Of a DNA stretch of 64,000 nt, positions 1-64,000 are shown one piece after another. Within the stretch, counting starts at the first letter, position 1. Every line of letters starts with the position of its first letter. Made by a program: the position numbers and the translations under genes. Source of the stretch: a virus; the IMG/VR virus record IMGVR_UViG_3300036790_000468, positions 1 through 64,000 of that record; one strand, 5' to 3'. A model generated the notes under the pieces. The model saw only the letters and a list, made by a program, of their open reading frames with translations. It did not search any database and was not told where the DNA came from.

Positions 1-400
1 GGCGGTACACCTGGCCGTCCACCTGGCCGTGCACCTGGCCTTGCACCTGGCCTTGCACCTGGCCTTGCACCTGGCCGTGCACCTGGCCGTCCACCTGGCC
101 TTGCACCTGGCCGTACACCTGGCCGTGCACCTGGCCTTGCACCTGGCCGTACACCTGGCCGTACACCTGGTCGCCCACCTGGCCGTACACCTGGTCGCCC
201 ACCTGGCCGTACACCTGGCGGTACACCTGGCCTTGCACCTGGCCGTGCACCTGGCCGTGCACCTGGCCTTGCACCTGGCCGTGCACCTGGCCGTGCACCT
301 GGCGGTACACCTGGCGGTACACCTGGCCGTCCACCTGGTCGCCCACCTGGTCGCCCACCTGGCCGTACACCTGGCCGTACACCTGGCCGTCCACCTGGCC
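1..400. repeat. 12-bp tandem repeat (CACCTGGCCGTG consensus), about 33 copies in the window
   Basis: Directly visible; runs off the left edge. Confidence 0.97.
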
Positions 401-649
401 GCGATGCCGCAGCCCATCAGCCACGATCTCCGGGGCGACCGCCTGCCCGACCACCCCGGCCCACGGCGAGCCGAGCCAGATCATGAACCGGGGCGGCTCC
501 AGACCCGCAGCACGGTACGCGGCACGCACGCCTCCCTCGGCCGCCGACCGGTCGGCGCGCTCGGTGGACAGGCCGTGCGCAATCCACTCGTCGCGCACGA
601 CGGAAAGGAGGGTTTCCTGCTCGGGCGTCAGTGTGGTGAGCTTCGTCAT
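2..649 (-). CDS. DUF6745-like phage protein with (G/D/R)QV(Y/H/D/Q/G) repeats, 3'-truncated by the window edge
   Basis: Manual translation from ATG 649 (RBS GAGGA): MTKLTTLTPEQETLLSVVRDEWIAHGLSTERADRSAAEGGVRAAYRAAGLEPPRFMIWLGSPW...GQVDGQVY. Not in the ORF track because its stop lies outside the window. Confidence 0.8.
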   Translation of the reverse strand, partial: MTKLTTLTPEQETLLSVVRDEWIAHGLSTERADRSAAEGGVRAAYRAAGLEPPRFMIWLGSPWAGVVGQAVAPEIVADGLRHRGQVDGQVYGQVYGQVGDQVGDQVDGQVYRQVYRQVHGQVHGQVQGQVHGQVHGQVQGQVYRQVYGQVGDQVYGQVGDQVYGQVYGQVQGQVHGQVYGQVQGQVDGQVHGQVQGQVQGQVQGQVHGQVDGQVYR

Positions 650-738
650 GATGTTCCTCGGGTGGTATGTGGTTGGTGTCCCCTCCCGCCGCGATAGGCC
701 AGCGGCGGGAGGGGCGATTCAGTGGGCCGCAGCCCGGG

Positions 739-1083
739 TCACTCGGCGACGAACCCGCGACGCTCGCCACCCGAACCGGGCGGCCGCTGGTCATCGAGCT
801 CGAGAGCGAGCTCGAGCAGATGCGTCACCTCCGGTTCGTGCGCGGCGAGCATCGCGGCCACGTACGGGCCGGAGTCGCGGCACTGCGCCCAGACGGCATC
901 GACGTGCGCGTGCCGGGCTTCGGCCGCGTCGAGCGCGCCTTTCGCGGCACCGGGGTCACGCCGCGGCAACAGCGCGGGCGCGGCCTGATCGGCGCGGGCC
1001 GACGCACGCCCCAGACCCAGGCCGAGCAGGACGATGAAGGTCACGACGACGGCGACAGCCAGCCAGAACCAGGCGACGATCAC
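739..1083 (-). CDS. Hypothetical protein with N-terminal TM helix
   Basis: Hydrophobic N-terminus; start overlaps the stop of the upstream gene. Confidence 0.6.
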   Translation of the reverse strand: MIVAWFWLAVAVVVTFIVLLGLGLGRASARADQAAPALLPRRDPGAAKGALDAAEARHAHVDAVWAQCRDSGPYVAAMLAAHEPEVTHLLELALELDDQRPPGSGGERRGFVAE

Positions 1084-2240
1084 GACGCAGCCCCCTGACG
1101 CACCAGACCCAGCGCCCGCGCCCGCAGATCAGCAGCAGCCAACAGGGCATCCGTGACCTGCTGCGAAAGCCACCCCGACTGCGCCAGCACCGCGGCGATC
1201 ACCCCGTCGAGCTCCTCACCGGACTCCGCGGCCTCGATCCGGTCCCGCAGATCCGACTCCGCACGCTCCACCTGCGAGGGCTCGCCGGGCGCGAGACGCT
1301 GAGCCTCGGCCTGGGCCGCAGACGCCTGCTCCGCCTCGGACGGTGCGCCGGCGAACGGCGCCAGCCCGGACAGGATCTCGATCAGCTTCACGGCCTGCGC
1401 GTGCGAGAGCTTCGTGGTCGACGGGACGTCCACGCCGAGGAAGTAGCGCACCCCGGCCAGCTTGCGGTCGCGCTGCGCCGAGGTGACACCGCACTTCTCC
1501 AGGAACAGCTTCGAGATCGCGATGTGCTGGCCCTTGGTCGAGTCCGGCCCTGGTGCGGGCTGCTCCCACTCCGTGTTGTCCTGCGGGCCGCGCTGGGCAC
1601 GCGACTGCGCCGGCTTCGGCTCCCGAACCGTGGGCGCGGGTGCGGCCTCCTGCTGCTCGTCGAGCTCCCCGGACGTCACCGGCGCATCCGCCGGAATCTC
1701 GCCCAACTCCGCCACGCTCACCGCGAGCGGGTGGCCCGCCGTCGCAGCCACGACCGGCAGCGCGTCCTGGCGCCGCGTCTTGCTGTAGAGCGACAGGCCG
1801 AATTGATCGCCGAGGTCGATCGCGCAGCGCTTCAACGCCTGCGAGTACGCCGTCTTCAGCGCGTTGTCGTGCGCGTCGCCGATCGAGGGCTGATTGACCG
1901 ACTCACCCACGGCCGCGCCGTCGAAGTACCCGAGCTCGTTGCCCCAGACGTCACGCAGGTGCAGCCGCAGGCCCACCCGGTAGACGGCGGTGGTGCGGAA
2001 CTTGCCCTCCTCCTTCTGCGGCACGATCCGCTCGTGCACCAGCGTCTCGCTGCGGCACTCCTCGGACCATCCGGCGAACCCGAAGATGCGCGTCAGCCAC
2101 CGGCGCACGTCCCAGGCCTCGAGGTGGTCGTTGCCCTTCTGCTGGCGTACGCGCGCCTCGGAGATCATTCGGAGCAGCAGTTCCACCTGCTCGACGGTCA
2201 GGCCGCGCCGAGGCGTGGCCGCGAGGGTCTCAGTGCTCAC
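1080..2240 (-). CDS. Rad52/Rad22-family (Sak-like) single-strand annealing protein
   Basis: HLEAWDVRRWLTRIFGFAGWS and AHDNALKTAYSQALKRCAIDLGDQFGLSLY motifs. Confidence 0.88.
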   Translation of the reverse strand: MSTETLAATPRRGLTVEQVELLLRMISEARVRQQKGNDHLEAWDVRRWLTRIFGFAGWSEECRSETLVHERIVPQKEEGKFRTTAVYRVGLRLHLRDVWGNELGYFDGAAVGESVNQPSIGDAHDNALKTAYSQALKRCAIDLGDQFGLSLYSKTRRQDALPVVAATAGHPLAVSVAELGEIPADAPVTSGELDEQQEAAPAPTVREPKPAQSRAQRGPQDNTEWEQPAPGPDSTKGQHIAISKLFLEKCGVTSAQRDRKLAGVRYFLGVDVPSTTKLSHAQAVKLIEILSGLAPFAGAPSEAEQASAAQAEAQRLAPGEPSQVERAESDLRDRIEAAESGEELDGVIAAVLAQSGWLSQQVTDALLAAADLRARALGLVRQGAAS

Positions 2241-2740
2241 CGCTGCTCACCGCCGATCAGGCCGTCAGCGCGGTCCATGTCCCGGGCCGCGTCCGCCTGC
2301 TCGTCGCACTCGCCGCAGTCCGCCGAGTCGTGCACGCCCGCGTCGGCCGCCACCTGCTCGAGCGCGTCCCGGGAGACCACGAGTGCCTGGTAGTCCTCGG
2401 TCACGATCGAGCCGTCGGCCATCGCGAACTGCATCCACCGCCGCCCGCGACCAGTGGCCGGATGCCACTCGGCGTGCGGCACCGCCTCGTCGATCAGCAC
2501 CCACCGGTCGGCGAGCAGCAGCTCGTCGCCAGCGGTCAGCTCGCGCGCCGGGCGCGTACTCCCGTCCCCGGACGGCACGGCCAGCTCGGGCTCGAGCTCC
2601 ACCGCGGCCTCCATCGGCGGCTCGGCCACCGGCGTCGGCTCCACCTTCACCGCGGCCGGTGCCGGGGTCCGCATCCACGGCAGGTACCGGCCCGCGGCCT
2701 CGCGGGTGGCCTGCGACAGGCGCCTACGCGTAGGTCCCAT
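2237..2740 (-). CDS. Hypothetical phage early protein
   Basis: Coupled operon; C-terminal HxxxCxxC motif. Confidence 0.55.
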   Translation of the reverse strand: MGPTRRRLSQATREAAGRYLPWMRTPAPAAVKVEPTPVAEPPMEAAVELEPELAVPSGDGSTRPARELTAGDELLLADRWVLIDEAVPHAEWHPATGRGRRWMQFAMADGSIVTEDYQALVVSRDALEQVAADAGVHDSADCGECDEQADAARDMDRADGLIGGEQR

Positions 2741-3398
2741 TGCGGAGCACCTCCCCCGCGGTGATCGAGGCGTGCACAGCGGTCCGGACCGCGGGGTCCG
2801 AGTACGTCGAGTCGACCGGCGTGACGACCTGGCGGGCATCGTCGTACTGCTCGTCAGCGCCTTCGAGGCAGTCGGGGCACGACACCTCGTTGTCGTCGTG
2901 GGTGATCCGGCCGTCCGCAGCGCCACAGACCGCGTGTCCGGTGTCGCGGCCCGACTGCGTGAACTGCATCATGTGCGAGATCCGGAGAGCGCCGTTCAGG
3001 ATGTGCACCGACTCGCCGACGACACGGACTTCCTGCCGGTCGGCCGCCATCGCCTCGGCGTACGCGTCCGCGTCGATGATCGCCAGCACCTTGATCGGCA
3101 CCTCGGCGACCTTGATGCGCGTCCACAGGGACATCTGCCAACCCGACGGCTGGCTCCCCTGGGCGTACGGCGTGTGCATCTCGACCGTGCCGCCCGCGTA
3201 CGCGTGGACGGCCTCGATCGCGGCGCCCGCGTCCTTGTGCTGCGTGTAGGCCGTGCACTCCCAGCCCGCATCATGCACCGACCGGCGCAGTTCCACCCGG
3301 TCGAGCTGCGGCAGGTCCAGGTCCGCGCCCACGCCCAGGAAGTCCCACAGCTCGGCCGTCAGCGTGTCCAGCGTCTTCGTGCTCGTCGTCGCGGTCAC
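2724..3398 (-). CDS. Hypothetical phage early protein
   Basis: GTGA overlap with the upstream gene; C-terminal Cys motif. Confidence 0.6.
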   Translation of the reverse strand: MTATTSTKTLDTLTAELWDFLGVGADLDLPQLDRVELRRSVHDAGWECTAYTQHKDAGAAIEAVHAYAGGTVEMHTPYAQGSQPSGWQMSLWTRIKVAEVPIKVLAIIDADAYAEAMAADRQEVRVVGESVHILNGALRISHMMQFTQSGRDTGHAVCGAADGRITHDDNEVSCPDCLEGADEQYDDARQVVTPVDSTYSDPAVRTAVHASITAGEVLRNGTYA

Positions 3399-3844
3399 AG
3401 TGCCGCCCCCTCGGTCTCCTCGGCGCTCCAGGCCTCCACGGCCGCGCACGGATGGTCGGTGCACAGGTAGATCGAGCCCGCGGGCAGCGGCGCAGTCTCC
3501 GTGCACCCGGTAGCGCAGCAGCGGATCATCACGAACCCGGCCGCGGACAGGTACTGGGCCTGTGCGGCCCGCTCGATCCAGCCGACGATCACCGCCACGT
3601 ACTCCGGCTGGATCTCGGCCAGGACCCCCGCGACCGAGCGCTCACGGGGCCCGAGCACCACCCGGGCCCCGTGCAGCGCGCCCAAGATCATGCCCTCGTT
3701 GATGTGCTCGAGGGCGCGCATGGAGTCGTCCGGGCGGGTCAGGCGCGCGGCCTTGTAGACGGGTTCCGCGTCCATGGCGAGCGCGACGGAGTCGGGGTAG
3801 GGGCCGTGGACGGGCGCGGGGTGGTGCTCGACGACCGCGGTCAC
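3395..3844 (-). CDS. Hypothetical phage early protein
   Basis: Coupled starts and stops; Cys-rich C-terminus. Confidence 0.6.
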   Translation of the reverse strand: MTAVVEHHPAPVHGPYPDSVALAMDAEPVYKAARLTRPDDSMRALEHINEGMILGALHGARVVLGPRERSVAGVLAEIQPEYVAVIVGWIERAAQAQYLSAAGFVMIRCCATGCTETAPLPAGSIYLCTDHPCAAVEAWSAEETEGAAL

Positions 3845-4416
3845 GAGGCCACCTCGGCATCCTGCTGCGACGCGTTCGGGTCCAGGTCCGCCAACAGCGG
3901 GTCGAACGCCGGTGCGGCCGCGTGCGCACGCCGCCGGATCTCCTCCCGCACCTGCGCGGCCAGACCCACCAGCTCGGCGGTCCCGTTCTGGACGTGCGCC
4001 GTCACCATCCGCGCCTCATCCCCGCGCGCCGAAGTGAACCGGCGGGCCGGCCCGATCAGCTGGTGCAGGCGCTGCGAGTCGCGCTCGAGCATCTTCCGGG
4101 AGACCCCGAACAGGCCGCGCACCCGCGCCTGCGCCTCGTCGAACGCCGCGTCGACCTCGAGGAACGCGTCCGCCAACTGCTGCTGCGGCACATACGCCAC
4201 GGTCGTCCGGACCGCGCGCTTCGGGGCCTGCGGGACGCGCAGACCCAGCGTCCGCGACCCGCGCGCCGACTGCACCGCCAACACCGGCAACGGCACCGAC
4301 GGGCCCGGCTGCGGCTCGCGCAACACGGCCAGCCACTGCGGCGCGCCCTCGAGGCGGTTGCCCTCCTCGTCGATCACCCGGCGGTGTCGCCGGACACTGC
4401 TAGTACGATGGAACAT
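3841..4416 (-). CDS. Hypothetical phage protein
   Basis: RBS GAAGGAG before ATG 4416. Confidence 0.55.
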   Translation of the reverse strand: MFHRTSSVRRHRRVIDEEGNRLEGAPQWLAVLREPQPGPSVPLPVLAVQSARGSRTLGLRVPQAPKRAVRTTVAYVPQQQLADAFLEVDAAFDEAQARVRGLFGVSRKMLERDSQRLHQLIGPARRFTSARGDEARMVTAHVQNGTAELVGLAAQVREEIRRRAHAAAPAFDPLLADLDPNASQQDAEVAS

Positions 4417-4480
4417 GGACTTCTCCTTCAGGTAGTGGTCCATCCGCGCTCCCTGACTCCAGATCAGGGGGCGCGCTTCG

Positions 4481-4678
4481 CTACTGGGACTTCGAGGGCT
4501 GCGGCGCAGCGGCGAACAGGCGGCGTACCAGCGCGATCGCCTCCGGCGACGGCGGCGGCGCTGCCGCGACCCTCGCTTTGATATCGGCCACGACCTCGGG
4601 CCCGAGACGCGCAAGGAAGTACTCGTCCGAGTACGGCTCGACGTCGGCCCGCACCTCGGCGCTCACCTCGGCGCTCAC
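4481..4678 (-). CDS. Small hypothetical protein
   Basis: GTGA overlap with the antirepressor stop. Confidence 0.5.
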   Translation of the reverse strand: MSAEVSAEVRADVEPYSDEYFLARLGPEVVADIKARVAAAPPPSPEAIALVRRLFAAAPQPSKSQ

Positions 4679-5469
4679 GCCGCGACTCCCTCGGACATCA
4701 GCGCCGGCAGGCTCGCCGTGCCGCCGAGCAGCGCGTGCAGCTCGCCGAGGCCCTTGACCGTGATGCGCACCTGCTGCGTGGCGATGTCCTCGTCGCGCTT
4801 GGGGTGCTCGTAGGTGCTGGCCCGGATGGCGACGCGGCCGCACTGGATGTGGTGCTGGTAGGGGACGTTGTGCCGGTCGATCCACCCGATGTGCCGCAGG
4901 TAGGCGAACAGGCGCTTCTGGCCGCTCGAGATGCGCGGGTCGCGGCAGAGGATCTGAGCGGCCTCGCGGACGGCGTAGTCGCCAGACGCGTCGGCCATCT
5001 CGTCCCAGGCGCGGGCCGCGGGGGCGAGCTCGATCACCTGGAACTCGGCGCGGTGCGCCCGCTCCTCGGCGGCGCGCTTCTCGAGGATGAGGCGGACGTT
5101 GTGCTGCGCCAGCTCGAGCTCGTCAGGCGCCTGCGCCGGCAGTGAATACGAGCCGGTCCTGCGAATCGCCGGGAGCACATCGTGCGTGACCCAGCGCTGG
5201 AACTCGCGGGCGCCGATCGCGTTGCTGCGCATGATCAGCGCGTAGAGGCCCGGCTCGCTGACGACGCTCGCGAGCTGCTCGCCGCCAGGGGTACTCACCA
5301 GATGAGTACCCTTCTCGTCCTCGTCGAGGATGCGCACGGCGTTGAAGGCGTCGCGGTAGCCGAGGATCACGGCGACGTCGGAGCCGACGAACCAGGGCTC
5401 GCCATCGATGACGACCGTCCGGACCGTCTGGCCGGTCGTCGGGAAGGTGAAGGGGATGATCTCGGTCAC
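4675..5469 (-). CDS. Phage antirepressor (BRO-N + KilAC/ANT domains)
   Basis: VRTVVIDGEPWFVGSDVAVILGY, FQRWVTHDVLPAIRRTGSY, and C-terminal QVRITVKGL. Confidence 0.92.
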   Translation of the reverse strand: MTEIIPFTFPTTGQTVRTVVIDGEPWFVGSDVAVILGYRDAFNAVRILDEDEKGTHLVSTPGGEQLASVVSEPGLYALIMRSNAIGAREFQRWVTHDVLPAIRRTGSYSLPAQAPDELELAQHNVRLILEKRAAEERAHRAEFQVIELAPAARAWDEMADASGDYAVREAAQILCRDPRISSGQKRLFAYLRHIGWIDRHNVPYQHHIQCGRVAIRASTYEHPKRDEDIATQQVRITVKGLGELHALLGGTASLPALMSEGVAA

Positions 5470-5693
5470 GCGTCCCCCTTGATTGTGATTGCTTCGACGG
5501 GGACCTCGAGGGCTTCGGCGATGCGGGAGAGCGTGCGTGCGCTCGCACCACGGCGACCGAGTTCGATCTGCGAGAGGAACCCGCGGTTGAGGCCCGTTTG
5601 CCGTGAGAGGCCGCGCAGGCCTATCCGTTTGCCCTGTCGGATCGCCCGGATGGCGCTGCGGTTTGCCCTGGCGACATCCCGGTTTGCTGTCAT
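5466..5693 (-). CDS. Cro-like XRE HTH protein
   Basis: LRGLSRQTGLNRGFLSQIELG HTH; divergent from CI. Confidence 0.85.
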   Translation of the reverse strand: MTANRDVARANRSAIRAIRQGKRIGLRGLSRQTGLNRGFLSQIELGRRGASARTLSRIAEALEVPVEAITIKGDA

Positions 5694-5850
5694 AGCCCCA
5701 CCGTAGAGCAAACCATTTGCCCTCGCAACCCCCCACGTGAGCAAACCGGGGCGTGCGCGGGGGTGCGAAGTGAAAACCGCGCGCTGACTAAAAAGGGCGG
5801 TGTGCTCCCGAACGCTCCTGGCGTTTACTTCTAGGGCGTGCGGTTTGCTA
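5660..5850. promoter_or_regulatory. CI/Cro switch: leftward promoter TTGCGA-N17-TACGGT (leaderless cro) with repeated GCAAACC/GGTTTGC operator-like motifs
   Basis: -35 at 5723-5728 and -10 at 5700-5705 on the minus strand; motif copies near 5660, 5681, 5708, 5740 and 5842. Confidence 0.6.
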
Positions 5851-5864
5851 CCCGATGCGGCACG

Positions 5865-6416
5865 ATGGGCCCCGTGACGTACAACTGGAGCCGCTTAGCC
5901 CACCGGATCCGGAAACGCCGCACAGAACTCGGCCTCACCCAGGCCGACGTGGCCGACCAGGCCGACGTGACGGTGATGACGGTGCGGAACCTGGAGACAG
6001 GAAGAGAGTTCAAACGACTGCCCCACGCGCTGCCGGCTGTCGAGCGCGCCCTTGGGTGGGAGCCTGGCAGCGCCCAGGCCGTCCTCGACGACGGTGAACC
6101 GACGCCGCGTCGCCAAACCGGCCAAGTGGATGTCCAGGATGTGGACAATGCGCCAGCGGATCCACGCTCCGCGTCCTCGAACGGGTTAAACCTCCGCGTG
6201 CAGACCACCCTTGAGCGCGGTGAAACGGTCGATCAGCAGATTCTGGAATGGCCCGTGGGTGGCGAGTCGTTCTCCGTCGTCCTGGTGGCCAAGGTGGGTG
6301 AATACGTATCCGAAGAAGAACGGGCCGCGATGGGCGACAAGATGATCCAATGGGCCAAGGCGGTCAAGAGAATCGAACGCGCGCTCGATACCCCTGATGG
6401 TGAAGGCGGCGACTGA
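5865..6416 (+). CDS. CI-like immunity repressor (XRE HTH)
   Basis: RKRRTELGLTQADVADQADVTVMTVRNLETG; divergent from cro. Confidence 0.85.
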   Translation: MGPVTYNWSRLAHRIRKRRTELGLTQADVADQADVTVMTVRNLETGREFKRLPHALPAVERALGWEPGSAQAVLDDGEPTPRRQTGQVDVQDVDNAPADPRSASSNGLNLRVQTTLERGETVDQQILEWPVGGESFSVVLVAKVGEYVSEEERAAMGDKMIQWAKAVKRIERALDTPDGEGGD

Positions 6417-6537
6417 CCACTCCGCATACCTCACCGAATGTATCCCGCACCCTTGACCGGCACCCCGTACCGGGCCACCCTGAGCAATCCGCCCCGTTCG
6501 GGGGCCCACCGGGGCGAATACAGCAGGGGAGAACCAT

Positions 6538-6750
6538 ATGCACCAACCCGAGGAACATCACTGCGTCCAAATCCACCTCGTTGACGTCGCCGACCCCGAA
6601 GCACCCCCGTGCTGGCCCGGCATCGCCGCCGTCTCGGACGCCGATCACCTCGACATCTACTGCCCCGCCCAGATCGGCCGCGACGCGCGCCAGGTCTGCG
6701 TAGACCTGATCGTCGCCTACTGCCTCGGTCCCCTCGCGCGCACCGCGTAG
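6538..6750 (+). CDS. Small Cys/His-rich hypothetical protein
   Basis: RBS GGGGGAG; lies between repressor and integrase. Confidence 0.55.
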   Translation: MHQPEEHHCVQIHLVDVADPEAPPCWPGIAAVSDADHLDIYCPAQIGRDARQVCVDLIVAYCLGPLARTA

Positions 6751-6825
6751 CAGCCTGCTGGCCGCGCCCAGACCCCGCCCGGCCAGAAGCTGCCCGAACC
6801 GCCGCCCCCTTCCCCGGCGCGGGAT

Positions 6826-8253
6826 CTAGTACTTCCACTCCAGGTCATACCGCCCCGGCCGAATCCCCCGGACGCCCTTCCCAGCCGGGTTCATCCACGG
6901 CACCACCAGCGGCCTGATAACCGAACGCTGCCACGTCAGATCCTCCCCGCCCCCAATCCACTTCCCCCGCGCGCCCGGACCCGCGAGCTGTCGCAGCACC
7001 AGCGGCACCGACGCCGACTGCGCCCGCGACCGCGCATCCTCGATCAACGGAAGCAGCTGCTGCTCGAGCGAAGCCAGCGAAGCCGCCGACAGCACGACAC
7101 GCCCGTTCTCCCACCGGCCGGCCAGCGCACGCGCCTCCGCCAACTGCGCCTCGAGGGCCTGCGCCTGCGCCAGGGCCGCGGCCGTCCCGTCATCCGCGTG
7201 CGCGTTCGCGAGAGCCGCCGCGAACTCCGGGCGTTCCACATACTCGAGGAGAGCCAACGTGACGATCTCGTCGAGCACGGGCACCTGAATCGACGTCTTG
7301 AAGCACGCCACACAGATATACGCCCACTTGTCCGGCGCATACGAGCGGCGCGGCCTCGCGATCCCCCTGCACACCGAGCACCGGGCGATCCCCGAGAGCA
7401 GGAACTTCACCGCGTTCCCCTTCGCAGACAGACGCCCCGGATCCGAGAACAGCCGCACACACGCGTAGTACGTCTCCTCATCCAGGATCGGCTCCCACAC
7501 CGCATCCCCAATCACCGTTCCCTGATACTGCCGCTTCCCGATATACGTGGGCTTGCGCAGCAGATCCGGCAGGATCTCCGGCGACCACGGGCGCCCGGTC
7601 GGCCCCGGGATCCCCCGGTCGTTCAGATCCTTCGCGATCCGGTACAGCGACTGGCCGCCCGCCGCACGCCGCGCGATCTCGCGCACCACGGGCGCCTGAG
7701 CGTCGTCCGGGATCTGCTCGAGCAGCGCGCCCGTCCGCTCGTCGTACACGCGCCGGTACCCGTACGGGATGCGCCCGTGCGGCCGCCCACGCTCCGCATT
7801 CAGCCGCACGGTGCGCATGACCCGGTCCCGGATCGCGTCCGCCTCGTCCTCGGCCTGGAGCGCGTTCAGCCCCGTGATGAACCGGTCGGTGCGCCGGGTC
7901 ATGTCGTAGACGGTGCCGTTGTAGCACAGCACCACCCTGTGCTTGACGCACAGGTCCCGCAGCGTCACATACACCTTCAGGTCCCGGTACGCACGGGAGG
8001 CCTCCCACACCACCAGGACGTCGCACCGGCCGAGCCCGATCTCCTCGAGCATCCGCTCGTAGTCGGTGCGCCTGGACTTGCTATGCCTCGAGGCGCCCTT
8101 GCCCGGGTCGGTGAACCGCTCCACGATCGTCCAGCCCTGGCGTTCGCAGAACCGGGCGTTCTCCAGGTTCTGATCCGCGTTGGCCCGTTCGCTGGCGAGT
8201 CCCTTGACGTCGCGTGAGGTGCGGTCGTACACGAAGGCGCGTAGCTGCTCCAT
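6826..8253 (-). CDS. Large serine recombinase (phage integrase)
   Basis: YDRTS catalytic motif, WEASRAYR, recombinase domain PYGY, Zn ribbon CSVC...CVAC. Confidence 0.95.
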   Translation of the reverse strand: MEQLRAFVYDRTSRDVKGLASERANADQNLENARFCERQGWTIVERFTDPGKGASRHSKSRRTDYERMLEEIGLGRCDVLVVWEASRAYRDLKVYVTLRDLCVKHRVVLCYNGTVYDMTRRTDRFITGLNALQAEDEADAIRDRVMRTVRLNAERGRPHGRIPYGYRRVYDERTGALLEQIPDDAQAPVVREIARRAAGGQSLYRIAKDLNDRGIPGPTGRPWSPEILPDLLRKPTYIGKRQYQGTVIGDAVWEPILDEETYYACVRLFSDPGRLSAKGNAVKFLLSGIARCSVCRGIARPRRSYAPDKWAYICVACFKTSIQVPVLDEIVTLALLEYVERPEFAAALANAHADDGTAAALAQAQALEAQLAEARALAGRWENGRVVLSAASLASLEQQLLPLIEDARSRAQSASVPLVLRQLAGPGARGKWIGGGEDLTWQRSVIRPLVVPWMNPAGKGVRGIRPGRYDLEWKY

Positions 8254-8270
8254 GCCGTGAGGGTAGCGCA

Positions 8271-8326
8271 CACCTTTGCCCCTGTCCCAGGTTCTCGCCA
8301 GAAAAACCCGAGTCAGGGCAAAGGTG
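8271..8326. other. Putative intact attP for the serine integrase
   Basis: 56-bp imperfect palindrome with perfect 11-bp outer arms CACCTTTGCCC/GGGCAAAGGTG immediately upstream of int. Confidence 0.65.
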
Positions 8327-8351
8327 CGCCCAGCCAGTCGACCGGCTCTGA

Positions 8352-9101
8352 TCAGCCCAGCGGGATCTCGTACACCGCGCGATAGTGCGGGGGCAGCACA
8401 ACGTCCGCGGTCTCCAACGGGAGGTCGTCCTGCCAGTAGGTGCGCTGCACCTCGAGGATCGCAATCCCCGCGTGCAGCACGAGCTCCGCCGCCTCAGCCT
8501 CGGTCAACGTCCGCGGCGCAACCTCTTCGGTCACCCGCGTCGGCACATGCCCGATCAGCGCCATCCGGTCCCACACGCCCTTCCCCGCATGCGGACCGGA
8601 CTCCGGCAGCATCACCTCGGTCCCACCAGTGATCGCGAGCGGCTCCCAGGAGACGGACAGGTAGGTCGGCTCCCCGTCGAGCAGGAAAGTGTAGGCGGTG
8701 CGCATGACCCGCGCGCCGGCCTCGATCCTCAGCCGCTCGGCGACGGCCGGCGGGGCCGCGGTGGGCGAGCTGCTCGAGCGCCAACTGCCATCGCGCCTCA
8801 CCGCGGCCATCTCCGCACGCCACGGCGAGCCCGTCCCGGGCTGCTGGTACCAGGAGCGCACCATCCGGGTGACAGCGGGGCGCTCACGCACCCAGGAGCC
8901 CGCGCCGGGTTTCGACACAGTGAGCCCCTCGCGCAGCAGCTGCTCGTGCGCCTTGGCCGCAGTGGCGTTGGCTACCCCGTACTGCTCGCGGAGTGTGGCG
9001 AGGGTAGGCACCTGCTGGCCGGGCGCGAGCACGCCGGAGTAGATCGCCTGACGCAGGTCGTCGACGATCCGCTGATACTGCGGGGTGGCGATGGCTCTCA
9101 C
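8352..9101 (-). CDS. GntR/HutC-family regulator (wHTH + UTRA), KorSA-like
   Basis: YQRIVDDLRQAIYSGVLAPGQQVPT wHTH plus a UTRA-type C-terminus. Confidence 0.92.
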   Translation of the reverse strand: MRAIATPQYQRIVDDLRQAIYSGVLAPGQQVPTLATLREQYGVANATAAKAHEQLLREGLTVSKPGAGSWVRERPAVTRMVRSWYQQPGTGSPWRAEMAAVRRDGSWRSSSSPTAAPPAVAERLRIEAGARVMRTAYTFLLDGEPTYLSVSWEPLAITGGTEVMLPESGPHAGKGVWDRMALIGHVPTRVTEEVAPRTLTEAEAAELVLHAGIAILEVQRTYWQDDLPLETADVVLPPHYRAVYEIPLG

Positions 9102-9137
9102 CTCGTGTCGCGGATTACTCCTGAGGAGAGCTTGACG

Positions 9138-9173
9138 CAGCTATCTAGAGAGCGCAAGCTCTCTAGATAGCTG
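9138..9173. promoter_or_regulatory. Perfect 16-bp inverted repeat, likely GntR operator over divergent promoters
   Basis: CAGCTATCTAGAGAGC-GCAA-GCTCTCTAGATAGCTG directly after TTGACG (9132-9137). Confidence 0.75.
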
Positions 9174-9226
9174 GACTCTACGAATCCGGCCGACTACCAG
9201 CCGCCCGGCACGAGGGCAGGGACCCT

Positions 9227-9595
9227 ATGACCGTCTCCATCACGCTCCCATGCGTGCCCGAATACGTGGCCGTCCTCCGCGCGATCGCAGACCGGCTCTT
9301 CGCCCCCATAGACCGCGGCTACGACGCTGCGCTCGTCACATCCGAACTCGCGGGCAACTCCACCCGCCACTCCCGCTCGCGGCACGGCGGCTCCCTCCAG
9401 GTCTCATTCGAGGTCGGTGAGCACTCGGGACGGATCGAGGTGGTCGATGCGGGCCCCGATGCCGAGCCCGTCCCGTCCTACGAAGCCGACGAGCACGGCC
9501 GTGGCTTGATCCAGATCGTGGACCACGTCGCCGAGAAGTGGGGCCACGACGTGGATGCGGGGCGGCACGTCTGGTGGGCGGAGCTGTCCTGGTGA
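9227..9595 (+). CDS. HATPase_c ATP-binding protein (RsbW/AbaA-like)
   Basis: SELAGNSTRH, VVDAG and EHGRGL boxes. Confidence 0.85.
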   Translation: MTVSITLPCVPEYVAVLRAIADRLFAPIDRGYDAALVTSELAGNSTRHSRSRHGGSLQVSFEVGEHSGRIEVVDAGPDAEPVPSYEADEHGRGLIQIVDHVAEKWGHDVDAGRHVWWAELSW

Positions 9596-9810
9596 CCTAC
9601 CGCAGGATCCGTGGCGCCGAGCACACCGAGGTCACCGACACCGAGGCCACCACCGCATGGTGCTCGACGCCGCACGACTGCCGCATGGGACAGGACGGCG
9701 GCAGCTTCATCATCTTCCAGCGCGACGCCCGCGGCTACCTGACCAGCCCGACGATCTACAAGCCCGTCAACCAGGGGGACCCCGAATGCGCATCCGACCC
9801 AGACACCTGA
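9592..9810 (+). CDS. Hypothetical protein
   Basis: GTGA overlap with the upstream stop. Confidence 0.45.
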   Translation: MTYRRIRGAEHTEVTDTEATTAWCSTPHDCRMGQDGGSFIIFQRDARGYLTSPTIYKPVNQGDPECASDPDT

Positions 9811-10274
9811 CACCGCTACTCGCCACCACCGCCGTGCTCGCCACCACCGCGGCGGCCTGCGGATCGAGCGGACCCACACCGGCCGAGCACGTCACCACGA
9901 ACATCAGCATCCAGAACCCCGGCTCGGCCAAGAAGTGCACGATGACGCTGCGGATGCTTTCCCCCCAGGACAAGCAGCTGACCGCGAGCTTGACCGTGAC
10001 CTGCGACTTCCCCGTCGCCTCCATGTACACCACCCTCGTCATCCAGGGACGCCCGACCGGCTCCGGCGACACGGCGTGGCAGAACGTGGACGAGCCGGCG
10101 ACCACCGCCGACACCCCGCCGGCGGTCCTCACCTTCACCTACAACTGCGTCACCGGCTACGACTTCCAGGCCTCGGCCTCGATCGACGGCTCCGGCGCGG
10201 ACGGCAGCCCGTTCACCGCGACCCAGACCACTACCCCCCGCTCCTACGGCGCGTCAGAATGTAGCGGGAAGTAG
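9786..10274 (+). CDS. Putative lipoprotein
   Basis: Signal peptide with lipobox AAAC-GSS; paired Cys in a beta-rich body. Confidence 0.7.
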   Translation: MRIRPRHLTPLLATTAVLATTAAACGSSGPTPAEHVTTNISIQNPGSAKKCTMTLRMLSPQDKQLTASLTVTCDFPVASMYTTLVIQGRPTGSGDTAWQNVDEPATTADTPPAVLTFTYNCVTGYDFQASASIDGSGADGSPFTATQTTTPRSYGASECSGK

Positions 10275-10296
10275 CCGCGAGAACGGAGCAGCAGAC

Positions 10297-10629
10297 ATGG
10301 CCCGGTACCGCATCGAAGCCACCTGGGACGACGACGGCGTGCGCCTCCAATACGGCCGGGCCACCCGGATCCCGCCCGAGCACGAGGCCCGCATGCGCGA
10401 ACGCGGGATGCTCGGGCCCGACGACGAGCCCGTCAGCATCCAGCAGCTCGGACAGTCGCACATCACCGACAAGGCGCAGATGACCAACAAACACGTCCGG
10501 CGCACCGCGCTCGCGTGGCTGGCCGAGCACGCCGGCATGACCGACGCCGACTCGTACGAGATGCAGCTCGCCGTCCGCTCACACCTCGAGGCCCTCGGCC
10601 GGCTCGAAGCATCCACCGCAGGACACTGA
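10297..10629 (+). CDS. Hypothetical protein
   Basis: RBS GGAG; same operon. Confidence 0.6.
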   Translation: MARYRIEATWDDDGVRLQYGRATRIPPEHEARMRERGMLGPDDEPVSIQQLGQSHITDKAQMTNKHVRRTALAWLAEHAGMTDADSYEMQLAVRSHLEALGRLEASTAGH

Positions 10630-10643
10630 CCCAGGAAGGCACC

Positions 10644-10844
10644 ATGACGACGCACACCGGCAGCCCCGAGCCGTCCAGCACGACCGGCGATGCCGTCTCC
10701 TCCGCGGTCGGCGACCTGCGCGACGCGCCGATGAGCACGCTGATCGAGGGCCGATCGACCGAGGCTGAAGCCGTGATCGGGCGGGTCCTGGACCTCGAGG
10801 GCTCGGGGTTGTTGACGGTGGCCTCGTTCAACGCGTCGATCTAG
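10644..10844 (+). CDS. FxSxx-COOH-like (FxsA) cyclophane RiPP precursor peptide, orphan
   Basis: 66 aa; leader GDLRDAPMSTL...AVIGRVL; C-terminus VASFNASI; RBS AGGAAGG. Confidence 0.75.
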   Translation: MTTHTGSPEPSSTTGDAVSSAVGDLRDAPMSTLIEGRSTEAEAVIGRVLDLEGSGLLTVASFNASI

Positions 10845-10959
10845 TCGCCAGCAACGCCCGTCCCATCGCGCGGGAGGGGGGTTCGCGTCCCGGCAGTACC
10901 GATCACGGGGCACCAGGTGTACCGTGACTCTCCGTCAGCCGAGCTGAGCAGGGGGATCC

Positions 10960-11292
10960 GTGGCCATCTTGAGAGACCGCTTCCCAGAGTCACCCGGCGC
11001 CGCGTTACGCCGCGCCGAGAGCCTCCGCTTTGACGAGGTCAACCGGCAGATCACGCGCATGCGCACACGACTGAACCTCGGCCTCATCACCGAGGCCCAC
11101 TTCCAGGGCGAGGCCAAGGCGCTCATAGAGTCGCTTGAGGGCTGGGCGCCCCCCGAGCCGCAGGACGCCAGGCCACCCGGCTTCCGGTACCGCTCCTTCA
11201 TCGGCCAGCGCCGTACCCCTGCCGACCCCAGGCCCCCCGCAGACGCCACGGCCCCACGCGTCAATGATGAGCCGTCAGCGCCCACACGATGA
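10960..11292 (+). CDS. Hypothetical protein
   Basis: RBS GGGGGA; upstream TACCGT -10-like hexamer. Confidence 0.5.
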   Translation: MAILRDRFPESPGAALRRAESLRFDEVNRQITRMRTRLNLGLITEAHFQGEAKALIESLEGWAPPEPQDARPPGFRYRSFIGQRRTPADPRPPADATAPRVNDEPSAPTR

Positions 11293-11542
11293 AACCCTCG
11301 GCCGCCGAGAGCACCCCGGACACCCCGATCGCGACCCCGACGGCCTTCGCCACCTTCCGATCCAGGCCGTCGACGCGGCCGGTTAGGCGCGACATGGCGT
11401 CACGCTGATCCCGCTCGGCCTGCGCTGACGTACGGTCCCTCTCGGAGAAAACCATCATCTCCCCCTTCACCGTCGCGAAACCGACCTCCACCGTACGCTG
11501 GAGATCGGCGAGGCGGGCCTCGAGCGGCGATTCCGCACTCAC
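11261..11542 (-). CDS. Lysis-cassette membrane protein (holin-like)
   Basis: Coiled coil plus C-terminal TM, directly after the lysin. Confidence 0.6.
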   Translation of the reverse strand: MSAESPLEARLADLQRTVEVGFATVKGEMMVFSERDRTSAQAERDQRDAMSRLTGRVDGLDRKVAKAVGVAIGVSGVLSAAEGFIVWALTAHH

Positions 11543-11543
11543 G

Positions 11544-12233
11544 TCACACCGCGCTCTTTCCGGTCGCTGCCGCCTGAATCGAGGCGAGCTCGGCCGACGT
11601 GATGTGCGCCTGCTTCACGCCGGCCGCCTGGTACGCCGCGAGCGAAGTCGGGTCGGCGATGTGCCAGAGCAGGCCGCCGGACAGGCCGTAGACGGGGCTC
11701 TCGCCGTTCACGTACAGGATCAGCATCTCTATCTCCTCAGTCGGTGCAGGTGCGGGGACTGGCGCGGGGTCGAGTCCCGGCCAGTAGTCGGCCACCGACG
11801 AGACGTCGTAGCCGGGGTGGTTCGCGTACTGCTTCGCCATCGCGCCGGCCGGGATCGCCGGGTTCCCGTCATACTGCGCGATCCAGTAGTGCGGCGGGCG
11901 CACGTCGTGCGTGGCGAACGCGGAGCGCACCGCCGCCCAGCTCGAGGAGTTGCAGTACACCGACGGGTCCGCGCCGGCCGCGCGGCGCATCAGCACCCAG
12001 TTCACGGCCTCCTCCGGCGTGGCGTCCCCGGTCTCGACATCCAGCACGGACCCGGAGTCCGTCGAGGCGTGCACGGCGATGTGCACGTGGACCGAGTTCG
12101 GGAACAGCGCCCAGTCCGCGGCGGACCAGGCGTAGTCGCCGTCGTCGTAGCCTGCGACGAGCCTGATCGCCGTGGGGATCCGGGCGATACCGGGCGCGTC
12201 CTGGGCGATGCCGTCGAACATGATGCGCGTCAT
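11544..12233 (-). CDS. Endolysin, GH25/DUF1906-like muramidase
   Basis: VLDVETGDA, VYCN, YWIAQYDG and KQY motifs; RBS GAAGGAG. Confidence 0.8.
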   Translation of the reverse strand: MTRIMFDGIAQDAPGIARIPTAIRLVAGYDDGDYAWSAADWALFPNSVHVHIAVHASTDSGSVLDVETGDATPEEAVNWVLMRRAAGADPSVYCNSSSWAAVRSAFATHDVRPPHYWIAQYDGNPAIPAGAMAKQYANHPGYDVSSVADYWPGLDPAPVPAPAPTEEIEMLILYVNGESPVYGLSGGLLWHIADPTSLAAYQAAGVKQAHITSAELASIQAAATGKSAV

Positions 12234-12246
12234 CGGCACTCCTTCA

Positions 12247-12262
12247 TCGAACATCTGTTCGA
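12247..12262. promoter_or_regulatory. LexA (SOS) box at the lysin promoter
   Basis: TCGAAC-ATCT-GTTCGA, a perfect actinobacterial consensus, abutting a minus-strand TACAAT. Confidence 0.8.
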
Positions 12263-12270
12263 ATTGTAGG

Positions 12271-13341
12271 TCACCAGCGGCGCTCGGAGACGAACCCGTT
12301 GCACGTGATAGACACGGCGTTCGCCGAAGGTGTGGCGCCGAGGACGAACTGCTCGCTCGCCGCGCTCGACACGGACACCGAGGCGGCCTGCGCCAGCGAG
12401 AAGGAGAGGAACGACATATGGTCGTAGAGCATCACGCTCACGGTCCCGCTGGTCTCGCACATGATCTCCGCCTCGACCCACCACGCCTGGTTCGTCACCG
12501 CCCCGCTGCTGTTGGGGTTCTGCGCGCCGGAGGCGACCAGCAGCGTCCCTGAGACGCCGCCCCAGTACAGCCCCAGGTTGACCGTCTGCGTGTTCGCGGT
12601 CGTCGTCAGCACGCCCCATGCGCGGAACCGGAACACCTGTCCCACCGCGAGCCCGGACGCCGGCACCGTCAGCCCCGCCGCGAGCAGGGTTGCCACCGTC
12701 ACGCCGGTGACGGTGGTCGAGCTCGTCGGGGTCACCGGCGCCCACGTGAACCCCAGGCCGCCCTGGGAGACCGGCAGCGCCGCAGTCAGGTGGGTGGCAA
12801 CGACGTGAGGGGCAGCCGCGGTGCCGCCGAGGTCGGTGCCCAGCTGCAGCGCGCCCTGGGCGCCGGCGGTGGCGGCCGGCAGCTGCCCGGCCGAGGCCGT
12901 GCCGGAGATCTGGGAGAAGGAGTAGTCGTTCGGCGCCGCGACCACCGCGCCGGTGCGCCCGAACACAGAGGAGACCGCCCCGGAGCCGGACGCGGGGTTC
13001 GCGTTCGCCGTCTCGTACCAGGTGCCCTGCGACAGGCAGTACTGCAGCAGTACCCCCTGCATCAGGGCCGTGAGCTGGATGCTCGTCGTCCCTGGCACGT
13101 TGATGACGTCGCTGCCGCCCGCGGCAATCGTTACCGCGTTGCTGCCGGTCTGGGCGATGAGCAGGACGTCCACGAGGGTCTGGTCCGGCGGAGCGGTCGG
13201 CAGCGTCGCCGTGAGCGCGCCCGAGGCGGTGGAGACGGGGTAGAACGCGGAGGTGGCACCGGCGGTGAACGACGTGGTCTGCGCCGACGCCGCCGGGACC
13301 GCGTACATGCGGTCGCTCGCCCCGTACACGGTGGCCGTCAT
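12271..13341 (-). CDS. Minor tail / fibre-like protein
   Basis: Gly/Thr/Ala-rich, VSSVFGRTGAV motif, last gene of the tail module. Confidence 0.7.
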   Translation of the reverse strand: MTATVYGASDRMYAVPAASAQTTSFTAGATSAFYPVSTASGALTATLPTAPPDQTLVDVLLIAQTGSNAVTIAAGGSDVINVPGTTSIQLTALMQGVLLQYCLSQGTWYETANANPASGSGAVSSVFGRTGAVVAAPNDYSFSQISGTASAGQLPAATAGAQGALQLGTDLGGTAAAPHVVATHLTAALPVSQGGLGFTWAPVTPTSSTTVTGVTVATLLAAGLTVPASGLAVGQVFRFRAWGVLTTTANTQTVNLGLYWGGVSGTLLVASGAQNPNSSGAVTNQAWWVEAEIMCETSGTVSVMLYDHMSFLSFSLAQAASVSVSSAASEQFVLGATPSANAVSITCNGFVSERRW

Positions 13342-13348
13342 GATCCTC

Positions 13349-13642
13349 CTAGACCGGGGTTCCGGCGACGATGTAGGTCTGGCCCACCGGGATCAGCAGC
13401 ACGGTGGCCCCCGCGGTCGGGGTGTAGCTCGAAAGGTGCTGGAGCGGGCCGATGCTCTGGCCGTTGAGTACGACGGTCGGGTCGCCGCTGACGTAGCCGG
13501 AGCTGATCGTGGCCAGGTAGGGGACCACAAAGTTGCCGGTATCCAGGACCTGGCAGCGCTGCTCGAGACGGCGCACACGCGCCACGAGGGTGCTGATGAG
13601 CTTGCCGAAGCGGTCGGCAACCGGCACCGGGAACTGGGGCAT
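13349..13642 (-). CDS. Minor tail protein
   Basis: Coiled coil plus a small beta domain (SYTPTAGATVL). Confidence 0.65.
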   Translation of the reverse strand: MPQFPVPVADRFGKLISTLVARVRRLEQRCQVLDTGNFVVPYLATISSGYVSGDPTVVLNGQSIGPLQHLSSYTPTAGATVLLIPVGQTYIVAGTPV

Positions 13643-13643
13643 C

Positions 13644-14861
13644 TCACATCACCTGCCCGATCGCGCCCTGGGAACTGGAGCCGAGCAGCGCGCCGAGAGT
13701 GACCGTGACCTTCTCGGTCTGGTTCTCCGCGGGCGGCACCAGCTCCCAGCCGGTAACGCGCCCGGTGATCTGTAGTCCCGGGGCGCCGGTCACGGGGTCC
13801 GCGGGGTCGAGCGAGGATGATGCGGCGAACGCCGCGGAGTCCCCGAGCCCGATGGTGCGCAGCAGCGGCGCGGTGCCCCCGCCGAGCACCACGCTCGGGA
13901 GCATCGTCCCGGCCGTGTACTGTCCGAGGAGGGCCTGGACGTACTGGTTGATCTGCGCCTGGGAGGTGACTCCGACCCCTGGCCAGGTCACGGCGACCTG
14001 CTGGAGCGGCAGGCCGTTGTCCAGGTCGATGTTGTCCACCCCGTAGGGCGCCCCCGAGTTGTAGGTCGCCCCGGAGCCGTTCGCGGCAGAGGTGCCCACG
14101 AGCCAGTTCGCCCCGTTCGAGCCCATCGTCGGGCGCGCGTAGTTGATCACGTTCCCGGGGAAGTTGAACGCCTGTACCGGCGGGCTCGCGTTGTACTGAC
14201 CCAGCGCCGGATAGCCCAGGCGCAGCAGCCACCCGAACGCCCCCATGGGCAGCGGCTGCGGCTCGAACGTGAACTCGAACCCGTCGGCGGTCGCCGTCCC
14301 CGTCAGGGCGTCGAGCACCTGCTGCTCGTCGGAGAACGTCCCGTAGTACGAATCACCCCCGGCCTGCAGAGTGTTACTCACGCCGAAGGTGAGAGTGTCG
14401 GTTGTCCCAGACTCGCCGCTCATGTACGACAGCCCCGCGATCTGCGCGTTGGGGCCGATCGAGGGGGAGGTGGCGTACTGGACGAGGCTGCGCGCGATGT
14501 CGAAGACGTCCGTGTTGGTGAAGCTCAGGCCACCGGTGATCAGCCGGTACTGCAGCAGCCCCTCGATCGTGACCGCGCTGAACGGCAGCTGGTTGTCCAG
14601 GATGCTCTCGTGCGGGGTGTCCAGGAGCCAGCCGCCCCACACCGGATAGCCGTCCTGCAGGATCCACAGCACCGCCTTGCGCGGAGTGAGCGCCTGGATG
14701 CTGCCCAGATCCAACGCCCGCACCCCCTGCAGCGGCAGGTGGCCCGAGGCGCGCCCGACACCGGAGAGGAGCCTGCTTGCGGAATTCACCACCAGCGGCA
14801 GCGAGTCGCCCATCACCTGCCCGGTGAGGATGTTCGTCGTGATGTATCGGTAGGTGCTCAC
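13644..14861 (-). CDS. Minor tail protein (baseplate hub/Tal, ReqiPepy6 gp37-like)
   Basis: Probable start VSTYRYITTNILTG; NFPGNVINY and LGD...RVTGW motifs. Confidence 0.75.
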   Translation of the reverse strand: MSTYRYITTNILTGQVMGDSLPLVVNSASRLLSGVGRASGHLPLQGVRALDLGSIQALTPRKAVLWILQDGYPVWGGWLLDTPHESILDNQLPFSAVTIEGLLQYRLITGGLSFTNTDVFDIARSLVQYATSPSIGPNAQIAGLSYMSGESGTTDTLTFGVSNTLQAGGDSYYGTFSDEQQVLDALTGTATADGFEFTFEPQPLPMGAFGWLLRLGYPALGQYNASPPVQAFNFPGNVINYARPTMGSNGANWLVGTSAANGSGATYNSGAPYGVDNIDLDNGLPLQQVAVTWPGVGVTSQAQINQYVQALLGQYTAGTMLPSVVLGGGTAPLLRTIGLGDSAAFAASSSLDPADPVTGAPGLQITGRVTGWELVPPAENQTEKVTVTLGALLGSSSQGAIGQVM

Positions 14862-15898
14862 GATGCCGCCGCTTTCACGATGATCCGGCCTTGGTCGAGT
14901 GCGAAGTTTCCGGCGCCCTGGTTCTGGATCTGCAGGCTGTAGGTGTAGGTGCCCGCGGCGGGGGTGGGGTCGAACGTGCTGAAACCACCGCCGTTCAACG
15001 TGCTGTTGGTGCCCGAGCAGACCGCCACAATGTCGTTGATCAGGGAGGATCCCCGGAAGATGCCTATGGTGCAGCCGGTTCCGTTCCCGGTGGATGAGGT
15101 CGAGATGTACTTGAACGAGGCCGTGATCTCCACGTTCGTGTTGCCGTCGACGGTCACGCTGGCGGAGGTGGCGGTGACCCACGTCGCGGAGGTTGCGGTC
15201 GCGTTTCCCGGTGTGCTGGCGATGGTGGCGAACGCGGCGACGGACGGCGCGACCATGGCAGTGCCGTTGAAATATTTCAGACGGTTGAGTGATACGTCCA
15301 GGACGAAGCCCTTCGGCCCGACCGAGGGGTAGAAGCCGCTGTTGAGCACCGAGACGATGCCCCCGGCCCCGGCGAGGAACGGGCGCTGGTCCGTCAGGCT
15401 TCCTGACGTCAGCGTGGTCTGGTTCGCGTTCACGAGGACGTAGCAGAGGGTGAGGCTGTTCGCCGGCAGCGTCGCGGGCGCGGGACTGGCGGCGGCCGTC
15501 CCGGTGACGATCTGCACCACCGCAGTGCTCGAGGAACTGCCGAGGTCGGTGATCGTGACCGCCACGGTGTCGATGCGCGGGTTGACCGTGTCCGCAGTGG
15601 TGCACGTCAGGGTCGCGGTGCCGTCCAGGGTCGCGCCATATGCCCCGCTGTCCGCCGCGGCACTCCCCTGGATGGCCACGCAGCCGCTCTGGACGGAGAC
15701 TGACAGGCCCGAGGTGACCGCAGCCTGCAGGGGACTGCCGGCGCCGTCGCGCACGCCGGAGCGCACGGCCAACTGGCTGCTGGAGGAGGCGCCCACGGCC
15801 GAGAGCAGCATCGAGTGCTGGGACAGGCGCATGTCCTGGGCTGCGACGGTCAGCCCGTCGCCCCAGACGAACGCGCGCATCGGTGCGCTGGTAGCCAT
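14858..15898 (-). CDS. Minor tail protein
   Basis: ADTVNPRIDTV and TDQRPF actinophage tail motifs. Confidence 0.75.
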   Translation of the reverse strand: MATSAPMRAFVWGDGLTVAAQDMRLSQHSMLLSAVGASSSSQLAVRSGVRDGAGSPLQAAVTSGLSVSVQSGCVAIQGSAAADSGAYGATLDGTATLTCTTADTVNPRIDTVAVTITDLGSSSSTAVVQIVTGTAAASPAPATLPANSLTLCYVLVNANQTTLTSGSLTDQRPFLAGAGGIVSVLNSGFYPSVGPKGFVLDVSLNRLKYFNGTAMVAPSVAAFATIASTPGNATATSATWVTATSASVTVDGNTNVEITASFKYISTSSTGNGTGCTIGIFRGSSLINDIVAVCSGTNSTLNGGGFSTFDPTPAAGTYTYSLQIQNQGAGNFALDQGRIIVKAAAS

Positions 15899-15901
15899 AG
15901 G

Positions 15902-17098
15902 TCACATCCATGCGTCGGAGTAGGTGATGGTCATGGAGCTGCCGGCATAGTCGGCGCCTGCCAGGACGATGGAGCTGGCCCCGGGTGCCAGGCGCCACCA
16001 GGCGGAAGAGACGTCCGCAGCGATGGGCTGGCCATTGATGGTGGCGACGCGGTTGAGCAGATCGACGACGAGTTGCTCGGTGGCGCTCAGGGTGAGCCCC
16101 GAGAAAGAGATGATCATTCCGCTGGTCTGGTTGTAGAGCGCCGGGCCCGTGATCGGCCCGGTGATCGTCACCAGGGGCCCGGTGCCGAAATTGCCGTTGT
16201 TCGTAGCCATGATCGACGCGGATGCGGCCTGCGCGGGCGGCGTGAGGGGCGGCGTGAGGGGCGGTGTGATCCCGAGCATCTGCCCCGCCGCCGTAGCACT
16301 CTGCGTGTACACGCTCGTGCCGTACTTGCGCGGGTCCGGCGCGATCAGACCGATCGTGAAGATGACGTCGAGCAGCGTTGGATACGACTCGTGCAGCACC
16401 CCAGAACGGCGCACCTGCATCGTCTTGGGTACCGGCTCGTTGTAGACGAACGTCGCCAGCTGGTTCGGCGGCACGCTCGCCTGCAGCAGCGCCCGGGCCG
16501 TGTCGCGCAGCGCCTGCGAAGCGGCTGCCGCGTGCACTGTCACCGTGAGCGGGCGCGGCCCGTAGTATTGCGGGGTCGCATACCCGCCGTGGTCCCCGGC
16601 GCGCTGCACCACGCCGCCCGAGGTAGGCACCCCGTCCAGACCGGTGACGGACTGCACCATCCACGCAGTGCCGTTCGCATCCACCGAACCCAGCGGCACG
16701 CGGTGCGGCCCGTAGGAGAGCGAACCGGTCCAGTACCCGACGTCGGAGGAGCCGGTGGCCGGCCCCACCCCGATGATGATGTTCTCGGTGCCGTACACCG
16801 GCGCCGAACCGGCCGTCACGGCAATCGTCCAGGTGGCCACGTACGTGCCCGGCGCGGCGCCGGACGGGATCTGCCACGCATACGCGTAGAGCCCCACCCC
16901 GCTGCGGTAGACCTGGCCGCCAGTGGGCACCGACGCCCCGACGTAGAGGAACGGGCCTGCGACATCGCTGGACCCGGTGCCGTAGGTGATGTCCAGCTGG
17001 ACGCTGGCCGGGTCGATCAGGACGCCGGAGGGCCCATCCTCGTTGTAGACCGCACACGGCAGCGTGACCGGCTGCCCCGGCAGTGCATAGATCGTCAC
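15902..17098 (-). CDS. Distal tail protein (Dit) with N-terminal extension
   Basis: Follows TMP; GPRPLTVT, LIAPDPRKY, WWRLAPG and YSDAW motifs. Confidence 0.8.
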   Translation of the reverse strand: MTIYALPGQPVTLPCAVYNEDGPSGVLIDPASVQLDITYGTGSSDVAGPFLYVGASVPTGGQVYRSGVGLYAYAWQIPSGAAPGTYVATWTIAVTAGSAPVYGTENIIIGVGPATGSSDVGYWTGSLSYGPHRVPLGSVDANGTAWMVQSVTGLDGVPTSGGVVQRAGDHGGYATPQYYGPRPLTVTVHAAAASQALRDTARALLQASVPPNQLATFVYNEPVPKTMQVRRSGVLHESYPTLLDVIFTIGLIAPDPRKYGTSVYTQSATAAGQMLGITPPLTPPLTPPAQAASASIMATNNGNFGTGPLVTITGPITGPALYNQTSGMIISFSGLTLSATEQLVVDLLNRVATINGQPIAADVSSAWWRLAPGASSIVLAGADYAGSSMTITYSDAWM

Positions 17099-20000
17099 GG
17101 GGCGACCCCCACCGCGATGGCGAGCTCGCGGCGCAGCGATGCCGCCTGCTCGGCGTTCGGCAAGCTGCCGTAAAAGTTCTGCGTCACATTCCCCCGAGCG
17201 CCGACGCCGGCAAGGATGTCCCGCGTCTGACCGGCGGTGAAGATCTGCATGTCCTGCTTCGGCACGCCGAGTTCCGGGCCTTCCTCGCCGAACATGGCCA
17301 GCTGGCCAGCCTGCGCGATGCCGCCGCCAGCGTGCGCCTGCACGCGGCTGCCGCCCGGGGTGAGCACCGCGCCCACGGAGTTCTCGAGCACGTTGACCGT
17401 CCCGGTCGAGGAGTCGATGAACTCGAGCAACCCCTTGATCCCCTTGACGGCCTTGGTCGTATCCACGTCGATCGTGATGTCCGCGGGAAGCTTGAAGAGC
17501 TCGGCGGCGAGCTGCTGCACCGCGGTCTTGTTGAACCCGGCCTTCTGCGCCGCGGCCTCGAACGCGCGCTCCTCCTGCGCCAGCTTCGCGTTCGCGTCGT
17601 CGTACGCCTGGGACGCGCCCTTGGTGTTGATCTCGTTCTGGTAGACCGCCGCAGCCGCCTTGTCCGCGGCCGTCGCGATCCCCGTGAGCACCGTGATGTT
17701 CGCGGCGCCCTGGGTGCTGGTGACATCCAGGGACTTCCCGTTCGTCGATACCGCCGTAGTCAGCGACCCGAGCGATGTCGTGAAGGCCGCCTCCGAGCTC
17801 AGCAGGTTGTTCGTCGTCCCGGACAGGGCCGTCAGGGCGGTCGAATAGGCGCTCGCCTCACTGCTGGCCTGCGTGTACTGCTCCTCCGCGCCGATCAGCT
17901 GGTAGTTGACCTGCTGCTGCGCGGTGCTGAACCCCAGGAGCGCGACGGAGCCCTGCGCGCTGGCCTGGGCCTGGCTCACCATCGACATGTATCCGGCCTG
18001 CAGCGTGTGGGTCATCGCGTCCACCTGCGCACGCGCGTCCACCACGGCCATCGTGTAGTAGCTCGTCGCCTGGTTGGTCACGTCGGTGGCCTGCGCTTGG
18101 AGCTGCATGTTGACCCCGGCTGCACCGACCGCCGCGCTTACGTACTGCGCGGTGGCCGCCGCCGCCAGCAGCCGGTCGCCGTATTCGACGGTCGCTTGGT
18201 TGCTCATCTGCGTCTGCTCGGTCTGGAGCAGCATCTGCGAGCCGAGGGCGGCGACGGACGCGTCATAGATCTGCGTGGACTGCTCCGCGGCCAGCAGGGC
18301 GTCTGACTGCGCCTGGTCCTGCCCGATCGCCTGTGCTACGGAGGAGGCGATCGCGTCGAGAGCGGCTTTCTGCTGCTCGAGCTGGTTGACCTGGATGTCT
18401 GTGCCGCGCCCGGCTTCGGGCCCCGACTTCGCCGCGCTCTGCATCGCCGCAAGCTTCGCGGTGTATGCGGCCGTGACCTGCTGCTGTACCTGCGCTTCAC
18501 CCGAGGCGTACTCGATCAGCTGTGCCTGGGAGAGCCCGAGCGTCTTGGAGATGTCAGCGAGGTTCGTCTTGGCGAGCGTCGACTGGATCGTGGCCGCCGT
18601 GTTGTCGCCGACCGAGTTCGAGTCCTGCGAGACGGCGGAGGTGAAATCAGCGGCCGAGACGGCGCTGCTGGAGAACATGCCCCCCAGCATCGGCAGGACA
18701 CTCATTAAGCCGAACGCGGCCATCCCCAACGGCCCGTACATGACCTCCGCAAGGCCACCCATCGAGCCACCCATCGACTCCGCCCCCTTCGCCGCGACGC
18801 CCTCAGCCTCGGACACGCCGTTCACCGCAGCACGCGCGGCATTCGCGTTGGCCAGCAGGGAGGTGAACTCCTCCTCGGAGTAGCCGCCCATCGGCGCCGG
18901 CGTCATGGTCTGCGGGACGAAGTCGAGATACCGGATGGAGGTGTTGAACGCGATCGCCTCGGCCTGCAGCGAGTCCATCTCGGTGCGGGCCCGGAAGTAC
19001 ATCAGGTCCAGCGCGGCCTGCTGCTCGTCGGTGAGGGCCGTGGTCGCCTCGAGCTGTGCCTGGATCGCGGAGTAGACGGAGATGAACGCCGCGGTCCCCG
19101 ATTCGGAGGCGAGCTGCACCTGCTCGAGCCACTCGCTCAGGGCGACGCCCGACATGGACGTGAACTCGTCGATGCCGCGCTGCAGGAACGCCTCGTCCGC
19201 GTCGAACGCCGCGGCGATCTCCTCGGCCTCCTGCGCGGCGATCGCGTCCACCGCAGCCTTCGCGCGGGCCGCGGGGTCCATGATGACCCCGGCCGTAGAC
19301 AGTCCCGCCTCGAGCAGGTCCACCCCGGCCAGGGCCGCATTCCCGAACCCGCGGCCCCACGCGGCACCGGCCTCGGTCCCGGCCTCCTGCGCAGGACCCT
19401 GCGTCGCCGCAGCGAGGTCCGCACCCACCGCTGCCGCACCCTCGGTGGCCGTCGCCGCCATGCCGGCGTTCAGCGCGTCCCCCGCGGCCATCCCCGCCTG
19501 GGTCATCGTCGTCTCGAGAGACGCCTGAACCGCGTCGCCGACCTTCTGCGCGAGGCCGTCCGCGCCCGTCGCGGCCGACTCCCCGATACCCATCGTCAGC
19601 GCGTCCCCCGCGGCCGCGCCGGCTTGTACGAGCGCATCCCCGAGAGAGGCCTCGATCCCCGCGGCCACCTTCACCGCAGTGCGTGCCCCGGCTCCGGCGG
19701 CACTGCTCGCGATCCCCGCGGCGAGAGCGTCCCCGGCCTCGACTCCGGCCTCCAGCGCCGCGTCCCCGACCTTGGCGCCCAGGGCGCGCCCGAGGAGGGA
19801 GCCGAGCAGGCCGGTGGCGCCCGCGGCGTACGCCCCGGCCGCCGCGATCCCACCACGCTCGGCGCTGGCGAACGCGCTGGCGAACGAGTCGCCCGCCTCG
19901 TGGCCCATCTGCCCGGCGAGCGCGTCAATCTGCCCGGCGCCCGAGGCGAGCGCCGACTGCAGCTGCCCGAGGAGCTGCTCGCCCGCGCCCGCGTCGCCTT

Positions 20001-20334
20001 CCCCGAGGCCCTCGCCGAAGGCGCCGGCCAGCTCGGAGCCGGTGGCCGCGATCCGTCCGGCGCTCTCATCGAGAGAGGTGAGCAGGCCGTCCGCGAGCTC
20101 GGCCCCCGCGGCGTCGCCCGCGCCGGAGACAGCCTCGATCAGGCCCGCGCCGATGTCGTCGCCGCCGCGCGATGCCGCGGAGGCGAGCTGCTGCACAAGG
20201 ACGTCGCCCCCCGCGGCGCCGGCCGCGGAGCACGCGGACTGGAGGATCTCGACCAGCTGATCCTCGATACCTGCCTCGTCGACACCGAGGGCGACGTACG
20301 CTGTCGCCACGCGGAACCCGGATTCACCCGGCAT
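17095..20334 (-). CDS. Tape measure protein
   Basis: 1079 aa, Ala/Gly-rich helical; C-terminal HAGGG...GEEGPE. Confidence 0.9.
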   Translation of the reverse strand: MPGESGFRVATAYVALGVDEAGIEDQLVEILQSACSAAGAAGGDVLVQQLASAASRGGDDIGAGLIEAVSGAGDAAGAELADGLLTSLDESAGRIAATGSELAGAFGEGLGEGDAGAGEQLLGQLQSALASGAGQIDALAGQMGHEAGDSFASAFASAERGGIAAAGAYAAGATGLLGSLLGRALGAKVGDAALEAGVEAGDALAAGIASSAAGAGARTAVKVAAGIEASLGDALVQAGAAAGDALTMGIGESAATGADGLAQKVGDAVQASLETTMTQAGMAAGDALNAGMAATATEGAAAVGADLAAATQGPAQEAGTEAGAAWGRGFGNAALAGVDLLEAGLSTAGVIMDPAARAKAAVDAIAAQEAEEIAAAFDADEAFLQRGIDEFTSMSGVALSEWLEQVQLASESGTAAFISVYSAIQAQLEATTALTDEQQAALDLMYFRARTEMDSLQAEAIAFNTSIRYLDFVPQTMTPAPMGGYSEEEFTSLLANANAARAAVNGVSEAEGVAAKGAESMGGSMGGLAEVMYGPLGMAAFGLMSVLPMLGGMFSSSAVSAADFTSAVSQDSNSVGDNTAATIQSTLAKTNLADISKTLGLSQAQLIEYASGEAQVQQQVTAAYTAKLAAMQSAAKSGPEAGRGTDIQVNQLEQQKAALDAIASSVAQAIGQDQAQSDALLAAEQSTQIYDASVAALGSQMLLQTEQTQMSNQATVEYGDRLLAAAATAQYVSAAVGAAGVNMQLQAQATDVTNQATSYYTMAVVDARAQVDAMTHTLQAGYMSMVSQAQASAQGSVALLGFSTAQQQVNYQLIGAEEQYTQASSEASAYSTALTALSGTTNNLLSSEAAFTTSLGSLTTAVSTNGKSLDVTSTQGAANITVLTGIATAADKAAAAVYQNEINTKGASQAYDDANAKLAQEERAFEAAAQKAGFNKTAVQQLAAELFKLPADITIDVDTTKAVKGIKGLLEFIDSSTGTVNVLENSVGAVLTPGGSRVQAHAGGGIAQAGQLAMFGEEGPELGVPKQDMQIFTAGQTRDILAGVGARGNVTQNFYGSLPNAEQAASLRRELAIAVGVAP

Positions 20335-20346
20335 GCTCTCCTCCTC

Positions 20347-20640
20347 TCAGCAGGACAGGACGTCGTTCAGGGCGCTGCCCCGGACCGCGTCGCGCGTGGC
20401 GGGGATCCAGTCGATGCCGTCGCCCGCGCGCCCTGGGGCCCCGCGGTGCCGCGCTTCCCGGGCGATCGCGCTCTGGACGCAGCCTGGGTAGTGCGAGAGG
20501 CGCCGGGCGAGACGGAAGATCCGGTCCGCGGGCTCGGTGTGCATGTCGTCGATGCGGTGGATGGCGGACAGATCGGACTCAATGTCTGCTTCGTGGGCGG
20601 CCACCCACAGGATCTGGGCGAGCCGCCGCGTCAGTTTCCC
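20347..20640 (-). CDS. Tail assembly chaperone, -1 frameshift extension (gpT-like)
   Basis: The -1 frame KLTRRLAQILWVAAHEADIESDL opens at the slippery GGGAAAC. Confidence 0.75.
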   Translation of the reverse strand, partial: GKLTRRLAQILWVAAHEADIESDLSAIHRIDDMHTEPADRIFRLARRLSHYPGCVQSAIAREARHRGAPGRAGDGIDWIPATRDAVRGSALNDVLSC

Positions 20641-20969
20641 TCCGGCTCCGGGGCGCCGAGCGCGTGGTTGACGGCGTTGCCGACGGCTTCGCGCCACTCC
20701 TCGCGCGTCTTCACGGCGGCGAGAAGGGTGTCGAGTCCGTCGGCGCCGAGGAGGCGCTCGAGCAGCTCGAACTCGGCCTCAACGATCTTCTTGCCGGCCT
20801 TGACGATGCGCAGGTAGGCGAGGGCGGCGCCGAAGTCGGAGCCGGCAGTCGTCGTCCAGGCGCGGCCCTCCTTCTCGAACAGGACGTGCGCGGCCGGGAC
20901 GGCGTCCTGCGGCTCCGGTGCCGGCTTCGGCTTCGCCGAGTTGCTCTTGCGGGCGGTGACTGTGGCCAT
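20631..20969 (-). CDS. Tail assembly chaperone (gpG-like)
   Basis: Lies between major tail and TMP; ends PEGN at the slippery site. Confidence 0.8.
   Translation of the reverse strand: MATVTARKSNSAKPKPAPEPQDAVPAAHVLFEKEGRAWTTTAGSDFGAALAYLRIVKAGKKIVEAEFELLERLLGADGLDTLLAAVKTREEWREAVGNAVNHALGAPEPEGN
20634..20640 (-). other. Programmed -1 frameshift site GGGAAAC
   Basis: XXXYYYZ heptamer immediately before the TAC stop codon. Confidence 0.8.
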
Positions 20970-20987
20970 GGCTGGCTGGCCCCTTCC

Positions 20988-21569
20988 TTACGCGGTCTGG
21001 TCGACCCAGTGCACCGGGGACTGGGTCGGGGAGACCCAGTAGGCGGTGAACGTGGTCGAGTAGGTCTTCTGGTTCTTGTTGTCGAACTTGACCTGCGCCT
21101 TGGCGGTGGACAGGGCCTTGAACACGTTGATGCGCTCCCGGGCCGGCGCGCCGGTGGCGAGGGTCGGCGCCCAACCGTCGAAAACCAACGACACGTAGGT
21201 CGGCTGGAAGGAGGAGACCGTGGTGACGAGGTCGCCGGTGGTGTAGCTGGCGTTCGTGCCGATCGTGAGCAGCCCGTTGAGGACCACGCCGAGGTTGGCG
21301 AGGGTGGTCTCGGCCAGCTCCGTCTGGATCTGGACTTTCCGGGCGGTCATCCGGCCGCCGATGGGGTCGGGGATCTGGTCGACGGTGATGTCCTGGATGG
21401 TCTGGTCGACCATCAGGGTCACGCCGCCCTTGGTACCCCCGACGTCGGTGAAGCCGGAGGGGGCGCCCGCGGCGACGGTGGCCGCGGAGTCCGCCGGGTA
21501 GGTGGTGCCGTACGGGGCGTAGTACAGCGACCCGGGGCCCATCAGGACATTGACTGCGGTGACGGTCAC
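20988..21569 (-). CDS. Major tail (tube) protein
   Basis: NVLMGPGSLY, TDVGGTKGGV, VDQ and LAETTLANL motifs. Confidence 0.85.
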   Translation of the reverse strand: MTVTAVNVLMGPGSLYYAPYGTTYPADSAATVAAGAPSGFTDVGGTKGGVTLMVDQTIQDITVDQIPDPIGGRMTARKVQIQTELAETTLANLGVVLNGLLTIGTNASYTTGDLVTTVSSFQPTYVSLVFDGWAPTLATGAPARERINVFKALSTAKAQVKFDNKNQKTYSTTFTAYWVSPTQSPVHWVDQTA

Positions 21570-21570
21570 G

Positions 21571-21930
21571 TCAGCTCACCCCGGGGATCTGCAGCAGTGC
21601 GACCTGCGCCGTGGTCACGACGGAGAAGTCGACCCATACGGCGTTGATGCCGGTGGAGGGCTCGTCGTAGGGGGATGGGAACGGGCCGATGCAGTAGATC
21701 GTCGATGCGGAGAGCGACACGGTGGGCGCCGTGACGGCCTGGCCGAGCACGAGCGACCCGATGTTCAGGGTGAGCACCGTCGCGGACGCGCCGACCGAGA
21801 CGTAGAGGATTTCCCGGCCGGTGTTCGACCACGACACCCCCGTGAAGCCGGTCATGGCCTGCAGCGCCGGGGTGACGCCCGCGACCGAAAGCGGCTGGAT
21901 CGACGGCTGGAGGTTGAGGCGGTTGGTCAT
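21571..21930 (-). CDS. Virion-associated hypothetical protein
   Basis: Beta-rich, with NTGRE and IGPF motifs. Confidence 0.6.
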   Translation of the reverse strand: MTNRLNLQPSIQPLSVAGVTPALQAMTGFTGVSWSNTGREILYVSVGASATVLTLNIGSLVLGQAVTAPTVSLSASTIYCIGPFPSPYDEPSTGINAVWVDFSVVTTAQVALLQIPGVS

Positions 21931-22155
21931 CTACTTGCCCTTCTTCTTCGATCCGGTGTGGTGGAAGCCCTTCGCGTTGATCGCGAACTGGGCTTTCTTG
22001 CGCAGCCCGGGATCCTTGGACTTGGCCGCGGCGGCGAGCTTCGCGGCCGGGATGGGCTCGCCCTGCGGCACGCCGAGCGCGGTGTGCAGGGACCCCTCCT
22101 TCAACTTCGCGATCTTGATCGGCTTCTGGGCGGCCGACTTCTTACTTGCCGCCAT
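21931..22155 (-). CDS. Small Lys-rich basic protein
   Basis: KEGSLHTALGVPQGEPIPAAKL...RKKAQFA. Confidence 0.65.
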   Translation of the reverse strand: MAASKKSAAQKPIKIAKLKEGSLHTALGVPQGEPIPAAKLAAAAKSKDPGLRKKAQFAINAKGFHHTGSKKKGK

Positions 22156-22339
22156 CGGGAACCGCCTCCTTCGACCCCGGCGCGACCACCACCGCGGGAG
22201 CCGGGGCCGGCGCGGTGGGCGCCGGGCCGTCCCACGCCTTCGGGTCGAGGAGGAGCCCTTCGCGCTCGAGCTGCGCGGCCTCCTGCTCGCCGACGTCCTG
22301 AAGCGTGTCGGGCTGGAAAACGGTGCGAACTTGGGGCAT
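22142..22339 (-). CDS. Small hypothetical protein
   Basis: TGATG coupling to the upstream gene. Confidence 0.55.
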   Translation of the reverse strand: MPQVRTVFQPDTLQDVGEQEAAQLEREGLLLDPKAWDGPAPTAPAPAPAVVVAPGSKEAVPDGGK

Positions 22340-22839
22340 CAGGAGGCCTCCGGGATCCACGAGAACTGCATGTCGAAGGAGAAGTGCGCGTAGCTGGCGA
22401 TGTCGCCGAGGATCTCCCGGGGCTCTGTGAGCAGCACCGCGGCCTGCACCGAGGCGTGCGCGTAGCCCGCGGTCGGCATCGCCACCTGCCGCGCGGCCCC
22501 CGTGTACTGGACGGTGCGCGCCGCGGCCTTGATCTGCTCGGCAAGCTGCGCGGTGCGCGCCCACGGCGGCTTGTTCGAGACGTTCGGCGCGCCCCCCGCC
22601 ACCGGCAGCGTCAGGTTCACGCCCCAGCAGTGGATCGAGAGGACCGGATTGTTCAGCGGCACATACGAGTCGGGCGTCCCACCGACCACGGGACCGACCT
22701 CGACGAACCCGGTCTGGTACCACTTCGTCGGGTCCTGCGGCAGCGCCGTGCCGACCATCGCCGCGGTGAAGCCCGGGACGGCCGCGGACAGCCAGCCGCA
22801 GGCAACCAGGCGCGCGGTGGGCAGCAGGAGCGTCGTCAC
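22339..22839 (-). CDS. Tail terminator / completion protein
   Basis: Position, plus VGGTPD...PVLSIHCW and NKPPW motifs. Confidence 0.7.
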   Translation of the reverse strand: MTTLLLPTARLVACGWLSAAVPGFTAAMVGTALPQDPTKWYQTGFVEVGPVVGGTPDSYVPLNNPVLSIHCWGVNLTLPVAGGAPNVSNKPPWARTAQLAEQIKAAARTVQYTGAARQVAMPTAGYAHASVQAAVLLTEPREILGDIASYAHFSFDMQFSWIPEAS

Positions 22840-23087
22840 TTCGCCCCCGCCTGGATGTCGTCGGCGCTCGGGTGCTCGTCCGGGTGATGCTTGCGGCATA
22901 CGGTGAACGCCGTGCCCTGCACCGGGTGGCGCCCCAGGCGCGGGCAGCGGCGCACGTGGCAGTTGTGGCGGCGCAACACCACCAGCGGCACAGCGAGGAT
23001 CGAGGCGTCACCGCCGATGCCGGACCAGAAGCCGTATACGGGCCCGGACAGGTTGTCGAGGCCGAGGAGGTGCGCGAGGGCGTTCAT
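22836..23087 (-). CDS. Small membrane protein with Cys/His cluster
   Basis: YGFWSGIG..TM..HNCHVRRCPRLGRH...CRKHHP; TGATG coupling. Confidence 0.6.
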   Translation of the reverse strand: MNALAHLLGLDNLSGPVYGFWSGIGGDASILAVPLVVLRRHNCHVRRCPRLGRHPVQGTAFTVCRKHHPDEHPSADDIQAGAK

Positions 23088-23467
23088 CAGCGCTCCCGGT
23101 AGAGCGCGGGGCGCATGTACGACTGCTCCGGCGTGTTGCCGTGGCGAGCGTGGGCGTCTACGACGCGCCCGGTGTGCGTCTCGTACTCCCGGACCCACTC
23201 TTCGCCGTGGAACCCGAGCTCGGTCGCGGCGGCGTAGGGGACGGGGCCGTCGTCGTCGGGGAAGGAGCCGATCTGCAGCTCCGGGCCGTCGCCGGTCTCG
23301 AGGACCTGGTAGGCCTCGGAGTCGCGCAGGCGACCGGTCTGGACGGGGGTGGCGGCTTGCATGTCGGCGAGGATCGCGGGGCCGAACTGCTCCTCGAGCA
23401 TGACGGCCTCGGCAGCGCGCAGCTGCTCGAGCCAGTCGGGCTCCATGACGACGGATACGCCGGCCAT
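23087..23467 (-). CDS. HK97 gp10-like tail component
   Basis: TPVQTGRLRDS, YAAATELG and YMRPAL motifs. Confidence 0.8.
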   Translation of the reverse strand: MAGVSVVMEPDWLEQLRAAEAVMLEEQFGPAILADMQAATPVQTGRLRDSEAYQVLETGDGPELQIGSFPDDDGPVPYAAATELGFHGEEWVREYETHTGRVVDAHARHGNTPEQSYMRPALYRER

Positions 23468-23570
23468 TGCCTCGCCGCCCCTCTCCGGGCACGGTCACGG
23501 GGGTCGGCTTTCCGCCCGTTTCCGGGGCGGTGGCTGGCGCCGATTGGTACGGGATCAGTGTAGGGGTGGA

Positions 23571-23586
23571 TCGAACGTTTGTGCGA
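23571..23586. promoter_or_regulatory. LexA box upstream of the tail operon
   Basis: TCGAAC-GTTT-GTGCGA (1 mismatch); minus-strand TACACT 8 nt downstream. Confidence 0.65.
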
Positions 23587-23596
23587 GTGTGCGAGC

Positions 23597-24013
23597 CTAG
23601 GCGATCGGGACGCCGACTCCCGGGCCCGCGACGGAGTTCTGCGGCGCGGAGAGCACGACCGGCCCGGTACCGCCCGGGGCGACGAACGTGATCGAGTACG
23701 GGGCGATCTGGTGCCCCGTCGAGTCGTACAGCAGCACCGCGGCCACGTACTGGAGGCCCGCGATCCCCGCGAGCGCCGGGCAGTCCGTCGCGATCACGCT
23801 GGTGCTGATCGAGCCCGTGTCGTCGAGCGGCACGACCTGGCGCTGCGGCATCACCGCGGTGTTGGTCGCGAAGTCGCTGTAGCGCAGCGGGATCAGCGGC
23901 GTGATGACCACGCGGGAGACGAGCCCGGAGTTGACCGGCGGGTAGGCCGCCTGCAGGGTGGCGTCGAGCCACGTGCCGATGACGGCGACAGAGGTCAGAT
24001 CGGTGACGGCCAT
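23597..24013 (-). CDS. Hypothetical virion protein
   Basis: LDDTGSISTSVIATD resembles fibre N-terminal domains. Confidence 0.6.
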   Translation of the reverse strand: MAVTDLTSVAVIGTWLDATLQAAYPPVNSGLVSRVVITPLIPLRYSDFATNTAVMPQRQVVPLDDTGSISTSVIATDCPALAGIAGLQYVAAVLLYDSTGHQIAPYSITFVAPGGTGPVVLSAPQNSVAGPGVGVPIA

Positions 24014-24789
24014 CAGTCCAGAACCCAACTGTTCGTGGTGGGGGCGACGGTACAGTCGACCTCGATCCAACCGCCCGGGGGCACGCGCCAGGAGGAGAGC
24101 GGCAGCGCACCGGCAGACTGGGTGTAGACGCTGGTCATCGCCGGTGCGCTCGAGCCGCCCATGTAGGCGCCCTGCTTCACCGCGGTGACGGTGCCCCCGG
24201 CGAGCGTGACCGTGGCCCATCTCCAGTGCGGGTTCTGCACCGGTGTCGTCCCCGTGGGCAACGCGGCAGCGGTGACGGGCCCCGGCTTCTGCTGGCCGTC
24301 GATGACCTCGAGTCCCGTCGTCGGGATCGAGATGCTCGCCGCCGTGTACAGGCCGGTGAACTTGATGCGGCCCAGCAGGCACTGCATGCCGCCGTTGCCG
24401 TCGTCGCGCGCCGTGGGCGCCGCGCTCTCCGTGTCCATCTGGGGGATGTCGACCATGGGGCCGATTCCGGCCGCGGCGGGGGTGGGCGGGGTGACGAGCA
24501 GCTCGATCAGCGAGTAGGGGCCGCCGCTCGCCGGGACGACGATGTTGCTGACCGCGTTGCCCTCGAGGACCTGGTAGTACGTGTTCGCCGGGGTGATCTC
24601 GCTGTTGCCGGTGAGGGTCGCGGACCAGGCGCCGTCCTGGGCGGTGGTCACGGAGGTGGCGGAGATGATGTCCGCGTCGGCGAGGTATCCGGGCACGCCC
24701 GGGGTGCCGGTCATGAGGGTGATGCGGACGGCGATGTTCGCCAGGGCGTTGCTGCCCGCGTCGGTCGCCGCGCTCTGGACGATCGGCAC
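24013..24789 (-). CDS. Hypothetical virion (fibre/decoration-like) protein
   Basis: DGAWSATLTGNSEITPANTYY; RBS GGAGGTG. Confidence 0.6.
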   Translation of the reverse strand: MPIVQSAATDAGSNALANIAVRITLMTGTPGVPGYLADADIISATSVTTAQDGAWSATLTGNSEITPANTYYQVLEGNAVSNIVVPASGGPYSLIELLVTPPTPAAAGIGPMVDIPQMDTESAAPTARDDGNGGMQCLLGRIKFTGLYTAASISIPTTGLEVIDGQQKPGPVTAAALPTGTTPVQNPHWRWATVTLAGGTVTAVKQGAYMGGSSAPAMTSVYTQSAGALPLSSWRVPPGGWIEVDCTVAPTTNSWVLD

Positions 24790-24854
24790 CGCTCACCTCC
24801 GGTCGAAGGGTGGCCGCCCCCACCGAGGGGGTTACGGAGGCGGCCGGTCTCGGG

Positions 24855-25247
24855 TCAGGCGCTGGCGGGGGTCTCAGACGCCGTGGTGGTGGAAGAGGTG
24901 TCGGAGCTCGGCGCCGAGCCCTGAGTGGTGCTCGGCGCCACCGTGGGGTCCGGCGTCGGCACCGCGGCCGGGTCGGCCGGCGCGGCCGGGGACACGACCG
25001 GCGTCGGCTGGCCGGTCGCCGGGTCCGGCAGGCCGAACGCGGCCCGCAGCTTCGCCAGGTGCGACTCGCCCCACGAGATCATCGCCGTGGCGACCTCGTC
25101 GATGTGCTGGTGCGCGGCCGCGGTGATGCCGGGCAGCGCGGTGCGGAACGCGTCGAGGTCCGCCGAGGCCTCGTCGTGGACCTCCTGCGCCGCAGCGGCC
25201 AGGTCCTTGGTCACGGTGCCCGCCAGGGCGCCGAAGTCGATCGACAT
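24855..25247 (-). CDS. Hypothetical protein
   Basis: RBS GGAGG; helical N-terminus and Pro/Thr-rich tail. Confidence 0.6.
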   Translation of the reverse strand: MSIDFGALAGTVTKDLAAAAQEVHDEASADLDAFRTALPGITAAAHQHIDEVATAMISWGESHLAKLRAAFGLPDPATGQPTPVVSPAAPADPAAVPTPDPTVAPSTTQGSAPSSDTSSTTTASETPASA

Positions 25248-25276
25248 GTGTCCTCCAGGGACGTCGTGGATTCGTT

Positions 25277-26293
25277 TCATCGTACGCGTGTTCGAACGGT
25301 GTGCGAGGGAACGGTGCGGGTCTCGAACTTCCTTCGGCCGACGGCACGCTCGGCGTACGCCTGCACCGATTTCGGCAGCTGCCCGGCGCGCCCGTCGCGC
25401 AGGATCCGCTCCGCCGCGCGCAGCCGTGCAGCCTGCGACTCGGAGGGCAGCGAGAATCCTCGGGCGATCGAGCGCAGCGCCTCGTGCTTGAGCCGCTCGG
25501 GCCACGACATCCCCCCGACTGCGGAGCCGTTCCACACCTGCGCGATGCACCGGCAGTGCGGGTGGCGCGGCGGCCCGATCAGCGGCATCCCCGGCGGCCA
25601 CACGCTGGGGGGCGTCGTGGCGCCGAACGTCGCGAACTCGTCGAACGACTCACCCTTCATCGGGTCGACCACATCGCCCGAGAGCGCGAGGCACACCACG
25701 CATGCGTCGCGCTCGGGGACCCACACGAGCTTCTGGCCGGTGGCCTGCGCGATACGGGCCGCGGCCCGGTTGCCGGCGTCGTTGACGGCCCACTCGGCGC
25801 CGGTGGCGACGGAGCCGATCGCCTGCTGCGCGACGTTCAACGCGGTCGCGGCCGCCGTGAGGTCGCTGGAGCGCTGAAGCATCTTCGCCGACCGGTCGAC
25901 CTTCACGCGCGCGGACGCCGTCGCCGAACGCACCGCCTGCGTAACCTCGCGCGGCGCGGCGGCGACCGGGACGAACGGGTTGCCGGGCCCGAGGGTGAAG
26001 ACGGCGGTGGCGTCCATCGCGGCCCGCGCCTGGGCGAGGATCGGGGGCAGCAGCTCCCGCTCGGAGAGCAGCGGCAGCATCTCGGCCTCGAGCTGTATGG
26101 CGAGCTGCTTGGCGGCCGCGGCCTTCGCCTGGTCGCTGCGGGCCATCAGGAGCCGGCCGGTGACCTCCCGCTGGAGCTGCGCGAGGGCGATGACGAGGCG
26201 GAGGGTCGCGGCGCGCACCGCGGCCTGCTCGATCGCGAGCAGGACCTGCGCGTGCCGGTCGGTCGCGTCCCGCTGGTCCTGCGCGGTGGCCAT
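25277..26293 (-). CDS. MuF/SPP1 gp7-like minor capsid (head morphogenesis) protein
   Basis: WVPERDACVVCLALSG...PPRHPHCRC. Confidence 0.8.
   Translation of the reverse strand: MATAQDQRDATDRHAQVLLAIEQAAVRAATLRLVIALAQLQREVTGRLLMARSDQAKAAAAKQLAIQLEAEMLPLLSERELLPPILAQARAAMDATAVFTLGPGNPFVPVAAAPREVTQAVRSATASARVKVDRSAKMLQRSSDLTAAATALNVAQQAIGSVATGAEWAVNDAGNRAAARIAQATGQKLVWVPERDACVVCLALSGDVVDPMKGESFDEFATFGATTPPSVWPPGMPLIGPPRHPHCRCIAQVWNGSAVGGMSWPERLKHEALRSIARGFSLPSESQAARLRAAERILRDGRAGQLPKSVQAYAERAVGRRKFETRTVPSHTVRTRVR
25280..25295. promoter_or_regulatory. LexA box
   Basis: TCGTAC-GCGT-GTTCGA (1 mismatch), 33 bp upstream of ATG 25247. Confidence 0.6.
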
Positions 26294-26628
26294 CAGGTGC
26301 CGTCGGTGCGGAACATCGCGACCTGCACGTCCGCCGGCAGCCCGTAGGACGGCAGTGTCCGCACGGAGGTGACGGTGTAGGACTCGAGGGTCTGCTGGTC
26401 GGTGATGACGTCCTGGTTCTGGACGTCCGTGCCGAACGGCAGGATGCACTCGTAGTTCGAGGCCTGGACGGGCCGGCCGCTGGAGGGGTCGAGGGACACG
26501 CCGGTGCTGTAGACGATGATCGCGGGGACGTCGGTGTAGAGCGGCGTCGGGGTGTCGATCGGGTCGCCGTACTCGTCGGCGCTGGTGCCGCGGCTGATGG
26601 TGACCGCCGTCGTCGGGGGCATCAGCAT
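26293..26628 (-). CDS. Head-to-tail stopper
   Basis: TVTISRG..DEYGD motif and position. Confidence 0.7.
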   Translation of the reverse strand: MLMPPTTAVTISRGTSADEYGDPIDTPTPLYTDVPAIIVYSTGVSLDPSSGRPVQASNYECILPFGTDVQNQDVITDQQTLESYTVTSVRTLPSYGLPADVQVAMFRTDGT

Positions 26629-26632
26629 CCGC

Positions 26633-27037
26633 TCACCACCCGCTGTACGGCGCCGTCGGGACGACTCCGGCCAGCTGCAGGATCTCCAGCGCGCCCGGGC
26701 CCAGGGGCGCCAGCGCGAGGCCTGCGGTGCCCTTCGCCCGGTTGAACGAGAGGCTGCCGACCTTCACCACGTCCATCCGCGCCTTCGCCCCCGAGTCATC
26801 GTCGAGGTCCCGCATGAACATCGCCTGCTCGCAGGTGGCCTGCATGAACGTGTCGATCAGCGCGGCGTCCGCCGGGTAGCCCTGCGGGTCCGTCGGGTAG
26901 GTCGCGGCGATCGCGCCGCGGTCGATGCACCTCGAGGCGCGGCGCAGCAAGATGGTGACGCGCGCGGGCAGCGTGTAGGTGTCGCCGGTCGCGGCCTGGT
27001 AGTCCGCGACCGTCGCGTACACGCGCACCACGCTCAT
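26633..27037 (-). CDS. Head-to-tail adaptor
   Basis: VYATVADY, LLRRASRCID and ATCEQA motifs. Confidence 0.8.
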   Translation of the reverse strand: MSVVRVYATVADYQAATGDTYTLPARVTILLRRASRCIDRGAIAATYPTDPQGYPADAALIDTFMQATCEQAMFMRDLDDDSGAKARMDVVKVGSLSFNRAKGTAGLALAPLGPGALEILQLAGVVPTAPYSGW

Positions 27038-27040
27038 CGG

Positions 27041-27415
27041 CTACCGCTTCCGGTTGGCACGGGGGACCTGGGGGGTGGCGTCGTCGGGTGCGTCGCCAGC
27101 CACGGCTACACCCGGCGACGCCACGACCGTGGTCGGCTCGCTCTCGTCGTCGTCCTCATCGTCGTCGCCGAGCTCGGCCAACTGCGCGAGCAGCCGCTCG
27201 CGCTTCGCCTTCTTCGACTCCTTCAGGTCCGCGCCCGCCAGCGCCTCCTCCTGCTCCGGGGAGAGGATCAGGGAGCGCACCGACTCCGGCGCGGGGGGCG
27301 GGCACGGCTGGAGCATCCCCTTCTTGACCTGGTTCGCCAGGTCCTCGTGCAGCGGGAGCGTGAAGCCGTGGACGCCGCCGGTGTCGCGGTGCCGGTACCA
27401 GGTGAGCTCGGCCAT
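27041..27415 (-). CDS. Hypothetical protein
   Basis: RBS GAGAGG; acidic linker. Confidence 0.6.
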   Translation of the reverse strand: MAELTWYRHRDTGGVHGFTLPLHEDLANQVKKGMLQPCPPPAPESVRSLILSPEQEEALAGADLKESKKAKRERLLAQLAELGDDDEDDDESEPTTVVASPGVAVAGDAPDDATPQVPRANRKR

Positions 27416-27439
27416 GAAGGGGGTCCTCTCGGAAGGGGG

Positions 27440-27904
27440 TCAGCCGCGCGGGCCGGCCGGGTAGTAGGAGCCGACGTACCCGTACACCGTGGTGGTGCCG
27501 AGGGTGCCGGTGAAGTTGAGCAGGACCGAGCCGTCGGGCTGCAGGAATCGGCCCGAGGTGAGCGGGCCGACGAAGTAGGTTGCGGCCGTGTTGATGTTCA
27601 GCGGGAAGTCGCCGGAGTTCGCGGCCGGGGTGAACGGGGCCTCGTTCGGGACGTCCGTGGTCGGCTGGGACGCCTTGACCACGACCGTGAAGTTGGTGCC
27701 CGCGGCGGAGGTGACGAAGAAGAGGCGCAGCTTCTCCGGCAGGAACCCGGGCTGCCCGTAAGGGGCGGCGACGGTGCCGGTGAAGAACGACGCGGGGATG
27801 CGGATGCCCCCGGAGACGTCCCCGGACAGGATCGTGTACGGGGTGGGCGGGGTGGTGTTGCCGTTGTTGTTCTCGACGGCGAACGCGGCAGCGGAGATGG
27901 CCAT
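27440..27904 (-). CDS. Putative capsid decoration protein
   Basis: Directly after MCP; GPLTSGRFLQPDG motif. Confidence 0.6.
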   Translation of the reverse strand: MAISAAAFAVENNNGNTTPPTPYTILSGDVSGGIRIPASFFTGTVAAPYGQPGFLPEKLRLFFVTSAAGTNFTVVVKASQPTTDVPNEAPFTPAANSGDFPLNINTAATYFVGPLTSGRFLQPDGSVLLNFTGTLGTTTVYGYVGSYYPAGPRG

Positions 27905-27906
27905 GG

Positions 27907-28806
27907 TCAGATTCCCGTCGGACGCTCGACGTAGGCCACAGCAAGGGCCTCGGGCCTGGTGAGTTTGGCGCCGTAGACGTGCAGGCCTCGGACGAGGTCG
28001 CCGAAGTCGGTCTGCGCGCGCAGGGCCTCGTTCTCGGCGACCTGGTCGCCGAAGGTGATCGCGGAGTTGTGGCCGGCCTGGATGGCCCACACCCCGGTTC
28101 CGGGGCCGCCGGCGACGGTCTGCACCGTGTTGTTGGACTCGAGGATGACGAAGCCCGCCGCGCGGCCGACCGCGCCGTTCTCGAAGACGACGCCTTCCGC
28201 GCCGTTGGTGCCGGGGAAGGCGATGAACGCCTGTGTCTGGGCGAGCAGGCCCGTCGCCCATGGCGGCAACACCACGTAGCGTCCCTGCTTCGGGACGTTG
28301 TTCTGCGAGAGCAGCACGCCGAGGGGGATGAGGACCTTCAGGTACAGGTCGGCGACGGCGCTCGAGGAGTAGACGCCCGGGGTGAGCGGGGCGCCGGAGG
28401 AGCCGAGCACGTTCGCCGGGGCCACGCCGGTGTACATGGCGGCGATGAACTGGTCCATCTGGTCGGCGAGCTTGTAGTTCGCGCGGTCCTCGAAGAACCC
28501 CTGGAAGTCGCCCATCTGCTGGCGCCGGTCGACGTCGTTGATGATCGTCGCCCAGTACTTGGCCTGGTCGATCTGGAGGGACTGGCCGGCGTCGAGGATC
28601 TGCTGGTAGTTGAGGCCAGCATTGATCACGTAGTTGGAGATGACGGGGTCGCCCATGGACGTGATGTGCAGGACGTCGCCGAGCCGGGCGATCTCGCCCT
28701 CGTAGTCCCGGTTGATCACGTACTGGGAGCCGAAGACGAGGGTCTTCTCCAGGGCCGCGAGCAGGACCTTCGACCATACTTGCGGCTTGTAGTGCAGAAC
28801 AGTCAT
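27907..28806 (-). CDS. Major capsid protein (HK97 fold, P22-coat-like)
   Basis: YKPQVWS, NRDYEGEI, GRAAGF and VRGLHVYGAKLTRPEAL motifs. Confidence 0.9.
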   Translation of the reverse strand: MTVLHYKPQVWSKVLLAALEKTLVFGSQYVINRDYEGEIARLGDVLHITSMGDPVISNYVINAGLNYQQILDAGQSLQIDQAKYWATIINDVDRRQQMGDFQGFFEDRANYKLADQMDQFIAAMYTGVAPANVLGSSGAPLTPGVYSSSAVADLYLKVLIPLGVLLSQNNVPKQGRYVVLPPWATGLLAQTQAFIAFPGTNGAEGVVFENGAVGRAAGFVILESNNTVQTVAGGPGTGVWAIQAGHNSAITFGDQVAENEALRAQTDFGDLVRGLHVYGAKLTRPEALAVAYVERPTGI

Positions 28807-28904
28807 CTGCTCGCCTTCACGGACGGGGGGTGACAAGGGATGCCGTTTCGGCGATCCCGCGTCGTCCCGTTCCGGGGCGGCAGGCGGGTCCTACGGTGGT
28901 GCGG

Positions 28905-29552
28905 TCAGCTACCGAGGTAGCTCTTGAGCAGGCCGTCCCTGTGCGCCTTGGCGACCTGCGCCGGCGTCATCCGGTCGACGTCCGCGGCGGTGAGCTGGCG
29001 TGCGGTGCCCGGTGCGGCGTCGAATCCGCCGGCTGTCGAGGCCTGCGGGGGTGCCGGTGCGGCCGGTGCGGGGGCTGCGGTGGCGTAGCGCGGGTTGGCG
29101 GCGACCGCGGCCTTCACGGCCTCGGCCAGCGCGCCCGTGTCTGACGGGTCGATCTTCTCCAGCGCGGCCAGGAACGCCCGGGAGTCGAGCAGCGCGGCCG
29201 GGTCGGCTCCCGCGGCGTGCGCGGCGAGGAGTACCGCGCGCTCACGGGCGAGCATCGCCTTCTCGACCTTCGCCGCGGCCAGTTCGCGGGCGATGGCCTC
29301 AGGGTCGGCTTTGGTGTCGACGGGCAGTCCGAGCTCGGCCGCGATCTTCCTGATCGCGGCGTCGCGCTTGGCCCCGTCCTCGGCGGACTGGGCGTTGGCC
29401 TTCGCCTTGCCTTCCCAGTCGCGGGCGTGGCCCTTCCACTTGTCGCGGTCGGTCTGGAGCGCGGCGAGCTGTGCGGCGAGGTCCGTTTCGGGCGTCGCCG
29501 TGGGCACCGGCGCTGGCGGAGCGCCCGGGTCGGTGGTGGCTGGGTCGGTCAC
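28905..29552 (-). CDS. Capsid scaffolding protein
   Basis: DKWKGHARDWE coiled coil and ALLDSRAF; precedes MCP. Confidence 0.8.
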   Translation of the reverse strand: MTDPATTDPGAPPAPVPTATPETDLAAQLAALQTDRDKWKGHARDWEGKAKANAQSAEDGAKRDAAIRKIAAELGLPVDTKADPEAIARELAAAKVEKAMLARERAVLLAAHAAGADPAALLDSRAFLAALEKIDPSDTGALAEAVKAAVAANPRYATAAPAPAAPAPPQASTAGGFDAAPGTARQLTAADVDRMTPAQVAKAHRDGLLKSYLGS

Positions 29553-29615
29553 GTTCTTCTCCCGTTGCGGGGGTAGGCGCCAGGTCGCCGTTGCGGCGGC
29601 CGGCTGCCGTGATTA

Positions 29616-29631
29616 TCGCACACACGTTCGA
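29616..29631. promoter_or_regulatory. LexA box upstream of scaffold/capsid
   Basis: TCGCAC-ACAC-GTTCGA (1 mismatch), overlapping a minus-strand GATAAT. Confidence 0.7.
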
Positions 29632-29648
29632 TTCGAGGCAGTCGCCGG

Positions 29649-29957
29649 TCAGTAGCCGGGTGCGGCGTCCATCTGCGCGTCCGGATACGTCGAGTAGCCC
29701 GGGGACGCGTCGAGCACCTCCGGCGACGCGGCCGTCTTGCCGCCGGCCATGGGTGAGATGTTCGACCCGATGCCCTGCGAGCAGTCGTACGGCCCGGCGT
29801 GCCCGGGGACGTTGGAGGGGACGTGCTTGCCTGCGGCCGGCTGGCCGCCGTGGCGCATCGGCGTCGGCTGCTGGCGTACCTGAGACTTGCCCGGCACGGT
29901 GACAGGCTGCTTCGGAGCCGCGGCCGCCTTCGGGGCGCCCTTCTTGGGTGCGGTCAT
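29649..29957 (-). CDS. Hypothetical protein
   Basis: ATGA overlap with the portal stop. Confidence 0.55.
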   Translation of the reverse strand: MTAPKKGAPKAAAAPKQPVTVPGKSQVRQQPTPMRHGGQPAAGKHVPSNVPGHAGPYDCSQGIGSNISPMAGGKTAASPEVLDASPGYSTYPDAQMDAAPGY

Positions 29958-31654
29958 ATCGAGAGCTCCCTACTCGGGTCGGACGCGACGGACGTGTCCG
30001 AGGTGATCTGGACGTCTCCTGCGATCTCGTCGATCTCCTGGCCGATCGTGGCCTCGGAGTCCTGCGGGCCCTGGAGCATGACGCGGGCGCGCCCGAGGAT
30101 GTCGAACGCGGCCTCGTCGCGGATCCGGTCGAGCTCCTCGGTGACCTGGTCGTCCGTCCAGTCCGGGTGCAGCAGCTGGATCATGGTCTGCTTGGACGCG
30201 GCCTGCGCGGTGTTCATCGCGACGATGGTGGTCGAGGTCTCGGAGAGGGACGGCAGGATCATCTCCGGCCACATGATCAGCGGCCGGGCCGGGGTGATCG
30301 GCCGCTTGAACACGGACTTCTCGATCCACTGCAGCGAGTAGAGGGCGTCGCGCAGGCCGGGGCGCCAGTACTGCTGCTTGCGCTTCCCGGTCATCAGGGT
30401 GCGCCGGTCGCGGTCCTCGACCTCGGTCGCGGTCATCGCCACGTTCGTCGACTCCCCGAAGATCTGCCCGGAGTACCCGGCGGAGCGCAGGGTGTCGCCG
30501 AGGATCTGCTTCATCGTGCTCTGATGGTCTTCCCAGCGGATCGCGAACTGGTTCGCGGTGATCGCACTGTCCGCGGTGCCCGACAGCATCTTGAGCGGCA
30601 CGAACACCTCCTTCTCGATGTCCGCGAGCGCGCCCTTCCCGGGCCCGAGGTCGTTGAGGTAGTCCGGGGGTACCATCAGGCGCATCTTGCCGAGCCGGAT
30701 ATCGCGCATCCAGCTCGAGAAAGTTTCGTCGAGGGAGTCCATCAGCCCCTCGATCCCGGCGAAATCGGACCGGCCGAGAGCGGCGGCGTGCCCGAGGTGG
30801 CGCCAGTACCGGTTCGGGCGCATGTTCGGGATGTAGGTGACCGTGGATGCGTCCGGGGCGATGTCCGGGAAGCGGATCGCGTTGTCCGAGTCGAGCGTCG
30901 CGAACAGCGGCTGCAGGTCCGGGTAGTCGCGCAGTCCGACGACGGACCCGAGGGTCTGCTGGTCGCCGACGTACACGGAGTGGTAGACGCTGTTGGTGCG
31001 GATGTCGTGGTGCTCGAGGTGGCGGTGGACCTCGTCGCCGTCGTCGACCAGGACGCGCCAGAACGTCACCTCGGTCAGTTTCCCGGCGCGGAACACCGGG
31101 ACGGCGGCGTCGGCGTGCACGAGCTCGATCCACGGCCGGTCCGACAGGGCCTGGTCGTAGACGGTGCGCAGGTACAGGCCGCCGAGGCCGGCGCACAGGT
31201 CCGCTCCCTCGTGGAGGGTCGAGTGCAGGTCGTCGTCGAACCGCTCCTCACACCAGTCCGCGACCGCGGTGTCGCCGTCTTCGGCCTCGAACTTCGGGCG
31301 TTTGGCGAACAGCAGGTCGGCGGACATGGTGGTGATGTCGGTGGCGAGCGGTATGTGGACCTTGGTGCGCTTCTCGCCAGCCGAGGGTGTGGTGCCCCAG
31401 AACGTGCGGTCGACGGAGCCGAGGAGGCCGCCGCGGTAGGAGCCGGGGCGCGGTTGGCGGATGGACTGTTCGCCGGTGGTGCGGAAGAAGTTCCTGCCGA
31501 CCTGGCTGTTGGCACCGAGGTTCTGGTAGGCCCAGGCGAGTTGGTCGGGTTTGCCGGAGTACCAGGCGGACCATAGGCGCTGGTCGTGGGCGACGGGGTC
31601 CCAGTGCCAGGGTGGCCATGGCTGGTCTGCTGCGTCTGGTCCGGGGAGTGCCAC
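29954..31654 (-). CDS. Portal protein (SPP1 gp6/A118-like)
   Basis: HIPLATDIT..SADLLF, GRSDF, LDETFSSWMRDIRLG, TATEV and LHPDW motifs. Confidence 0.92.
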   Translation of the reverse strand: MALPGPDAADQPWPPWHWDPVAHDQRLWSAWYSGKPDQLAWAYQNLGANSQVGRNFFRTTGEQSIRQPRPGSYRGGLLGSVDRTFWGTTPSAGEKRTKVHIPLATDITTMSADLLFAKRPKFEAEDGDTAVADWCEERFDDDLHSTLHEGADLCAGLGGLYLRTVYDQALSDRPWIELVHADAAVPVFRAGKLTEVTFWRVLVDDGDEVHRHLEHHDIRTNSVYHSVYVGDQQTLGSVVGLRDYPDLQPLFATLDSDNAIRFPDIAPDASTVTYIPNMRPNRYWRHLGHAAALGRSDFAGIEGLMDSLDETFSSWMRDIRLGKMRLMVPPDYLNDLGPGKGALADIEKEVFVPLKMLSGTADSAITANQFAIRWEDHQSTMKQILGDTLRSAGYSGQIFGESTNVAMTATEVEDRDRRTLMTGKRKQQYWRPGLRDALYSLQWIEKSVFKRPITPARPLIMWPEMILPSLSETSTTIVAMNTAQAASKQTMIQLLHPDWTDDQVTEELDRIRDEAAFDILGRARVMLQGPQDSEATIGQEIDEIAGDVQITSDTSVASDPSRELSI

Positions 31655-31750
31655 GGGGTGCCCTTTCGGCGGGGAAGCGGCGGTGTGGTTGCCGTTTCGG
31701 CGCCGTGCGGGCCCTTTGCGGGTGGTCGCAGGGTGGTGCTGGTCAGCAGG

Positions 31751-32194
31751 TTACTGCTTGGTGGGTCCGTTGACGCCCTGGAACTGCAGGCGCGTGTCGG
31801 TGAGGTACTTAGGCTCGTCGAGGAACCGCGTCTTCGTGGCCGGCCGCCCTGAGTCGTCGAGCGCGGTCGCGAGCTCGGCTTCGGTGACGGTGACCTCGAA
31901 GGCAGCGCTGTCGCGCAGGGCTCCGGTCACGATGGGCGCTGCCTCCACCATCCGAGCGACGAGCGCCTGCTCCAGCGCCTTCCCCCATATCTCGGGCTTG
32001 TAGAACAACCCATGCCGAGGTTCCGCGTCCGGGTCGCGCGGGGGCGGTGGCACGTACTGCGGCCACGTGACGACCGCGTGATGGTCGCCGTCGTGGCCCT
32101 TCGGCAGGTCGCATTCGACGGTGAGCCCTTCGTAGGGGTCGCCTTCGAGGTCGCCGCAGAGCTCGGGCTCAGCCACGACGCGGCCTCTTCCCAC
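31751..32194 (-). CDS. Hypothetical protein
   Basis: C..C..GHDGDH motif followed by YKPEIW and APIVTGALRDS. Confidence 0.55.
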   Translation of the reverse strand: MGRGRVVAEPELCGDLEGDPYEGLTVECDLPKGHDGDHHAVVTWPQYVPPPPRDPDAEPRHGLFYKPEIWGKALEQALVARMVEAAPIVTGALRDSAAFEVTVTEAELATALDDSGRPATKTRFLDEPKYLTDTRLQFQGVNGPTKQ

Positions 32195-32331
32195 GGTGGA
32201 TGAGCACCACGAGCATCCCCGTCCACCAGCACAGCGTGAAGCCGCACAAGCCGTGTCCGGGATTCCAGGCGCGGCCGATCGGCAGCCAGCGGCGTTGCGT
32301 CGGCTTGACGCGGATCACCTCGAGGTACATG

Positions 32332-32691
32332 TTAGGCCGCTGCTGTGATGGCGCGCTGCCCGGTGGTCAGTTCCGCGTCCTCGACGATCTCAGCGTCCAC
32401 CACGTCATCGGTGGGGTGTGCCGCGTCCCATGCCGCCAGGTCGTCCCCGAAGCGCTTGATCTCCTCGACGACGCTCATGGGCACGTCGGTACAAACGATG
32501 TGGGTGAACGCGAGCGGTGAGCGCCACGTCGTGAGCGTCATATGGGTGGGGATGGCCGCGAGCTCTACCTCGCCGATCTCGATCTGCTGCTCGCCTGTGC
32601 GTGCGATCAGGATGCCGATGATCTGCTGGAGCGCTTGGATGCGCTCGTAGGGATCGGGTGCGTTGAGGAGGCTGGCCACGTCACCCGCCAC
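32332..32691 (-). CDS. Hypothetical protein
   Basis: Coupled operon. Confidence 0.55.
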   Translation of the reverse strand: MAGDVASLLNAPDPYERIQALQQIIGILIARTGEQQIEIGEVELAAIPTHMTLTTWRSPLAFTHIVCTDVPMSVVEEIKRFGDDLAAWDAAHPTDDVVDAEIVEDAELTTGQRAITAAA

Positions 32692-33085
32692 CCATCTGTG
32701 GGGGTGTGTTGCCGTTGCCGAGGATGATGCCGCTCGCCGTGCGCCCCGGGATCACCGGCCCGTTCTGCAGCTGCAGATGGCAGCGTGCGAGGGAGCGGCC
32801 TTCGACCACGAACTCGGCCGGAGTGATGGCCGGAAGCAGCTCGCCGGGGATGCCCTGCTGCTCGGCCTGGATCCGCTGGAGCACGCAGCCGAAGCAGGAG
32901 AGGCCCGCGACACCCGGTTCGGCGGTGACGGCCGCGCCCATGGAGTCGACGAACGCGCGGATCTGGTCGAGCGACGCGGCGAGCGTGACGTAGGGGCGTT
33001 CGCTGGTGGAGGCGGCGGTGACGGCGTTGCGCAGCGCGGTGGAGATCTCGGCGAGCGCGCCGGTGAACTCGGCCGGGGTCGTCAC
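32681..33085 (-). CDS. Hypothetical protein (CxxC...CH)
   Basis: GTGA coupling to the upstream gene. Confidence 0.55.
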   Translation of the reverse strand: MTTPAEFTGALAEISTALRNAVTAASTSERPYVTLAASLDQIRAFVDSMGAAVTAEPGVAGLSCFGCVLQRIQAEQQGIPGELLPAITPAEFVVEGRSLARCHLQLQNGPVIPGRTASGIILGNGNTPPQMGGG

Positions 33086-33345
33086 GAGCGCTCCACCTCC
33101 CGCGCACTGACCTGGCCGCCCCGTTCGATCGCTTCCACCAGATGGGAGCGGATCATCAGGACGGTGCCCTCGACGTCGTCGAAGATGTAGCAGCCTTCTG
33201 ACTCGCGGAAGGCCGCCGCCTCGACGGTGCGGCACTCGCGACCGAGGGTCTGCGGCTCGGAGAGGGTGCCGTCAGGCATCAGCCACGGCTTCGGGGGCGC
33301 GAGGTCGATGCGGTACCGGTAGACCGGGATGCGCGCAGTGGACAT
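33082..33345 (-). CDS. Hypothetical protein, probably leaderless
   Basis: ATG lies 3 nt from a LexA box. Confidence 0.55.
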   Translation of the reverse strand: MSTARIPVYRYRIDLAPPKPWLMPDGTLSEPQTLGRECRTVEAAAFRESEGCYIFDDVEGTVLMIRSHLVEAIERGGQVSAREVERS

Positions 33346-33348
33346 GAT

Positions 33349-33364
33349 TCGAACCTTTGTTCGG
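33349..33364. promoter_or_regulatory. LexA box
   Basis: TCGAAC-CTTT-GTTCGG (1 mismatch) in the short gap after terL. Confidence 0.7.
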
Positions 33365-33377
33365 GTGGCTGGTGGAT

Positions 33378-34640
33378 TCACGATACCGCCGCGAGCGGAC
33401 GGCGCAGAGTGCCTTCCCACGCGTTCCTGGTCGTGTACAGGCCGTACCTGAGGGCGTCCGCGCCGTGGTCGTTGACCTTCAGCGGCTTGTCCTCGCCGAG
33501 CTTCTGCGCGGCCGCGTCCCACGAGTAGCCGGCCAGCTCCCCGATCAGGTGCGGGCACGCGCGGGAGATCCGCAGCTGGTCGTTGGACAGCAGCGTCGCC
33601 ACCGTGCGGATCCCGTCGAGCACGTCGTTGAGCGCGGCCCACGACGCCATCCCGTCGCGCTGCAGCTGCGCCCGGAACGAGGCCGCGGAGGGGTCGACGA
33701 CGATGTACTCGACTTCTGGGCCCGTGTACTCGGTGCCGGGGATGGGGATCGTCGGCAGCCATGCGCGCAGGGCGGCGGAGTACTCGGCGTCGGTCATCTG
33801 CCGGTGCGCGGTCCTCGAGTCGTGCCGGTACTCGGCGAGGACGTACAGGCGCTTGTCGACGCCGACGCCGAGCAGGACGGCGTGGCAGGGGTTGCTGGTG
33901 CCGTAGTCGACGCCGACGCACAGCCAGCGTTCGATGAACGGCAGATCCTGCGGCTCGAGGGTGTGGACGTCGAGGTCGAACATGTCGTAGATCGCGCCCT
34001 CCGCCAGGACCCACAGGCCGTCTACGAACCGTTTGCGCCACAGGCCCGTGTATTGGCGGCGCAGGTAGGCGACGTAGGAGGGGTCGAGGAAGGGGTTGTC
34101 GTCGAGGGTGAAATGCCAGGATCGGATGTCGGGGTCTGGGCGGTCGAGCCAGTCGCGTTTGAGCCAGTGGTTCGGGCCGTCCGGATTCGTGGTCGCGTAC
34201 AACTTCGCGCCGCGCACGGACATGCGGGCCACGAGCTGCTGGAACGTGCTCTCGGGCAAGATCGTCGCTTCGTCGACGAGCGCGCCGGCCACCGTCATGC
34301 CACGGACTTTCGCCTCGGACTGGATGTCGTTGGCACCGAGGACGTGGACCTGGCGCCCGAGGATGGTGGCGGAGTTGGCGCCGTCGGTGTAGGCGACGGT
34401 CTTGGCCAGCGCCCCGTAGAGCAGAGGGTCTTTCAGGACGTTGATGACGTTGCGGGCGATGGTTTCTTTGGTGCGGCCCATCATGACGAGTTCGCCGGAG
34501 GGCGGGGCGTGGCGGATGTGGTTGAACCAGGAGAAGTTCGCGCCCACGGATTTGCCGGAGCGGACGGCGCCTTCCCAGATGTTGATCCGCGCGCTGGCCT
34601 CGTCGATCGAGAGGGTCTGCTTGTCGGACAGGCCGCTCAC
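33378..34640 (-). CDS. terL: Terminase large subunit (PBSX-type)
   Basis: GAVRSGKS Walker A, LVDE Walker B, TTNP, VDYG, DPSA and DHGADALRY. Confidence 0.96.
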   Translation of the reverse strand: MSGLSDKQTLSIDEASARINIWEGAVRSGKSVGANFSWFNHIRHAPPSGELVMMGRTKETIARNVINVLKDPLLYGALAKTVAYTDGANSATILGRQVHVLGANDIQSEAKVRGMTVAGALVDEATILPESTFQQLVARMSVRGAKLYATTNPDGPNHWLKRDWLDRPDPDIRSWHFTLDDNPFLDPSYVAYLRRQYTGLWRKRFVDGLWVLAEGAIYDMFDLDVHTLEPQDLPFIERWLCVGVDYGTSNPCHAVLLGVGVDKRLYVLAEYRHDSRTAHRQMTDAEYSAALRAWLPTIPIPGTEYTGPEVEYIVVDPSAASFRAQLQRDGMASWAALNDVLDGIRTVATLLSNDQLRISRACPHLIGELAGYSWDAAAQKLGEDKPLKVNDHGADALRYGLYTTRNAWEGTLRRPLAAVS

Positions 34641-35131
34641 GTAGTGTCGCGGATCTCGGCCGCGCGTTCGGCGACGGCGTCCATGAACCCGTCGAGGACC
34701 GAGACGGCGTCGGACAGGCCGCCGTCGGAGTCCTGCGCGACCAGGCGCAGGTGCGTCGCCATGAGGGACGAGAGGGCGCCGGAGAACTGGCGCATCTCCC
34801 CGGCCGGCGGGAGGGGGTGGGTGCGATGCCGGTATTCGCCGTCCTTGCCGAACCAGCCGAAGCTCAAGTATTCGCTGCCCATCCGGTCGGCTAGTTGGTC
34901 GACGATGGTCAGGAGGCGCTCGCTGATCGCGGCCCGGCGTGCCGCGGCGTCCAGCTGGTGGGCTTGGACGGCCGCGGCCGTCTGTGTGCGCTCGAACGAG
35001 CCGGGGCGCGCGTATTTGTGCACAGTGGAGGGGGAAACGTGCAGTTCGCGGGCGATCGAGGAGAGGGATCGGCCGTCAGCGGCGAGGTGCCGGATGGTCT
35101 CGATCTTCTTCGCGCTGAGCGCGCTGGGCAT
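34637..35131 (-). CDS. terS: Terminase small subunit (N-terminal HTH)
   Basis: SLSSIARELHVSPSTVHKYA HTH, directly upstream of terL. Confidence 0.8.
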   Translation of the reverse strand: MPSALSAKKIETIRHLAADGRSLSSIARELHVSPSTVHKYARPGSFERTQTAAAVQAHQLDAAARRAAISERLLTIVDQLADRMGSEYLSFGWFGKDGEYRHRTHPLPPAGEMRQFSGALSSLMATHLRLVAQDSDGGLSDAVSVLDGFMDAVAERAAEIRDTT

Positions 35132-35163
35132 CCGGCCTCCCGTGCGTCCAGGCTGGCGAAGGT

Positions 35164-35179
35164 TCGAACATTTGATCGA
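35164..35179. promoter_or_regulatory. LexA box at the terS (late) promoter
   Basis: TCGAAC-ATTT-GATCGA (1 mismatch), overlapping a minus-strand TAGAAT -10. Confidence 0.7.
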
Positions 35180-35181
35180 TT

Positions 35182-35634
35182 CTACGTCGTGGCGGTTGTC
35201 GGTGGCTGCCGTTGTCGGGGGCTTTCTGGCGTCTGACTGGCTGCGGTGGACGCTGGCGGTGTGTGCGCGCCGTGGCGGCCTGTCTCCGGGCCGTCCTGGG
35301 GGTGTGGTGGCGGATCGGCGGTGAGCGTGTCGCCGTCGAGCGCATGGAGGACTTGCGCGATGGTCCAGTTGGTGTTGTCGAGCTGGTTGATCGCGGCCTG
35401 GTGCCAGTCCTCGGCGACAGCGCGGACGGCCGTCAGCGTGCTGCGTGCCTCGTCGAGTTCGTGGAGCACCTCGCGCAGGTCGGCGTGCGTGAGTTCGAGC
35501 CACGACGGCCCTTCGAGCCCGAGCCGGGGTTGGGTGACGATGGGGATGGCGAGCAGTTCCGGCTTGTCCCAGCGCTCTGCCCACTGTTCGCGGATGTCGA
35601 GGTATGCGGTGATGCGGTCTGCGGCGGTGGTCAC
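35182..35634 (-). CDS. Hypothetical protein
   Basis: GTGA coupling to the upstream gene. Confidence 0.55.
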   Translation of the reverse strand: MTTAADRITAYLDIREQWAERWDKPELLAIPIVTQPRLGLEGPSWLELTHADLREVLHELDEARSTLTAVRAVAEDWHQAAINQLDNTNWTIAQVLHALDGDTLTADPPPHPQDGPETGRHGAHTPPASTAASQTPESPRQRQPPTTATT

Positions 35635-36002
35635 CGGCCACCGGCCCGGGTGAGGTTGCCGATGTGCTCGACGGCGAGGCCGAGTTTCGCCTTCAGGTCG
35701 TCGATCTCCTTGAGGGCGCTGTTGAGCCGCAGTTTCGTGTGGCTGAGTTCTCCGAGCTGGCGCCCGACGATGCGTGTCGCGTCGGCGAGTTCGCGGTTGA
35801 GCCGCTCGACTTCGGCGACGTTGGCGCGATACCGCTCGGAGACGATCGCGAGGGCTTCGGTGTCGTCTTGGATCCGCTTGTTGAGCCGGCCGATCTCGTC
35901 GAGCAGCTCGGCGCGCTGGACGAGCAGTTCGACGCGGGTAACGGTCCAGGGGTCTGTCGCGTGAATCTCGGCGATCCGCTGCCCGCTGATCGGCGCGGTC
36001 AC
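35631..36002 (-). CDS. Coiled-coil hypothetical protein
   Basis: Heptad pattern; coupled. Confidence 0.6.
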   Translation of the reverse strand: MTAPISGQRIAEIHATDPWTVTRVELLVQRAELLDEIGRLNKRIQDDTEALAIVSERYRANVAEVERLNRELADATRIVGRQLGELSHTKLRLNSALKEIDDLKAKLGLAVEHIGNLTRAGGR

Positions 36003-36397
36003 GACGCACCACCAGCGGCGGCAAGGCGCGCGATCCGCTGGTACTTCTCGGGAGTGGTGTGGCCATCCCAGATGGTGGAGTCGTCGCGTTCGACGTGCTC
36101 GAACAGGCTCAGGTCGTTCTCGCCGACGTGCCACGAGCACTGGCCGGTGGGGAGCTCGACGTAGACGACGACCCAGCCGGGCTCGCTGGCGTCGCCGTAG
36201 TTCCAGGTCGACGGGTAGAGCGCGGCGAGCAGCGCGACGAGGTGGGCGCGCTCGCGGTAGGCGCCGTTCGTGGCGTTGATCTGCTGGCCGAGCTCGTCAT
36301 AGGCGGTCTCCCACTCCCCGTACCAGTATTCGATCTGCTGGTCGGGGGTCTTGATGTCGTGGGGTTCGAGGGCGAGTCGGTCGGCGTGGTCGGTCAC
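35999..36397 (-). CDS. WDGH-motif phage protein
   Basis: LPTGQCSWH...WDGHTTPEKYQRI. Confidence 0.7.
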   Translation of the reverse strand: MTDHADRLALEPHDIKTPDQQIEYWYGEWETAYDELGQQINATNGAYRERAHLVALLAALYPSTWNYGDASEPGWVVVYVELPTGQCSWHVGENDLSLFEHVERDDSTIWDGHTTPEKYQRIARLAAAGGAS

Positions 36398-36648
36398 GGC
36401 TGATTCCTGTCGGTGTCGGGGGTGGTTCGCGGGTCGCTGACGAGCCAGTATCCGCGCAGCCCTCGGTGGTTGTTGTGGCTGATCTTCAGGCCGAAGACGA
36501 CCTCGGTGGCGGGATCGTCGGCGCAGGTGACGACGGTGCAGTAGGCGTGCCGGGTGTCCGTGCGCTCGATGCGGATGGTGCGGCCCTTGTTGCCGGTGTG
36601 GGTGTCGGCCCAGATCTGGCCGCGGCGGACGCCGTCGGGGGCGTTCAT
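36394..36648 (-). CDS. Hypothetical protein (SH3-like, GQIWAD motif)
   Basis: VRRGQIWADT...GRTIRI. Confidence 0.55.
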   Translation of the reverse strand: MNAPDGVRRGQIWADTHTGNKGRTIRIERTDTRHAYCTVVTCADDPATEVVFGLKISHNNHRGLRGYWLVSDPRTTPDTDRNQP

Positions 36649-37070
36649 GCCCGGTTCCCGCCGTTGGTGTCGTGCTCGGCCAGCCATGCGCGCGCTTCGG
36701 CGGTGCCGCACTTGCCGGGCTCGCTGCCAGCGGTGAAGTGCGCCTGGCAGTCGCCGCGGTAGAACACGCAGTCGTCGTCCTGGTGGTCGACGAGGCGGCG
36801 CAGGTGCGTGAACGCCTCGACGAGGTCGCCCGGCCGCACCCGGAAGGTGCCGTCTTCGGCGCGCTCGATCCAGTCGCCCGGGTTGGCGGTAGCGGTGCCC
36901 ATGGGGGTCTTGATGAGCATGATGGGGGTCGCGTACATGAGCATGACGGGGGTCGTGTACATCACCTCGTTGGCGAGGGCGTAGGTGTCGCCGCAGGCCT
37001 TCATCCACGCGAGGATCTCGAAATAGTCCTCGACGGTGCTGAACTGCATGGCGCCGGTCTGGCCGGTCAT
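36645..37070 (-). CDS. Hypothetical protein
   Basis: IKTPMG..ANPGDWI motif; RBS AGGAG. Confidence 0.6.
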   Translation of the reverse strand: MTGQTGAMQFSTVEDYFEILAWMKACGDTYALANEVMYTTPVMLMYATPIMLIKTPMGTATANPGDWIERAEDGTFRVRPGDLVEAFTHLRRLVDHQDDDCVFYRGDCQAHFTAGSEPGKCGTAEARAWLAEHDTNGGNRA

Positions 37071-37127
37071 GCGCTGCTCCTGTCGGTGGTCGGTGGTCGG
37101 TGGTCGGTGGTGTCGGTGCGGCCGGGG

Positions 37128-37601
37128 TCAGCCGGCGGCGCGGGCGTTGTCGCGTTCGATGAACGCGGGGTCGTCGAGCCGCCTGAGCCACGCGGCTTTC
37201 GTGCGGACGGCGGTGACAGAGCGGCCGAACTCTGCCGCGGCCCGCTCCCACCGCTCCCGGGTCAGCGGGCCGGCCGTCGCCTCCTTGAGCCGCGCAATCT
37301 CCTCGGGCGTCCAGACGCGGCCCTGCTGCGGGTGGTGCGCGCGCCGCTGCCTCAGCCACTCCGCGAACGTCGGGCGGTCCACGAACCAGGCGTGAGTGCG
37401 GTAGTAGCAGCGCTCGAGCCGGAACACCTCCTCGTCGCCGACGAGGAACACGACCGCGTCCGGCAACTGCGCGACCGTGTCGGCGCGCAGGATCAGCTCG
37501 CCCTCGGTCAGCGCTGGCTGGCTGGTCTGGGCCGTGTCGGTCAGGCGCACGCGCACCCAACTGCGGGTGCCGGCCTCGGCGGCCCGGGGCTTAGGAGCCA
37601 T
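37128..37601 (-). CDS. Protein with Myb/HTH-like C-terminus
   Basis: WTPEEIARL...FGRSVTAVRTKA. Confidence 0.6.
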   Translation of the reverse strand: MAPKPRAAEAGTRSWVRVRLTDTAQTSQPALTEGELILRADTVAQLPDAVVFLVGDEEVFRLERCYYRTHAWFVDRPTFAEWLRQRRAHHPQQGRVWTPEEIARLKEATAGPLTRERWERAAAEFGRSVTAVRTKAAWLRRLDDPAFIERDNARAAG

Positions 37602-38112
37602 CGGTCTCTCCCTCGGGGGTCGGGACCTGCGGGGCGACCCAGGGGCGCCCGGCTGCGGCGAGGCGCACCAGGAGAGCGATGGCGTCGTTCAGCTCGTGCT
37701 GGGTCTCCGCCTCGGGTCGGGTCTCGTCGATGATGCGGGTGACGAACGCCTGCCAGATGCTGAAACGCAGCTCCTCGTCGTCGTTGAGAGTGGCGGTCAG
37801 AAATCGGCTGACGAACGCGGCCGCGGGGTCGGTGTCGATCGGCACCGGCCGGGGCGGCTCCCCGGCGGTGATGATCGGGGTCCAGGTCGCGCCAGGCTTC
37901 GCCTCGTACTGCACGGCGGCGAGCGCGAGGTGCGCGAACACTGCGGTGGCGGCGTAGACCTCCGGTTCGCTCAGCTCGCCCAGGCCGCGGATCGCTGCTG
38001 TGGCGCGGTCCTGATCGCCTTCGGCGGTGGCGTCGACGGCGTCGAGTGCGAGGTCCGCGCCCTTGAACATCTCGGTGATGCGCTCGGGACCTGTTGGGGG
38101 GTCGATATCCAT
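37591..38112 (-). CDS. Hypothetical protein
   Basis: ORF track; protein-like composition. Confidence 0.55.
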   Translation of the reverse strand: MDIDPPTGPERITEMFKGADLALDAVDATAEGDQDRATAAIRGLGELSEPEVYAATAVFAHLALAAVQYEAKPGATWTPIITAGEPPRPVPIDTDPAAAFVSRFLTATLNDDEELRFSIWQAFVTRIIDETRPEAETQHELNDAIALLVRLAAAGRPWVAPQVPTPEGETDGS

Positions 38113-38128
38113 AGAAGGATCCTTGTAA

Positions 38129-38377
38129 CTAGAAAAGGGGTATCGGGGTGAACCAGGCGCAGGCGGGGGTGGCCGGCGGGAGGTTCGGGCCGCCGCGGGG
38201 TGGCTTTGCCGCGGCGCACTTCGTGCGCATGGTGCCGTCCGCGCGGGTGCGGGTCTGCAGGAGGGCGCACTGGCCGCAGTGCGCGTCGGGCAGTATCGGC
38301 GCGAGGGTGGAGGGGTGGGCGCCGGTGGCCAGGACGCGGGTGAGGCGGTGGCCCAGGGGTATCGGGGAGGGGATCAT
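38129..38377 (-). CDS. Small Cys-rich protein
   Basis: CGQC...KC...PACAWF. Confidence 0.55.
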   Translation of the reverse strand: MIPSPIPLGHRLTRVLATGAHPSTLAPILPDAHCGQCALLQTRTRADGTMRTKCAAAKPPRGGPNLPPATPACAWFTPIPLF

Positions 38378-38841
38378 CGGGCAGCCGCCGTTCGCGGGAC
38401 CTGGCGGCGCCGAAGAGTGATCAGGCCGACGTTGAAGCCGATGCGTACCGCGTGGGCCCGCGAGCGCGCGCCGAGTGTTTCGCAGGCCAGGCGCAGGTGT
38501 GTCTTGACCGTCCAGGTGCTCAGGCATAGCCGCTCAGCGACCTGCGCGTTCGTCAGGCCGAGGGGGAGCAGTACCACGACCTGGCGCTGCCGGGGCGGCA
38601 GAGGCGTGCCGAGATCCTGGTGCTCGGCGACGAGCTGGCCGGTCTTGTACGCGTAGCCGACCAGTCCCGCGCGCGTGGCGACGCCGGCCTCGGCGAAGAG
38701 GGTCTTGAGCCGGGCCTTGACGCAGTACTCGGTCATGCCCAGGCGCACCCCGATCTGGTGGCTCGTGAGGCCGTCAGCGATCAAGTCGGTGATCTCAAGG
38801 TCAATGGCTGCGAGGCGCGGACCCGCACTGGTCTGGATCAT
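38374..38841 (-). CDS. Tandem LuxR-type HTH regulator
   Basis: Two LuxR HTHs (GLTSHQIGVRL and GLTNAQVAERLCLSTWTVKTHL). Confidence 0.85.
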   Translation of the reverse strand: MIQTSAGPRLAAIDLEITDLIADGLTSHQIGVRLGMTEYCVKARLKTLFAEAGVATRAGLVGYAYKTGQLVAEHQDLGTPLPPRQRQVVVLLPLGLTNAQVAERLCLSTWTVKTHLRLACETLGARSRAHAVRIGFNVGLITLRRRQVPRTAAAR

Positions 38842-39194
38842 CTGGTCGCGTCCTTCGCGGCAGCACTGTCCTTGATCAGCCTTCTGCGCTGGCGCCAGGT
38901 CAAGCCGCCGAAGATCCCCCACGGGAGCTGCGCGGCCACGGCCTCGCGCAGGCACTCCAGACGTACCGGGCAGCTCTCGCAGATCGCCTTCGCCAGTTCG
39001 GCGTCCGGGTTGAACCTCCGGCGCTGGCTCTTCGCCGGCAGGCTCGCCGCGCGCCGGCCGTCGAACCACATCTCCGGGTCGCGGCCGCGGCAGGCGGCGC
39101 GGGTGACCCAGTGCGCGCTCTCGGAGGGGCGCCGCTCGTTGTCGGCTCGCAGCGCGTTCTTGCCGGGCCGCGCGGGCATGACCGCGGCGGTCAC
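38838..39194 (-). CDS. WhiB-family transcription factor
   Basis: AACRG..PEMWF, CESCPVRLEC and WGIFGG. Confidence 0.92.
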   Translation of the reverse strand: MTAAVMPARPGKNALRADNERRPSESAHWVTRAACRGRDPEMWFDGRRAASLPAKSQRRRFNPDAELAKAICESCPVRLECLREAVAAQLPWGIFGGLTWRQRRRLIKDSAAAKDATR

Positions 39195-39604
39195 TGTTCG
39201 GCTCCAATCCGCTCGCCGCGCATGATCCGGGTGATGCGAGGGATATCCGCGGGGCGCCAGAGCGCGGCCTCGGCGCCGCAGGCCGCGAGGGCGGTGAGCC
39301 ATTCGACCTGGGCGGGCGAGACGGCGCCGGTCTCGGTCTTGAGCTCGGCGTAGATGATGCGGCGCTGGAGCGGGTTGACCAGGACAAGGTCGGGGAATCC
39401 GCGCTCGGAGTTGCGCGAGTCGTGGGTGTGGTAGGTGAACCAGCCAGTGAGCTGGGCGATCTGGCGGACCTGCTCGAGGAACTGGGCCTCGGTCAGGTGC
39501 CCGGCCAGGCGCGCGCGGACCGTGGCCGGGCTGCGTCGGCCGCGCGGCGCCGGCTCCTGCGGGGGCGCCGGCGCCTCGGCGGCCGGCGGGGTGTCTGCCT
39601 GCAT
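39191..39604 (-). CDS. VRR-NUC nuclease
   Basis: YHTHDSRNSERGFPDLVLV...AELK...Q..W. Confidence 0.9.
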   Translation of the reverse strand: MQADTPPAAEAPAPPQEPAPRGRRSPATVRARLAGHLTEAQFLEQVRQIAQLTGWFTYHTHDSRNSERGFPDLVLVNPLQRRIIYAELKTETGAVSPAQVEWLTALAACGAEAALWRPADIPRITRIMRGERIGAEQ

Positions 39605-39605
39605 G

Positions 39606-39884
39606 TCAATGTCCTTCCTGGGTGTGGCGGATGTTCGCCCGGGCGAGCACGGCCCAGTCGGTGGTCTCCGTGGTCGGTGCCGGTCGCTGCTCGGGCGGCA
39701 GCTGCCACTCGTTGGCGACCGGCTCGTCGGTGAAGGTGGGCCGGGTCAGGCTCACCCCGTGGGTCTTGGTGACCGCGGCGAGTTCGAGGGCGACGGCGTG
39801 GCACTTGGAGCGTGGGACGCCGTTGAGCTCGAGCACGCGCTCCCACGCGGCGATGACCTCGGTGCGTATGTCGCGGGTGCTCAC
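39606..39884 (-). CDS. Hypothetical protein
   Basis: GTGA coupling to the upstream gene. Confidence 0.5.
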   Translation of the reverse strand: MSTRDIRTEVIAAWERVLELNGVPRSKCHAVALELAAVTKTHGVSLTRPTFTDEPVANEWQLPPEQRPAPTTETTDWAVLARANIRHTQEGH

Positions 39885-40513
39885 GGGCCGTCCTCGGGTA
39901 TCGGGCGCCAGGCCTCGACGCCGTCGCAGATCACGAGGCTGTCCAGGGCGTCCTCCCAGCCGGGCCCGAACAGCCCGATGCCGGGGGTGCCGCGGTAGGA
40001 CTCGGCGAGCATGCAGTGGCGCTCCTCGGCCCAGCGCATCGGCGTCGGGTTGTCGTAGACGAGTCCGAGGATCTCGGTGCCGTCCTCGGGCGCGGTGCAC
40101 ATCTGGCGCCACGGCCCGGGCTGCAGGGAGTTCCACGCCTTGTGCAGCTGCTGGCGGCACGCGGCGCAGTTGCCCTCGTGCCGGGTGGCCGCGTTGCAGC
40201 ACGGGCACGGGTGGGGTTTGCCGGTCGGGTCGAGCGGGGTGTCCAGGGCGAAGGACTGGCGGCAGCCTTCGCACACGCCCTCGGGCAGCGTGGGGCCGCG
40301 CACCTCGATCGGCGCGTCGGGTACGACCGCGAGCCGGCCACAGCCGGTGCCCGCGAGGGTGCCGGGCCGCGGCGGCTGGCCGCCGAGCAGCAGCAGCACC
40401 GGGAACAGGTGGCGGGTCTCGGGGTCGGCGTCGGCGAAGGGGCTGTAGGGGTTCGGGTCCGCCGGCTCGTCGGCGGCCGGCGCGCCCGGGGCGGTGTCGG
40501 GCTGGGTCTGCAT
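39881..40513 (-). CDS. Cys-rich hypothetical protein with a DUF551-like C-terminus
   Basis: Multiple CxxC; WRQMCTAPEDGTEIL...WRPIP. Confidence 0.6.
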   Translation of the reverse strand: MQTQPDTAPGAPAADEPADPNPYSPFADADPETRHLFPVLLLLGGQPPRPGTLAGTGCGRLAVVPDAPIEVRGPTLPEGVCEGCRQSFALDTPLDPTGKPHPCPCCNAATRHEGNCAACRQQLHKAWNSLQPGPWRQMCTAPEDGTEILGLVYDNPTPMRWAEERHCMLAESYRGTPGIGLFGPGWEDALDSLVICDGVEAWRPIPEDGP

Positions 40514-40552
40514 GGGTGTGCTCCAGATGGCCAGGGTTCGGGGGTGGGGCGG

Positions 40553-41095
40553 CTATGCCGCGGCGGCGGCCGCGACCGGTGCGGCCTCTGGGTCCTGCGG
40601 TGCCGGCAGTAGGCGCAGGCCCTCGGCGAGCGGGAACGAGGGGTAGACCGTGCCGTCGGGCATCGTGATCCGCCACGGCGCCGGGATCGGCTCGTAGGCG
40701 GTCCACTCGCAGCCGCGCACGGCGGGAGCCGGGGCCGGGCCGGTCGCGTCGTCGTTCTGCTCGGTGCCGGTCTCGGGCGTCTCGTCGGGCGCCCCCGGCT
40801 CGTCGTTGGGCTTGACCGCGGCGAGGTACCGGCCGAGGCACTCCTGGCCGACCCGGGAGCGCTTGTCGCGGGGGAACTCGGCCGCGGTGGCCACGTCGCC
40901 GCAGTTCGGGCAGGCGAACGCCCACTGCATCGGGTCGTCGCCGAACCTGCACCAAGCCTCGACGGCGAGCTCGGCCTGGGTCATCTCCCGGACCGCGACC
41001 GGCCGGCGGCGCGTGCCGGATCCCGTGGCCGGGACGGCGGCCGCGGTTTTGGCCGGCTGCTGGCTGCGTTGGCGGATCCTTGCCTTCGAGCTCAT
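40553..41095 (-). CDS. VVA0879-like phage protein
   Basis: WAFACPNCG...QECLGR...GCEWTAY. Confidence 0.7.
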   Translation of the reverse strand: MSSKARIRQRSQQPAKTAAAVPATGSGTRRRPVAVREMTQAELAVEAWCRFGDDPMQWAFACPNCGDVATAAEFPRDKRSRVGQECLGRYLAAVKPNDEPGAPDETPETGTEQNDDATGPAPAPAVRGCEWTAYEPIPAPWRITMPDGTVYPSFPLAEGLRLLPAPQDPEAAPVAAAAAA

Positions 41096-41096
41096 G

Positions 41097-42239
41097 TCAA
41101 ACCTCGGATTCGGTCGGGGAGGGGTGGTGCTCGTTGTCGGCGTCGAAGAGCTCGGCGGCGAGGATGTACTGGGCGGTGACGGTCGCGTGGTAGCCCTGGT
41201 CGACCAGGCGCTGGCAGGCGTCGGCGAGCAGGGCGCGGGCGCGTTCGGGGTCGATGGCGGCGAGGTGTTTGAGGGCGCGGCGGTAGGCGCCCTTGTCGTC
41301 GTAGCCGGCAGGAACCGGGTTCCGCGGGGCGTCGCCCTCGGCCCCGGCGCGCACCTCGGCGAACGGGGCGTGGGGGGAGGGGGCCGGGCGCGCAGCGCGC
41401 CAGGCGTCGGCGAGGGCGGGCAGGTCGCCTCGCTCGGCGACGGTGCGCCACCACTGGCCGCTGCCGGGCCGGCGCGTCTTCATGATCCATTCGACGAGGT
41501 CTCTCTCCTCGTCGGGGGCGACCACGCGCGCACTACGGATGAGCTGGATAGGAAGAGAGAGATTTTGAGATTGAGGGGATTGAGGAGAGGGGGTCCCGTA
41601 AACCGGGACCCTGAAACCGGTAAACCGGGACCCTGAAACCGGTAAACCGGGACCCTGAACCTCGGGTCCGGATCGTTCAGGGTCCTGTAAACCGGGACCC
41701 TGAATCCCGTTCAGGGTCCTAGCTTCCGGGACCCTGAACGCGTGTTCAGGGTCCTTGCTTTCGGGACCCTGAACCTCGGGTCCGGACCCTTCAGGGTCCT
41801 GTAAACCGGGACCCTGAGGAGCCGGGTTCAGGGTCCCGGTTTCCGGGACCCTGAGGGCCACGGGCGCCATCGGCATGATCACGTAGTGCGCCTGCTGGCC
41901 CTTCTGCCCGCGCACCGTCACCTTGATCGCGCCCTTGGCGACGAGCGACTTGATCGTCTCGTAGAACTGCGAGCGCGAGCAGCGCACCCGCGCGCGAAAG
42001 CGCACCGAGCGCTCGGAATCGCCCTCGTACCCGTGCCAGCCCTCGCGCGTGCCGTCGTTGGCGTTCTCCGCCAGCAGCGCCAGCACGTACCGCTCACGCC
42101 ACGTCAGCGACGCCGGGGCGTAGTCCGCCACCTCGTTGAAGAGCTTGATGCCCACAGCGCTACCGCTTCCCAGGCCGCCAGCGGCGCGCATCGCGCACGT
42201 GCAGCTCCTCATGGCTCGAGTCATCGGAAACCCCCTCAC
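41097..42239 (-). CDS. Replication initiator (N-terminal wHTH) containing the origin
   Basis: ERYVLALLAENAND...wHTH; internal iterons. The start may be near 42155. Confidence 0.75.
   Translation of the reverse strand: MRGFPMTRAMRSCTCAMRAAGGLGSGSAVGIKLFNEVADYAPASLTWRERYVLALLAENANDGTREGWHGYEGDSERSVRFRARVRCSRSQFYETIKSLVAKGAIKVTVRGQKGQQAHYVIMPMAPVALRVPETGTLNPAPQGPGLQDPEGSGPEVQGPESKDPEHAFRVPEARTLNGIQGPGLQDPERSGPEVQGPGLPVSGSRFTGFRVPVYGTPSPQSPQSQNLSLPIQLIRSARVVAPDEERDLVEWIMKTRRPGSGQWWRTVAERGDLPALADAWRAARPAPSPHAPFAEVRAGAEGDAPRNPVPAGYDDKGAYRRALKHLAAIDPERARALLADACQRLVDQGYHATVTAQYILAAELFDADNEHHPSPTESEV
41551..41856. repeat. Iteron array (8 direct GGACCCTGA + 5 inverted TCAGGGTCC) next to a purine/AT-rich strip; putative origin
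   Basis: Counted in the sequence; lambda O-like placement inside the initiator gene. Confidence 0.8.
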
Positions 42240-42496
42240 TCACGCCGCGACGGGCCCGGGCGGCCCACGGCGGCCCCGACCGCCGCTCGCGAGCGGCGTG
42301 CAGGAAGAGCGGGCCGGGCGGCCAGAGCCGCGCGCAGGCGGTCGTTCTCGGCCACCAGCGCCTCCCACCGCTCGCGCAGCTCGTCCGCCACGGGGGTGGG
42401 CAGTTCCGGGTCCAGGCCGGGATGTCGGGCCGGGGCCTGCGCGGGCGCGACCACGCCCGGTTCGCTGCGCCGGCCGCGGAACGTCAACCACCTCAT
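42236..42496 (-). CDS. Hypothetical protein
   Basis: Operon position; short coiled coil. Confidence 0.45.
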   Translation of the reverse strand: MRWLTFRGRRSEPGVVAPAQAPARHPGLDPELPTPVADELRERWEALVAENDRLRAALAARPALPARRSRAAVGAAVGRPGPSRRE

Positions 42497-42500
42497 TCAG

Positions 42501-42992
42501 TCAGTCCTTTCCGTCCTCGTCGGTGAACTCGCCGTCGCGGGGGTCGAGCCCCAGCGCGTCGAGCAGGTCCCACAGGTCCTGCGCGTCGCGGGCGACCTGC
42601 CGGTTCAACTTGCGGATCAGCTTCTGGCGCGTGACAAGCTCCGTGCGCGGGAGGTGGAACCGGGCGCAGTTCACGCCCTCGACCGGCGGATCGCGCTCTT
42701 CCTTCGGCGCCGGCTTCGGCTTGGCCTTCCGCTTCGGCTTCGCAGTGCTCTTCTTCGCCGCCTTGCGCGGCTTGGCGGTGCGCGCTTCCATCACCGCCCG
42801 CGCCTCGGCCGGATCGCCCAGTTCGAGCAGCAGCTCCCGGTAGCGCCGGTCGCGGCCGCGTTCGGAGTGGTAGGCGTTGTTCGCCTTGTTGCACGCCTCG
42901 CACGGGTCCTCGCCGTCGTCCAGGTGCCGCTGGTAGCGCGAGCGTGTGCCGTGGCGGGCCTGGGAAGGGCGCGCGGTCCTGCTGGCGGGCAT
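42501..42992 (-). CDS. Hypothetical protein (HGT..Y..H..GE.PC..C motif)
   Basis: Actinophage Zn-binding-like motif; RBS present. Confidence 0.6.
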   Translation of the reverse strand: MPASRTARPSQARHGTRSRYQRHLDDGEDPCEACNKANNAYHSERGRDRRYRELLLELGDPAEARAVMEARTAKPRKAAKKSTAKPKRKAKPKPAPKEERDPPVEGVNCARFHLPRTELVTRQKLIRKLNRQVARDAQDLWDLLDALGLDPRDGEFTDEDGKD

Positions 42993-43227
42993 CTCGCCGC
43001 TCCCTTCAGGTCAACTCGGTGGAACGGCCGTCGCGCCGGTGTGCGGTCCCGGCGCGACGACCGGCCTGGCACCCCCCGTGCGTGTCGCCGGAGGGCAGTT
43101 CGTGTGTGTCAGGACCCGTCATCCCGGGCTCGCCGACGGACCGGGCGGATCCAGCACCACCCGAGCAGGGCGCCAGCCCCGGCCAGCAGGCACAGCGGGC
43201 CCCAGGCCGAGCCCCAGTCCGCGCGGA

Positions 43228-44034
43228 TCACCGGGTGCCGCCCCGCTCGTGGGCGCCGACGGCGCGCACGGTGAACGGCGCGGCGGTCTCGGCGAGGCCG
43301 AGCACGTCGTTGGAGCCTGCTGAGATCTCGAAGGGGGCCGCGCCGAGCACCCACAACAGCGTGGGGAACTGGCGGTCCGGCTGCCCCGGCCGCTGCTGGA
43401 TCCTGGCGCCCACCTGGTAGGCGTCGCCCTCGTCGCCGCTCAGAATGGTGCCGATGGGAAGCCGACGCAGCCACACTCCGAGCGCGGCAGCGTCGACCGG
43501 CGAGCACTCGCCGATCCACGGCGCGGGTCTGCGCGCGGGCCGGGCATCGAGGGGCAGCTCGTCCCAGTCCAGCAACGCGGCGAACCTTGCGGCGTCCACC
43601 TCCTGGACGACCAAGGTGGCGCACCACTCCTCGTACCAGTCCTCGTCACCTGCGGCGCGCAGCACGGCCTCGGCCGGGGTGGTCAGGTCGGGGCCGGAGA
43701 CCTGCGCGCGCAGGTCGTGTTCCGCGGTCCAGATCGCCCAAAAGCGGCGCGGCGCCCCCAACTCCTCGTCCTCGTCCTCGGTCTCGGGCGGGATGGGCGC
43801 GGTGACGGAGACAGCCTCTTCCCACACGGCGAAGTCCTCCTCGGACATGTGCTCGGCGTTGAGCGCGGTGGCGCCAGCGAGCGCGAGCACGGCATGGGTC
43901 AGGCCCGCGAGCAGGTCGGGCATCGCGTAGCCATTGCGTTCCTGCAGGCTGTAGTGCCCGTCGCGGTCCATCCAGTACTGGCCGCGCTCGACCAGGCGCG
44001 CGGCCTCGTGGTAGTGGTCGATCGATGTATCCAT
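43228..44034 (-). CDS. Hypothetical protein
   Basis: RBS GGAG; protein-like composition. Confidence 0.6.
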   Translation of the reverse strand: MDTSIDHYHEAARLVERGQYWMDRDGHYSLQERNGYAMPDLLAGLTHAVLALAGATALNAEHMSEEDFAVWEEAVSVTAPIPPETEDEDEELGAPRRFWAIWTAEHDLRAQVSGPDLTTPAEAVLRAAGDEDWYEEWCATLVVQEVDAARFAALLDWDELPLDARPARRPAPWIGECSPVDAAALGVWLRRLPIGTILSGDEGDAYQVGARIQQRPGQPDRQFPTLLWVLGAAPFEISAGSNDVLGLAETAAPFTVRAVGAHERGGTR

Positions 44035-44135
44035 GGGAGACTCCAGCTGTTGTTTAGCGCCGACCGGCCCGGATCAACCGCGAGCCGGTCGGCAGTCCTG
44101 AGAGGCAGCCCTAGTCGGCTGCCAGGTCACGCTGT

Positions 44136-44336
44136 TCAGGCCGGAACGCGCCACGGGTCGAGGACTCTCGGCGCGGCGCCGAGCGCCGACATCGGCGTCC
44201 GCGGCAGCCACGCGGGGTCACACGGCGCCGGAGGCGGCTCGTCCTGGGCAAATCGGCGCAGCAGTGCGTTCGCCGCGAGCGCCGCGGCTATGCCGGCCGC
44301 GAAGCACGGCCCGAGCCACACGCTCAACCCGCTCAC
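44136..44336 (-). CDS. Small membrane protein
   Basis: N-terminal TM; coupled. Confidence 0.5.
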   Translation of the reverse strand: MSGLSVWLGPCFAAGIAAALAANALLRRFAQDEPPPAPCDPAWLPRTPMSALGAAPRVLDPWRVPA

Positions 44337-45415
44337 GTGACGCCCTCCGGACCCTCAGCAGCACTGAGCCGCTTCGCCTTCCAGCTCTGGCGGAAGGCGT
44401 GGCCGATCTCGAGCCGGCGCGGGGAACTCGGAGCCGCGCAGTCGTCGTAGGCTTCGGGCCAGCGCTCGGCCAGCCGGTCCGGGTCGATATAGACGCGCTC
44501 CACCGGGCGGTAGGTGTAGGCGGCGTGCTCGCCCACCACCGCGGTGTCCGCGTCGCCCAGGGCGCCGATCATCGTGGCCCGGGCGCGCTTTTTGCGCTCC
44601 TCGGCAGCGCTCTCCTCGAGTCCCGCCTCCATGTACTCCTGGAGCGCTGCGCGGACCGCGGCATGGGCGCCGAGGACGGCGACGCCGTGGCGCACGGGGT
44701 GCAAGGCGTCGTAGAGCCCGGCGAGAGCGGCGGGGTTGCCGGCCGGGTCGGGGGGTCGGCGAGCGACGACGTTCTCGTGCCAGAACCGGTCGGCCTCCGC
44801 GGTGATCTCCCCGATCAGCTGCTGGTGTTCGCGGGTGAACACGGTGAACTGCCGGTAGTCGCTGCCGCCGATCAGCACCGCGCCGTGGATGTGGTCGTAG
44901 CCGGTGACCAAGGCCTGCCAGAGCATCTGGATCAGGACGTCATCAGGGATGCGGCGCTGCCAGCGCTCGCTGGTGTACGCCGAGCGCACCTTGACCTTCA
45001 AGGCGCAGGCGGTATGCTGCTCGCCGCCCAGCGGGCACTGGCCCACCCGGCGATCGAGCGTGCACATCCGCCACGGGGCCTCTCCCTGGGAGATCAGGCC
45101 GACCCGGCGGATCGTTGTTCCGTTGCGCTGCGCCCAGACCCGGGCGACGCTCGCCGCGTGGGTGCGGCTCCAGAAGGCGTCCTGGTCCGCAGTGGGATCA
45201 GGGGGAAGCTCGCCGATCTTCTCGTGGTAGACGTGGGAGGAGGTGCCACCGCGCTCGTAGTCGTAGATGCCGAACAGCGCCGGCAGATCCGAGGAGCAGG
45301 TCCCGAGTCGGCGCGCGGCGAGCCACGCCGGCTTCGGCGCCGTGGCCGGCAGTACCAAGCGCCCGGCCGGGGTGACCCGGCGCCCGGCCACGGGGCGGGA
45401 ATCGAGGGCCGTCAT
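44333..45415 (-). CDS. YqaJ/RecE-like viral exonuclease homologue, catalytic residues altered
   Basis: WLAARRLGTCSSD, VYHEK, TLDR and QMLWQALVTG motifs; the ExK motif appears as LKVK. Confidence 0.85.
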   Translation of the reverse strand: MTALDSRPVAGRRVTPAGRLVLPATAPKPAWLAARRLGTCSSDLPALFGIYDYERGGTSSHVYHEKIGELPPDPTADQDAFWSRTHAASVARVWAQRNGTTIRRVGLISQGEAPWRMCTLDRRVGQCPLGGEQHTACALKVKVRSAYTSERWQRRIPDDVLIQMLWQALVTGYDHIHGAVLIGGSDYRQFTVFTREHQQLIGEITAEADRFWHENVVARRPPDPAGNPAALAGLYDALHPVRHGVAVLGAHAAVRAALQEYMEAGLEESAAEERKKRARATMIGALGDADTAVVGEHAAYTYRPVERVYIDPDRLAERWPEAYDDCAAPSSPRRLEIGHAFRQSWKAKRLSAAEGPEGVT

Positions 45416-45693
45416 CGCGCGGCCCCCTCGGCGTGGGCGCGCTCGACCCAGCCGACCACGGCCTGGACTGCCTCGGGCGCCCAGTCGGCCAGGCGCGCGA
45501 GGATGTCGTGGTCGAACGCCGCGAGCTCCACCCCGGCCGCGCTGAGCGCGCTGCCGAGGACTGCGTGGTTGACCTGCTCGGCGACGCCGGCGCGGCGCTC
45601 GGCCTGGCTGGCGCGGTAGACGCCGATCGCGTCGTGGACCGCGGCGGTCTGGGTCGCGTACGGCCCGTGCACGCTGGTTGTCAGGGTGCTCAT
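45412..45693 (-). CDS. Hypothetical protein
   Basis: ATGA coupling; its VVGWVERA resembles IVGWIERA of ORF 3395-3844. Confidence 0.55.
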   Translation of the reverse strand: MSTLTTSVHGPYATQTAAVHDAIGVYRASQAERRAGVAEQVNHAVLGSALSAAGVELAAFDHDILARLADWAPEAVQAVVGWVERAHAEGAAR

Positions 45694-46382
45694 GCGGCGA
45701 TGCCTCCCGCGTGCGGCCAGCCCCGGCGCACGACCTCGCAGTCCTCGGTCTGCCAGGGCGACGGCGTCGCCCGGGCCGCGGCGAGCGCGGACGGGGTCGC
45801 CCGCACCTGCGCGTGCCCGCAGCTCTCGCACGACGCGGAGTCGGGCGCGTCCGGGTAGAGCACATCGAGCCGGGCCGGCGCGAGCTGGCCGCGGCGCCCG
45901 GCCCAGTGCACGGTCCAGCCCTCGGACCCGGGCTCGACCCACTGGTCCAAGGTGCCCTCCGCCTGCGCCAGGGCCCGGGCGAACGGCGCGACCTCGGTCG
46001 AGGGGACGTCCTCGAACACGACGGTGACCGCCGCGCCCGCGCCCTCGGGCAGCTCCATCTCCGCGAGCGCCTCGGCCAGCTGGCGCAGCCGCTCGACCAG
46101 CGGGTTGCTGGTGACCTTCCGGGCGAGCTCCGGGCCGAGCAGCAGGTCGCGCTCGCCCCGTCCGAAGGTCGTCGCCGGGCGGTTGCGCACGTGTACGACG
46201 TCGGCGTCATCGAGGTGGAGCACGAACCAGACGAGCTGGCCCCCGCTGTACGCGGTGGCGGCGTGGCTGCTCGCCGCGGCGATCTCGGCGTCGGTGTCGC
46301 TGAGCTCGAGCTGCGCGACGTCCGTGCGCGGCCCGTCGAGCCCGCTGCGCGTGAACCGCGTCCAGGTGTGTGTGTTCTTCAC
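45690..46382 (-). CDS. Hypothetical protein, paralogue of the upstream gene
   Basis: THTWTRFTR...GRGERDLLLG. Confidence 0.6.
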   Translation of the reverse strand: MKNTHTWTRFTRSGLDGPRTDVAQLELSDTDAEIAAASSHAATAYSGGQLVWFVLHLDDADVVHVRNRPATTFGRGERDLLLGPELARKVTSNPLVERLRQLAEALAEMELPEGAGAAVTVVFEDVPSTEVAPFARALAQAEGTLDQWVEPGSEGWTVHWAGRRGQLAPARLDVLYPDAPDSASCESCGHAQVRATPSALAAARATPSPWQTEDCEVVRRGWPHAGGIAA

Positions 46383-47278
46383 GGCTTGAGCCCCTCCCGG
46401 GCGATGCGGAACGCGTCGAGCAGTGCGGCGAAGTTGTCCTCGTCCAGCCTGACGGCCAGGTCGGTCAGATCCAGCTCGGTGGCGCGGCCGAACGCACACG
46501 CGGCGAGCGCCCGGATGCGCGCGCTCTGGCTGGCGCCGACCGCGAAGGCCTCCAGGGCGCCCCAATCGATGCGCACCGGGTGGATTGCGGCGCGCCACCC
46601 CGGGTCCTTGACCGTCGCGAGGATCCGCAGCGCGGCCGCGCACCAGGGATCGCGCAACATCACCGGCTCGATGCGGGCGGCGACCTCGGACGGCAGGAGG
46701 GCGAGCAGGTCGCGGTCCGAGCCGATGTCCGAGTCCAGGACGAGTGCGGGCCGTGCGGGCGCGCTGGCCTCGGCTGCACGCTGTTCGAGGACAGCGAGGC
46801 AGCCGGAGCACGTCACCTCCCCGGGCGTCGTGGTCGCGTGGGTACCCACGGCCCAGCCGGCCGGGCACACCACAGCGCACGTCTCGTTGCGTGCGTTCCA
46901 CGCTGCGGCCGTTTGCGTCGCCTTGACCAGGGGGTCCCACAGCACCACGCCGGGGGCAGCGAGGTGCACCGGAATGTGCGGCATGAGCCCGAAGCGGCGG
47001 ATCAGCGCGGCGCCGAGCAGGCCATCGCGCTCCTGGCGCCCGGCGTCGCTCACCGGCTGCGCCCGGACGTACTCGACCGTGTTCGGGGAGGCCCCGGGGC
47101 GGCTGGTGATGACGACGAGCTGCGACTGGCCAGCATCGCGGACTGAGAGCCGGTAGCCCTGGATCGGGAGCCGCTCGGCGAGCGTGTCTGCGGCCGCGTC
47201 GGTCAACTGCAGGGTCTTGGCGTCGATCCGCTCGCCCGCCGGTGTCCGGGTGAACCGGATCCAGGTGTGCGTCGTCAT
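46379..47278 (-). CDS. Hypothetical protein
   Basis: THTWIRFTR...GRQERDGLLG. Confidence 0.6.
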   Translation of the reverse strand: MTTHTWIRFTRTPAGERIDAKTLQLTDAAADTLAERLPIQGYRLSVRDAGQSQLVVITSRPGASPNTVEYVRAQPVSDAGRQERDGLLGAALIRRFGLMPHIPVHLAAPGVVLWDPLVKATQTAAAWNARNETCAVVCPAGWAVGTHATTTPGEVTCSGCLAVLEQRAAEASAPARPALVLDSDIGSDRDLLALLPSEVAARIEPVMLRDPWCAAALRILATVKDPGWRAAIHPVRIDWGALEAFAVGASQSARIRALAACAFGRATELDLTDLAVRLDEDNFAALLDAFRIAREGLKP

Positions 47279-47619
47279 CGGGTCTCACCCGCCGTCACGA
47301 GCTCTGGGGTGGCGCGGCGCGCGGCGCCGCAGCGGCACTCCAGGCAGCCGAGCCGTGAGAGGTGGTCGGCGAAGCGGTGCCCGCAGTCGCACACGCAGGC
47401 CTCCAGCCGCTGGTGTGCGATCGCGGAGGAGTGCGCGACGAGCTCGGCCAGCTGCTCCTTCGACGGGGTCGGGGCGCCGGGGGCTATGGCGCTGGCGAGC
47501 TGCGCGAGCAGGGTCTCCTCGAACACCTCGGCCAGCGTGTTCGCCTCCCGCCCGCGCTCGGCACGCAGGTGGAAGCGGGTGTCGGCGACGCGCAGGGCCG
47601 GGAACTCGTGGACGCTCAT
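47275..47619 (-). CDS. Hypothetical protein with C-terminal Cys cluster
   Basis: CVCDCGH...H...CLECRC. Confidence 0.55.
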   Translation of the reverse strand: MSVHEFPALRVADTRFHLRAERGREANTLAEVFEETLLAQLASAIAPGAPTPSKEQLAELVAHSSAIAHQRLEACVCDCGHRFADHLSRLGCLECRCGAARRATPELVTAGETR

Positions 47620-47926
47620 CGCGCACCGCCGTCCCGCGCCTCGGCGCCCTCGTACACGGGCGAGCCGGCAAGCTCGTGCGTCGGAGCCTGGGGGCGCCAC
47701 AGGTCGGACTCGCGCGCCTCCGCGGCTTCGGCGATGCTCCAGGCCCGGGCCTGGAAGAGCGGGCGCACGGCCTGACCGGCGCGCTCGACGGCGCGCATCA
47801 GGGTTCGTGCGCGGGGCGCCGCGTGACGCCCCCTGGTAACCTGACTGAACACTCAAACCTCACATTCGTGAGTCGGCGGCCTCCTGGTGGCTCAGGGGGC
47901 CGCAACCTTTTTCTCCTGGTGGCGGC

Positions 47927-48223
47927 CTATTTCCTACGGCCGTGAGTGCGCGGATGCTTGGGCCGTCCGTAGAGGCCGAGCGCGTGCTGCTTGATCAGGC
48001 TTCGGATGTCCTCGGCGGAGAACCAGAGGGTCCGCGCGATCGGAGTGCGGTCGATGTTGCCGAGGGCGGCCTGGCGCTTGAGCCAGTACACGGTCGGACG
48101 CACATCGTCCGCGATGTCCGGGCCGAACATGATCTGCCGCACTTCCTGCGGGGAGTACAGGCGCATCGGCTGCTCGGCGAGCAGTTCCTCAACGGCATCG
48201 ACGACGGCCGGGCCGGTGCTCAT
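47927..48223 (-). CDS. Excisionase-like HTH protein
   Basis: LYSPQEV...WLKRQA...LWFSAEDI. Confidence 0.65.
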   Translation of the reverse strand: MSTGPAVVDAVEELLAEQPMRLYSPQEVRQIMFGPDIADDVRPTVYWLKRQAALGNIDRTPIARTLWFSAEDIRSLIKQHALGLYGRPKHPRTHGRRK

Positions 48224-48555
48224 GCGGGGACCAGCGCCGTGTCGGCGGCGCAGTTGCAGTCGGCGATCTCGATGCGCTCGCCGTTCTCGTCGAATACGTC
48301 GAGGATCTCCGCGGCCGCGTTCCACGAGCCCTGCGAGGCGACGAGGGCGGTGATCACCTGGAGGTTCACCGGGAGGCGGCCGTTGACCATCTTGTTGAGC
48401 GTCCCGGGGGTCGTGTGCAGGTACCGGGCGATCGCGGAGATGTTGGGACGCCCGTTTGCGCGCTTGCGCAGCAGCCGGGGGTTGCGGGAGGCGACGATCA
48501 CCATGGCGTCGGGCTTGAAACAGGCGCGCGGTCCCGGGAGGTGCTCGTTCGGCAT
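48220..48555 (-). CDS. Cro-like HTH protein
   Basis: NISAIARYLHTTPGTLNKMVNG; promoter TTGCAC-N18-TACTGT at 48601-48630. Confidence 0.7.
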   Translation of the reverse strand: MPNEHLPGPRACFKPDAMVIVASRNPRLLRKRANGRPNISAIARYLHTTPGTLNKMVNGRLPVNLQVITALVASQGSWNAAAEILDVFDENGERIEIADCNCAADTALVPA

Positions 48556-48837
48556 GGAGGCTCCTGGATTCAGCGACAGAAAGAATTGCCGTCGCGAACG
48601 ACAGTAGTCCTGTCCTTCAGGAAAGTGCAAGACCTCAGTGTCGCGAGCGTGTCACGGCGCGCGAAGTGAGAGAGGGGAGTGTGCATCGTTGCACGCCACC
48701 AGCGGCGATGCCGTTCGGACATGCTCGAGGCCTGAGGCCGTTTGCCGACAGGACGTCCGGGGAGGCAACCAGTGCCAGTCATGGTGCGGATAGGATTTGT
48801 TCCTGACAGAACAACCCTCGGCGCTGGAAGGCGACCC

Positions 48838-49332
48838 GTGGCAAGTGACGCACAACCGCAGGAACCGGTGGACTGGGCCACGTGGCTACGCACCGCCCTG
48901 AACACCGCCGGCATGACCGCCGCCGACCTCTCGCGCACCGGCGTCGTCAAGTCCGAGTCGACCATCTCGAAGTGGCTGCGCGGCCCAGGCACCCCCGATG
49001 ACGCCGACACCGTGATCGCGGTCGCGCACGCGGTCGGCCAGCCCAACGCCATTGCCGCCTTGGAGGCCTCCGGGCGGCTCGCCCTGGCCGATGCGATCCG
49101 CAGCCAGATCCGCCAGGCGTACGAGGACGAGGCGCTGGTGAAGATCCGCACAAGCCCCGGCCTCGGAGAGCGTGAGCGCAAGTCGATCGCCGAGAACTAC
49201 CAGCGCCGGCGCGCGGACGCGGTGCGCATGATGGAGTACGAGATCGCCGAGGCGATGGCCAAAACGCGCCGCGGCCAGGACGGGCGCATCTCCCTAGCGA
49301 CCGACGACCTCGAGGACGCTGCCGAGGCGTAG
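48838..49332 (+). CDS. Immunity repressor (XRE HTH)
   Basis: WLRTALNTAGMTAADLSRTGVVKSESTISKWLRG. Confidence 0.8.
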   Translation: MASDAQPQEPVDWATWLRTALNTAGMTAADLSRTGVVKSESTISKWLRGPGTPDDADTVIAVAHAVGQPNAIAALEASGRLALADAIRSQIRQAYEDEALVKIRTSPGLGERERKSIAENYQRRRADAVRMMEYEIAEAMAKTRRGQDGRISLATDDLEDAAEA

Positions 49333-49496
49333 CGGCACTGATGTGCGGAATCATCACTCTTTCCAGTGAAAACGCCACCGTCCGGCACAGGGTCGTCCTA
49401 ATGTAAATAGCCTCAGAGGCCCGGGGCTCGGGCGGCGCAAGCCGCACGCCCGCGAGGCCGAGCGGTACGGAGGATACGGCGGTCAGGAGTCGCGAC

Positions 49497-50180
49497 ATGA
49501 TGTCAGCGGGAGAGTGTTCACCTAAGGTGAAAGCGACCAGCATCCTGGTGCGTGCAAGCCTCACGGTAGCCGTGCTCTCCTGGAGCGCGGCAACGGCACT
49601 GATCTGCCTGGATGCGGTGGGCAACGGGTATCTCGGCGTTTCGGTCGGGATTGTGACCACATGGCTGATGGGCGTCGGCGCCCTGTTCCTGATCCTGCCG
49701 ATGGCCTCTGGCGGCGACCAAAGGATCAATACGCTGATCTCCGAGGGGCTTCCCCTCGGCGACCCCGCACTCGACACCCTCCTCGTCGGAGGCACCCCGC
49801 GCCGTTGGCGCGCGATCCCCTGGGTGGGGACCGCCCTGACCGCCCTCGCCACCACAGCATGGACAGTAAGCCTGATCTACTCGATCCAGCTCGGCCTCGG
49901 CGTCTACCACCTTCCCCCCGACATCAGCCTCGGAGTACTGCGTCTGCTGATGGCCACCGCCGTCTGGCCCACCGTCGGACGCGTCGCCGGCACCGCCGAC
50001 GCCCGCCAGCGCGCCGTCTACGAGGTCGCCTGCGACGCCCACCACGCACTGCGCGGAAACCTCGCAGCCTGCGAACGCGACGTGGCCGCCTCCCTGCGCG
50101 TCCTTGAAGGCGGGGGCGCGCGCAGCCCGTGGCGCTCCCCCCGAAACGGTGGAAACGGTCGCGTGGCTCCCGGAGCATAA
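49497..50180 (+). CDS. Multi-pass membrane protein (possible superinfection exclusion)
   Basis: About 4 TM segments; lies between repressor and integrase. Confidence 0.65.
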   Translation: MMSAGECSPKVKATSILVRASLTVAVLSWSAATALICLDAVGNGYLGVSVGIVTTWLMGVGALFLILPMASGGDQRINTLISEGLPLGDPALDTLLVGGTPRRWRAIPWVGTALTALATTAWTVSLIYSIQLGLGVYHLPPDISLGVLRLLMATAVWPTVGRVAGTADARQRAVYEVACDAHHALRGNLAACERDVAASLRVLEGGGARSPWRSPRNGGNGRVAPGA

Positions 50181-50185
50181 GGAGC

Positions 50186-51562
50186 ATGGGATACGCAGAG
50201 CGCTCCGGGAAGTTCGAGAACGGCAAGCCGAAGTACCGCGCGCGCTGGCAGTTGCCCGAGCGCACCGAGAAGGGGCGCCGCAAGGAGGGGCACGAGGACG
50301 GCTTCACCGACCCGGACTCCGCCCGGCAGTACGCGAACGACCAGGAAGCGCTGATCCGCGCAGGGCTGTACTTCGACCCGAGCGCCGGGAAGATAAGCCT
50401 CGCCGAGTACTTCGACCTGTGGCTCCCGATCCAAAAGGTCAAGCCAGGAACGAAACTCACCTACCGGCAGTACTTCAACCGGGAGATCAAACCCGCGTGG
50501 GGCGGCACACCCCTGGTGGAGATCAAGACCATGCGCCTCATGCAGTGGCTCGGCGCACTCAACGACCCGCAATCCCCGCGCAGACTGTCCAAATCGGCGA
50601 TCAACCTCGTCGAAACCATCCTCAACGGCATGTTCGCGCTCGCCGTCTACGAGGACCGCATCCGCAAGTCCCCGATCCCGCCTCCCTCGGCCGGCGGCCG
50701 AGGGGGCGACGGCTACAAGCCGGTGCGTGAGGGGCAGATCTTCACCCGCGACGAGTTCGCAGCCCTCCTGGCGAACCTCGCCACCTGGCACGACGTCGTG
50801 TTCTGCATCACCATGCTCTTCCTCGGCACCCGCGTCTCGGAGACCGCGGCTGTGTGCCGCAGCAAACTGAAACTGCAGGTGCCCAGGTTCCCCGGCGAAC
50901 TGTTCGAAGGCACGTATCTGCTAGATCCACTGACCGGCCAGCTCGCCAAGGACGAGTACTACGTCCTCGACTTCGCCTCACCGAAGTCAGGCCCCGGGCG
51001 CCTGCTGGACCTGCCACCCTTCCACGTCGCCCTGCTCGCCGACTGGATCGGGCGCATTCCGAAAGATCGCGACCGGCTCTTCGCCGCGCCGATGGGCGGC
51101 ATGCTGCGCGTGAACGAATGGAACGCCCACGTCTTCCGCCCGGCCTGCGACGGACGTGAGGCGTACGCCAGTCCGCACGGGCGCAACTTCCACCCGGCCA
51201 TCGCGCCTGCCTGCCCGGGTAGAGTCACCCACGACTTCAAGCACACCGCAAAATCGATCATGGCCGACGCTCGCGTGAACGAGATCATGCAGAACTACTC
51301 GCTCGGGCACCGCGAGCAGGGATCCTCGGCCCCCTACAAGCACCCCACGCCCAAGATGCGCCAGGAGCGGCTCGACGCCCTCCAGGGGATCTGGGAGGAG
51401 TGGGCCATCGAGCTCACGGAGCTCCCCGCGTGGCACGCCAAGGACGGCCCCGGCACGCGCCGCTCGGAGCTCCCGGCGCCCCGGTTCGCGGACCCCGCCA
51501 CCGTGCTTCAGTCCGTGTCGACTCCGGTTCTACTCCAAGTCGATCAGCCGACGCTTTTCTAG
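50186..51562 (+). CDS. Tyrosine integrase
   Basis: YRARW arm domain, GTRVSE, PKSG, HDFKH, LGH and YKH. Confidence 0.93.
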   Translation: MGYAERSGKFENGKPKYRARWQLPERTEKGRRKEGHEDGFTDPDSARQYANDQEALIRAGLYFDPSAGKISLAEYFDLWLPIQKVKPGTKLTYRQYFNREIKPAWGGTPLVEIKTMRLMQWLGALNDPQSPRRLSKSAINLVETILNGMFALAVYEDRIRKSPIPPPSAGGRGGDGYKPVREGQIFTRDEFAALLANLATWHDVVFCITMLFLGTRVSETAAVCRSKLKLQVPRFPGELFEGTYLLDPLTGQLAKDEYYVLDFASPKSGPGRLLDLPPFHVALLADWIGRIPKDRDRLFAAPMGGMLRVNEWNAHVFRPACDGREAYASPHGRNFHPAIAPACPGRVTHDFKHTAKSIMADARVNEIMQNYSLGHREQGSSAPYKHPTPKMRQERLDALQGIWEEWAIELTELPAWHAKDGPGTRRSELPAPRFADPATVLQSVSTPVLLQVDQPTLF

Positions 51563-51840
51563 CGTCCGGACGATGGCAAAGTGGCACGTTGTACCTATCA
51601 ATGCCATACCGTGGTGTCTCGCTCAAAGTGGAACGACTACTTCACGAGGGCGGCGATGCCCGCGCTGCGGGTGGCCGACTTCAACATGTCCTCGGTGTCT
51701 CAGGCGAGCTGACCCGGTCTCGGCCTGCGGGGGAGGCTGTGCCGCTTCCTGTTCGATCGGTGCGCTCCGGTTCGTTAGCGTGCGTTCGCGTGCGTCCCGG
51801 GGCGTCCGCGCGCCATGATCCACTCCAAAATCACTCCAGA
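51510..51840. other. Putative intact attP of the tyrosine integrase
   Basis: ACTCC arm-type repeats with 11-bp period on both sides (51521/51532 and 51822/51833) flanking a host-gene fragment. Confidence 0.65.
51629..51712 (+). pseudogene. 3' fragment of a host TldE/PmbA-like gene (att replacement sequence)
   Basis: Translates WNDYFTRAAMPALRVADFNMSSVSQAS*, which matches the actinobacterial TldE-type C-terminus as recalled. Confidence 0.75.
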
Positions 51841-52049
51841 TCTTGGCCGAATCACGGGGCTGCGACCTGCGGGAAATCGCGACGCGGACGGACGCCCGCT
51901 CCGGCGCATCCGAGGTCGGTGATCTTCGACGAGGGGGCGGCGAGCGCCGTGCCTCCACCCCTGCTGCGCCCGTTGCCCGATGCGCCACCGATCTCGACCA
52001 CGGCGGCGTATCCTCCCCGTGTACCGGCCGTCACAGGTAGGAGGGGACG

Positions 52050-52505
52050 ATGACCGGAGGGGACGGCATAGTCATCGGCGCCGTGGCCACGTTCGTGGCG
52101 ATGCGCTACGTGATGGGGGTCAGGGCTCATCGCCGCCGCCAAGAGCGTCTGCGCCGGGCCCGAGCCGAAGGGCGCGGGCTCCTCGCGGCCCAGGCCTCCG
52201 CGGCGGCGAGCCGGTCGCCAGCGCTCGCCGTGGACCTGCAGCGCCCGCAGCCTCATCCACCGACCGACGCGGTGCCCCCCGAGTATCTGTTGGCCCAGGC
52301 AGCGAAGCTCGTGGTCCAGACGCAGTACGGGTCGGTGAGGCTGCTCGAGCGCAGGCTGCGCCTGGACCGGTCCGAGGCCGAGTCCTTGATGGGCAAGCTC
52401 GAGTCGCGCGGGATCGTCGGGCCCGGCGAGGGGCGTGCGGCGCGCGACGTGCTGGTGCCGCCGGACGGATGGGAGGAGCTGTGCGGTGCCTTGGAGCAGT
52501 CCTAG
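52050..52505 (+). CDS. TM-anchored stand-alone FtsK gamma (winged-helix) domain protein
   Basis: LLAQAAKLVVQTQYGSVRLLERRLRL...LESRGIVGPGEGRAARDVL. Confidence 0.85.
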   Translation: MTGGDGIVIGAVATFVAMRYVMGVRAHRRRQERLRRARAEGRGLLAAQASAAASRSPALAVDLQRPQPHPPTDAVPPEYLLAQAAKLVVQTQYGSVRLLERRLRLDRSEAESLMGKLESRGIVGPGEGRAARDVLVPPDGWEELCGALEQS

Positions 52506-53065
52506 ACCGCGCCGCACTCCGCAGCCATGCGTGAAATCGCGGCCTCGACCTCGTCCCACGGGTAGATCGGGACCCCCGTGCGCCCGTCCGGGCCCGGGAT
52601 CCGCGTCGAGGGGTGGCCGAAGCCGCCCGTGAACCTCACACCGGCGCCGCGCAGGGTAGCGATGCTCGCTGCGGCGGCCGGGTGCTGGGCGAGGGGGGCG
52701 TTGACCCAGGGCACCGCCGTGATCGGCACGCCGGAGCCGAGCCCTTCGTTGATCAAGCCCATGGCGAGGGTGTCGGAGATCCCGGCCGACCACTTGTTCA
52801 AACTATTGAACGTCAGCGGGCTGACAAGGAATGCGTCGGCGGCTGGAAGCGCCTCGGTCTCCTCCGGGCGCCGGTAGTCCGATCTGACCGGGAATCCCGT
52901 GGCTGCCTCGACCTGCGCCACCTCGCCGATGAACCGCACCGCCATCGGGGTCGGCACGACGCACACCGCGCTGAAGCCGGCCGCCGTGGCCATCGAGACG
53001 GCGCGCGGCGCCTCTCCCGCGGCGCGCGCTCCGCATACCACGACGTACAAGCACCGCTCCGCCAC
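52502..53065 (-). CDS. HFCD-family flavoprotein
   Basis: LYVVVCG, SPLTFNSLNKWSAGISDT and VPWVN. Confidence 0.88.
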   Translation of the reverse strand: MAERCLYVVVCGARAAGEAPRAVSMATAAGFSAVCVVPTPMAVRFIGEVAQVEAATGFPVRSDYRRPEETEALPAADAFLVSPLTFNSLNKWSAGISDTLAMGLINEGLGSGVPITAVPWVNAPLAQHPAAAASIATLRGAGVRFTGGFGHPSTRIPGPDGRTGVPIYPWDEVEAAISRMAAECGAV

Positions 53066-53129
53066 AATTCCTCCGAGAGCCGGGTCCGTTTGGACGCTCG
53101 GCGTGACACTATCCCGGTAGAGACCTCGA

Positions 53130-54350
53130 GTGCGAAAGCTGATGTCGATGCCTGAGATCCTGTTTCAGGAGACGCCCGGCGACCGGGTCAAGATGCTGCG
53201 CAAACGCGCCGGGCTGACGCAGCAGGAGCTCGCGCTGCAGGTGGACCGCACCCAGGGGTGGGTATCCCAGGTCGAGCGCAGCAAATTCGATCTCGATCAG
53301 GTCTCCATCGTCAACTCGCTCGCGCGCGCGCTTCACGCCCACCCCCGCGAGATCCTCGGCGAGCCCGGCGTCGAGGACGGCGGGCACCGCGGACTCGAAT
53401 CGGCCAACGAGCTCCTGCGCCGATTGCGCCGGTTGGATCTGCCCCCGAACACCGACCTGCATCGGCCGCTCCCCGAGGTGGAGAAGGACTCGCACAAGGT
53501 CGCTGCTCTGCGCGGGGCCGCGGAATACACCGCGATGGGGTCACCGACCGTGGCCCTCTTCGAGGACCTGCACGCCGCGTGCGCCGATCCGTCGCCGAAA
53601 ACGCGCGAGCAGGCGTTCAGGCTTCTGACCTTCGCCTGCAAGGAGGCGCACTCCTTCGGGTACGGGCTGAACCATCCGCACCTGGTCGAGGTGGCAACGC
53701 TGCGGGCACGCTGGTGCGCGCAGCAGTCGGACGACCCGCTGCTCTCGGCGCTCGCCGACTACATGGCAGCGCGCGACGCGTGGACGACAGCGGACTGGGA
53801 GGATGCGAACCTGCTCGTCGACCGGGCCTTGTACACGGTGGAGTCATCGGACGCGGGGCGCGCCGCACGCGCGTCGATGGCCGGCGCGCTGCACCTACGC
53901 GCCGCGATCACCGCTGCGCGCACCGGTAACGGCGACGAGGCCTACGCCCGGCTCGACGCCGCGGCCGACGCCGCGCACGAACTCGACAACCAGGCCGACC
54001 CGTACCTCAACTGCTTCTCGACAGGCAACGTGCAGATCCACCGAGTCGCGGTCGCCGTCGAGCTCGGCGACGGCGCCGAGGCGGTGCGCGCATCGAGAGG
54101 CCTGGTCATCCCGAAGGATCTGCCGCGTTCGCGCGCCGCGCACCACTTCCTCGACACCGCGCGCGGCTGGGTGTGGGTAGGGGAGACGGAGCGCGGCCTG
54201 GCAGCGCTCGAGCGCGCGGACCGTCTCGCACCTCAGTTCGTGCGCAATCACCCGATGGCCAGGGCCACCGTGCGTTCGCTGCTGCGGGCAGAGAAGCGCT
54301 CCACTCGTGAGCGGCTGCGGAGCATGGCGACGCGCGTGGGTGTCGCCTGA
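53130..54350 (+). CDS. XRE HTH regulator with a TPR-like C-terminal domain
   Basis: RKRAGLTQQELA..WVSQVER; GALHL, NVQIHRVAVAVELG and APQFVR. Confidence 0.88.
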   Translation: MRKLMSMPEILFQETPGDRVKMLRKRAGLTQQELALQVDRTQGWVSQVERSKFDLDQVSIVNSLARALHAHPREILGEPGVEDGGHRGLESANELLRRLRRLDLPPNTDLHRPLPEVEKDSHKVAALRGAAEYTAMGSPTVALFEDLHAACADPSPKTREQAFRLLTFACKEAHSFGYGLNHPHLVEVATLRARWCAQQSDDPLLSALADYMAARDAWTTADWEDANLLVDRALYTVESSDAGRAARASMAGALHLRAAITAARTGNGDEAYARLDAAADAAHELDNQADPYLNCFSTGNVQIHRVAVAVELGDGAEAVRASRGLVIPKDLPRSRAAHHFLDTARGWVWVGETERGLAALERADRLAPQFVRNHPMARATVRSLLRAEKRSTRERLRSMATRVGVA

Positions 54351-54369
54351 TCAGAGGAATCTGACTCCG

Positions 54370-54386
54370 TATTAGCCCGGCTAATA
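54370..54386. promoter_or_regulatory. Palindrome TATTAGCC-C-GGCTAATA, candidate operator
   Basis: AT-rich 8-bp arms upstream of the HATPase/STAS operon. Confidence 0.5.
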
Positions 54387-54444
54387 TTTCGCGCCTCCTG
54401 CGGTTCTACGGTGCCAACAGCACCTGCCGAAGGAGGCGCGCTCC

Positions 54445-54861
54445 ATGGCACTACCCGCCGAACGCCGCACACTGAAGTCGAGCGACGACGCCGCCGCGCT
54501 TGCGCAGTGGGCCGTCCACGCCGCTCAATCCCTCGACCCCGCGCTGCCGGCCCAGGCCGTGCGCGATGTCGGAGCCGTGGTGCACGCCCTGGTCGAGAAC
54601 GCGCAGCGCCACGGCACGCCGCCGATCACTGTCGAGGTGGCGGTCGCCAGCGTTCTCGTCGTCGAGGTGAGCGACCACGGCCCGGGGGCCCCGGTGATGC
54701 GCCCAGACCGAACCGGGGCCCTCGCCACCGTCGTCGATGTCCTCGCCATCCAGTGGGATGTGCTCGAGTTCGAGGGCGGCAAGACCGTATTCGCCGCCGT
54801 CGCGATCCCGGAACTCTCCTCAGCCCTTCCTGCCGCACGCACACCGCGGAGCCACCCGTGA
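54445..54861 (+). CDS. HATPase_c anti-sigma-like protein (degenerate)
   Basis: ALVENAQRHG, VSDHGPG and GGKTVFA. Confidence 0.75.
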   Translation: MALPAERRTLKSSDDAAALAQWAVHAAQSLDPALPAQAVRDVGAVVHALVENAQRHGTPPITVEVAVASVLVVEVSDHGPGAPVMRPDRTGALATVVDVLAIQWDVLEFEGGKTVFAAVAIPELSSALPAARTPRSHP

Positions 54862-55235
54862 GCGAATACACCAACCTGAACAACCGATACCTCGAGCCCG
54901 TCTGGATCGAAGGGGAGTGGGCCTGCGTCCACGCCCCCGGCGCCCTCGACTACCTGACCCAGGAGCGCGCCCGTTCCTACCTGATCGCCGCGGCGGCCAC
55001 GTCGCCGACGGGCAACCTCGCCGTCTACCTCGGCAACACCGCCTTCTGCGACTCGGCGGGCCTCGGGCTCCTTATCGGCGCGCGCAAACGCGCAGCAGCG
55101 CGCGGCGCCCGGGTCGCTCTCGTCGCGACGCCGCCCCTCCTGCTGGAGCGGCTGGCGCTCACGGGACTCAAGGATTGCTTCGAGCTGGTGCAGAGCATCG
55201 CCGAACTCACCGACGCGTCATCGAGGAGCTCCTGA
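54858..55235 (+). CDS. STAS-domain anti-sigma factor antagonist
   Basis: GALDY, FCDSAGLGLL and LALTGL. Confidence 0.85.
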   Translation: MSEYTNLNNRYLEPVWIEGEWACVHAPGALDYLTQERARSYLIAAAATSPTGNLAVYLGNTAFCDSAGLGLLIGARKRAAARGARVALVATPPLLLERLALTGLKDCFELVQSIAELTDASSRSS

Positions 55236-55624
55236 TGGCGTTCGACGTTACCGGCGCCTCTCGCGGCGCCGCATCCGAGGGCCGAGGCCGGCCCGATGTC
55301 GCTGCGCCGTTGACGGCCCCCGAGCTCGCCCAGGCGCTGCGCGAGGCCGCTATGGTGGCGCACGGCGACCGGCGCCACGATCTCCTCACCGTGCTGAACG
55401 TCTTGGCAAGCGACCATCGCCCCGACCTGCGCGAACTACCCACGCTCTGGCAGATCACGGACGCCGTCCGAGCCGTCTCGCTCTCGCCTGGCGCCCCGTA
55501 TGCAGGGTCTGCGAACGCCGCGCAGCGCTGGTGCTGGCAGCACGGGAAGAGTCTCGCTGACCTTCTCCTGGAGGCAGCGGTGCGGATCGAAGGCGGCGCA
55601 ACTGGCCGTGAGGGCGCCGGATGA
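55235..55624 (+). CDS. Hypothetical protein
   Basis: TGATG coupling to the upstream gene. Confidence 0.5.
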   Translation: MAFDVTGASRGAASEGRGRPDVAAPLTAPELAQALREAAMVAHGDRRHDLLTVLNVLASDHRPDLRELPTLWQITDAVRAVSLSPGAPYAGSANAAQRWCWQHGKSLADLLLEAAVRIEGGATGREGAG

Positions 55625-55639
55625 ACGGGCGCCTCGCGG

Positions 55640-55894
55640 TCAGTCCCGTTGTCGCCGGCGCGCGAGGCGGTTGGCGGTCATCACGTTCATCGGCACCTGC
55701 TTGGCGACCGCCCGCTCGGATTCCCCCGTCTGCTCACGCTGCGCTCGGATGGCTGCGCCGATCGAGTCCCTGACTTTCGGGAGCGCGTCGAGCAATTCGC
55801 GCTCCAGTGCGAGCCCCGCGCGCGCTCTCTGCAGGGGATCGGGAATCGCCGCGACCTGCTCGATCCACGACGCGAGTTCAGATTCCCGGGACAC
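55640..55894 (-). CDS. Small HTH protein, divergent from the transfer operon
   Basis: SERAVAKQVPMNVMTANRLA; dyad TAACA-N4-TGTTA near 55934-55948. Confidence 0.6.
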   Translation of the reverse strand: MSRESELASWIEQVAAIPDPLQRARAGLALERELLDALPKVRDSIGAAIRAQREQTGESERAVAKQVPMNVMTANRLARRRQRD

Positions 55895-55973
55895 AAGAAA
55901 AGAGATTAGCGCCGCAGAGCGCCGATCCGTGCATAACACCCCTGTTACACTGCGCCGCTCGAAGGAGGACACC

Positions 55974-56867
55974 ATGGCCACACCATCCAGCACCACCCCG
56001 CAGCGCGTCCTCGCCGTGGCGCGCATCGGCGGCGGCCTGTCCCTGGTCGCCGCCGCCATGATCAGCTTCGAGGGCCTCAACGGCCTCGGCGCCCTGATCG
56101 GCATCCACCCCTCGTGGCTGCTCCCGCTCGCGATCGACATCTACGCCGTCACCTGCGCCGTGGTCGCGCTGAACCTCCCCGCGGGGCACGCCGTGCGCGG
56201 GAGCGCCGTGGGCAACGCGGCACTCGGCCTGCTGATGTCGATGGGCGGCAACTCCACCTACCGCGGCATGACCCACGGCTGGTCCGGTCACAACATCATC
56301 CTGATGGTCGCGGACGCGTGCCCCAGCCTGATCGTCGAGAGACTGATCCACCTCGTCGGCGTCCTCGCGCGCGGCGCCGCGACCACCGAGACACGCGACG
56401 AGGCCGAGGCAGCCGCGCCCGCGCCAGTCCAGGCGCGCCGCGCCCAGCACACGCCTGTCGCTACCGCGCCGCGCCACGCCGCCAACGCCCAGCCGCTACC
56501 GGGCCCGGCGCCGCAACCGACCGCTACCGCTACCACCGCGCCCCCGACTGCTACCGAGCCCGCGCCCACCGCGCCGCCGCCCACCCCCACTACCGCGCCC
56601 GCGACCACCACCGCGCCCACCGCGCCCGGCCGAACGACCTTGAGCACCCCGACCGCGCGCCAGCAGAAGATCCGCAACCTGATCCTCGAGCGCGGCCGCG
56701 AGAACGTCGACGGCGCCATGGTCGGCGAAGCCCTCGGCGTGCACCGCTCCAACGGCCGCCTCGCCCTCAAGAAGTTCCTCGAAGACCTCGACGCGGGCCT
56801 CGTCTCGCTCAACGCGTCGTCGTCGTTGTCGTCGTCACCCGCAGTCGTCCCCGCGGCAACGCCGTGA
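55974..56867 (+). CDS. DUF2637/Spd-like membrane protein with C-terminal HTH
   Basis: ISFEGL..L, WLLPLAID and SMGGN TM motifs; GAMVGEALGVHRSNGR. Confidence 0.75.
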   Translation: MATPSSTTPQRVLAVARIGGGLSLVAAAMISFEGLNGLGALIGIHPSWLLPLAIDIYAVTCAVVALNLPAGHAVRGSAVGNAALGLLMSMGGNSTYRGMTHGWSGHNIILMVADACPSLIVERLIHLVGVLARGAATTETRDEAEAAAPAPVQARRAQHTPVATAPRHAANAQPLPGPAPQPTATATTAPPTATEPAPTAPPPTPTTAPATTTAPTAPGRTTLSTPTARQQKIRNLILERGRENVDGAMVGEALGVHRSNGRLALKKFLEDLDAGLVSLNASSSLSSSPAVVPAATP

Positions 56868-56937
56868 CCGGCCAGAACCCAGGCGACGACACCCGGCGAC
56901 GACAACGACGACGCACGACGACAAGGACGACGACGAC

Positions 56938-58365
56938 ATGAGCAGCGACACCACCGGAGCCGCGGCCCCCGAACCGAAACCGGGCCGGGGCCCCCGGCAC
57001 CGCACCACCCGGCACGTTCTGGTGCACGGCACCGGAGCCACCGGGGTCTCTGCGCTGGCCGCCGCCGGCCACGCCTTCGGCCCGGCCGGGATAGCCGCAG
57101 CCGCCGGAGGCGGCGTGCTCATAGCCTGCGGCGGATACGCGCTGCGCCGGACCTCGAAGTCCCGCGGCCGCAGCCAGCGTCCGGCCCCGCGCCACCGCGT
57201 GCGCCGCCCGCAGACCGCGACCGGCGCACGCACCTCGGCGGGACTGCGTCGCGACCCGGGCGCGACCCCGCGACGCCCCGGCACCTCCGCGACCGGGGCG
57301 TCGCGGGGTCGCGCCGTACCGGCCGCGACCGGGTCACGTCGCGTCGCGGGACTGCGTCGCGCACAAGCCCCGTCGCGCACCGACGCGACGAAGGGCGGCC
57401 GGCGGGTTGCGACCACCGTTCGGCGACCGCGACCGATCTCGACCGCGCCCCGCGCCGCCGGTTCCTCGCGACGCGGCAAGAGCGCGACCGCCACGCGACC
57501 CGGTCGCGCCGGCGGAACCGGGCCCGTCTCGACGCGCCGGGCCCGGGAGGCCGCGACGCGCACCCGCGTCCGCCGCGTCGCAAAGCGCCCCGCGCCGCGC
57601 ATTCCCGCGCCTCCAACCGGAGCGCCGCGCGCTACCGCGGGCCGCCGCCCGACGCGACCCCTGGCCAGCACGCCACGCGGGCGCCGCGCTGCCCGGCGGC
57701 TGCGCCGGCGCGCCGCCCGCGCCTGGCGCTTCACCTCGGCTGGCGCCAAGGCCTCGCGCCCATACCTGCGACTTCGCCCGCCCGCCCAACACGGCAAGCC
57801 GCGGCTGAAAGCGGCCGCACGCCGCCAGCCGGCGCCGGGCGCCAAGAAGCCCCCGGCGAACAAAGATACGAACACCCCGCGCGCGAACAAGGCCCCGGCC
57901 AGCGCCACCGGCAGCCAGAAGGCAGCCAGAGTCCCTGCGCCGCGCCGCCCTGCAGCCAAGCCCGGGCGCCCCATCACACCCCCCGGCCGAGAGAAGGCAA
58001 CCGTGTCCGAAGCTGATATTTCGCCCGGCGGCATCACCGCCATCATCGACTCGATCCACCAGCACCTCGACGGCTTCGAACCCGACTCCGCGCTGGCGAT
58101 CCTCGGATTCCTCTCCGGGTTCGAGTCGCTCTACACCGAGCTCGGCGGCGCGCTGCTGCGCCTCGGCGACCGCCTGGGCAGCGACTACCCGATCGACCGC
58201 TCCGTCGTCGAGCACCTCCACGACATGGGCGCACACACCCTCACCCTCGGCGCGTGGGGCGCCCAGACACACCACCTGGCCCGCGCTGCCCACGAGACCG
58301 AAATCCAGCGCATCGAGCAGCCCCGCCCGCGCGAAGGCATGTGGGACGTGGACCGCTACAACTAG
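56938..58365 (+). CDS. TraA-like AICE/plasmid transfer accessory protein
   Basis: TM N-terminus, Arg-rich linker, C-terminal HETEIQRIEQPR..EGMWDV directly before TraB. Confidence 0.6.
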   Translation: MSSDTTGAAAPEPKPGRGPRHRTTRHVLVHGTGATGVSALAAAGHAFGPAGIAAAAGGGVLIACGGYALRRTSKSRGRSQRPAPRHRVRRPQTATGARTSAGLRRDPGATPRRPGTSATGASRGRAVPAATGSRRVAGLRRAQAPSRTDATKGGRRVATTVRRPRPISTAPRAAGSSRRGKSATATRPGRAGGTGPVSTRRAREAATRTRVRRVAKRPAPRIPAPPTGAPRATAGRRPTRPLASTPRGRRAARRLRRRAARAWRFTSAGAKASRPYLRLRPPAQHGKPRLKAAARRQPAPGAKKPPANKDTNTPRANKAPASATGSQKAARVPAPRRPAAKPGRPITPPGREKATVSEADISPGGITAIIDSIHQHLDGFEPDSALAILGFLSGFESLYTELGGALLRLGDRLGSDYPIDRSVVEHLHDMGAHTLTLGAWGAQTHHLARAAHETEIQRIEQPRPREGMWDVDRYN

Positions 58366-58427
58366 CCACCCGAGCCGGCCGGGCGCGTCAGAGTGCGCGC
58401 GGCCCCAATCTTCGAAGGGATGGGCGG

Positions 58428-60422
58428 ATGACCCAGAAGGAAAGCTGGCTCGAGGTCGAGTGGCGCCACCACGACCTCTCGACCCCGGCCCTGACCGCAG
58501 TGAGCCTCTACGCGCTCGAGGCCGCCGCGAGCCTCGTGCTCCACGATGGCCAGGTCGACGGCATCGCGGCGATCGGGGCGCTGGCTACCGCGAGCGTGGT
58601 CTGGACGCGCTCGTGCGCCTTCTGGATGGCGGTCTACCTCACCGCCGCCACGCTCGTGACCCTTGCCTGGATCCTCTACGCGGAGCACGCCAGCCCGTTC
58701 ACCGCCCGCGCCCTGACGTTCGCGGCCGGCGCGGCCGTCGGGCTCGGCGTGCTCTACCAGGGTGCCGTGCGCGCCGAACGCGCGGAGAGGCAGGAGACGG
58801 ACCGGCGCCTGGCTGCGCGTGCTGAGGCCGGGGAGTGGCCCAGCGTCTTCGCCGCCCTCGGCATCCCCGGCGTGGAACTCGTCGAGGAGAGCGAGTTCCG
58901 TGCCGGGCGCACCGCGACGCTGCGCCTGCCCGCCCACGGCCGCGCCACCTTCACCAGGGTCGCAGCCCTGGCCGAGCGGCTCGAGACGGTCCTGGACCTG
59001 CCCGGCGGGTCGGTGAAGTTCCGGCAGGGGGAGACGGCACGCGGGTTCCATGTGGACATCCACACCCGCGATGTCCTGGCCGAGGACCTCCCCTTCGAGT
59101 TCGAGACCAGCCCAACGAGCATCAGCGAGCCCTTCGACATCGGCCGCGACGTGTTCGGCGAAGACATCATGGTCCTGATTCGCGAGATCCGCGCCGCGAT
59201 CTTCGCGCCGCCCGGATCCGGCAAATCCAACCTGCTCAACGTCCTGATCGCCCGGCTGCTGCGGTGTGTCGACGTCGTGATCTGGGCCATCGACTTCAAG
59301 GGCGGCCGCATGATCAAACCCTGGCTGCAGCCCTGGTTCGAGGGCGTCACCGACCGGCCAGTGATCGACTGGGTCGCCACCACCCCCCGCGAAGCCCAGC
59401 TGCTGCTCCAGGGGCTCAAGGACGTGATCGAGCATCGATCCGGCCGCGGCGTCGGCGAGAAGATCACCCCCAGCGCGCGACAGCCCGCGATCATCCTGAT
59501 CTCGGACGAAGGGTCCTCTGTCGTCGGGCTGGACGCCGTTGCCGGGCGCGCCCTGGCAACCCTCGTGAAGGACATCATCGCCCTGGGCCGATCCGAAGCC
59601 GTCGACGCGATCCTCTGCTTCCTTCGCGCGAGCGTACCCATGACCGGCACCAGCGACCTCAAGGCGCTCTCCAAGCTGCGCATCACCCTCGGCGCCACCA
59701 GCGCGGCCGACGCGACCGCCGCCACCGACAACCCCGGCATGGGCGGCGAGGTCACAGCGTTCGAACACCCGGGCACGATGCTGGTGCAGAAAGGGCGCAA
59801 GAACGTGCGGATCGGCAAGTCCCTGCGCATGGAGGATCCCGACGTGCCCTACGTCGCAAGGATTTACTCCGACCGGCGCCCGGCCCTCGAACCCGACGCC
59901 GAGCAGGCTCTGGGAGCGGTCTACGCCGAACGCTGGAGCCTGGCGCGCTGCGGGCACCTCCTGCCGTTCGAGCGGCAGCAGGAGCTCGGATTCGATCCGA
60001 AGACGGCCGCGGCCGCCGTCGCGCAGGAGGCCGCCGCGCACCCCGCAGCGCCGGCCGCCCCGCTGACGCTGCCAACGATCCCGCCGCCGCCGGCGAACGC
60101 ACGCCCCGCCTACAAGACCGTGCAGGGCGAGCCGATACCGCGCGCGCTCGACGACCAAGCGGTCGAGGACCTTTTCGCCGGCCTGCGCGGCCAGGTCGAC
60201 GAGGCTCTGAGTTCCGTGCGCATCGGGCCAGAGCGGATGCTCGCGCTCGTGCGTGCGGCCGGCCGAGAGGGGATCTCCCCGAAGTCCTTGACCGAGCAGC
60301 TCAACGCGGAGGACATCGGCGTCGGGCGCCAAGCCGTGCACGACTGGCTCACCGAGGCAATCAAAGACGGACTGATCATCCGGCGACTGCGCGGCGAGTA
60401 CGTGGCGGCCGAGTATGCCTGA
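58428..60422 (+). CDS. FtsK/SpoIIIE-family conjugative DNA translocase (TraB-like)
   Basis: N-terminal TMs, PGSGKS Walker A, IDFKGG, ISDE, GRSEAV and a C-terminal wHTH. Confidence 0.88.
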   Translation: MTQKESWLEVEWRHHDLSTPALTAVSLYALEAAASLVLHDGQVDGIAAIGALATASVVWTRSCAFWMAVYLTAATLVTLAWILYAEHASPFTARALTFAAGAAVGLGVLYQGAVRAERAERQETDRRLAARAEAGEWPSVFAALGIPGVELVEESEFRAGRTATLRLPAHGRATFTRVAALAERLETVLDLPGGSVKFRQGETARGFHVDIHTRDVLAEDLPFEFETSPTSISEPFDIGRDVFGEDIMVLIREIRAAIFAPPGSGKSNLLNVLIARLLRCVDVVIWAIDFKGGRMIKPWLQPWFEGVTDRPVIDWVATTPREAQLLLQGLKDVIEHRSGRGVGEKITPSARQPAIILISDEGSSVVGLDAVAGRALATLVKDIIALGRSEAVDAILCFLRASVPMTGTSDLKALSKLRITLGATSAADATAATDNPGMGGEVTAFEHPGTMLVQKGRKNVRIGKSLRMEDPDVPYVARIYSDRRPALEPDAEQALGAVYAERWSLARCGHLLPFERQQELGFDPKTAAAAVAQEAAAHPAAPAAPLTLPTIPPPPANARPAYKTVQGEPIPRALDDQAVEDLFAGLRGQVDEALSSVRIGPERMLALVRAAGREGISPKSLTEQLNAEDIGVGRQAVHDWLTEAIKDGLIIRRLRGEYVAAEYA

Positions 60423-60600
60423 GATCTCCTACGCCGCGGCCGCGCGTGTTGGGCTGCTGCTGCGGGCCGTCCAGGCCGGCGACAGGGCATTGGTGGCTGA
60501 GATGCTGCTCTCCATCCCCGAGGCCGAGGTCGGGGCGGTCGAGGCCCGGCTGCGCAGATTCGGCGCCGACCCCGCGATACTGCTCGCTCCCACTACGTAG
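60415..60600 (+). CDS. Small hypothetical protein
   Basis: Overlaps the traB stop. Confidence 0.45.
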   Translation: MPEISYAAAARVGLLLRAVQAGDRALVAEMLLSIPEAEVGAVEARLRRFGADPAILLAPTT

Positions 60601-60793
60601 TGTCCGCGCGAGAGTGCTACCGTAGAGCCTTGCTCCCCGGCTTGCCGGGGATGAACCCGGAGCGGTTGTTGCTTCCCGCTCTCTCCCCGCCTCGCGCGGG
60701 GATGGCATACGACTTCGAGCCCCTGCCGAGGACCATCCGGCAGGGGCTTCGTCGTGAGCGGTGACGAAGGCGTAGCCCAGGCACGACGAAAGC

Positions 60794-60817
60794 GGCCCCA
60801 CCCCGAAGGGTGGGGCC
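60794..60817. terminator. Intrinsic terminator hairpin between convergent operons
   Basis: GGCCCCACCC-CGAA-GGGTGGGGCC. Confidence 0.75.
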
Positions 60818-60833
60818 ATCGCTCTGCCGGGGC

Positions 60834-61643
60834 TCAGTGCCGACGACGTCGCCCTCCGCGCCGCGACCGCCCGGGGCGCCGCCACCGCCGGCCACCAGTC
60901 GGCAGCGCCCGATGATCGCGTGCGGGCACGAGCGTCGCCAGCGCCACGGAGACCAGTGGCAACGACGGCGCCGGGTGCAGCGGCGCGTCCGCTCCGCTCG
61001 CTCCCCCCGTCGGCGTGCCGCTCGCACCCGAGGGCGACGCGCTCGCCACCGGGGTGCACGCGTAGTTCGGCGCCGGCTGCTGGGTGTCGAGCGGGCACGT
61101 GTAGACGTTGCCCTGCGGATCGGTCAGCGAGAACCCGGCCGGCGGTGAACCCGGCGCGCCGCTCGGGCCGGGCGCTCCCTGCTGGCCCGCCGGTCCCTGC
61201 GCGCCTTCGGCCCCGGCCGCGCCGGGTTCGCCGGGGGATCCCGGTGCGCCCGGTGATCCTGCGGCGCCCGGGCTCCCCGGCGGTCCCGCCGGGCCGCTCG
61301 GCCCGCTCACGCCGGGGCCGCCGATGGCGCCGGGCGAACCGGCCACGCCGCTCGCGCCCACCGCACCCGGAGCGCCAGCGGCTCCGGCCGGCCCGGCCGG
61401 TCCGGCCGCGCCCTGGATGATCTGCGCCGGCGCCGGGGGAACCGGGGTCACCCCGTGCGCGCGCAGCTGCGCCTCAGCCGTCGTCAGATTCTCGGCCAGC
61501 GCATCGATCGCCCTGCCCTGCGTGTCGATCGCGGCGTGCTGGGAGGCGAGCGTCGAGATCACCCAGACTCCGAGGGCGGCCGCGAGCACCGCTGCGAGCG
61601 CCACCCACCACTTGCGCAGCACCACGCCGGCATGTCGCATCAC
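60834..61643 (-). CDS. Collagen-like membrane-anchored protein of the lysis cassette
   Basis: TM, coiled coil, Gly-X-Y run, C-terminal YTC...YAC. Confidence 0.85.
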
Positions 61644-61645
61644 GA

Positions 61646-62092
61646 TCAGTGGCCTCCCTGGCCGAGCAGCGCGATGAGCACCGCGGCGATGGTGCCGATC
61701 GCGATCACGGCCGCGATGATGTTCGCGGTGCGGCTGCTGCCGTTGCTCTCCTCGGACCGCGAGCGCTCGCGCTCAGCGGCGAGCTTCCCGTCGAACTCCG
61801 CGACGATGGCGTCCAGGCGCCGCAGGAACTCCTGGCGCATGCTCGCGAGCGCAGCCTCGAGCTCCGCGTTCTTCGCGATCAGCGCGCTCTTGCGCTCCAG
61901 GCTCGTGGACTCGACCTGCGCGAAACGCGCGAGCATATCGGCTTTGAGATCGGCCACGACCGCGGCCAGGGCGCGGTGCTGGGCGTCCCACAGCTCGCTC
62001 GGCACCATCGAGCGGGCCAGCTCCATCAGGCGCATCTCGTGCCGGTCGAGCGTCCTGCGGATCTCTCCGGCGCCCATCTCCTCCTCAGCCAC
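61646..62092 (-). CDS. Lysis-cassette membrane protein (holin-like)
   Basis: GEIRRTLDR, coiled coil, C-terminal TM. Confidence 0.65.
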
Positions 62093-62140
62093 GTGCGATC
62101 TCCGGTCTCTCGGCCGAGGGCGACGGCAGACGATCTCAGG

Positions 62141-63133
62141 TCAGGGGTGGATCTTGAGCTTCGCGCTCGTGCGCGGCCCGACGATCCCGTCGACCAGCAG
62201 CCGCGACTCGCGCTGGAACGCTGAGACCTCCTGCGCGGTGAGCGGACCGGCCACCGAGTCGGTGCCCCCGGCACCGAGGTGCTCGGCCGCGAGGGCCCGC
62301 TGGACCACCAGGGTCCGGGCGACCAGCGCGCCCCACGTGTGCTCGCCGACGATCCCGTCGACCAGGAGCGCCGCCGCCTTCTGATACGCCTTGACGGCAG
62401 CGAGGGTGTCGGGCCCGAACCGGGCGTCGACGCCCTTCGGATCCTGCCCGCCGAGCATCAGCGAGCGCTGCAGCACCTCCACCCAGTACCCGGACTCCCC
62501 GAAGGACACCGTCGGCCGGCCCGCCGCGGCCGCCGACGGCGCGGGGGCCGGGGGCGACGGCATCCACAGCCCCGCGGTGGAGGCGGCCTCGTCCAGGTCG
62601 ACGTCGACCCCGCCGAGAGTCGTGCCGTTGAGCACCTGCCGGATGGTGTACGCCGGCGCCCACTGACCCGAGGACCAGGCGTAGGTCTGCCACAGGTAGT
62701 CGTAGCCCGCGGCGTGCGCCGCCTCGATCACCTCGTAGTCGCCGTACACCCCGACCAGAGCCTTGGAGCCCTCGGCGTCCGAGGCTCCGTGCAGGTAGTC
62801 GAGCACCGACCCGATCTGGCCCGTCGTCGCATCCAGGTCGACCGCGAAGTAGATCGGCAGGCCGGCCGGGAACCCGAGGGCGCTGGCCTGGGCGCGCGCG
62901 GTCCCCGCCTCCGCCAGGCCCTGGGCGTACCCGGCGAGCGGGGAGACACCGGTGGTCTCCCACACCAGCCCGATCCCGATCCCGACGGCGTGCAGGCCGT
63001 CGCGCTCCGAAGTGGTCAGGTTCTTGCTCGGGTCGGCGCTCACGTAGCGCATCGCGTAGGCGATTCCCGCGGCCTTGAGAGCGGCGGTGGACGGAAGGTC
63101 GAAGGCGTAGTCGACGCCGCGAACAGTGGTCAT
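62141..63133 (-). CDS. Endolysin: DUF1906 (Rv2525c-like) glycoside hydrolase + PG_binding_1 repeats
   Basis: GVDYA, RYVS, VWET, PIYFAVD and WQTYAWS; VDGIVG repeats. Confidence 0.92.
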   Translation of the reverse strand: MTTVRGVDYAFDLPSTAALKAAGIAYAMRYVSADPSKNLTTSERDGLHAVGIGIGLVWETTGVSPLAGYAQGLAEAGTARAQASALGFPAGLPIYFAVDLDATTGQIGSVLDYLHGASDAEGSKALVGVYGDYEVIEAAHAAGYDYLWQTYAWSSGQWAPAYTIRQVLNGTTLGGVDVDLDEAASTAGLWMPSPPAPAPSAAAAGRPTVSFGESGYWVEVLQRSLMLGGQDPKGVDARFGPDTLAAVKAYQKAAALLVDGIVGEHTWGALVARTLVVQRALAAEHLGAGGTDSVAGPLTAQEVSAFQRESRLLVDGIVGPRTSAKLKIHP

Positions 63134-63622
63134 CTAGCTCTCCGGGGGATTGGTGGTGTCAGCGGACTGTGCCTTTGCGATCTCGGCGCGGGCCTTCGCA
63201 GCGACCTGGTCTACGTCCACGGCGAGCCGTTCGGCGACCGCCGCGATCACGGCGTCCTGGACGGCGAGGTGGATGGCAGCTTCGTGCTGGCCGTGCAGGA
63301 TCGCCTCGGTGTCGGCGAAGGCCTGGATGTTGCGCCGCTCGGCCGCCCGGCCGAGGACCACGGCGCCGACCATCAAGAGCGGAAGACTCCACAGCTGGAT
63401 CCAGTTGGACCAGTACAGGAGCGTGGCCTGCTCCGTCGTGAACACGGCGCCCAGCGCACCGTAGATCACGAATACGTAGGTGCACCACATCGTGCCGAAC
63501 ACGATCGTCGCCCGCGCCGCTACCCGGTCGTTGACCGAGACGCGCGTCTGCGCGAGGGTGACAGGGCCCTGAGCCGTGCGCCTCTCGACGTGCGGGTGCG
63601 GCGCGTGCTTGTAGAGGGTCAC
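63134..63622 (-). CDS. DUF1003-like membrane protein
   Basis: NDRVA..T..FGTMW and [12 protein letters not shown]. Confidence 0.7.
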
Positions 63623-64000
63623 TTCGCCGCCGCCCTCAGCATATGCGTGTGGATCACATCGACGCGGGCGCGCGCCTCGGCGGCGACGTGCGCGTCGCGG
63701 ATGACGGTGAGCTGGTTGTCCTGCAGCGACTCGCCGCTCCGCGACCAGTTCGTCGACCCGGTCACCACGTCCAGGCCGTCGACGATCACCAGTTTCATGT
63801 GCATGATCGCGCCGCGCTCGCTACGGCCGGTGGCGATCGAGTTGCCCGGGAAGGAGGACTTCGCCAGGAGCGCGCGCTCGTGAACGCCCCCGGCCTGCGA
63901 GGAGTCGAGGGTGAGCTGCACGAAGCAGTTCTCCGCGTCGAGCTGCTCGTGCAGCGCGGCCGCGAGCTCCTCGTCGTCGAACCCGTACATCGCGACCACC
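63619..64000 (-). CDS. Phospholipase D-like (single HKD) protein, 5'-truncated
   Basis: [10 protein letters not shown]...TGSTNWS...QDN. Confidence 0.85.

Follow-up and report, generated by a model that had tools for sequence, protein, structure and literature searches.

FxsA precursors, classified as FxSxx-COOH peptides (TIGR04268; PF27839), are the closest described relatives of the phage-encoded peptide analyzed here. In the passages of PMC7159879 on these loci, FxSxx peptides, a radical SAM/SPASM enzyme and an HExxH protein form part of actinobacterial conflict systems that contain TIR and NTPase-TPR proteins, in agreement with the background given in the first-pass annotation of this DNA. 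The linkage of phenylalanine to the serine two positions downstream by FxsB, which had been named there as well, is found in the cyclophane passages of PMC11002830, where the FxsB-family enzyme MscB is described to connect C4 of Phe with C-beta of Ser two residues on. According to the same passages, HaaB and ScaB naturally join C2 of His to C-beta of Ala two residues on. The corresponding passages of PMC11499958 describe that a Lys-to-Ala precursor variant was converted by HtkB in trace only and that HaaB rejects an exchange of Ala to Arg. HExxH partners of cyclophane synthases elsewhere are presented as alpha-ketoglutarate-dependent hydroxylases and not as peptidases in the relevant passages of PMC12636437. 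In passages of a 2026 preprint, FxsC is described as an active TIR protein and FxsT as a ParA-inactive-TIR protein, and the modified peptide is proposed either to be antiviral itself or to signal alarm (bioRxiv 10.64898/2026.10.19.760177). A role of Fxs loci in immunity is thus a prediction. Within the FxsA/FxsB, FxSxx-COOH and triceptide literature that was searched, we found no description of phage-encoded FxsA-type peptides.

A peptide gene in the accessory region of a temperate phage

The window, i.e. the whole stretch of 64,000 bases that was analyzed, is the first half of a virus record of 127,504 bases in IMG/VR. The peptide gene consists of 66 codons and a stop codon and starts with ATG, 14 bases past the stop of the upstream ORF (stop at 10629); its product MTTHTGSPEP...RVLDLEGSGLLTVASFNASI has the C-terminus LLTVASFNASI and is acidic, with a net charge of –6 (Table 1). 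Direct reading of 10633–10844 gave AGGAAGG, cacc and ATG at the 5' end and GCC TCG TTC AAC GCG TCG ATC TAG at the 3' end, and the description in the first-pass annotation of a 66-aa ORF with a ribosome-binding site, an FxsA-like leader and a VASFNASI end was thereby borne out.

Table 1. Positions of the peptide gene, its sequence elements and surrounding phage genes in the window.
Feature	Position	Strand	Evidence or remark
Large serine integrase, one border of the accessory region	6826..8271	-	Resolvase and Recombinase domains
Upstream 110-aa ORF, no family	10297..10629	+	No match in Pfam, NCBIfam, PHROG or PADLOC; no counterpart in the second-phage locus
Putative Shine-Dalgarno-like AGGAAGG, 4 bases 5' of the ATG	10633..10639	+	Sequence reading
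FxsA-like peptide gene, FNA[ST][IL]-COOH clade	10644..10844 (including stop)	+	TIGR04268, GC3, homologue clusters
Leader motif DLRDAPMSTL, residues 24-33	10713..10742	+	Canonical FxSxx-COOH peptide P0043 has PDLRDTPLGD
Highly conserved C-terminal block IGRVLDLEGSGLLTVASFNASI, residues 45-66	10776..10841	+	Alignment of 38 clade sequences
Terminal pentapeptide F62-N63-A64-S65-I66	10827..10841	+	Ala64 codon GCG at 10833-10835
Downstream 110-aa ORF, no family	10960..11292	+	No match in the same four libraries; no counterpart in the second-phage locus
Lysis cassette, other border of the accessory region	11261..12254	-	Holin-like 11261-11542, lysin 11544-12254
Dit-like tail protein	15902-17098		
Major head protein	27907-28836		
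Portal	29954-31654		At most 38.5% identity to portals of Streptomyces, Micromonospora and Gordonia phages
Large terminase	33378-34640		

Chance ORFs are frequent in this DNA of approximately 70% G+C, with 65 ORFs of 30 aa or more touching the 6 kb between 8000 and 14000, and a scan of 8900–11700 returned 0 promoter-like or terminator-like sites. The peptide ORF might accordingly be regarded as no gene at all. However, its G+C content by codon position is 0.58/0.57/0.94, which is the coding signature of a genome with approximately 70% G+C. Over the last 21 codons, comparison with the homologue in a second phage (see below) revealed 9 identical codons, 10 synonymous and 2 non-synonymous changes; one Ser codon belongs to the TCN box in one phage and to the AGY box in the other, and the Ala codon changed from GCG to GCT. 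Because of the GC3 of 0.94, the 37 homologue clusters and the excess of synonymous changes in the core, the ORF is a real gene under selection, and a chance origin, which the conservation pattern already contradicts, is hardly credible. Folding of the spacer 3' of the gene was no better than that of shuffled sequences (z 0.09). No RNA run is listed among the sequencing runs holding the stretch, and the one run that holds it completely is labelled as soil metagenome and may represent the sample of origin.

Terminase, portal, head, tail, lysin and integrase genes were all found, in line with the earlier description of the gene as a phage-borne orphan, and the record is devoid of a maturase. The lysis cassette was recognized by phrog_5225 (E 2e-7) and a weak Glyco_hydro_25 match below the cut-off (E 9e-4). 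A gene for a GntR/UTRA regulator lies on the same side of the accessory region as the serine integrase. The peptide gene is found at a distance of 2.4 kb from the integrase, and its strand is not that of the integrase, lysis and structural genes but the opposite one. Its strand is shared between 9227 and 11292 by an anti-sigma-like gene with a HATPase_c_2 domain (phrog_12354, 'transcriptional regulator'), a lipoprotein-like ORF whose product includes ...LATTAAACGSSG and the two 110-aa ORFs of Table 1. These five genes possibly form an accessory operon that is expressed in the lysogen, between the integrase and lysis genes.

Left of the serine integrase, 1080–5736 on the minus strand encode a recombinase of the Rad52/22 family (386 aa) and a Bro-N/KilAC antirepressor, so phage DNA is present on both sides of the integrase. 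A region that resembles a second lysogeny module extends from 50129 to 54350 and comprises an integrase of the tyrosine type with an N-terminal SAM-like domain, a protein with an FtsK-gamma domain, an ORF of the Flavoprotein family and a 406-aa HTH_31 protein. Integrases, lysins and tail modules are each present twice in the complete record of 127.5 kb, and so is an 871-base repeat, whose copies are 99.2% identical (35959–36829 and 122513–123383). The ends of the record overlap as well, with 99.2% identity between bases 1–133 and the last 133 bases (window 1–401; record 127285–127504), inside a 12-base tandem array of CACCTGGCCGTG x 32.8. In this layout, the record resembles a pair of phages connected through the shared repeat, be it as a co-integrate or by an assembly join; if so, one phage of approximately 41 kb would carry the serine integrase and the peptide gene, and the other would be approximately 86 kb long.

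Relationship to FxsA and the alanine clade

The sole family match of the peptide was the NCBIfam model TIGR04268 (FxSxx-COOH), to which residues 24–66 aligned on profile positions 2–44 of 44, i.e. 43 residues against as many positions, with the C-terminus as the anchor (E 1.3e-4). The scoring proposed in the first-pass annotation thus yielded an end-to-end alignment, but the 22.2 bits obtained are below the curated cut-off of 28 bits; a six-frame search gave 21.6 bits for the peptide. No match was obtained in Pfam (in a library lacking PF27839), PHROGs and PADLOC, and a profile search of the PDB with the peptide produced chance matches only (E 0.18 and 0.84). Formal FxSxx-COOH membership fails on three features, namely the curated score, the serine and the adjacency to FxsB.

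A direct comparison was possible with P0043, a canonical FxSxx-COOH peptide of 53 aa from a protein search at E ≤ 10, which ends in VAAFNSGL, passes TIGR04268 with 30.4 bits and has a precomputed Pfam match to PF27839. Alignment of the clade profile to P0043 with hhalign gave a probability of 96% and an E value of 2.3e-9 over 49 gapless columns including DLRDxPL, with the canonical side of this leader and profile comparison being this one sequence; the result was unchanged when all 38 clade sequences were used. The 9-mer PDLRDTPLG is identical in P0043 and the clade members P0007 and P0020. Ala64 aligns to Ser51 of P0043, and Phe and Asn at positions –5 and –4 are common to both peptides. The motif is located at the extreme C-terminus with F62 at –5, and the last position of TIGR04268 falls on the last residue of the peptide. 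The ESM Atlas clusters nearest to two clade members were all FxSxx-COOH families of Actinomycetota, with scores of 0.84–0.87, which we treat as a lead only. With the SjiA subfamily (NF040585), the FXSXX-COOH superfamily is shared by name; this model had no match in either phage record at E ≤ 1, nor did it match the peptide, and P0043 touches it weakly with 18.2 bits. Judged from these alignments, the peptide is very probably a divergent homologue of FxsA.

Homologues of the peptide were found in 37 clusters of a collection of 5.8 billion proteins, including the window copy and the copy of the second phage, with lengths of 57–96 aa, mostly around 60 aa. Together with one extra cluster member, these make up the 38 clade sequences. 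A search against 1.84 billion cluster representatives yielded 8 homologues of small size. Four long proteins in this representative search (P0006, P0010, P0011 and P0012) were set aside; sequence reading covered P0006 and P0012, and these tandem-repeat proteins were rejected as homologues because weak stretches had been summed. As P0006 reached E values down to 3e-9 against the 66-aa query through such summed stretches, phmmer matches composed of multiple stretches should be regarded with caution.

Phe, Asn and Ala of the terminal motif are invariant in all 38 sequences, and the consensus C-terminus of the clade is RVLDLEANGLLTVASFNASI-COOH. Most members (31 of 38) end in FNASI, followed by FNATI (3/38), FNASL (2/38), FNAAI (1/38) and FNASL with three extra residues (1/38), so that the sequence stops at the motif in 37 of 38. 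The mean share of rows with the commonest residue is 0.88 for residues 45–66, 0.64 for residues 17–34, where the leader motif lies, and 0.35 for residues 1–16; within the leader, D24 is kept in 37/38, L25 in 36/38 and L33 in 36/38. The clade resembles FxsA/FxSxx-COOH precursors in the size of approximately 60 aa, the DLRDxPL leader, Phe at –5, Asn at –4 and the C-terminal location of the motif. In contrast to these precursors, all 38 members have Ala instead of Ser at –3, the clade has its own nearly invariant block RVLDLEANGLLTVAS, the peptide scores below the cut-off, and neither phage record has an FxsB, HExxH, TIR or TPR gene next to the peptide gene. P0043 differs strongly from the clade in the stretch that separates the leader from the last eight residues, and the C-terminal block of approximately 20 residues is the clade's own.

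The alanine marks a separate conserved lineage ending in FNA[ST][IL]-COOH, with Ala in place of the acceptor Ser throughout, and it is this alanine clade that is new. The first-pass annotation had described a change of Ser to Ala in the core. This is correct relative to the family name and the position of the canonical Ser, but the change was not made in this phage, given that the entire clade carries Ala.

The departure of the C-terminal block from the canonical one and the TIGR04268 score below the cut-off would also be compatible with a small, acidic, helical phage protein that regulates or inhibits some other target and whose likeness to FxsA reflects remote ancestry or convergence. The structure predicted by AlphaFold2 from the 38-row alignment, with two helices at residues 30–54 and 56–65, points in the same direction. 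However, the model has a pLDDT of 63.8 and a pTM of 0.27, a low confidence that fits an unstructured peptide. The family match is moreover gapless and anchored at the end, it includes the leader motif as well as F-N at –5/–4, and in nearly all members the motif has stayed at the very C-terminus. We consider such a function outside the Fxs context distinctly improbable.

An orphan gene in two barely related actinophages

Neither TIGR04269 (FxsB) nor PF04055 (radical SAM) matched anywhere in the whole record of 127,504 bases or in the 72.6-kb record of the second phage. The models TIGR04267 (HExxH), NF040586 (FxSxx-TPR) and PF13676 (TIR_2) had no match in either record, and the same was observed for TIGR04276 (FxsC C-terminal), for which the negative result is weak since the model matched no control genome. 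The earlier statement that the window contains no radical SAM, FxsC or FxsT gene can thereby be extended to six Fxs-related families and the whole record, with the same reservation for TIGR04276.

The second virus record (G001) has a length of 72,563 bases, is 94% complete according to CheckV and encodes a clade member of 67 aa. There, the peptide gene follows 11 bases after a Ro60/TROVE-vWA gene and is located between genes for tRNA-Gly and tRNA-Met. The Ro60/TROVE-vWA gene encodes a protein of 551 aa and is flanked by tRNA-Thr, tRNA-Gly and tRNA-Met (7872–10330 of the 20-kb locus L003), which makes the locus a phage Ro60 module surrounded by tRNA genes. Among 11 proteins encoded between 6.8 and 13.6 kb of the window, the peptide alone has a counterpart in this locus. 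The two phage records have 10 of 131 ORFs in common, with 27–52% identity, and no nucleotide match. Because only the peptide is common to both loci and the phages are barely related, the peptide gene moves as a single-gene cassette between actinophages. It corresponds to a moron in being solitary, outside the core modules and without a shared neighbour across the two phages. The peptide is hence a single-gene accessory cassette of temperate actinophages that encode no maturase, with gene context covering 2 of the 38 clade members.

Apart from the two phage records, all clade members but one from NCBI originate from metagenome assemblies, and most of the contigs are shorter than 16 kb. Longer contigs carry P0032 (250 kb), P0003 (43 kb) and the NCBI member P0042 (23.5 kb). 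When 185,579 species, each represented by one genome, were scanned with two patterns, 240 and 41 pattern matches were obtained, with 0 confirmed relatives; these genome scans were pattern-based, and the second pattern fits 30 of 38 clade members, so that a common cellular counterpart should have shown up. In GenBank phages, neither megablast with 6500–31000 nor tblastn with the peptide at E ≤ 1 gave a match. A tblastn search of plasmids (E ≤ 10) returned two haloarchaeal matches only, which were dismissed as chance. In JGI metagenome contigs, the clade pattern yielded 39 stretches with 0 relatives, and a DNA pattern of the leader yielded 8 stretches, 0 of them real. The leader DNA pattern detected 11 stretches in viral contigs, of which only that on the contig of the second phage record was real, and an alignment led by the canonical peptide gave 23 stretches with 0 confirmed in viral contigs.

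These searches bear on the question whether the FNA peptides could be ordinary precursors of an Fxs-like or HExxH-hydroxylase locus in unsampled bacteria, with the phage copies being recent cargo that has no special role. Since the context of only two members is covered, and one further member resides on the 250-kb contig and another is from NCBI, part of the clade could be cellular; the members on the 250-kb contig and the 23.5-kb NCBI contig could belong to cellular loci with a maturase. Against an ordinary cellular subfamily speaks the result for the 185,579 species genomes, obtained with a pattern that most of the clade fits. In addition, two barely related phages hold the core under purifying selection, and cargo without a role would be expected to decay, which counts against a mere passenger. 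We therefore regard this passenger scenario as quite unlikely.

Possible action through host Fxs systems

The reading that we favor, with a probability of roughly 40%, is that of an orphan FxsA-type peptide that acts through the Fxs system of the host, probably as an interfering look-alike. Beyond homology, orphan status, conservation and phage localization, every step is inferred. As the phage carries only the peptide, it would be usable only through host proteins. The leader motif in common with canonical FxsA makes a plausible handle for host FxsB, and since the core and not the leader is most constrained, the core would have to contact something specific. The combination of host-only use, shared leader and constrained core favors entry into the host Fxs pathway and its perturbation. 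In mechanistic terms, the FxsA-type leader (DLRDxPL...L) would allow host FxsB or an associated Fxs component to bind the phage peptide, and the invariant core would then fill the site intended for the host peptide. The likeliest outcome would be interference, in that production or sensing of the mature host peptide is lowered or altered. As a consequence, the TIR/ParA-STAND suicide or alarm response, which itself is predicted for Fxs loci, may be blunted. Among the points against interference, all 38 clade members, the peptide included, remain below the TIGR04268 cut-off, with E ≤ 1 reached by 13 of 38, the SjiA model has no match, gene context covers 2 of the 38 members, the genome scans relied on patterns, and the C-terminal block of approximately 20 residues is unlike that of P0043. 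The last of these points could reflect a different partner altogether.

The main rival of interference is productive maturation in trans. Host FxsB, or a variant tuned to Ala, would crosslink Phe62 to C-beta of Ala64, and the matured peptide would have a function of its own during lysogeny or infection, for example in signalling, in exclusion or as an agonist of the Fxs sensor. The peptide has a Phe-Asn-Ala motif, and Ala at the third motif position is the acceptor of HaaB and ScaB in the passages of PMC11002830. By description, the triceptide precursors of the His-Ala-Ala type (HaaA/HaaB, ScaA/ScaB; passages of PMC11002830 and PMC11499958) share the aromatic-x-Ala motif, whereas their aromatic residue is His instead of Phe and they adjoin their own enzyme. 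Invariance of F, N and A in the whole clade is expected of a modified core, and the accessory position between the integrase and lysis genes on the opposite strand is a frequent site of lysogen-expressed genes. On the other hand, a Phe-x-Ala cyclophane or an FxsB acting on Ala does not appear in the cyclophane passages of PMC11002830 and PMC11499958, cyclophane enzymes are described as selective at that position in the latter, and the pattern scans of 185,579 species genomes gave no cellular precursor of the FNA type. On balance, maturation in trans seems possible but somewhat unlikely.

As HaaB and ScaB naturally crosslink an Ala at +2, the presence of this residue does not imply an inert core, and in our analysis the alanine does not decide between a decoy and maturation in trans. 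The first-pass annotation had linked the alanine to a possible decoy, with maturation in trans by host FxsB as the alternative. The selectivity of cyclophane enzymes at this position, as described for HtkB in PMC11499958, agrees with this view, but the passages on HaaB and ScaB in PMC11002830 show that Ala alone does not make a dead substrate. A more specific version of interference assumes a phage-restricted offshoot of FxsA, in which Ser was fixed as Ala and a leader-competent but non-productive substrate blocks host FxsB or the Fxs system; this would amount to an anti-defence strategy by mimicry of a RiPP precursor, directed against the TIR/ParA-STAND suicide or alarm systems of filamentous actinomycetes. 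In this specific form, we consider interference unlikely.

In Fxs loci, the pathway to a cyclophane peptide is accompanied by TIR and ParA/STAND proteins, and these loci are predicted suicide or alarm systems of multicellular actinomycetes. To our knowledge, nobody has shown how the peptide acts in these loci. Phages in which the peptide gene stands alone point to the peptide as control point of the Fxs system, and a phage clade in which Ala is fixed represents a natural experiment on the part of the crosslink in signaling and in subversion by phages. If the clade should turn out to be a plain cellular subfamily, it would be a modest extension of the FxsA family, with Phe-x-Ala as a possible new cyclophane motif.

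Follow-up and report, generated by a model that had tools for sequence, protein, structure and literature searches.

Near-perfect LexA-type sites lie on the putative packaging, head, tail and lysis promoters of a prophage, probably from soil, and of its relatives, so that virion production and lysis look directly locked to the SOS response of the host. The analysis covered 64,000 nt of viral DNA (the window), of which ~6.8-50 kb is the prophage of a temperate siphovirus of a high-GC actinobacterium; the 70% GC content, the TerL relatives and a WhiB gene point to the actinobacterial host. Host LexA probably occludes each of the late promoters. What the analysis establishes is that the sites exist, that they exceed the chance number, that a clade of phages keeps them in the same positions and that they overlap -10-like hexamers.

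A first-pass annotation had described six matches to TCGAAC-N4-GTTCGA, and both the coordinates and the mismatch counts proved exact: none at 12247, and one each at 23571, 25280, 29616, 33349 and 35164. With at most one mismatch, seven sites were found in the window compared to 0.15 expected, a count reached in none of 100 shuffles of the kind that the annotation had proposed as background. With at most two mismatches there were 12 sites compared to 2.51 expected, and the strict LexA form TCGAACNNNNGNNCGA gave seven match rows compared to 0.38. The six late-region boxes all fall where genes meet in the minus-strand late region, with 3-103 nt from box to start codon, and are followed by terS, a small post-terL gene, the scaffold gene, a gene for a 130-aa protein, the tail-completion gene and the lysin. 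Five of them are intergenic, and the box at 25280 overlies a coding 3' end. The gene identities hold; all on the minus strand, the genes encode a terS-like HTH protein, terL, portal, scaffold, major head protein, head-tail adaptor, tail completion protein, major tail protein, Dit and a weak GH25 lysin. The claim that comparable intergenic matches are lacking elsewhere had missed a seventh site, TCGAACGCGCGCTCGA at 6373, inside the 3' end of an HTH_3 ORF (5838-6416, plus strand). It probably belongs outside the prophage, since it lies to the left of the serine integrase, and its PWM score of 17.1 is below those of five of the six late boxes and slightly above that of the 33349 box (16.5). The whole 127.5-kb record contains one further site, a perfect one at contig position 106842, beyond the window. 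Both the 6373 and the 106842 site are within or at the ends of ORFs. The PWM scan of the record detected no box in the early/immunity region (36-50 kb).

Table 1. Positions of the LexA-type boxes and of the genes and other features discussed in the text.
Feature	Position	Strand	Remarks
LexA-type box 1, TCGAACATTTGATCGA	35164..35179		terS promoter
terS-like small terminase, N-terminal HTH	34637..35131	-	phrog_5536 at 6e-30; HTH_38/HTH_7
Large terminase	33378..34640	-	phrog_2 at 2e-50
LexA-type box 2, TCGAACCTTTGTTCGG	33349..33364		between terL stop and next small gene
Conserved 87-aa gene after terL	33082..33345	-	28-37% identical homologues in relatives
Portal protein	29954..31654	-	phrog_533 at 3e-93
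LexA-type box 3, gene strand, TCGAACGTGTGTGCGA	29616..29631		scaffold/capsid promoter
Head scaffolding protein	28905..29552	-	phrog_15186 at 1e-24 and phrog_2592
Major head protein	27907..28836	-	phrog_267 at 3e-55
LexA-type box 4, gene strand, TCGAACACGCGTACGA	25280..25295		upstream of 130-aa gene
130-aa gene downstream of box 4	24855..25247	-	ORF; translation 130 aa
LexA-type box 5, TCGAACGTTTGTGCGA	23571..23586		upstream of tail-completion gene
Tail completion/neck protein	23087..23467	-	phrog_5 at 2e-5
LexA-type box 6, perfect, TCGAACATCTGTTCGA	12247..12262		lysis promoter
Endolysin, GH25-like	11544..12233	-	Glyco_hydro_25 at 9e-4, under curated cut-off
Perfect 16+4+16 palindrome, TCTAGA cores	9138..9173		upstream of GntR gene; single occurrence in window
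GntR/HutC-family regulator (GntR + UTRA)	8352..9101	-	Pfam
Serine integrase	6826..8271	-	phrog_95 at 3e-75; Resolvase domain; probable prophage end
Seventh box, TCGAACGCGCGCTCGA	6373..6388		in 3' end of HTH_3 ORF of neighbouring element; status uncertain

The motif had been recognised as the actinobacterial LexA consensus, and it matches the operators of two published studies. TCGAAC(N4)GTTCGA is the M. tuberculosis LexA operator, defined by mutagenesis and present at 24 sites in that whole genome (PMC3381160), and tCGAAC-N4-GNNCGa was derived from 175 S. venezuelae ChIP peaks and confirmed by SPR (PMC9380542); the comparison is with the consensus of these two species, for a host presumed to be actinobacterial. 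TCGAAC-N4-GNNCGA was fitted exactly by five of the six late boxes, and the sixth was off in the last base only. Among 29 distinct single-mismatch boxes of the clade, the mismatch fell at positions 12/13 in 21, at position 15 in five and at position 16 in three, whereas G11, C14 and the better half-site were never affected. The mismatches fall at the degenerate positions of the Streptomyces ChIP motif, whose NN corresponds to 12/13 (PMC9380542). The late boxes are also closer to the perfect palindrome than most validated S. venezuelae host sites (Table 1 of PMC9380542). As a positive control, three such boxes were found upstream of lexA in an Actinomycetota MAG (G001).

All four -10 hexamers named in the first-pass annotation were found on the gene strand, as was a fifth, TACGAT. 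At terS, TAGAAT (35184->35179) overlaps the first base of box 1, and the start codon is 32 nt downstream. Box 2 covers the Shine-Dalgarno position of the 87-aa gene and leaves 3 nt to its ATG. Box 3 continues into TAAT to give TGCGATAAT, an extended -10 type whose GATAAT hexamer (29617->29612) overlaps the box. Box 4 occupies the final five codons of a 390-aa gene, whose TGA stop follows immediately; TACGAT (25284->25279) overlaps the end of the box, and 32 nt separate the box from the ATG that comes next. TACACT (23562->23557) lies 8 nt downstream of box 5, and TACAAT (12268->12263) abuts box 6, with GAAGGAG and the lysin ATG within the next 13 nt. Each of the six boxes is at most 8 nt from a -10-like hexamer conserved in relatives. 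Among 40 distinct box contexts, 21 have a TANNNT between -14 and +26 relative to the start of the box, compared to 2.45% of random positions; in the scaffold class TGCGATAAT takes its place. The box is downstream of the -10 at terS and lysis, on it at the scaffold and 130-aa genes, and upstream of it at portal and tail completion. Boxes that touch TANNNT or TGnGATAAT -10 elements at varying offsets have the geometry of a repressor, and the varying offset argues against an activator. An E. coli-style sigma-70 promoter scan gave no -35/-10 pairs in the late region, so the putative late promoters are recognised by -10-like hexamers only. In L039 to L042, terminator-like hairpins immediately precede the terS box.

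Conservation in related phages, a check that the first-pass annotation had recommended, was examined in eight other phage types, with an identity of at least 59% in TerL or at least 51% in portal. Boxes were found in all eight, mostly at the same junctions. Counting the window phage, the terS junction carries a box in eight of nine types, usually as TACACT+box, and the post-terL junction does so in seven, in tandem in G403. A box precedes the scaffold gene in seven types; the TGCGATAAT arrangement is identical in five, and L097 has box+TACTCT instead. The portal gene had been listed as box-controlled, but no box lies upstream of it in the window phage, though relatives bring the count at this position to five of nine types (G403, G404, G405 and G406 with at most one mismatch, L038 with two). 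The arrangement of box 4 recurs in G403 (L039 20638), where protein coding constraint could be a partial cause, and the layout of box 5 is shared by G407 (L042 14925), with TACTCT. These two boxes precede neck or tail-completion genes and not the single tail operon to which they had been assigned. The lysis-cassette box is present in all five phages in which the region is covered (window phage, G403, G404, G405 and G406). Of the proteins behind the boxes, terS homologues lie upstream of terL in relatives, TerL is ~52% identical to TerL of Streptomyces phages, and the tail completion protein has 52-61% identical homologues in relatives. The endolysin is 62% identical to the post-box gene of G403 and G405, and that of G404 is a clear GH25 (2e-13). 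The 87-aa gene matched neither Pfam nor PHROG, and the 130-aa protein had no Pfam match.

Outside this clade the boxes are rare. Among 56 TerL-related loci there were 18 boxes, all in the five nearest loci (TerL 60-68% identical) and none in the other 51. Boxes were present in nine of nine loci with a portal at least 51% identical (L094-L102), one box was found among the seven loci L103-L109, and 105 non-clade phage loci (1,546,250 bases) held only two sites. Site counts in five whole records were 6, 4, 5, 6 and 4; with the pattern reversed as a control, the count was 0. When the regions upstream of terS and scaffold were aligned, columns averaged 56-57% identity, and 13 of 16 and 10 of 22 invariant columns, respectively, were inside the box. 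Homologous junctions keep their boxes although the proteins are only 40-68% identical. In the eight other types the boxes form invariant islands amid diverged intergenic DNA. The set differs among phages; L097 has a single box in 15.6 kb and L101 a single one in 6.4 kb. The box sites are under selection.

Every computational test that we ran supported the distributed LexA repression of late and lysis promoters proposed in the first-pass annotation, at the level of sequence. We infer that LexA binds the boxes, that binding represses and that the SOS response relieves the repression. The late region would then comprise at least six transcription units (terS-terL, the post-terL small genes, scaffold-capsid, two neck/tail-completion units and lysis), each with a putative host-type promoter (TANNNT or extended -10) overlapped by a near-consensus LexA operator. 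In the lysogen, LexA dimers would block RNA polymerase at all these promoters, or at the terL junction possibly act as a roadblock instead. DNA damage would lead through RecA* to LexA self-cleavage and to the joint release of all late and lysis units. Control of the early switch probably falls to the GntR/HutC regulator and to the HTH_3 protein, which is encoded close to the early region, and LexA would therefore be a second, independent input.

Where an operator recurs throughout a phage genome, its binder is usually a repressor of the phage, as with the stoperators of cluster A mycobacteriophages. A phage-encoded protein might likewise recognise the boxes, as a stoperator-like repressor or as a late regulator that happens to share, or mimics, the specificity of LexA. 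The boxes are restricted to one phage clade that has several small conserved proteins without family assignment, and candidates would be the terS HTH, the conserved 87-aa or 102-aa proteins, or a LexA-like fold invisible to Pfam. GIL01 gp6 offers a precedent, being a cryptic phage LexA homologue at a late promoter (PMC6182141). However, the boxes agree with host LexA in their 12 specified bases, in their spacing and in the variation that they tolerate (PMC9380542), which for an unrelated protein would be coincidence; the variable -10 offset speaks against an activator; and the early/immunity promoters, the expected targets of a phage repressor, are without boxes. Nor does any recognisable regulator fit. 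The GntR/HutC protein is the only regulator common to all four complete genomes (the lysis-GntR-serine integrase order is common to the window phage and G404), and it is ~59% identical overall but only ~36-46% in the HTH stretch, as counted from the alignment. The palindrome upstream of its gene is probably its own operator; in G404 and G405, palindromes with TGTACA cores occupy the equivalent place. These palindromes vary together with the GntR recognition helix, whereas the LexA-type boxes are constant, and with its own diverging operators and divergent helix the protein was rejected as the box binder. LuxR and WhiB, which the first-pass annotation had offered as alternative binders, were represented by GerE (above cut-off) and WhiB domains in the window phage and in none of three complete relatives; HTH_3 had weak matches in two of these three and none in G404. 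All three were rejected because they are not conserved along with the boxes. Six-frame searches of the whole record gave no Peptidase_S24 match at E<=1, in agreement with the earlier remark that the repressors have no S24 domain, and no LexA_DNA_bind match at E<=1, with LexA_DNA_bind also absent from the three complete relatives, although a truncated homologue may escape Pfam. These searches thus gave no conserved phage regulator that could explain the boxes, and recognition by a phage protein is in our view quite improbable.

LexA could also bind the boxes mainly for copy-number timing or LexA sequestration and not as a simple SOS lock. Each genome would bring six to eight high-affinity sites, and their multiplication during replication would titrate the limited LexA pool; the late promoters would come on only after replication, and host SOS genes would be derepressed as a side effect. 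This would suit boxes that, at 0-1 mismatch, surpass most S. venezuelae host sites (PMC9380542), and a clade in which no late activator was recognised. Late expression during lytic infection of an undamaged cell calls for some explanation, and the YqaJ-type exonuclease encoded in the early region could itself produce an SOS signal. The idea is purely inferential and we consider it unlikely; it is compatible with the SOS lock, since both require LexA binding at the same sites. Non-functional boxes, arising by chance or as a by-product of coding or compositional constraint, might be suspected from the positions of box 4 and the 6373 and 106842 sites in or at the ends of ORFs, and from the frequency of TCGA-rich words in high-GC DNA. 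Against this, five of six late boxes are intergenic and boxes are kept at homologous junctions between diverged proteins. The excess over shuffles, the restriction to the clade, the empty reversed control in five records and the mere two boxes in 1.55 Mb of other phage loci effectively refute this reading, which has next to no probability.

Several known systems resemble this arrangement in part. Cluster A stoperators are asymmetric, transcription-oriented 13-14-bp sites, 20-30 per genome at early and late positions, bound by the phage repressor (L5 gp71). Like them, the boxes are many copies of one operator in short intergenic gaps, and would silence long operons in the lysogen. In contrast, a genome of the clade has 4-8 boxes, which are symmetric operators of the host-LexA type; nearly all are in the late half, and the majority overlap a -10. 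A stoperator system was rejected, as the boxes are palindromic with the better half-site on either side relative to the gene, and no repressor of the phage is conserved with them: GntR, the only shared regulator, has divergent operators, and HTH_3, LuxR and WhiB are not shared. In colicin operons, SOS boxes control toxin and lysis genes, so that direct LexA control of a lysis gene couples lysis to severe DNA damage; these are plasmid bacteriocin operons with a single promoter each and not virion assembly genes. LexA-repressed antirepressors are exemplified by coliphage 186 Tum, N15 AntC and the Gifsy phages. Such circuits place a single LexA-controlled gene upstream of a normal cascade, whereas here the sites are on effector genes, and no antirepressor box was found in the prophage. 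The likeness is that the SOS signal arrives via host LexA and not by self-cleavage of a phage repressor (general statement in PMC3381160).

ChIP places the LexA of S. venezuelae upstream of prophage genes, among them that of a 'phage tail fiber protein' with 526-fold mitomycin C induction, and prophage genes are the strongest mitomycin-induced LexA targets (190- to 526-fold; PMC9380542). There an actinobacterial LexA is bound in vivo upstream of prophage structural genes; the sites listed are 123-182 bp upstream with weak right halves (TCGAACACCGGCGC, TCGAACACAAGGCC), and that study contains no analysis of the prophage itself (PMC9380542). In the Betatectivirus GIL01 of Bacillus thuringiensis, LexA-gp7 represses promoter P1 and the late promoter P3 (PMC6182141, PMC4551915), the latter at tandem boxes (PMC6182141). 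The two systems share host LexA boxes directly on phage promoters, including a late promoter for virion and lysis genes (here terS, scaffold and lysis, by sequence), tandem boxes, as after terL in G403, and DNA damage as the releasing signal, which is presumed here. GIL01 persists as a linear plasmid prophage of 15 kb. It has three promoters, lacks a dedicated repressor and needs the co-factor gp7 and the LexA-homologue activator gp6. In contrast, the present phages are integrating siphoviruses of 40-42 kb with GntR/HutC and HTH_3 as candidate repressors, no LexA homologue detectable by Pfam, and 4-8 boxes over separate late units with none at early promoters. Lysogeny of the GIL01 type, without a dedicated repressor and with boxes on early promoters, was rejected, as regulators are present and 36-50 kb is boxless. 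LexA-wired phage control has precedents in P3 of GIL01 and in the ChIP peaks on the S. venezuelae prophage, and the boxes described here would be a variant of it.

The first-pass annotation had placed six LexA-type boxes (TCGAAC-N4-GTTCGA) at 12247 (a perfect match), 23571, 25280, 29616, 33349 and 35164, and all six were recovered by a pattern search of the window. By eye it had noted no comparable intergenic site elsewhere in the window; a seventh box, at 6373, was overlooked and lies in the 3' end of an ORF. With at most one mismatch, TCGAACNNNNGTTCGA has 7 sites in the 64-kb window against 0.15 expected, and none of 100 dinucleotide-preserving shuffles reached 7; with at most two mismatches there are 12 sites against 2.51 expected. 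When the whole 127,504-base record (G000) was scanned with a position weight matrix built from the boxes of relatives only, the six boxes were among the eight highest-scoring 16-mers, and no box appeared in the early/immunity region of the phage. The excess over a shuffled background and the matrix scan, both proposed with the annotation, thus bear out the sites. The record has a single additional site outside the window, at 106842, and this site is a perfect match. As a positive control, three such boxes were found upstream of lexA in an Actinomycetota MAG (G001).

The gene layout was drawn up from a GC3-based gene call with PHROG and Pfam searches, and is that of a minus-strand siphovirus. 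The nearest TerL proteins of cultured phages, those of Streptomyces phages such as SV1 and Raleigh, are ~52% identical to that of the window phage, and megablast of the 24-kb late region revealed no DNA-level match to cultured phages. Five of the six boxes are intergenic, and all six sit 3-103 nt ahead of a start codon.

Genes of the window phage, and palindromes in the window and in related loci from IMG/VR
Feature	Position	Strand	Place
YqaJ exonuclease	44333-46210		early gene
VRR-NUC protein, WDGH protein			early genes
WhiB ORF, GerE/LuxR ORF	38.4-39.3 kb
terS-like HTH protein	34637-35131	minus	first in late order
terL	33378-34640	minus	second in late order
Small genes		minus	after terL
Portal	29954-31654	minus
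Scaffold	28905-29552	minus
Major head protein	27907-28836	minus
Head-tail adaptor		minus	after major head protein
390-aa gene		minus	after head-tail adaptor
130-aa gene	24855-25247	minus
Tail completion protein	23087-23467	minus
Major tail protein, tape measure protein, Dit, then minor tail proteins		minus	after tail completion
GH25-like lysin	11544-12233	minus	last late gene
GntR/HutC regulator	8352-9101		after lysin
Serine integrase	6826-8271		after lysin
GntR palindrome, window	9138-9173
GntR palindrome, locus L140	1563-1595
GntR palindrome, locus L141	1076-1102
GGTGATCACC-type palindrome, locus L039	~15925-15950
GGTGATCACC-type palindrome, locus L042	~9545-9565
GGTGATCACC-type palindrome, locus L098	~11985-12005

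Conservation in related phages had been named as a check on the boxes, and we found that they recur at homologous junctions. Searching IMG/VR with TerL yielded 56 loci, and all 18 boxes in this set belong to the five nearest, L038-L042 (TerL 60-68% identical), the other 51 having none. A portal-alignment search added L094-L109; boxes were present in all nine loci from L094 to L102 (portal at least 51% identical), and the seven more distant loci, L103-L109, held one box. Five whole records have 6, 4, 5, 6 and 4 sites, and the reversed pattern has 0 in each; three of these records, G403, G404 and G405, are complete genomes, with terminal repeats and lengths of 40-42 kb. Only 2 boxes occur in the 105 non-clade loci (1,546,250 bases). 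The clade, reached via TerL and then via the portal alignment, consists of nine phage types: the window phage, L038, G403 (L039/L094, with L040 near-identical), G404 (L096), G405 (L098), G406 (L099/L100), G407 (L041/L042/L095/L102), L097 and L101. Other routes led elsewhere: a single-protein portal search reached only distant phages (0 boxes in 37 loci), lysin-seeded and Dit-seeded searches returned other phage lineages with no box before the lysin, and a 401-genome sample of the class of G001 contained no clade member, its best match being G001 itself (577 bits). An exact scan of IMG/VR for the box plus TAAT (TCGAACNNNNGTGCGATAAT) returned nine stretches, six of them from the clade and three with no homologues of window phage proteins.

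At the thresholds applied, a box precedes terS in eight of the nine types (absent in L097) and directly follows terL in seven, in tandem in G403 (absent in L097 and L101). The scaffold gene is preceded by a box in seven types and the portal gene in five, the window phage lacking the latter. Two types each have a box at the end of the 390-aa gene (window and G403) and before the tail-completion gene (window and G407), and a box stands before the lysis cassette in all five phages whose data cover that region. The lysis box of G404 is followed by a clear GH25 lysin gene (Pfam, 2e-13), which gave no match to the window lysin in protein comparison, so the box appears to have been kept although the lysin gene may differ. 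Proteins flanking the box junctions are only 40-68% identical across the clade. In the alignment upstream of terS, 13 of 16 invariant columns fall in the box, and upstream of the scaffold gene 10 of 22, at a mean column identity of 56-57% in both. The complete relatives encode integrases, of the tyrosine type in G403 and G405 and of the serine type in G404, as in the window phage, so the clade is, by its gene content, temperate.

Some relatives have boxes in the replication module too (L038 at 2366, L094 at 3413, L098 at 3797); that of L038 sits upstream of a D5_N primase gene, and a conserved CCGAACGCCCGTTCGA lies within a UvrD-like helicase gene in G403 and G405. Two unrelated phages that share the lysin, L119 (7271) and L121 (6490 and 6512), have TCGCTCACATGTTCGA sites, single or in tandem, at a distance of 2.5-3 kb downstream of it, which may be LexA sites of the conventional kind in an immunity or antirepressor region.

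The palindrome TCGAAC(N4)GTTCGA is the M. tuberculosis LexA consensus as established by mutagenesis, and the 4.4-Mb genome of that bacterium has only 24 sites with 0-1 mismatch (PMC3381160). The motif that MEME derived from 175 ChIP-seq peaks of S. venezuelae is tCGAAC-N4-GNNCGa, with binding confirmed by SPR (PMC9380542). We oriented the 36 distinct clade boxes with the better half-site first: 3 are perfect, 29 have one mismatch and 4 have two, the last being admitted only as both mismatches fall at positions 12/13 and therefore not counting as independent evidence. The single mismatches are at positions 12/13 in 21 boxes, at position 15 in 5 and at position 16 in 3, and none is at G11 or C14. 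Positions 12/13 thus take 72% of them, compared to 33% under uniform scatter over the six half-site positions.

The boxes were then read on the gene strand together with nearby -10-like hexamers. At terS, CGTAGAA is followed by TCGATCAAATGTTCGA; the edge of the box overlaps with the -10, TAGAAT, and the start codon follows 32 nt further on. The box after terL starts ~15 nt past the terL stop and ends 3 nt short of the ATG of an 87-aa gene, whose ribosome-binding region it covers. A TANNNT overlapping or adjoining the terL stop precedes this box by ~15-20 nt. At the scaffold gene, TCGAACGTGTGTGCGA runs into TAAT to give TGCGATAAT, an extended -10. The 130-aa gene has its box in the last five codons of the 390-aa gene, with TACGAT overlapping the box end and the ATG 32 nt downstream. 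The tail-completion box is followed after 8 nt by TACACT, and the lysis box reads CCTACAAT, TCGAACAGATGTTCGA and TGAAGGAGTGCCGATG in succession. The hexamers noted earlier at the terS and tail-completion boxes are therefore present. Across the clade, 21 of 40 distinct contexts have a TANNNT between -14 and +26 relative to the box start, compared to 2.45% of random positions in the same sequences. Hexamers are conserved within classes: TACACT, TAGAAT or TACAAT just before the box at terS, G-TA(C/A/G)(C/T)CT just after it at the portal, and TAC(A/T)CTGATC 8 nt past it at tail completion; the scaffold class comprises six further contexts with GATAAT preceded by TGC. From promoter to promoter, the box thus varies in its place relative to the -10, being downstream of it, on it or upstream of it. 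Such variable spacing is usual for repressors and unusual for activators, which need fixed geometry.

Because a scan of the late region with E. coli-type -35/-10 (sigma-70) patterns gave nothing, as expected for high-GC actinobacteria, the late promoters are putative; a terminator consensus scan was uninformative in the high-GC DNA of the window. In L039, L040, L041 and L042 a GC-rich hairpin immediately precedes the terS -10 and box, which suggests that terS opens a new transcription unit. In the window, the terS -10 and box are immediately preceded by two tandem 16-nt direct repeats (GCGGTTGTCGGTGGCT and GCCGTTGTCGGGGGCT, 35192-35223). These repeats stand at one edge of a stretch of 800 bp without a convincing gene (35180-35998) and may be a packaging (cos/pac) or terS-binding region. 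In three relatives, the scaffold box is followed 15-25 nt further on by a conserved GGTGATCACC-type palindrome, which may be a leader hairpin or else a second operator; in the window its place is taken by a different GC-rich repeat.

Phage regulators were also considered as binders of the boxes. The LuxR and WhiB proteins had been named as alternative binders, and neither domain is present in the complete relatives: GerE/LuxR is above cut-off only in the window phage, its weak matches in relatives falling in the terS HTH, and WhiB is likewise restricted to the window phage. Neither is thus common to the clade, and we rejected both. (Their two ORFs overlap in different frames on the minus strand at 38374-39387, with matches at 38877-39110 for WhiB and 38443-38604 for GerE/LuxR.) The HTH_3 protein at 48742-49332 was set aside too: G403 and G405 have only weak matches to it (E=1e-4), and the complete genome G404 lacks any. 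Six-frame searches found no Peptidase_S24 in the record, in line with the annotation, and no LexA_DNA_bind domain in the record or in three complete relatives.

The GntR/HutC protein, encoded beside the integrase, is the sole regulator found in all four complete genomes. It is ~59% identical between them, and its recognition-helix stretch has only 10/28 and 13/28 identities in the alignment (ANATAAK versus SRTAYE and ERTAYD). Between its gene and the divergent HATPase_c_2 gene, the window has a perfect 36-bp palindrome (16+4+16; CAGCTATCTAGAGAGC and GCTCTCTAGATAGCTG) with TCTAGA cores, unique within the window, and G404 and G405 have paired TGTACA-core palindromes at the same place that co-vary with the recognition helix. 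These palindromes are candidates for the regulator's own operators, and the protein would appear to be a heteroimmune phage regulator, which may sense metabolites through its UTRA domain. The regulator and its own sites have thus diverged together, with the TCGAAC boxes unchanged, which argues against GntR/HutC as the box binder and is the prediction for a host factor common to all hosts.

Collectively, these results support, as far as sequence analysis goes, the earlier proposal that host LexA silences the late and lysis operons, and we consider it probable that LexA binds and represses these promoters. In the lysogen, LexA would sit on each late promoter and block RNA polymerase; at the terL junction it may block either initiation or read-through. 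RecA-stimulated cleavage of LexA would then free the packaging, head, neck/tail and lysis genes together. During lytic infection, LexA might be removed by phage-triggered SOS via the YqaJ exonuclease or by titration on replicating genomes. A more far-reaching reading, which we hold to be rather unlikely, is that the clade as a whole has handed late-gene control to the host, with host-type late promoters, no phage late activator and a LexA clamp on each packaging, head, tail and lysis unit. Its own switch would be the metabolite-sensing GntR/HutC (UTRA) protein with private operators, virions would need two independent signals, one phage-specific and one SOS, and replication-driven LexA titration or phage-triggered SOS would time the passage from early to late in the lytic cycle.

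Other elements on the record were also observed. The seventh box (TCGAACGCGCGCTCGA, 6373-6388) has a GC-rich spacer and lies left of the integrase in an HTH_3 ORF (5838-6416) that adjoins a Bro-N/ANT antirepressor-like gene (4675-5736) and a Rad52-like gene (1080-2240), a neighbourhood that probably marks the border of a second phage element, itself truncated. At 50129-51562, a 477-aa ORF has only an N-terminal Phage_int_SAM_3 match, and a six-frame search found no Phage_integrase catalytic domain in the record; the ORF is either a degenerate or a divergent tyrosine recombinase at the right prophage edge. At least one further phage lies at contig positions 52-127 kb (L110-L112), where there are a T4-type terminase (85437-86981), very large ORFs (1260 and 1457 aa) and glycosyltransferase genes (~97.7-101.9 kb). 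This phage has no box, because the only other sites with at most one mismatch on the record are 6373 and 106842, and positions 36-106 kb are free of LexA-type boxes. The perfect box at 106842-106857 (TCGAACACCTGTTCGA; L112 ~2842) lies within a short ORF, ~55 nt before the ATG of a 199-aa ORF without a Pfam match, and may be a genuine LexA site of another element.

In textbook temperate phages, SOS is sensed at one point, by repressor cleavage or a LexA-controlled antirepressor, and late transcription, controlled by a phage activator or antiterminator, uses a single promoter or very few. In the lineage described here, host LexA appears to be placed on all late units, the lysis cassette among them. 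Of the characterised systems, the closest is GIL01, a betatectivirus of Bacillus thuringiensis, in which LexA-gp7 acts at tandem boxes to repress the late promoter P3 and gp6, a homologue of LexA, activates this promoter (PMC6182141). GIL01 differs in that it has three promoters, lacks its own repressor and has LexA at its early promoters; none of this applies to the window phage. A direct precedent for actinobacterial LexA on prophage structural genes comes from S. venezuelae, where prophage genes are among those with a LexA ChIP peak upstream, one of them a tail fibre gene induced 526-fold by mitomycin C (PMC9380542, Table 1); that paper contains no analysis of the prophage. A scan of actinobacterial tectiviruses for LexA sites was negative (PMC6950372), and Samy of S. 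ambofaciens (PMC11302927) and CyranoPS of C. glutamicum (bioRxiv 10.64898/2026.10.29.762952) are reported to be SOS-independent. A literature search with most subscription journals outside its range found no description of multiple LexA operators on late or structural units of a tailed phage.

LexA-wired phage promoters are already known, and what is new here is the layout, spread over late units and clade-wide. This distributed, conserved arrangement of putative LexA boxes on structural and lysis genes of temperate siphoviruses sets the case apart. If LexA control is borne out, it would be a second, independent architecture by which tailed phages tie lysis and the making of virions to DNA damage, and it would explain why prophage structural genes head the LexA target list in S. 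venezuelae. The late promoters, with their presumed control, could offer a compact, tightly LexA-controlled tool set for actinobacterial genetics. LexA control would also provide a sequence rule, relevant to Streptomyces fermentation strains and to induction-based virome studies, by which several near-perfect SOS boxes at late junctions would predict SOS-dependent lysis in actinobacterial prophages.

Follow-up and report, generated by a model that had tools for sequence, protein, structure and literature searches.

The lysogeny arm of a temperate soil actinophage may carry a plasmid-derived, TraB-type cassette for the translocation of double-stranded DNA, which would pump the phage genome independently of virions, and we regard this reading as evenly balanced between right and wrong. 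It concerns a transfer-type cassette at 55.6-60.6 kb of a 64,000-nucleotide stretch of viral DNA (the window; positions 1 to 64,000 of IMG/VR record IMGVR_UViG_3300036790_000468), in which a small minus-strand ORF is followed by four plus-strand genes. We observe the genes, the homology that ties them to plasmid transfer loci, the architecture of their proteins and the synteny, and from these we infer every functional step.

The cassette and its place in the phage genome

Genes were called from a GC3 filter, a frame plot and comparison with relatives, and the calls and relatives together confirmed the gene content given in a preliminary description of this DNA. The divergent ORF (55640..55975, minus strand) encodes up to 111 aa and is a candidate HTH regulator, picked up in the frame plot. 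The plus-strand genes encode a 298-aa four-helix membrane protein, divergent but DUF2637-like (55971..56867; hydropathy, phrog_733, counterparts in relatives), a 475-aa membrane-anchored partner protein (56938..58365; tblastn, hhalign, relatives), a predicted 664-aa FtsK/TraB-like dsDNA translocase (58428..60422; phrog_31069, profile, Foldseek, AF2), whose start at 58428 is that of the called protein P0001, and a 61-aa ORF overlapping the ATPase stop (60415..60600), kept in the related loci L005 (72%) and L006 (46%). Two convergent GC-rich hairpins at 60717..60815 (-37.3 kcal/mol, z -7.3; -30.6 kcal/mol, z -4.2) mark the end of the cassette on the plus strand and of the late operon on the minus strand. 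No match to 55400-60700 was found among 50,697 phage records in a DNA search, and none to Rfam families over 49-62 kb at E<=1.

The small divergent ORF was earlier taken for a divergent HTH gene. A minus-strand coding signal is present in part, as the frame plot is coding-like only over about 55640-55900, whereas the HTH assignment has no Pfam support. The ORF matched no Pfam family (E<=5) and nothing in PADLOC, and it has no homologue in 70 related loci. Its nearest Atlas clusters are of the HTH_23 type (0.91, recognition 2083), and because this recognition is below 2300 the HTH label serves as a lead only.

The lysis genes (61.6-63.6 kb) lie on one side of the cassette, and a tyrosine integrase (50.1-51.6 kb) lies on the other. 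The lysis cassette (61646..63622, minus strand) comprises an endolysin (62141..63133, minus strand) with an Rv2525c-like GH domain, PG_binding_1 and matches to endolysin PHROGs, and two small flanking proteins with hydrophobic segments. The integrase (50129..51562, plus strand; phrog_1 at 1.3e-35, Phage_int_SAM_3) occupies the opposite end of the plus-strand arm to which the cassette belongs, and the integrase at the corresponding place in L005 is 30% identical to it. A position between the lysis cassette and attP/integrase had been proposed for the cassette; the lysis genes and the integrase bear this out, but attP was not located. The tRNA scan found no tRNA in the window. The cassette is on the strand opposite to the early and late genes, and its arm also holds regulators and an anti-sigma-type pair. 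In keeping with the earlier description, searches with Pfam, PHROGs and NCBIfam detected no Rep, Int or Xis family at 55.6-60.6 kb; the sole exception is phrog_733, labelled 'excisionase', whose match at 4.2e-7 is to the 298-aa membrane protein.

The order of tail genes, cassette and integrase recurs in a second viral contig, G001. Protein identities to this contig are 53% for TerL, 47% for a tail protein, 40% for the partner, 55% for the ATPase, 72% for the 61-aa ORF and 30% for the integrase, and the collinearity runs beyond the integrase into early genes. A relatives' search with the single ATPase protein confirmed none in viral or genome contigs, and the alignment A1 was needed. A profile from three integrase sequences found two of its own three training loci among the 70 and none of 29 genome loci, and is too insensitive. 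As judged from the sequences, the cassette is a stable part of this temperate phage lineage.

Two further explanations bear on this residence. The 10.5-kb plus-strand block at 50.1-60.6 kb could be a separate AICE-like element inserted beside the lysis genes, since its size, its single orientation and the integrase at one end with transfer genes at the other are all AICE-like. We consider this highly improbable: Pfam, PHROGs and NCBIfam revealed no Rep family in the 50.1-60.6 kb block, although AICEs have a replication gene of their own, and in place of att direct repeats bounding 9-24 kb only imperfect flanking repeats of 24-54 nt with 62-88% identity were found. Around the cassette itself, too, no att-like repeats were seen, which would otherwise have spoken for a separate element. 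Moreover, the same block and backbone occur in G001 at 30-72% protein identity, collinear past the integrase, and one contig of even depth spans the block. That Logan contig, from a second assembly of run X1 (possibly the source sample), reproduces 48000-63721 without a break and with 0 differences, and its depth across the block is about 44-47.

The same contig bears on a possible mis-assembly that would have joined the cassette to phage DNA. Such a join could be suspected since the whole 127.5-kb record looks composite: its structural genes occur in two sets, 759 bp are repeated exactly, and its ends fall in a tandem repeat. The copies of this repeat (36.0 and 122.6 kb) are, however, far from the cassette; exact short pieces of the cassette and its flanks are present in two other soil studies, and pieces in another study bridge 60498-60648 and 60700-60850. 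Along with the contiguous Logan contig and the synteny kept in G001, these pieces make an artificial join extremely improbable.

The translocase and its membrane partners

The ATPase is an FtsK-family P-loop motor with an N-terminal membrane anchor. It matches phrog_31069 ('FtsK/SpoIIIE-like') at E 2.6e-43 and 149.5 bits, and the same PHROG matches its homologues in L005, L006, L007, L008 and L014. The family profile matches FtsK structures at E 2.3e-10, and the predicted model matches the FtsK motor (E 6.6e-15) and TcpA in Foldseek at E about 1e-15 with target TM 0.60-0.70. The GSGKS motif at residues 263-267 is invariant across 33 sequences. These results uphold the earlier call of an FtsK-family, TraB-like translocase, and the proposed HMM confirmation succeeded with these FtsK profiles but not with Pfam FtsK_SpoIIIE, which gave E 0.11 and 12.3 bits only; plasmid ATPases likewise score low on that model (17.5-25.8 bits or no match). 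The NCBIfam plasmid_TraB model (NF041214) gave 34.7 bits and did not reach its cutoff of 800. Comparison of the ATPase family with an FtsK-gamma protein elsewhere in the window showed no sequence likeness (hhalign 0.2%). Hydropathy places hydrophobic segments at 20-38, 62-85 and 91-114, and the AF2 model (pLDDT 85) has four N-terminal helices (11-134), a beta domain, the P-loop motor and C-terminal helices 576-646 followed by a hairpin at 650-660. In its membrane anchor and motor this predicted architecture matches that of TraB, and the C-terminal helices and hairpin may correspond to the winged-helix DNA-binding domain of TraB.

At its N-terminus the partner protein has a single hydrophobic helix; its middle is rich in Arg, Pro and Ala, and its C-terminal part holds a conserved domain of four helices (about 364-473). 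It was earlier called TraA-like; it is a real gene, with 40% identity to the L005 protein over residues 10-473, but no named TraA relation was found. Its C-terminal domain is present in 38 of the 70 related loci (tblastn). The domain (alignment A2) is homologous to the gene that immediately precedes the tra ATPase in the small Streptomyces plasmid pADI95-16c and in pZL12, where this gene is pZL12.72c (hhalign 97.1%, E 6e-11); it gives weaker blastp matches at the corresponding C-terminal place in pSQ10 and pFQ12, and reaches 803 representative proteins at E<=1e-3. Searches with the whole protein by tblastn gave no match in 50,697 phage records or in plasmids at E<=0.01, and a weak 20-residue match to Spocter gp98 was noted. 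The AF2 model of the domain has a pLDDT of 88, and its fold found no PDB match in Foldseek (best E 0.45). Complex prediction for ATPase residues 140-664 with the partner domain scored 0.00, which speaks neither for nor against an interaction. This domain, unmatched by Pfam or solved structures, links plasmid and phage transfer loci with chromosomal gene pairs, and it provides an entry point to the accessory proteins of TraB-type transfer, which are still poorly understood.

Identification of the 298-aa protein came by way of its counterparts. The preliminary description had called it DUF2637/Spd-like, to be confirmed by HMM, and the Pfam DUF2637 model (PF10935) does not match it at E<=5, whereas the positional counterparts in L005 (3.9e-10, 40.3 bits) and L006 (1.4e-19, 71 bits) are both above cutoff; the L007 counterpart is below it (9.5e-4, 19.5 bits). 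The protein has hydrophobic segments at 13-43, 47-75 and 109-127 by hydropathy, and its layout consists of N-terminal helices, a Pro/Thr/Ala-rich linker and a C-terminal HTH-like part, the last of which aligns with the L005 counterpart at 38% identity across 47 aa (small database, E 1e-7). Its nearest Atlas clusters are DUF2637 (0.88, 183 shared features), as a lead only.

A short ORF occupies the same place after the ATPase in pADI95-16c and pSQ10 as the 61-aa ORF does here; the likeness to the pADI95-16c ORF is one by eye (blastp E 2.2).

Relatives, candidate DNA sites and the proposed transfer

The ATPase is 26-31% identical to the ATPases of pFQ12, pSQ10, pADI95-16c and pZL12.71c. Since both the ATPase and the partner are homologous to plasmid tra loci, the cassette is of the plasmid transfer type. 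In the tree the plasmid ATPases are separate from the clade that holds the present ATPase, and 22 chromosomal copies from metagenome-assembled genomes are nested in this clade; the tree is effectively unrooted, because P0058, meant as the FtsK outgroup, turned out to be almost the same as the viral locus L016. Outside viruses, the closest relatives are chromosomal gene pairs which look non-mobile: the six examined loci all have housekeeping neighbours, and none of the six has an integrase, phage or Rep family.

Such neighbours argue for a cellular role of the pair, and hence for an unlikely but serious alternative, in which the cassette serves lysogenic conversion or is directed at the host, for example by excluding phage or plasmid DNA or by acting in chromosome segregation at septa or spores. 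The position in the lysis-integrase arm, opposite the late genes and beside the regulators and the anti-sigma-type pair, would suit this role, as would the superinfection-exclusion PHROGs that L014 has a few kb from its copy. PADLOC, however, assigned no defence family to the cassette and gave one 45-residue P-loop match only, and the whole cassette, partner included, is homologous to loci of plasmids whose transfer has been demonstrated.

A DNA site for transfer was sought in the form of a clt. No clt-like array is present at, beside or after the 3' end of the ATPase gene. A perfect 23-nt inverted repeat inside the partner gene (57259..57315; -63 kcal/mol, z -6.5) sits within a cluster of CGCGACC words, which are enriched only about threefold in that gene, possibly by codon bias. 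The repeat is absent as a conserved feature in L005, L006 and L007, and this palindrome was dropped as a clt for lack of conservation in the three relatives. A second candidate and the only strong array, made of 13 exact copies of GGACCCTGA at 41606..41854, lies inside the ORF 41097-42239 (minus strand), for which Pfam gave no match, and G001 has an array with a different motif in the same relative position. Its place inside an ORF led us to reject this array as a clt, and by analogy we prefer to see in it the putative phage origin, with iterons inside an initiator-like gene.

Returning to virion-independent transfer, the motor would be held in the membrane by its N-terminal helices and would bind phage DNA through its C-terminal helix-plus-hairpin domain, at a site presumed to exist on that DNA. 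The phage integrase would excise the phage genome as a circle, the phage origin would serve for its replication, and the motor with the two membrane proteins may then pump this dsDNA circle into an adjacent hypha or, inside the mycelium, across septa. The outcome would be a virion-independent route of spread for the phage. The preliminary idea of a phage-AICE hybrid finds agreement in the plasmid-type tra homology, the residence in a temperate phage and the synteny with G001, but neither a clt nor a Rep family nor att repeats were found here.

If this transfer takes place, lysogeny could pass to other parts of a colony or to a neighbour with no need for lysis, receptors or virions, which would change views of host range, superinfection and prophage spread in filamentous bacteria. 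The border between phages and conjugative elements would then blur beyond a single plasmid-phage case. A wider proposal, that a lineage of integrating temperate phages of mycelial actinomycetes uses both virions and a plasmid-derived pump of three to four genes, with the partner domain as a conserved adaptor in plasmids, phages and domesticated chromosomal copies, is put forward only tentatively, and we think it more doubtful.

Comparison with known systems

FtsK-like homologues of the ATPase occur in the actinophages Spocter, Hiyaa, Keanu, Galactica, PIS 136 and P1312, with 27-32% identity over 36-50% of the query, and 11 records of isolated Streptomyces phages were matched (e.g. Spocter gp99). 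In Spocter a DUF3307 membrane protein adjoins the FtsK-like gene, as in L005; the partner protein, on the other hand, is unmatched in these isolated phages except for the weak match to Spocter gp98. Such genes are reported to be common in actinophages; should this hold, they need not serve conjugation in those phages. The motor could instead serve the lytic cycle by moving, resolving or distributing replicating phage DNA within the mycelium, with no cell-to-cell transfer; one paper suggests use of a phage FtsK-like gene 'during replication', which together with the isolated Streptomyces phages favours this role. For the present phage it is rather improbable, as the cassette adjoins the integrase, runs on the strand opposite to that of the early and late genes, has its own terminal hairpin convergent with the late operon, and encodes a motor with membrane helices.

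The transfer reading has closer parallels among mobile elements. AICEs such as pSAM2, SLP1 and pMEA300 likewise combine an integrase, an FtsK-like transfer gene and small membrane proteins, according to PMC2440964, whereas the element here is a complete phage in which no Rep and no tRNA att repeats were found. SpdB2 homologues are known on the phages phiC31 and VWB, and phage SpdB2 homologues were earlier proposed to help in the spread of phage DNA.

The small plasmids pADI95-16c, pSQ10 and pFQ12 share with the phage the order of a partner-domain protein (about 520-580 aa) and then an ATPase (about 730 aa), followed in two of the three by a 55-61-aa ORF, and their ATPases have the same combination of membrane helices and FtsK-like motor. 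For pSVH1 TraB, 8-bp repeats bound by a winged helix are described. Compared with the small plasmids and pSVH1 TraB, the phage has no Rep, no plasmid backbone and no clt that was found.

The nearest case is the Streptomyces plasmid-phage pZL12 (phage ZL12, GQ919031.1), in which, as here, phage structural genes and an FtsK-like transfer ATPase are found on one replicon. Its ATPase, pZL12.71c, is 26% identical to the present one (E 4e-21 in a small database; tblastn E 5e-12), though the two fall in different clades, and pZL12.72c, directly upstream, has the partner domain as here (hhalign 97.1%, E 5.9e-11). pZL12 differs in being a 90-kb plasmid prophage, whereas in the present phage a tyrosine integrase stands next to the cassette. 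Among the ORFs scanned here, a GC3-filtered set in which a miss is possible, neither a ParA/ParB nor a RepA family was seen. On the sequence, the phage resembles the pZL12 kind in its structural genes and in its tra ATPase with partner, and seems to depart from it in plasmid maintenance genes. pZL12 provides the precedent for a phage that also conjugates.

Position of the cassette in the phage record

G000, the single virus record whose first 64 kb make up the window, is 127,504 bp long with a GC content of about 70%, linear according to IMG/VR and 100% complete by the CheckV estimate. Open reading frames were chosen from third-position GC and the frame plot and were scanned against Pfam, PHROGs and NCBIfam. 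The analysis has shown the presence of two complete structural gene sets in this one record. Set A (12-35 kb) contains portal, capsid and tape measure genes with TerL at 33378-34640, and a serine integrase lies near it (6826-8271). Set B (61-87 kb) contains portal and capsid genes, tail proteins of 1457 and 1260 aa and TerL at 85437-86981. An exact 759-bp repeat is found at 36009 and 122563, and both ends of the record lie in a 12-bp tandem repeat, the first 126 bases being seen again at 127372. Possibly G000 is a cointegrate; alternatively, a shared repeat may have caused two phages of about 41 and 86 kb to be drawn as a single path. A protein with a Tad2-like anti-Thoeris domain (E 2.6e-20) is encoded upstream of the set B packaging genes (L002:12457-13080, minus strand, i.e. 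90457-91080 of G000).

The cassette occupies a plus-strand arm bounded by the set B lysis genes and, at the far end from them, by a tyrosine integrase (50129-51562). Its long ORF 55500-56867 is not coding-like over its initial ~150 codons in the frame plot, and the start of the 298-aa membrane protein is placed at 55971 (55971-56867). It is followed by the 475-aa partner protein (56938-58365), in which a single hydrophobic helix and a long middle part rich in Arg, Pro and Ala precede a conserved C-terminal domain, by the 664-aa ATPase (58428-60422, start as in the called protein P0001) and by a 61-aa ORF (60415-60600). The small divergent ORF on the minus strand (55640-55975) is coding-like solely over its last ~90 codons and has no family match in Pfam or PADLOC; the nearest clusters in the Atlas protein-cluster resource are of HTH_23 type (0.91), a weak recognition that serves as a lead only. 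Two strong convergent hairpins (60717-60750 and 60793-60815) close the arm against the late operon, where the minus strand carries a collagen-like fibre gene and an endolysin (62141-63133; Rv2525c-like GH and PG_binding_1), with small proteins bearing hydrophobic segments on both sides of the latter.

Several neighbouring features were also recorded. A PLD/NucT-like nuclease gene (63619-64000, on to 64149 of G000, minus strand; PLDc_2 5.9e-12, DrmC-like in PADLOC 9e-11) lies within the lysis region, and its product is 58% identical to that of L014:5601-6110, which stands between endolysin and cassette in that viral locus. Directly 3' of the cassette is a CRISPR-like repeat-spacer-repeat of type I-E (60630-60709) having no Rfam match at E<=1. 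On the plus strand at 54445-55235, an ORF for a histidine-kinase-like ATPase (HATPase_c, E 2.8e-4, under the cutoff) precedes a STAS domain of the anti-sigma-antagonist kind (E 6e-11), and together they look like a phage-borne partner-switching pair. An FtsK gamma winged-helix domain (E 2.9e-12) makes up most of a 151-aa protein encoded at 52050-52505 (plus strand), and in two other viral loci (L016:10161-10376 and L026:12281-12493) homologues of this protein lie 0.6-1.4 kb beyond the TraB-like gene.

The preliminary description had placed a TraB-type conjugation module inside a phage genome, and a module flanked by its own att repeats or an assembly join would have spoken against it. Neither was borne out. 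No att-like repeats were found around the cassette, the best direct repeats measuring 24-54 nt with 62-88% identity. Run X1 possibly represents the source sample of the record; there, one Logan contig (22,092 bp, depth 43.9) spans 48000-63721 with no difference; it starts near 41.63 kb by its own coordinates, and the next contig (depth 46.8) takes over from 63694. Exact pieces of 151-235 bp were recovered at low depth from two further soil studies, including 57579-57888 (two pieces), 60032-60182, 60498-60648 and 60700-60850. Gene order is conserved in another viral record, G001 (59,613 bp, 78% complete), with identities of 53% for TerL, 47% for the 1260-aa tail protein, 40% for the partner, 55% for the ATPase, 72% for the 61-aa ORF and 30% for the tyrosine integrase; in G001 a DUF2637 gene precedes the partner, and the record continues past the integrase into early genes matching 44.4-46.7 kb of the window. 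An artefact, meaning that the cassette does not belong to the phage, is highly improbable in view of the unbroken contig, and a nested AICE-like element is only slightly less so, as no att-like flanking repeats were found and G001 remains collinear beyond its integrase. Tail genes, cassette and tyrosine integrase keep their order in G001; among the five viral loci annotated an integrase was found within 10 kb in two and a recognised endolysin in one. In L014 the endolysin, peptidase, PLD homologue (58%), partner domain and ATPase all run in one direction, and in L006 a tyrosine integrase comes after the ATPase. A transfer unit of plasmid type has become fixed in this lineage of temperate phages.

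Identity of the cassette proteins

The 664-aa ATPase is FtsK/TraB-like by profile and fold evidence, while two curated models are not passed. The suggested FtsK_SpoIIIE assignment reached only E 0.11 when the Pfam model was run on the protein itself, and NCBIfam plasmid_TraB gave 34.7 bits against a cutoff of 800, but membership in the FtsK family was upheld by phrog_31069 'FtsK/SpoIIIE-like' (2.6e-43), by the match of the family alignment used as a profile to FtsK structures (2.3e-10) and by Foldseek, where TcpA (a conjugation coupling protein) and the FtsK motor were the top hits (E ~1e-15, target TM 0.60-0.70). In this alignment of 33 homologues GSGKS at 263-267 is invariant. In the AF2 model (pLDDT 85), four helices at the N-terminus are followed by a beta domain and the motor, and the C-terminal part is formed by helices (576-646) and a hairpin. 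PF01580 is carried by 21 of the 69 ATPase homologues found. The Pfam miss is no evidence against membership, since plasmid ATPases likewise fail or barely pass (pADI95-16c 18.7 bits, pFQ12 17.5, pSQ10 25.8, pZL12.71c none).

The first membrane protein had been described as DUF2637/Spd-like. The Pfam DUF2637 model gave no match to the window's own protein at E<=5, whereas the genes at the same position in L005 (the G001 locus; 3.9e-10) and L006 (1.4e-19) score above the cutoff and that of L007 (9.5e-4) below it. In the 298-aa protein, three hydrophobic segments (13-43, 47-75 and 109-127) are followed by a linker rich in Pro, Thr and Ala and by an HTH-like C-terminal stretch. The protein is matched by the C-terminal part of the L005 counterpart, and its nearest named Atlas clusters are DUF2637 (0.88, 183 shared features). 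We read it as a probable divergent DUF2637 member.

The partner domain (residues 356-475) was detected by tblastn in 38 of 70 related loci (12 of the 41 viral loci and 26 of the 29 from genomes). Some of the viral loci, such as L016, L021, L022, L024 and L026, are proviruses or plasmids in genomes of isolates, and there are pZL12-like Streptomyces plasmids of 87-94 kb. In the majority of loci with the domain it immediately precedes the ATPase on that gene's strand, and L010 and L013 carry it on the opposite strand at a distance of ~3.5 kb. It forms the end of a 320-670 aa protein in the viral loci, and in the genome loci the partner is mostly small (24 of 26 have a stop-to-stop frame of 116-206 aa). 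A library-wide profile search at E<=1e-3 yielded 803 representative proteins, which fall into the same two size classes. No Pfam model covers the domain; its predicted structure has four helices (pLDDT 88) and no PDB match in Foldseek (best E 0.45). The full 475-aa protein gave no tblastn match among 50,697 phage records or among 72,556 records of plasmids. The decisive evidence came from the more sensitive comparison of the domain profile, which aligned with the gene directly upstream of the ATPase of the small actinomycete plasmid pADI95-16c (97.1%, E 6e-11, residues 477-569 of 580, the C-terminal end) and with pZL12.72c (97.1%, E 5.9e-11, residues 521-602 of 766), where the motif H..E/D.I.R...PR.GEE.W is shared. 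Weaker blastp matches lie at the same end in plasmids pSQ10 and pFQ12. As with the window's 61-aa ORF, a 55-61-aa ORF follows the ATPase in pADI95-16c and pSQ10, the former resembling it by eye only (blastp E 2.2). Because of these matches in pADI95-16c, pZL12, pSQ10 and pFQ12, partner, ATPase and small ORF are of the plasmid transfer-locus type, and the transfer-type cassette proposed within the phage is real. The TraB-like genes of G001 (L005:9571-9975), phage Spocter (gp100, L084:4653-5138) and pADI95-16c (L081:884-1306) each come with a DUF3307 membrane protein, which is absent from the window.

Chromosomal relatives and the search for a clt site

A quick maximum-likelihood tree of the ATPases (62 rows) excluded 15 of the 70 loci, 10 of them viral and 5 from genomes, whose matched stretch was <330 residues or whose frame was <420 aa. 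It is effectively unrooted, since the intended outgroup is almost identical to a viral locus. The window ATPase groups with L005, L006 and L007 (support 100), and in this unrooted tree the sister clade is made up of 13 viral rows and 22 chromosomal ones (with L008 and L009). Another clade takes in pZL12.71c, Spocter gp99 and the three plasmid ATPases. The chromosomal copies (L046-L072) belong mostly to Streptosporangiaceae and to other Actinomycetota metagenome-assembled genomes, and in 26 of 29 genome loci the FtsK-like ATPase comes after the partner domain. All six genome loci annotated (92 ORFs) have housekeeping neighbours (Ppx/GppA, Rho, GGDEF-EAL, subtilase, sugar enzymes), and no integrase, phage or Rep family was found in them. 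It is these copies amid housekeeping genes that speak most strongly against reading the cassette simply as 'conjugation'; a host-directed or exclusion role of the cassette is a real but clearly lesser possibility.

TraB-type translocases recognise a DNA site, clt. TraB of pSVH1 is described as binding repeated 8-bp motifs with a C-terminal winged helix (PMC3583192). No repeat array adjoins the ATPase gene. Besides the terminal tandem repeat, the strongest word cluster of the record is formed by 13 exact copies of GGACCCTGA at 41606-41854 in both orientations; with one mismatch there are 32 matches against 20.6 expected. The array lies inside a 380-aa ORF (41097-42239, minus strand; no Pfam match), between two non-repetitive protein parts, and G001 has an array of another motif (CGGGGGTC, 9 copies) at the same relative place. 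Lambda O is an initiator gene containing its own iterons. By this analogy the GGACCCTGA array probably represents phage origin iterons within their own initiator gene, and it was set aside as a clt candidate. The word CGCGACC occurs 141 times in the record, 11 of them in the partner gene, and is about threefold enriched in the cassettes of both phages (17 against 5.8 expected, 23 against 6.7); codon bias may account for the excess, because the region codes for Ala-Thr and Arg-rich repeats. A perfect 23-nt inverted repeat inside the partner coding region (57259-57315; -63 kcal/mol, z -6.5) is absent from L005, L006 and L007.

Proposed function and comparison with known systems

The preliminary description had suggested that the excised circle may conjugate. 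The most likely function of the cassette, at about an even chance, would be to move phage dsDNA between hyphae or within them independently of virions. FtsK-like proteins are called common in actinophages in two phage papers, one of them suggesting a use in replication; a lytic-cycle role of the present cassette is rather unlikely. Least expected among our results were the chromosomal copies and the partner domain, which has no name. The literature searches brought up no account of an integrating phage that carries this cassette. The Streptomyces element pZL12 is named a plasmid-phage in the title of the cited paper. As pZL12 and phage FtsK-like and Spd-like genes are already known, the cassette is a variant on known themes.
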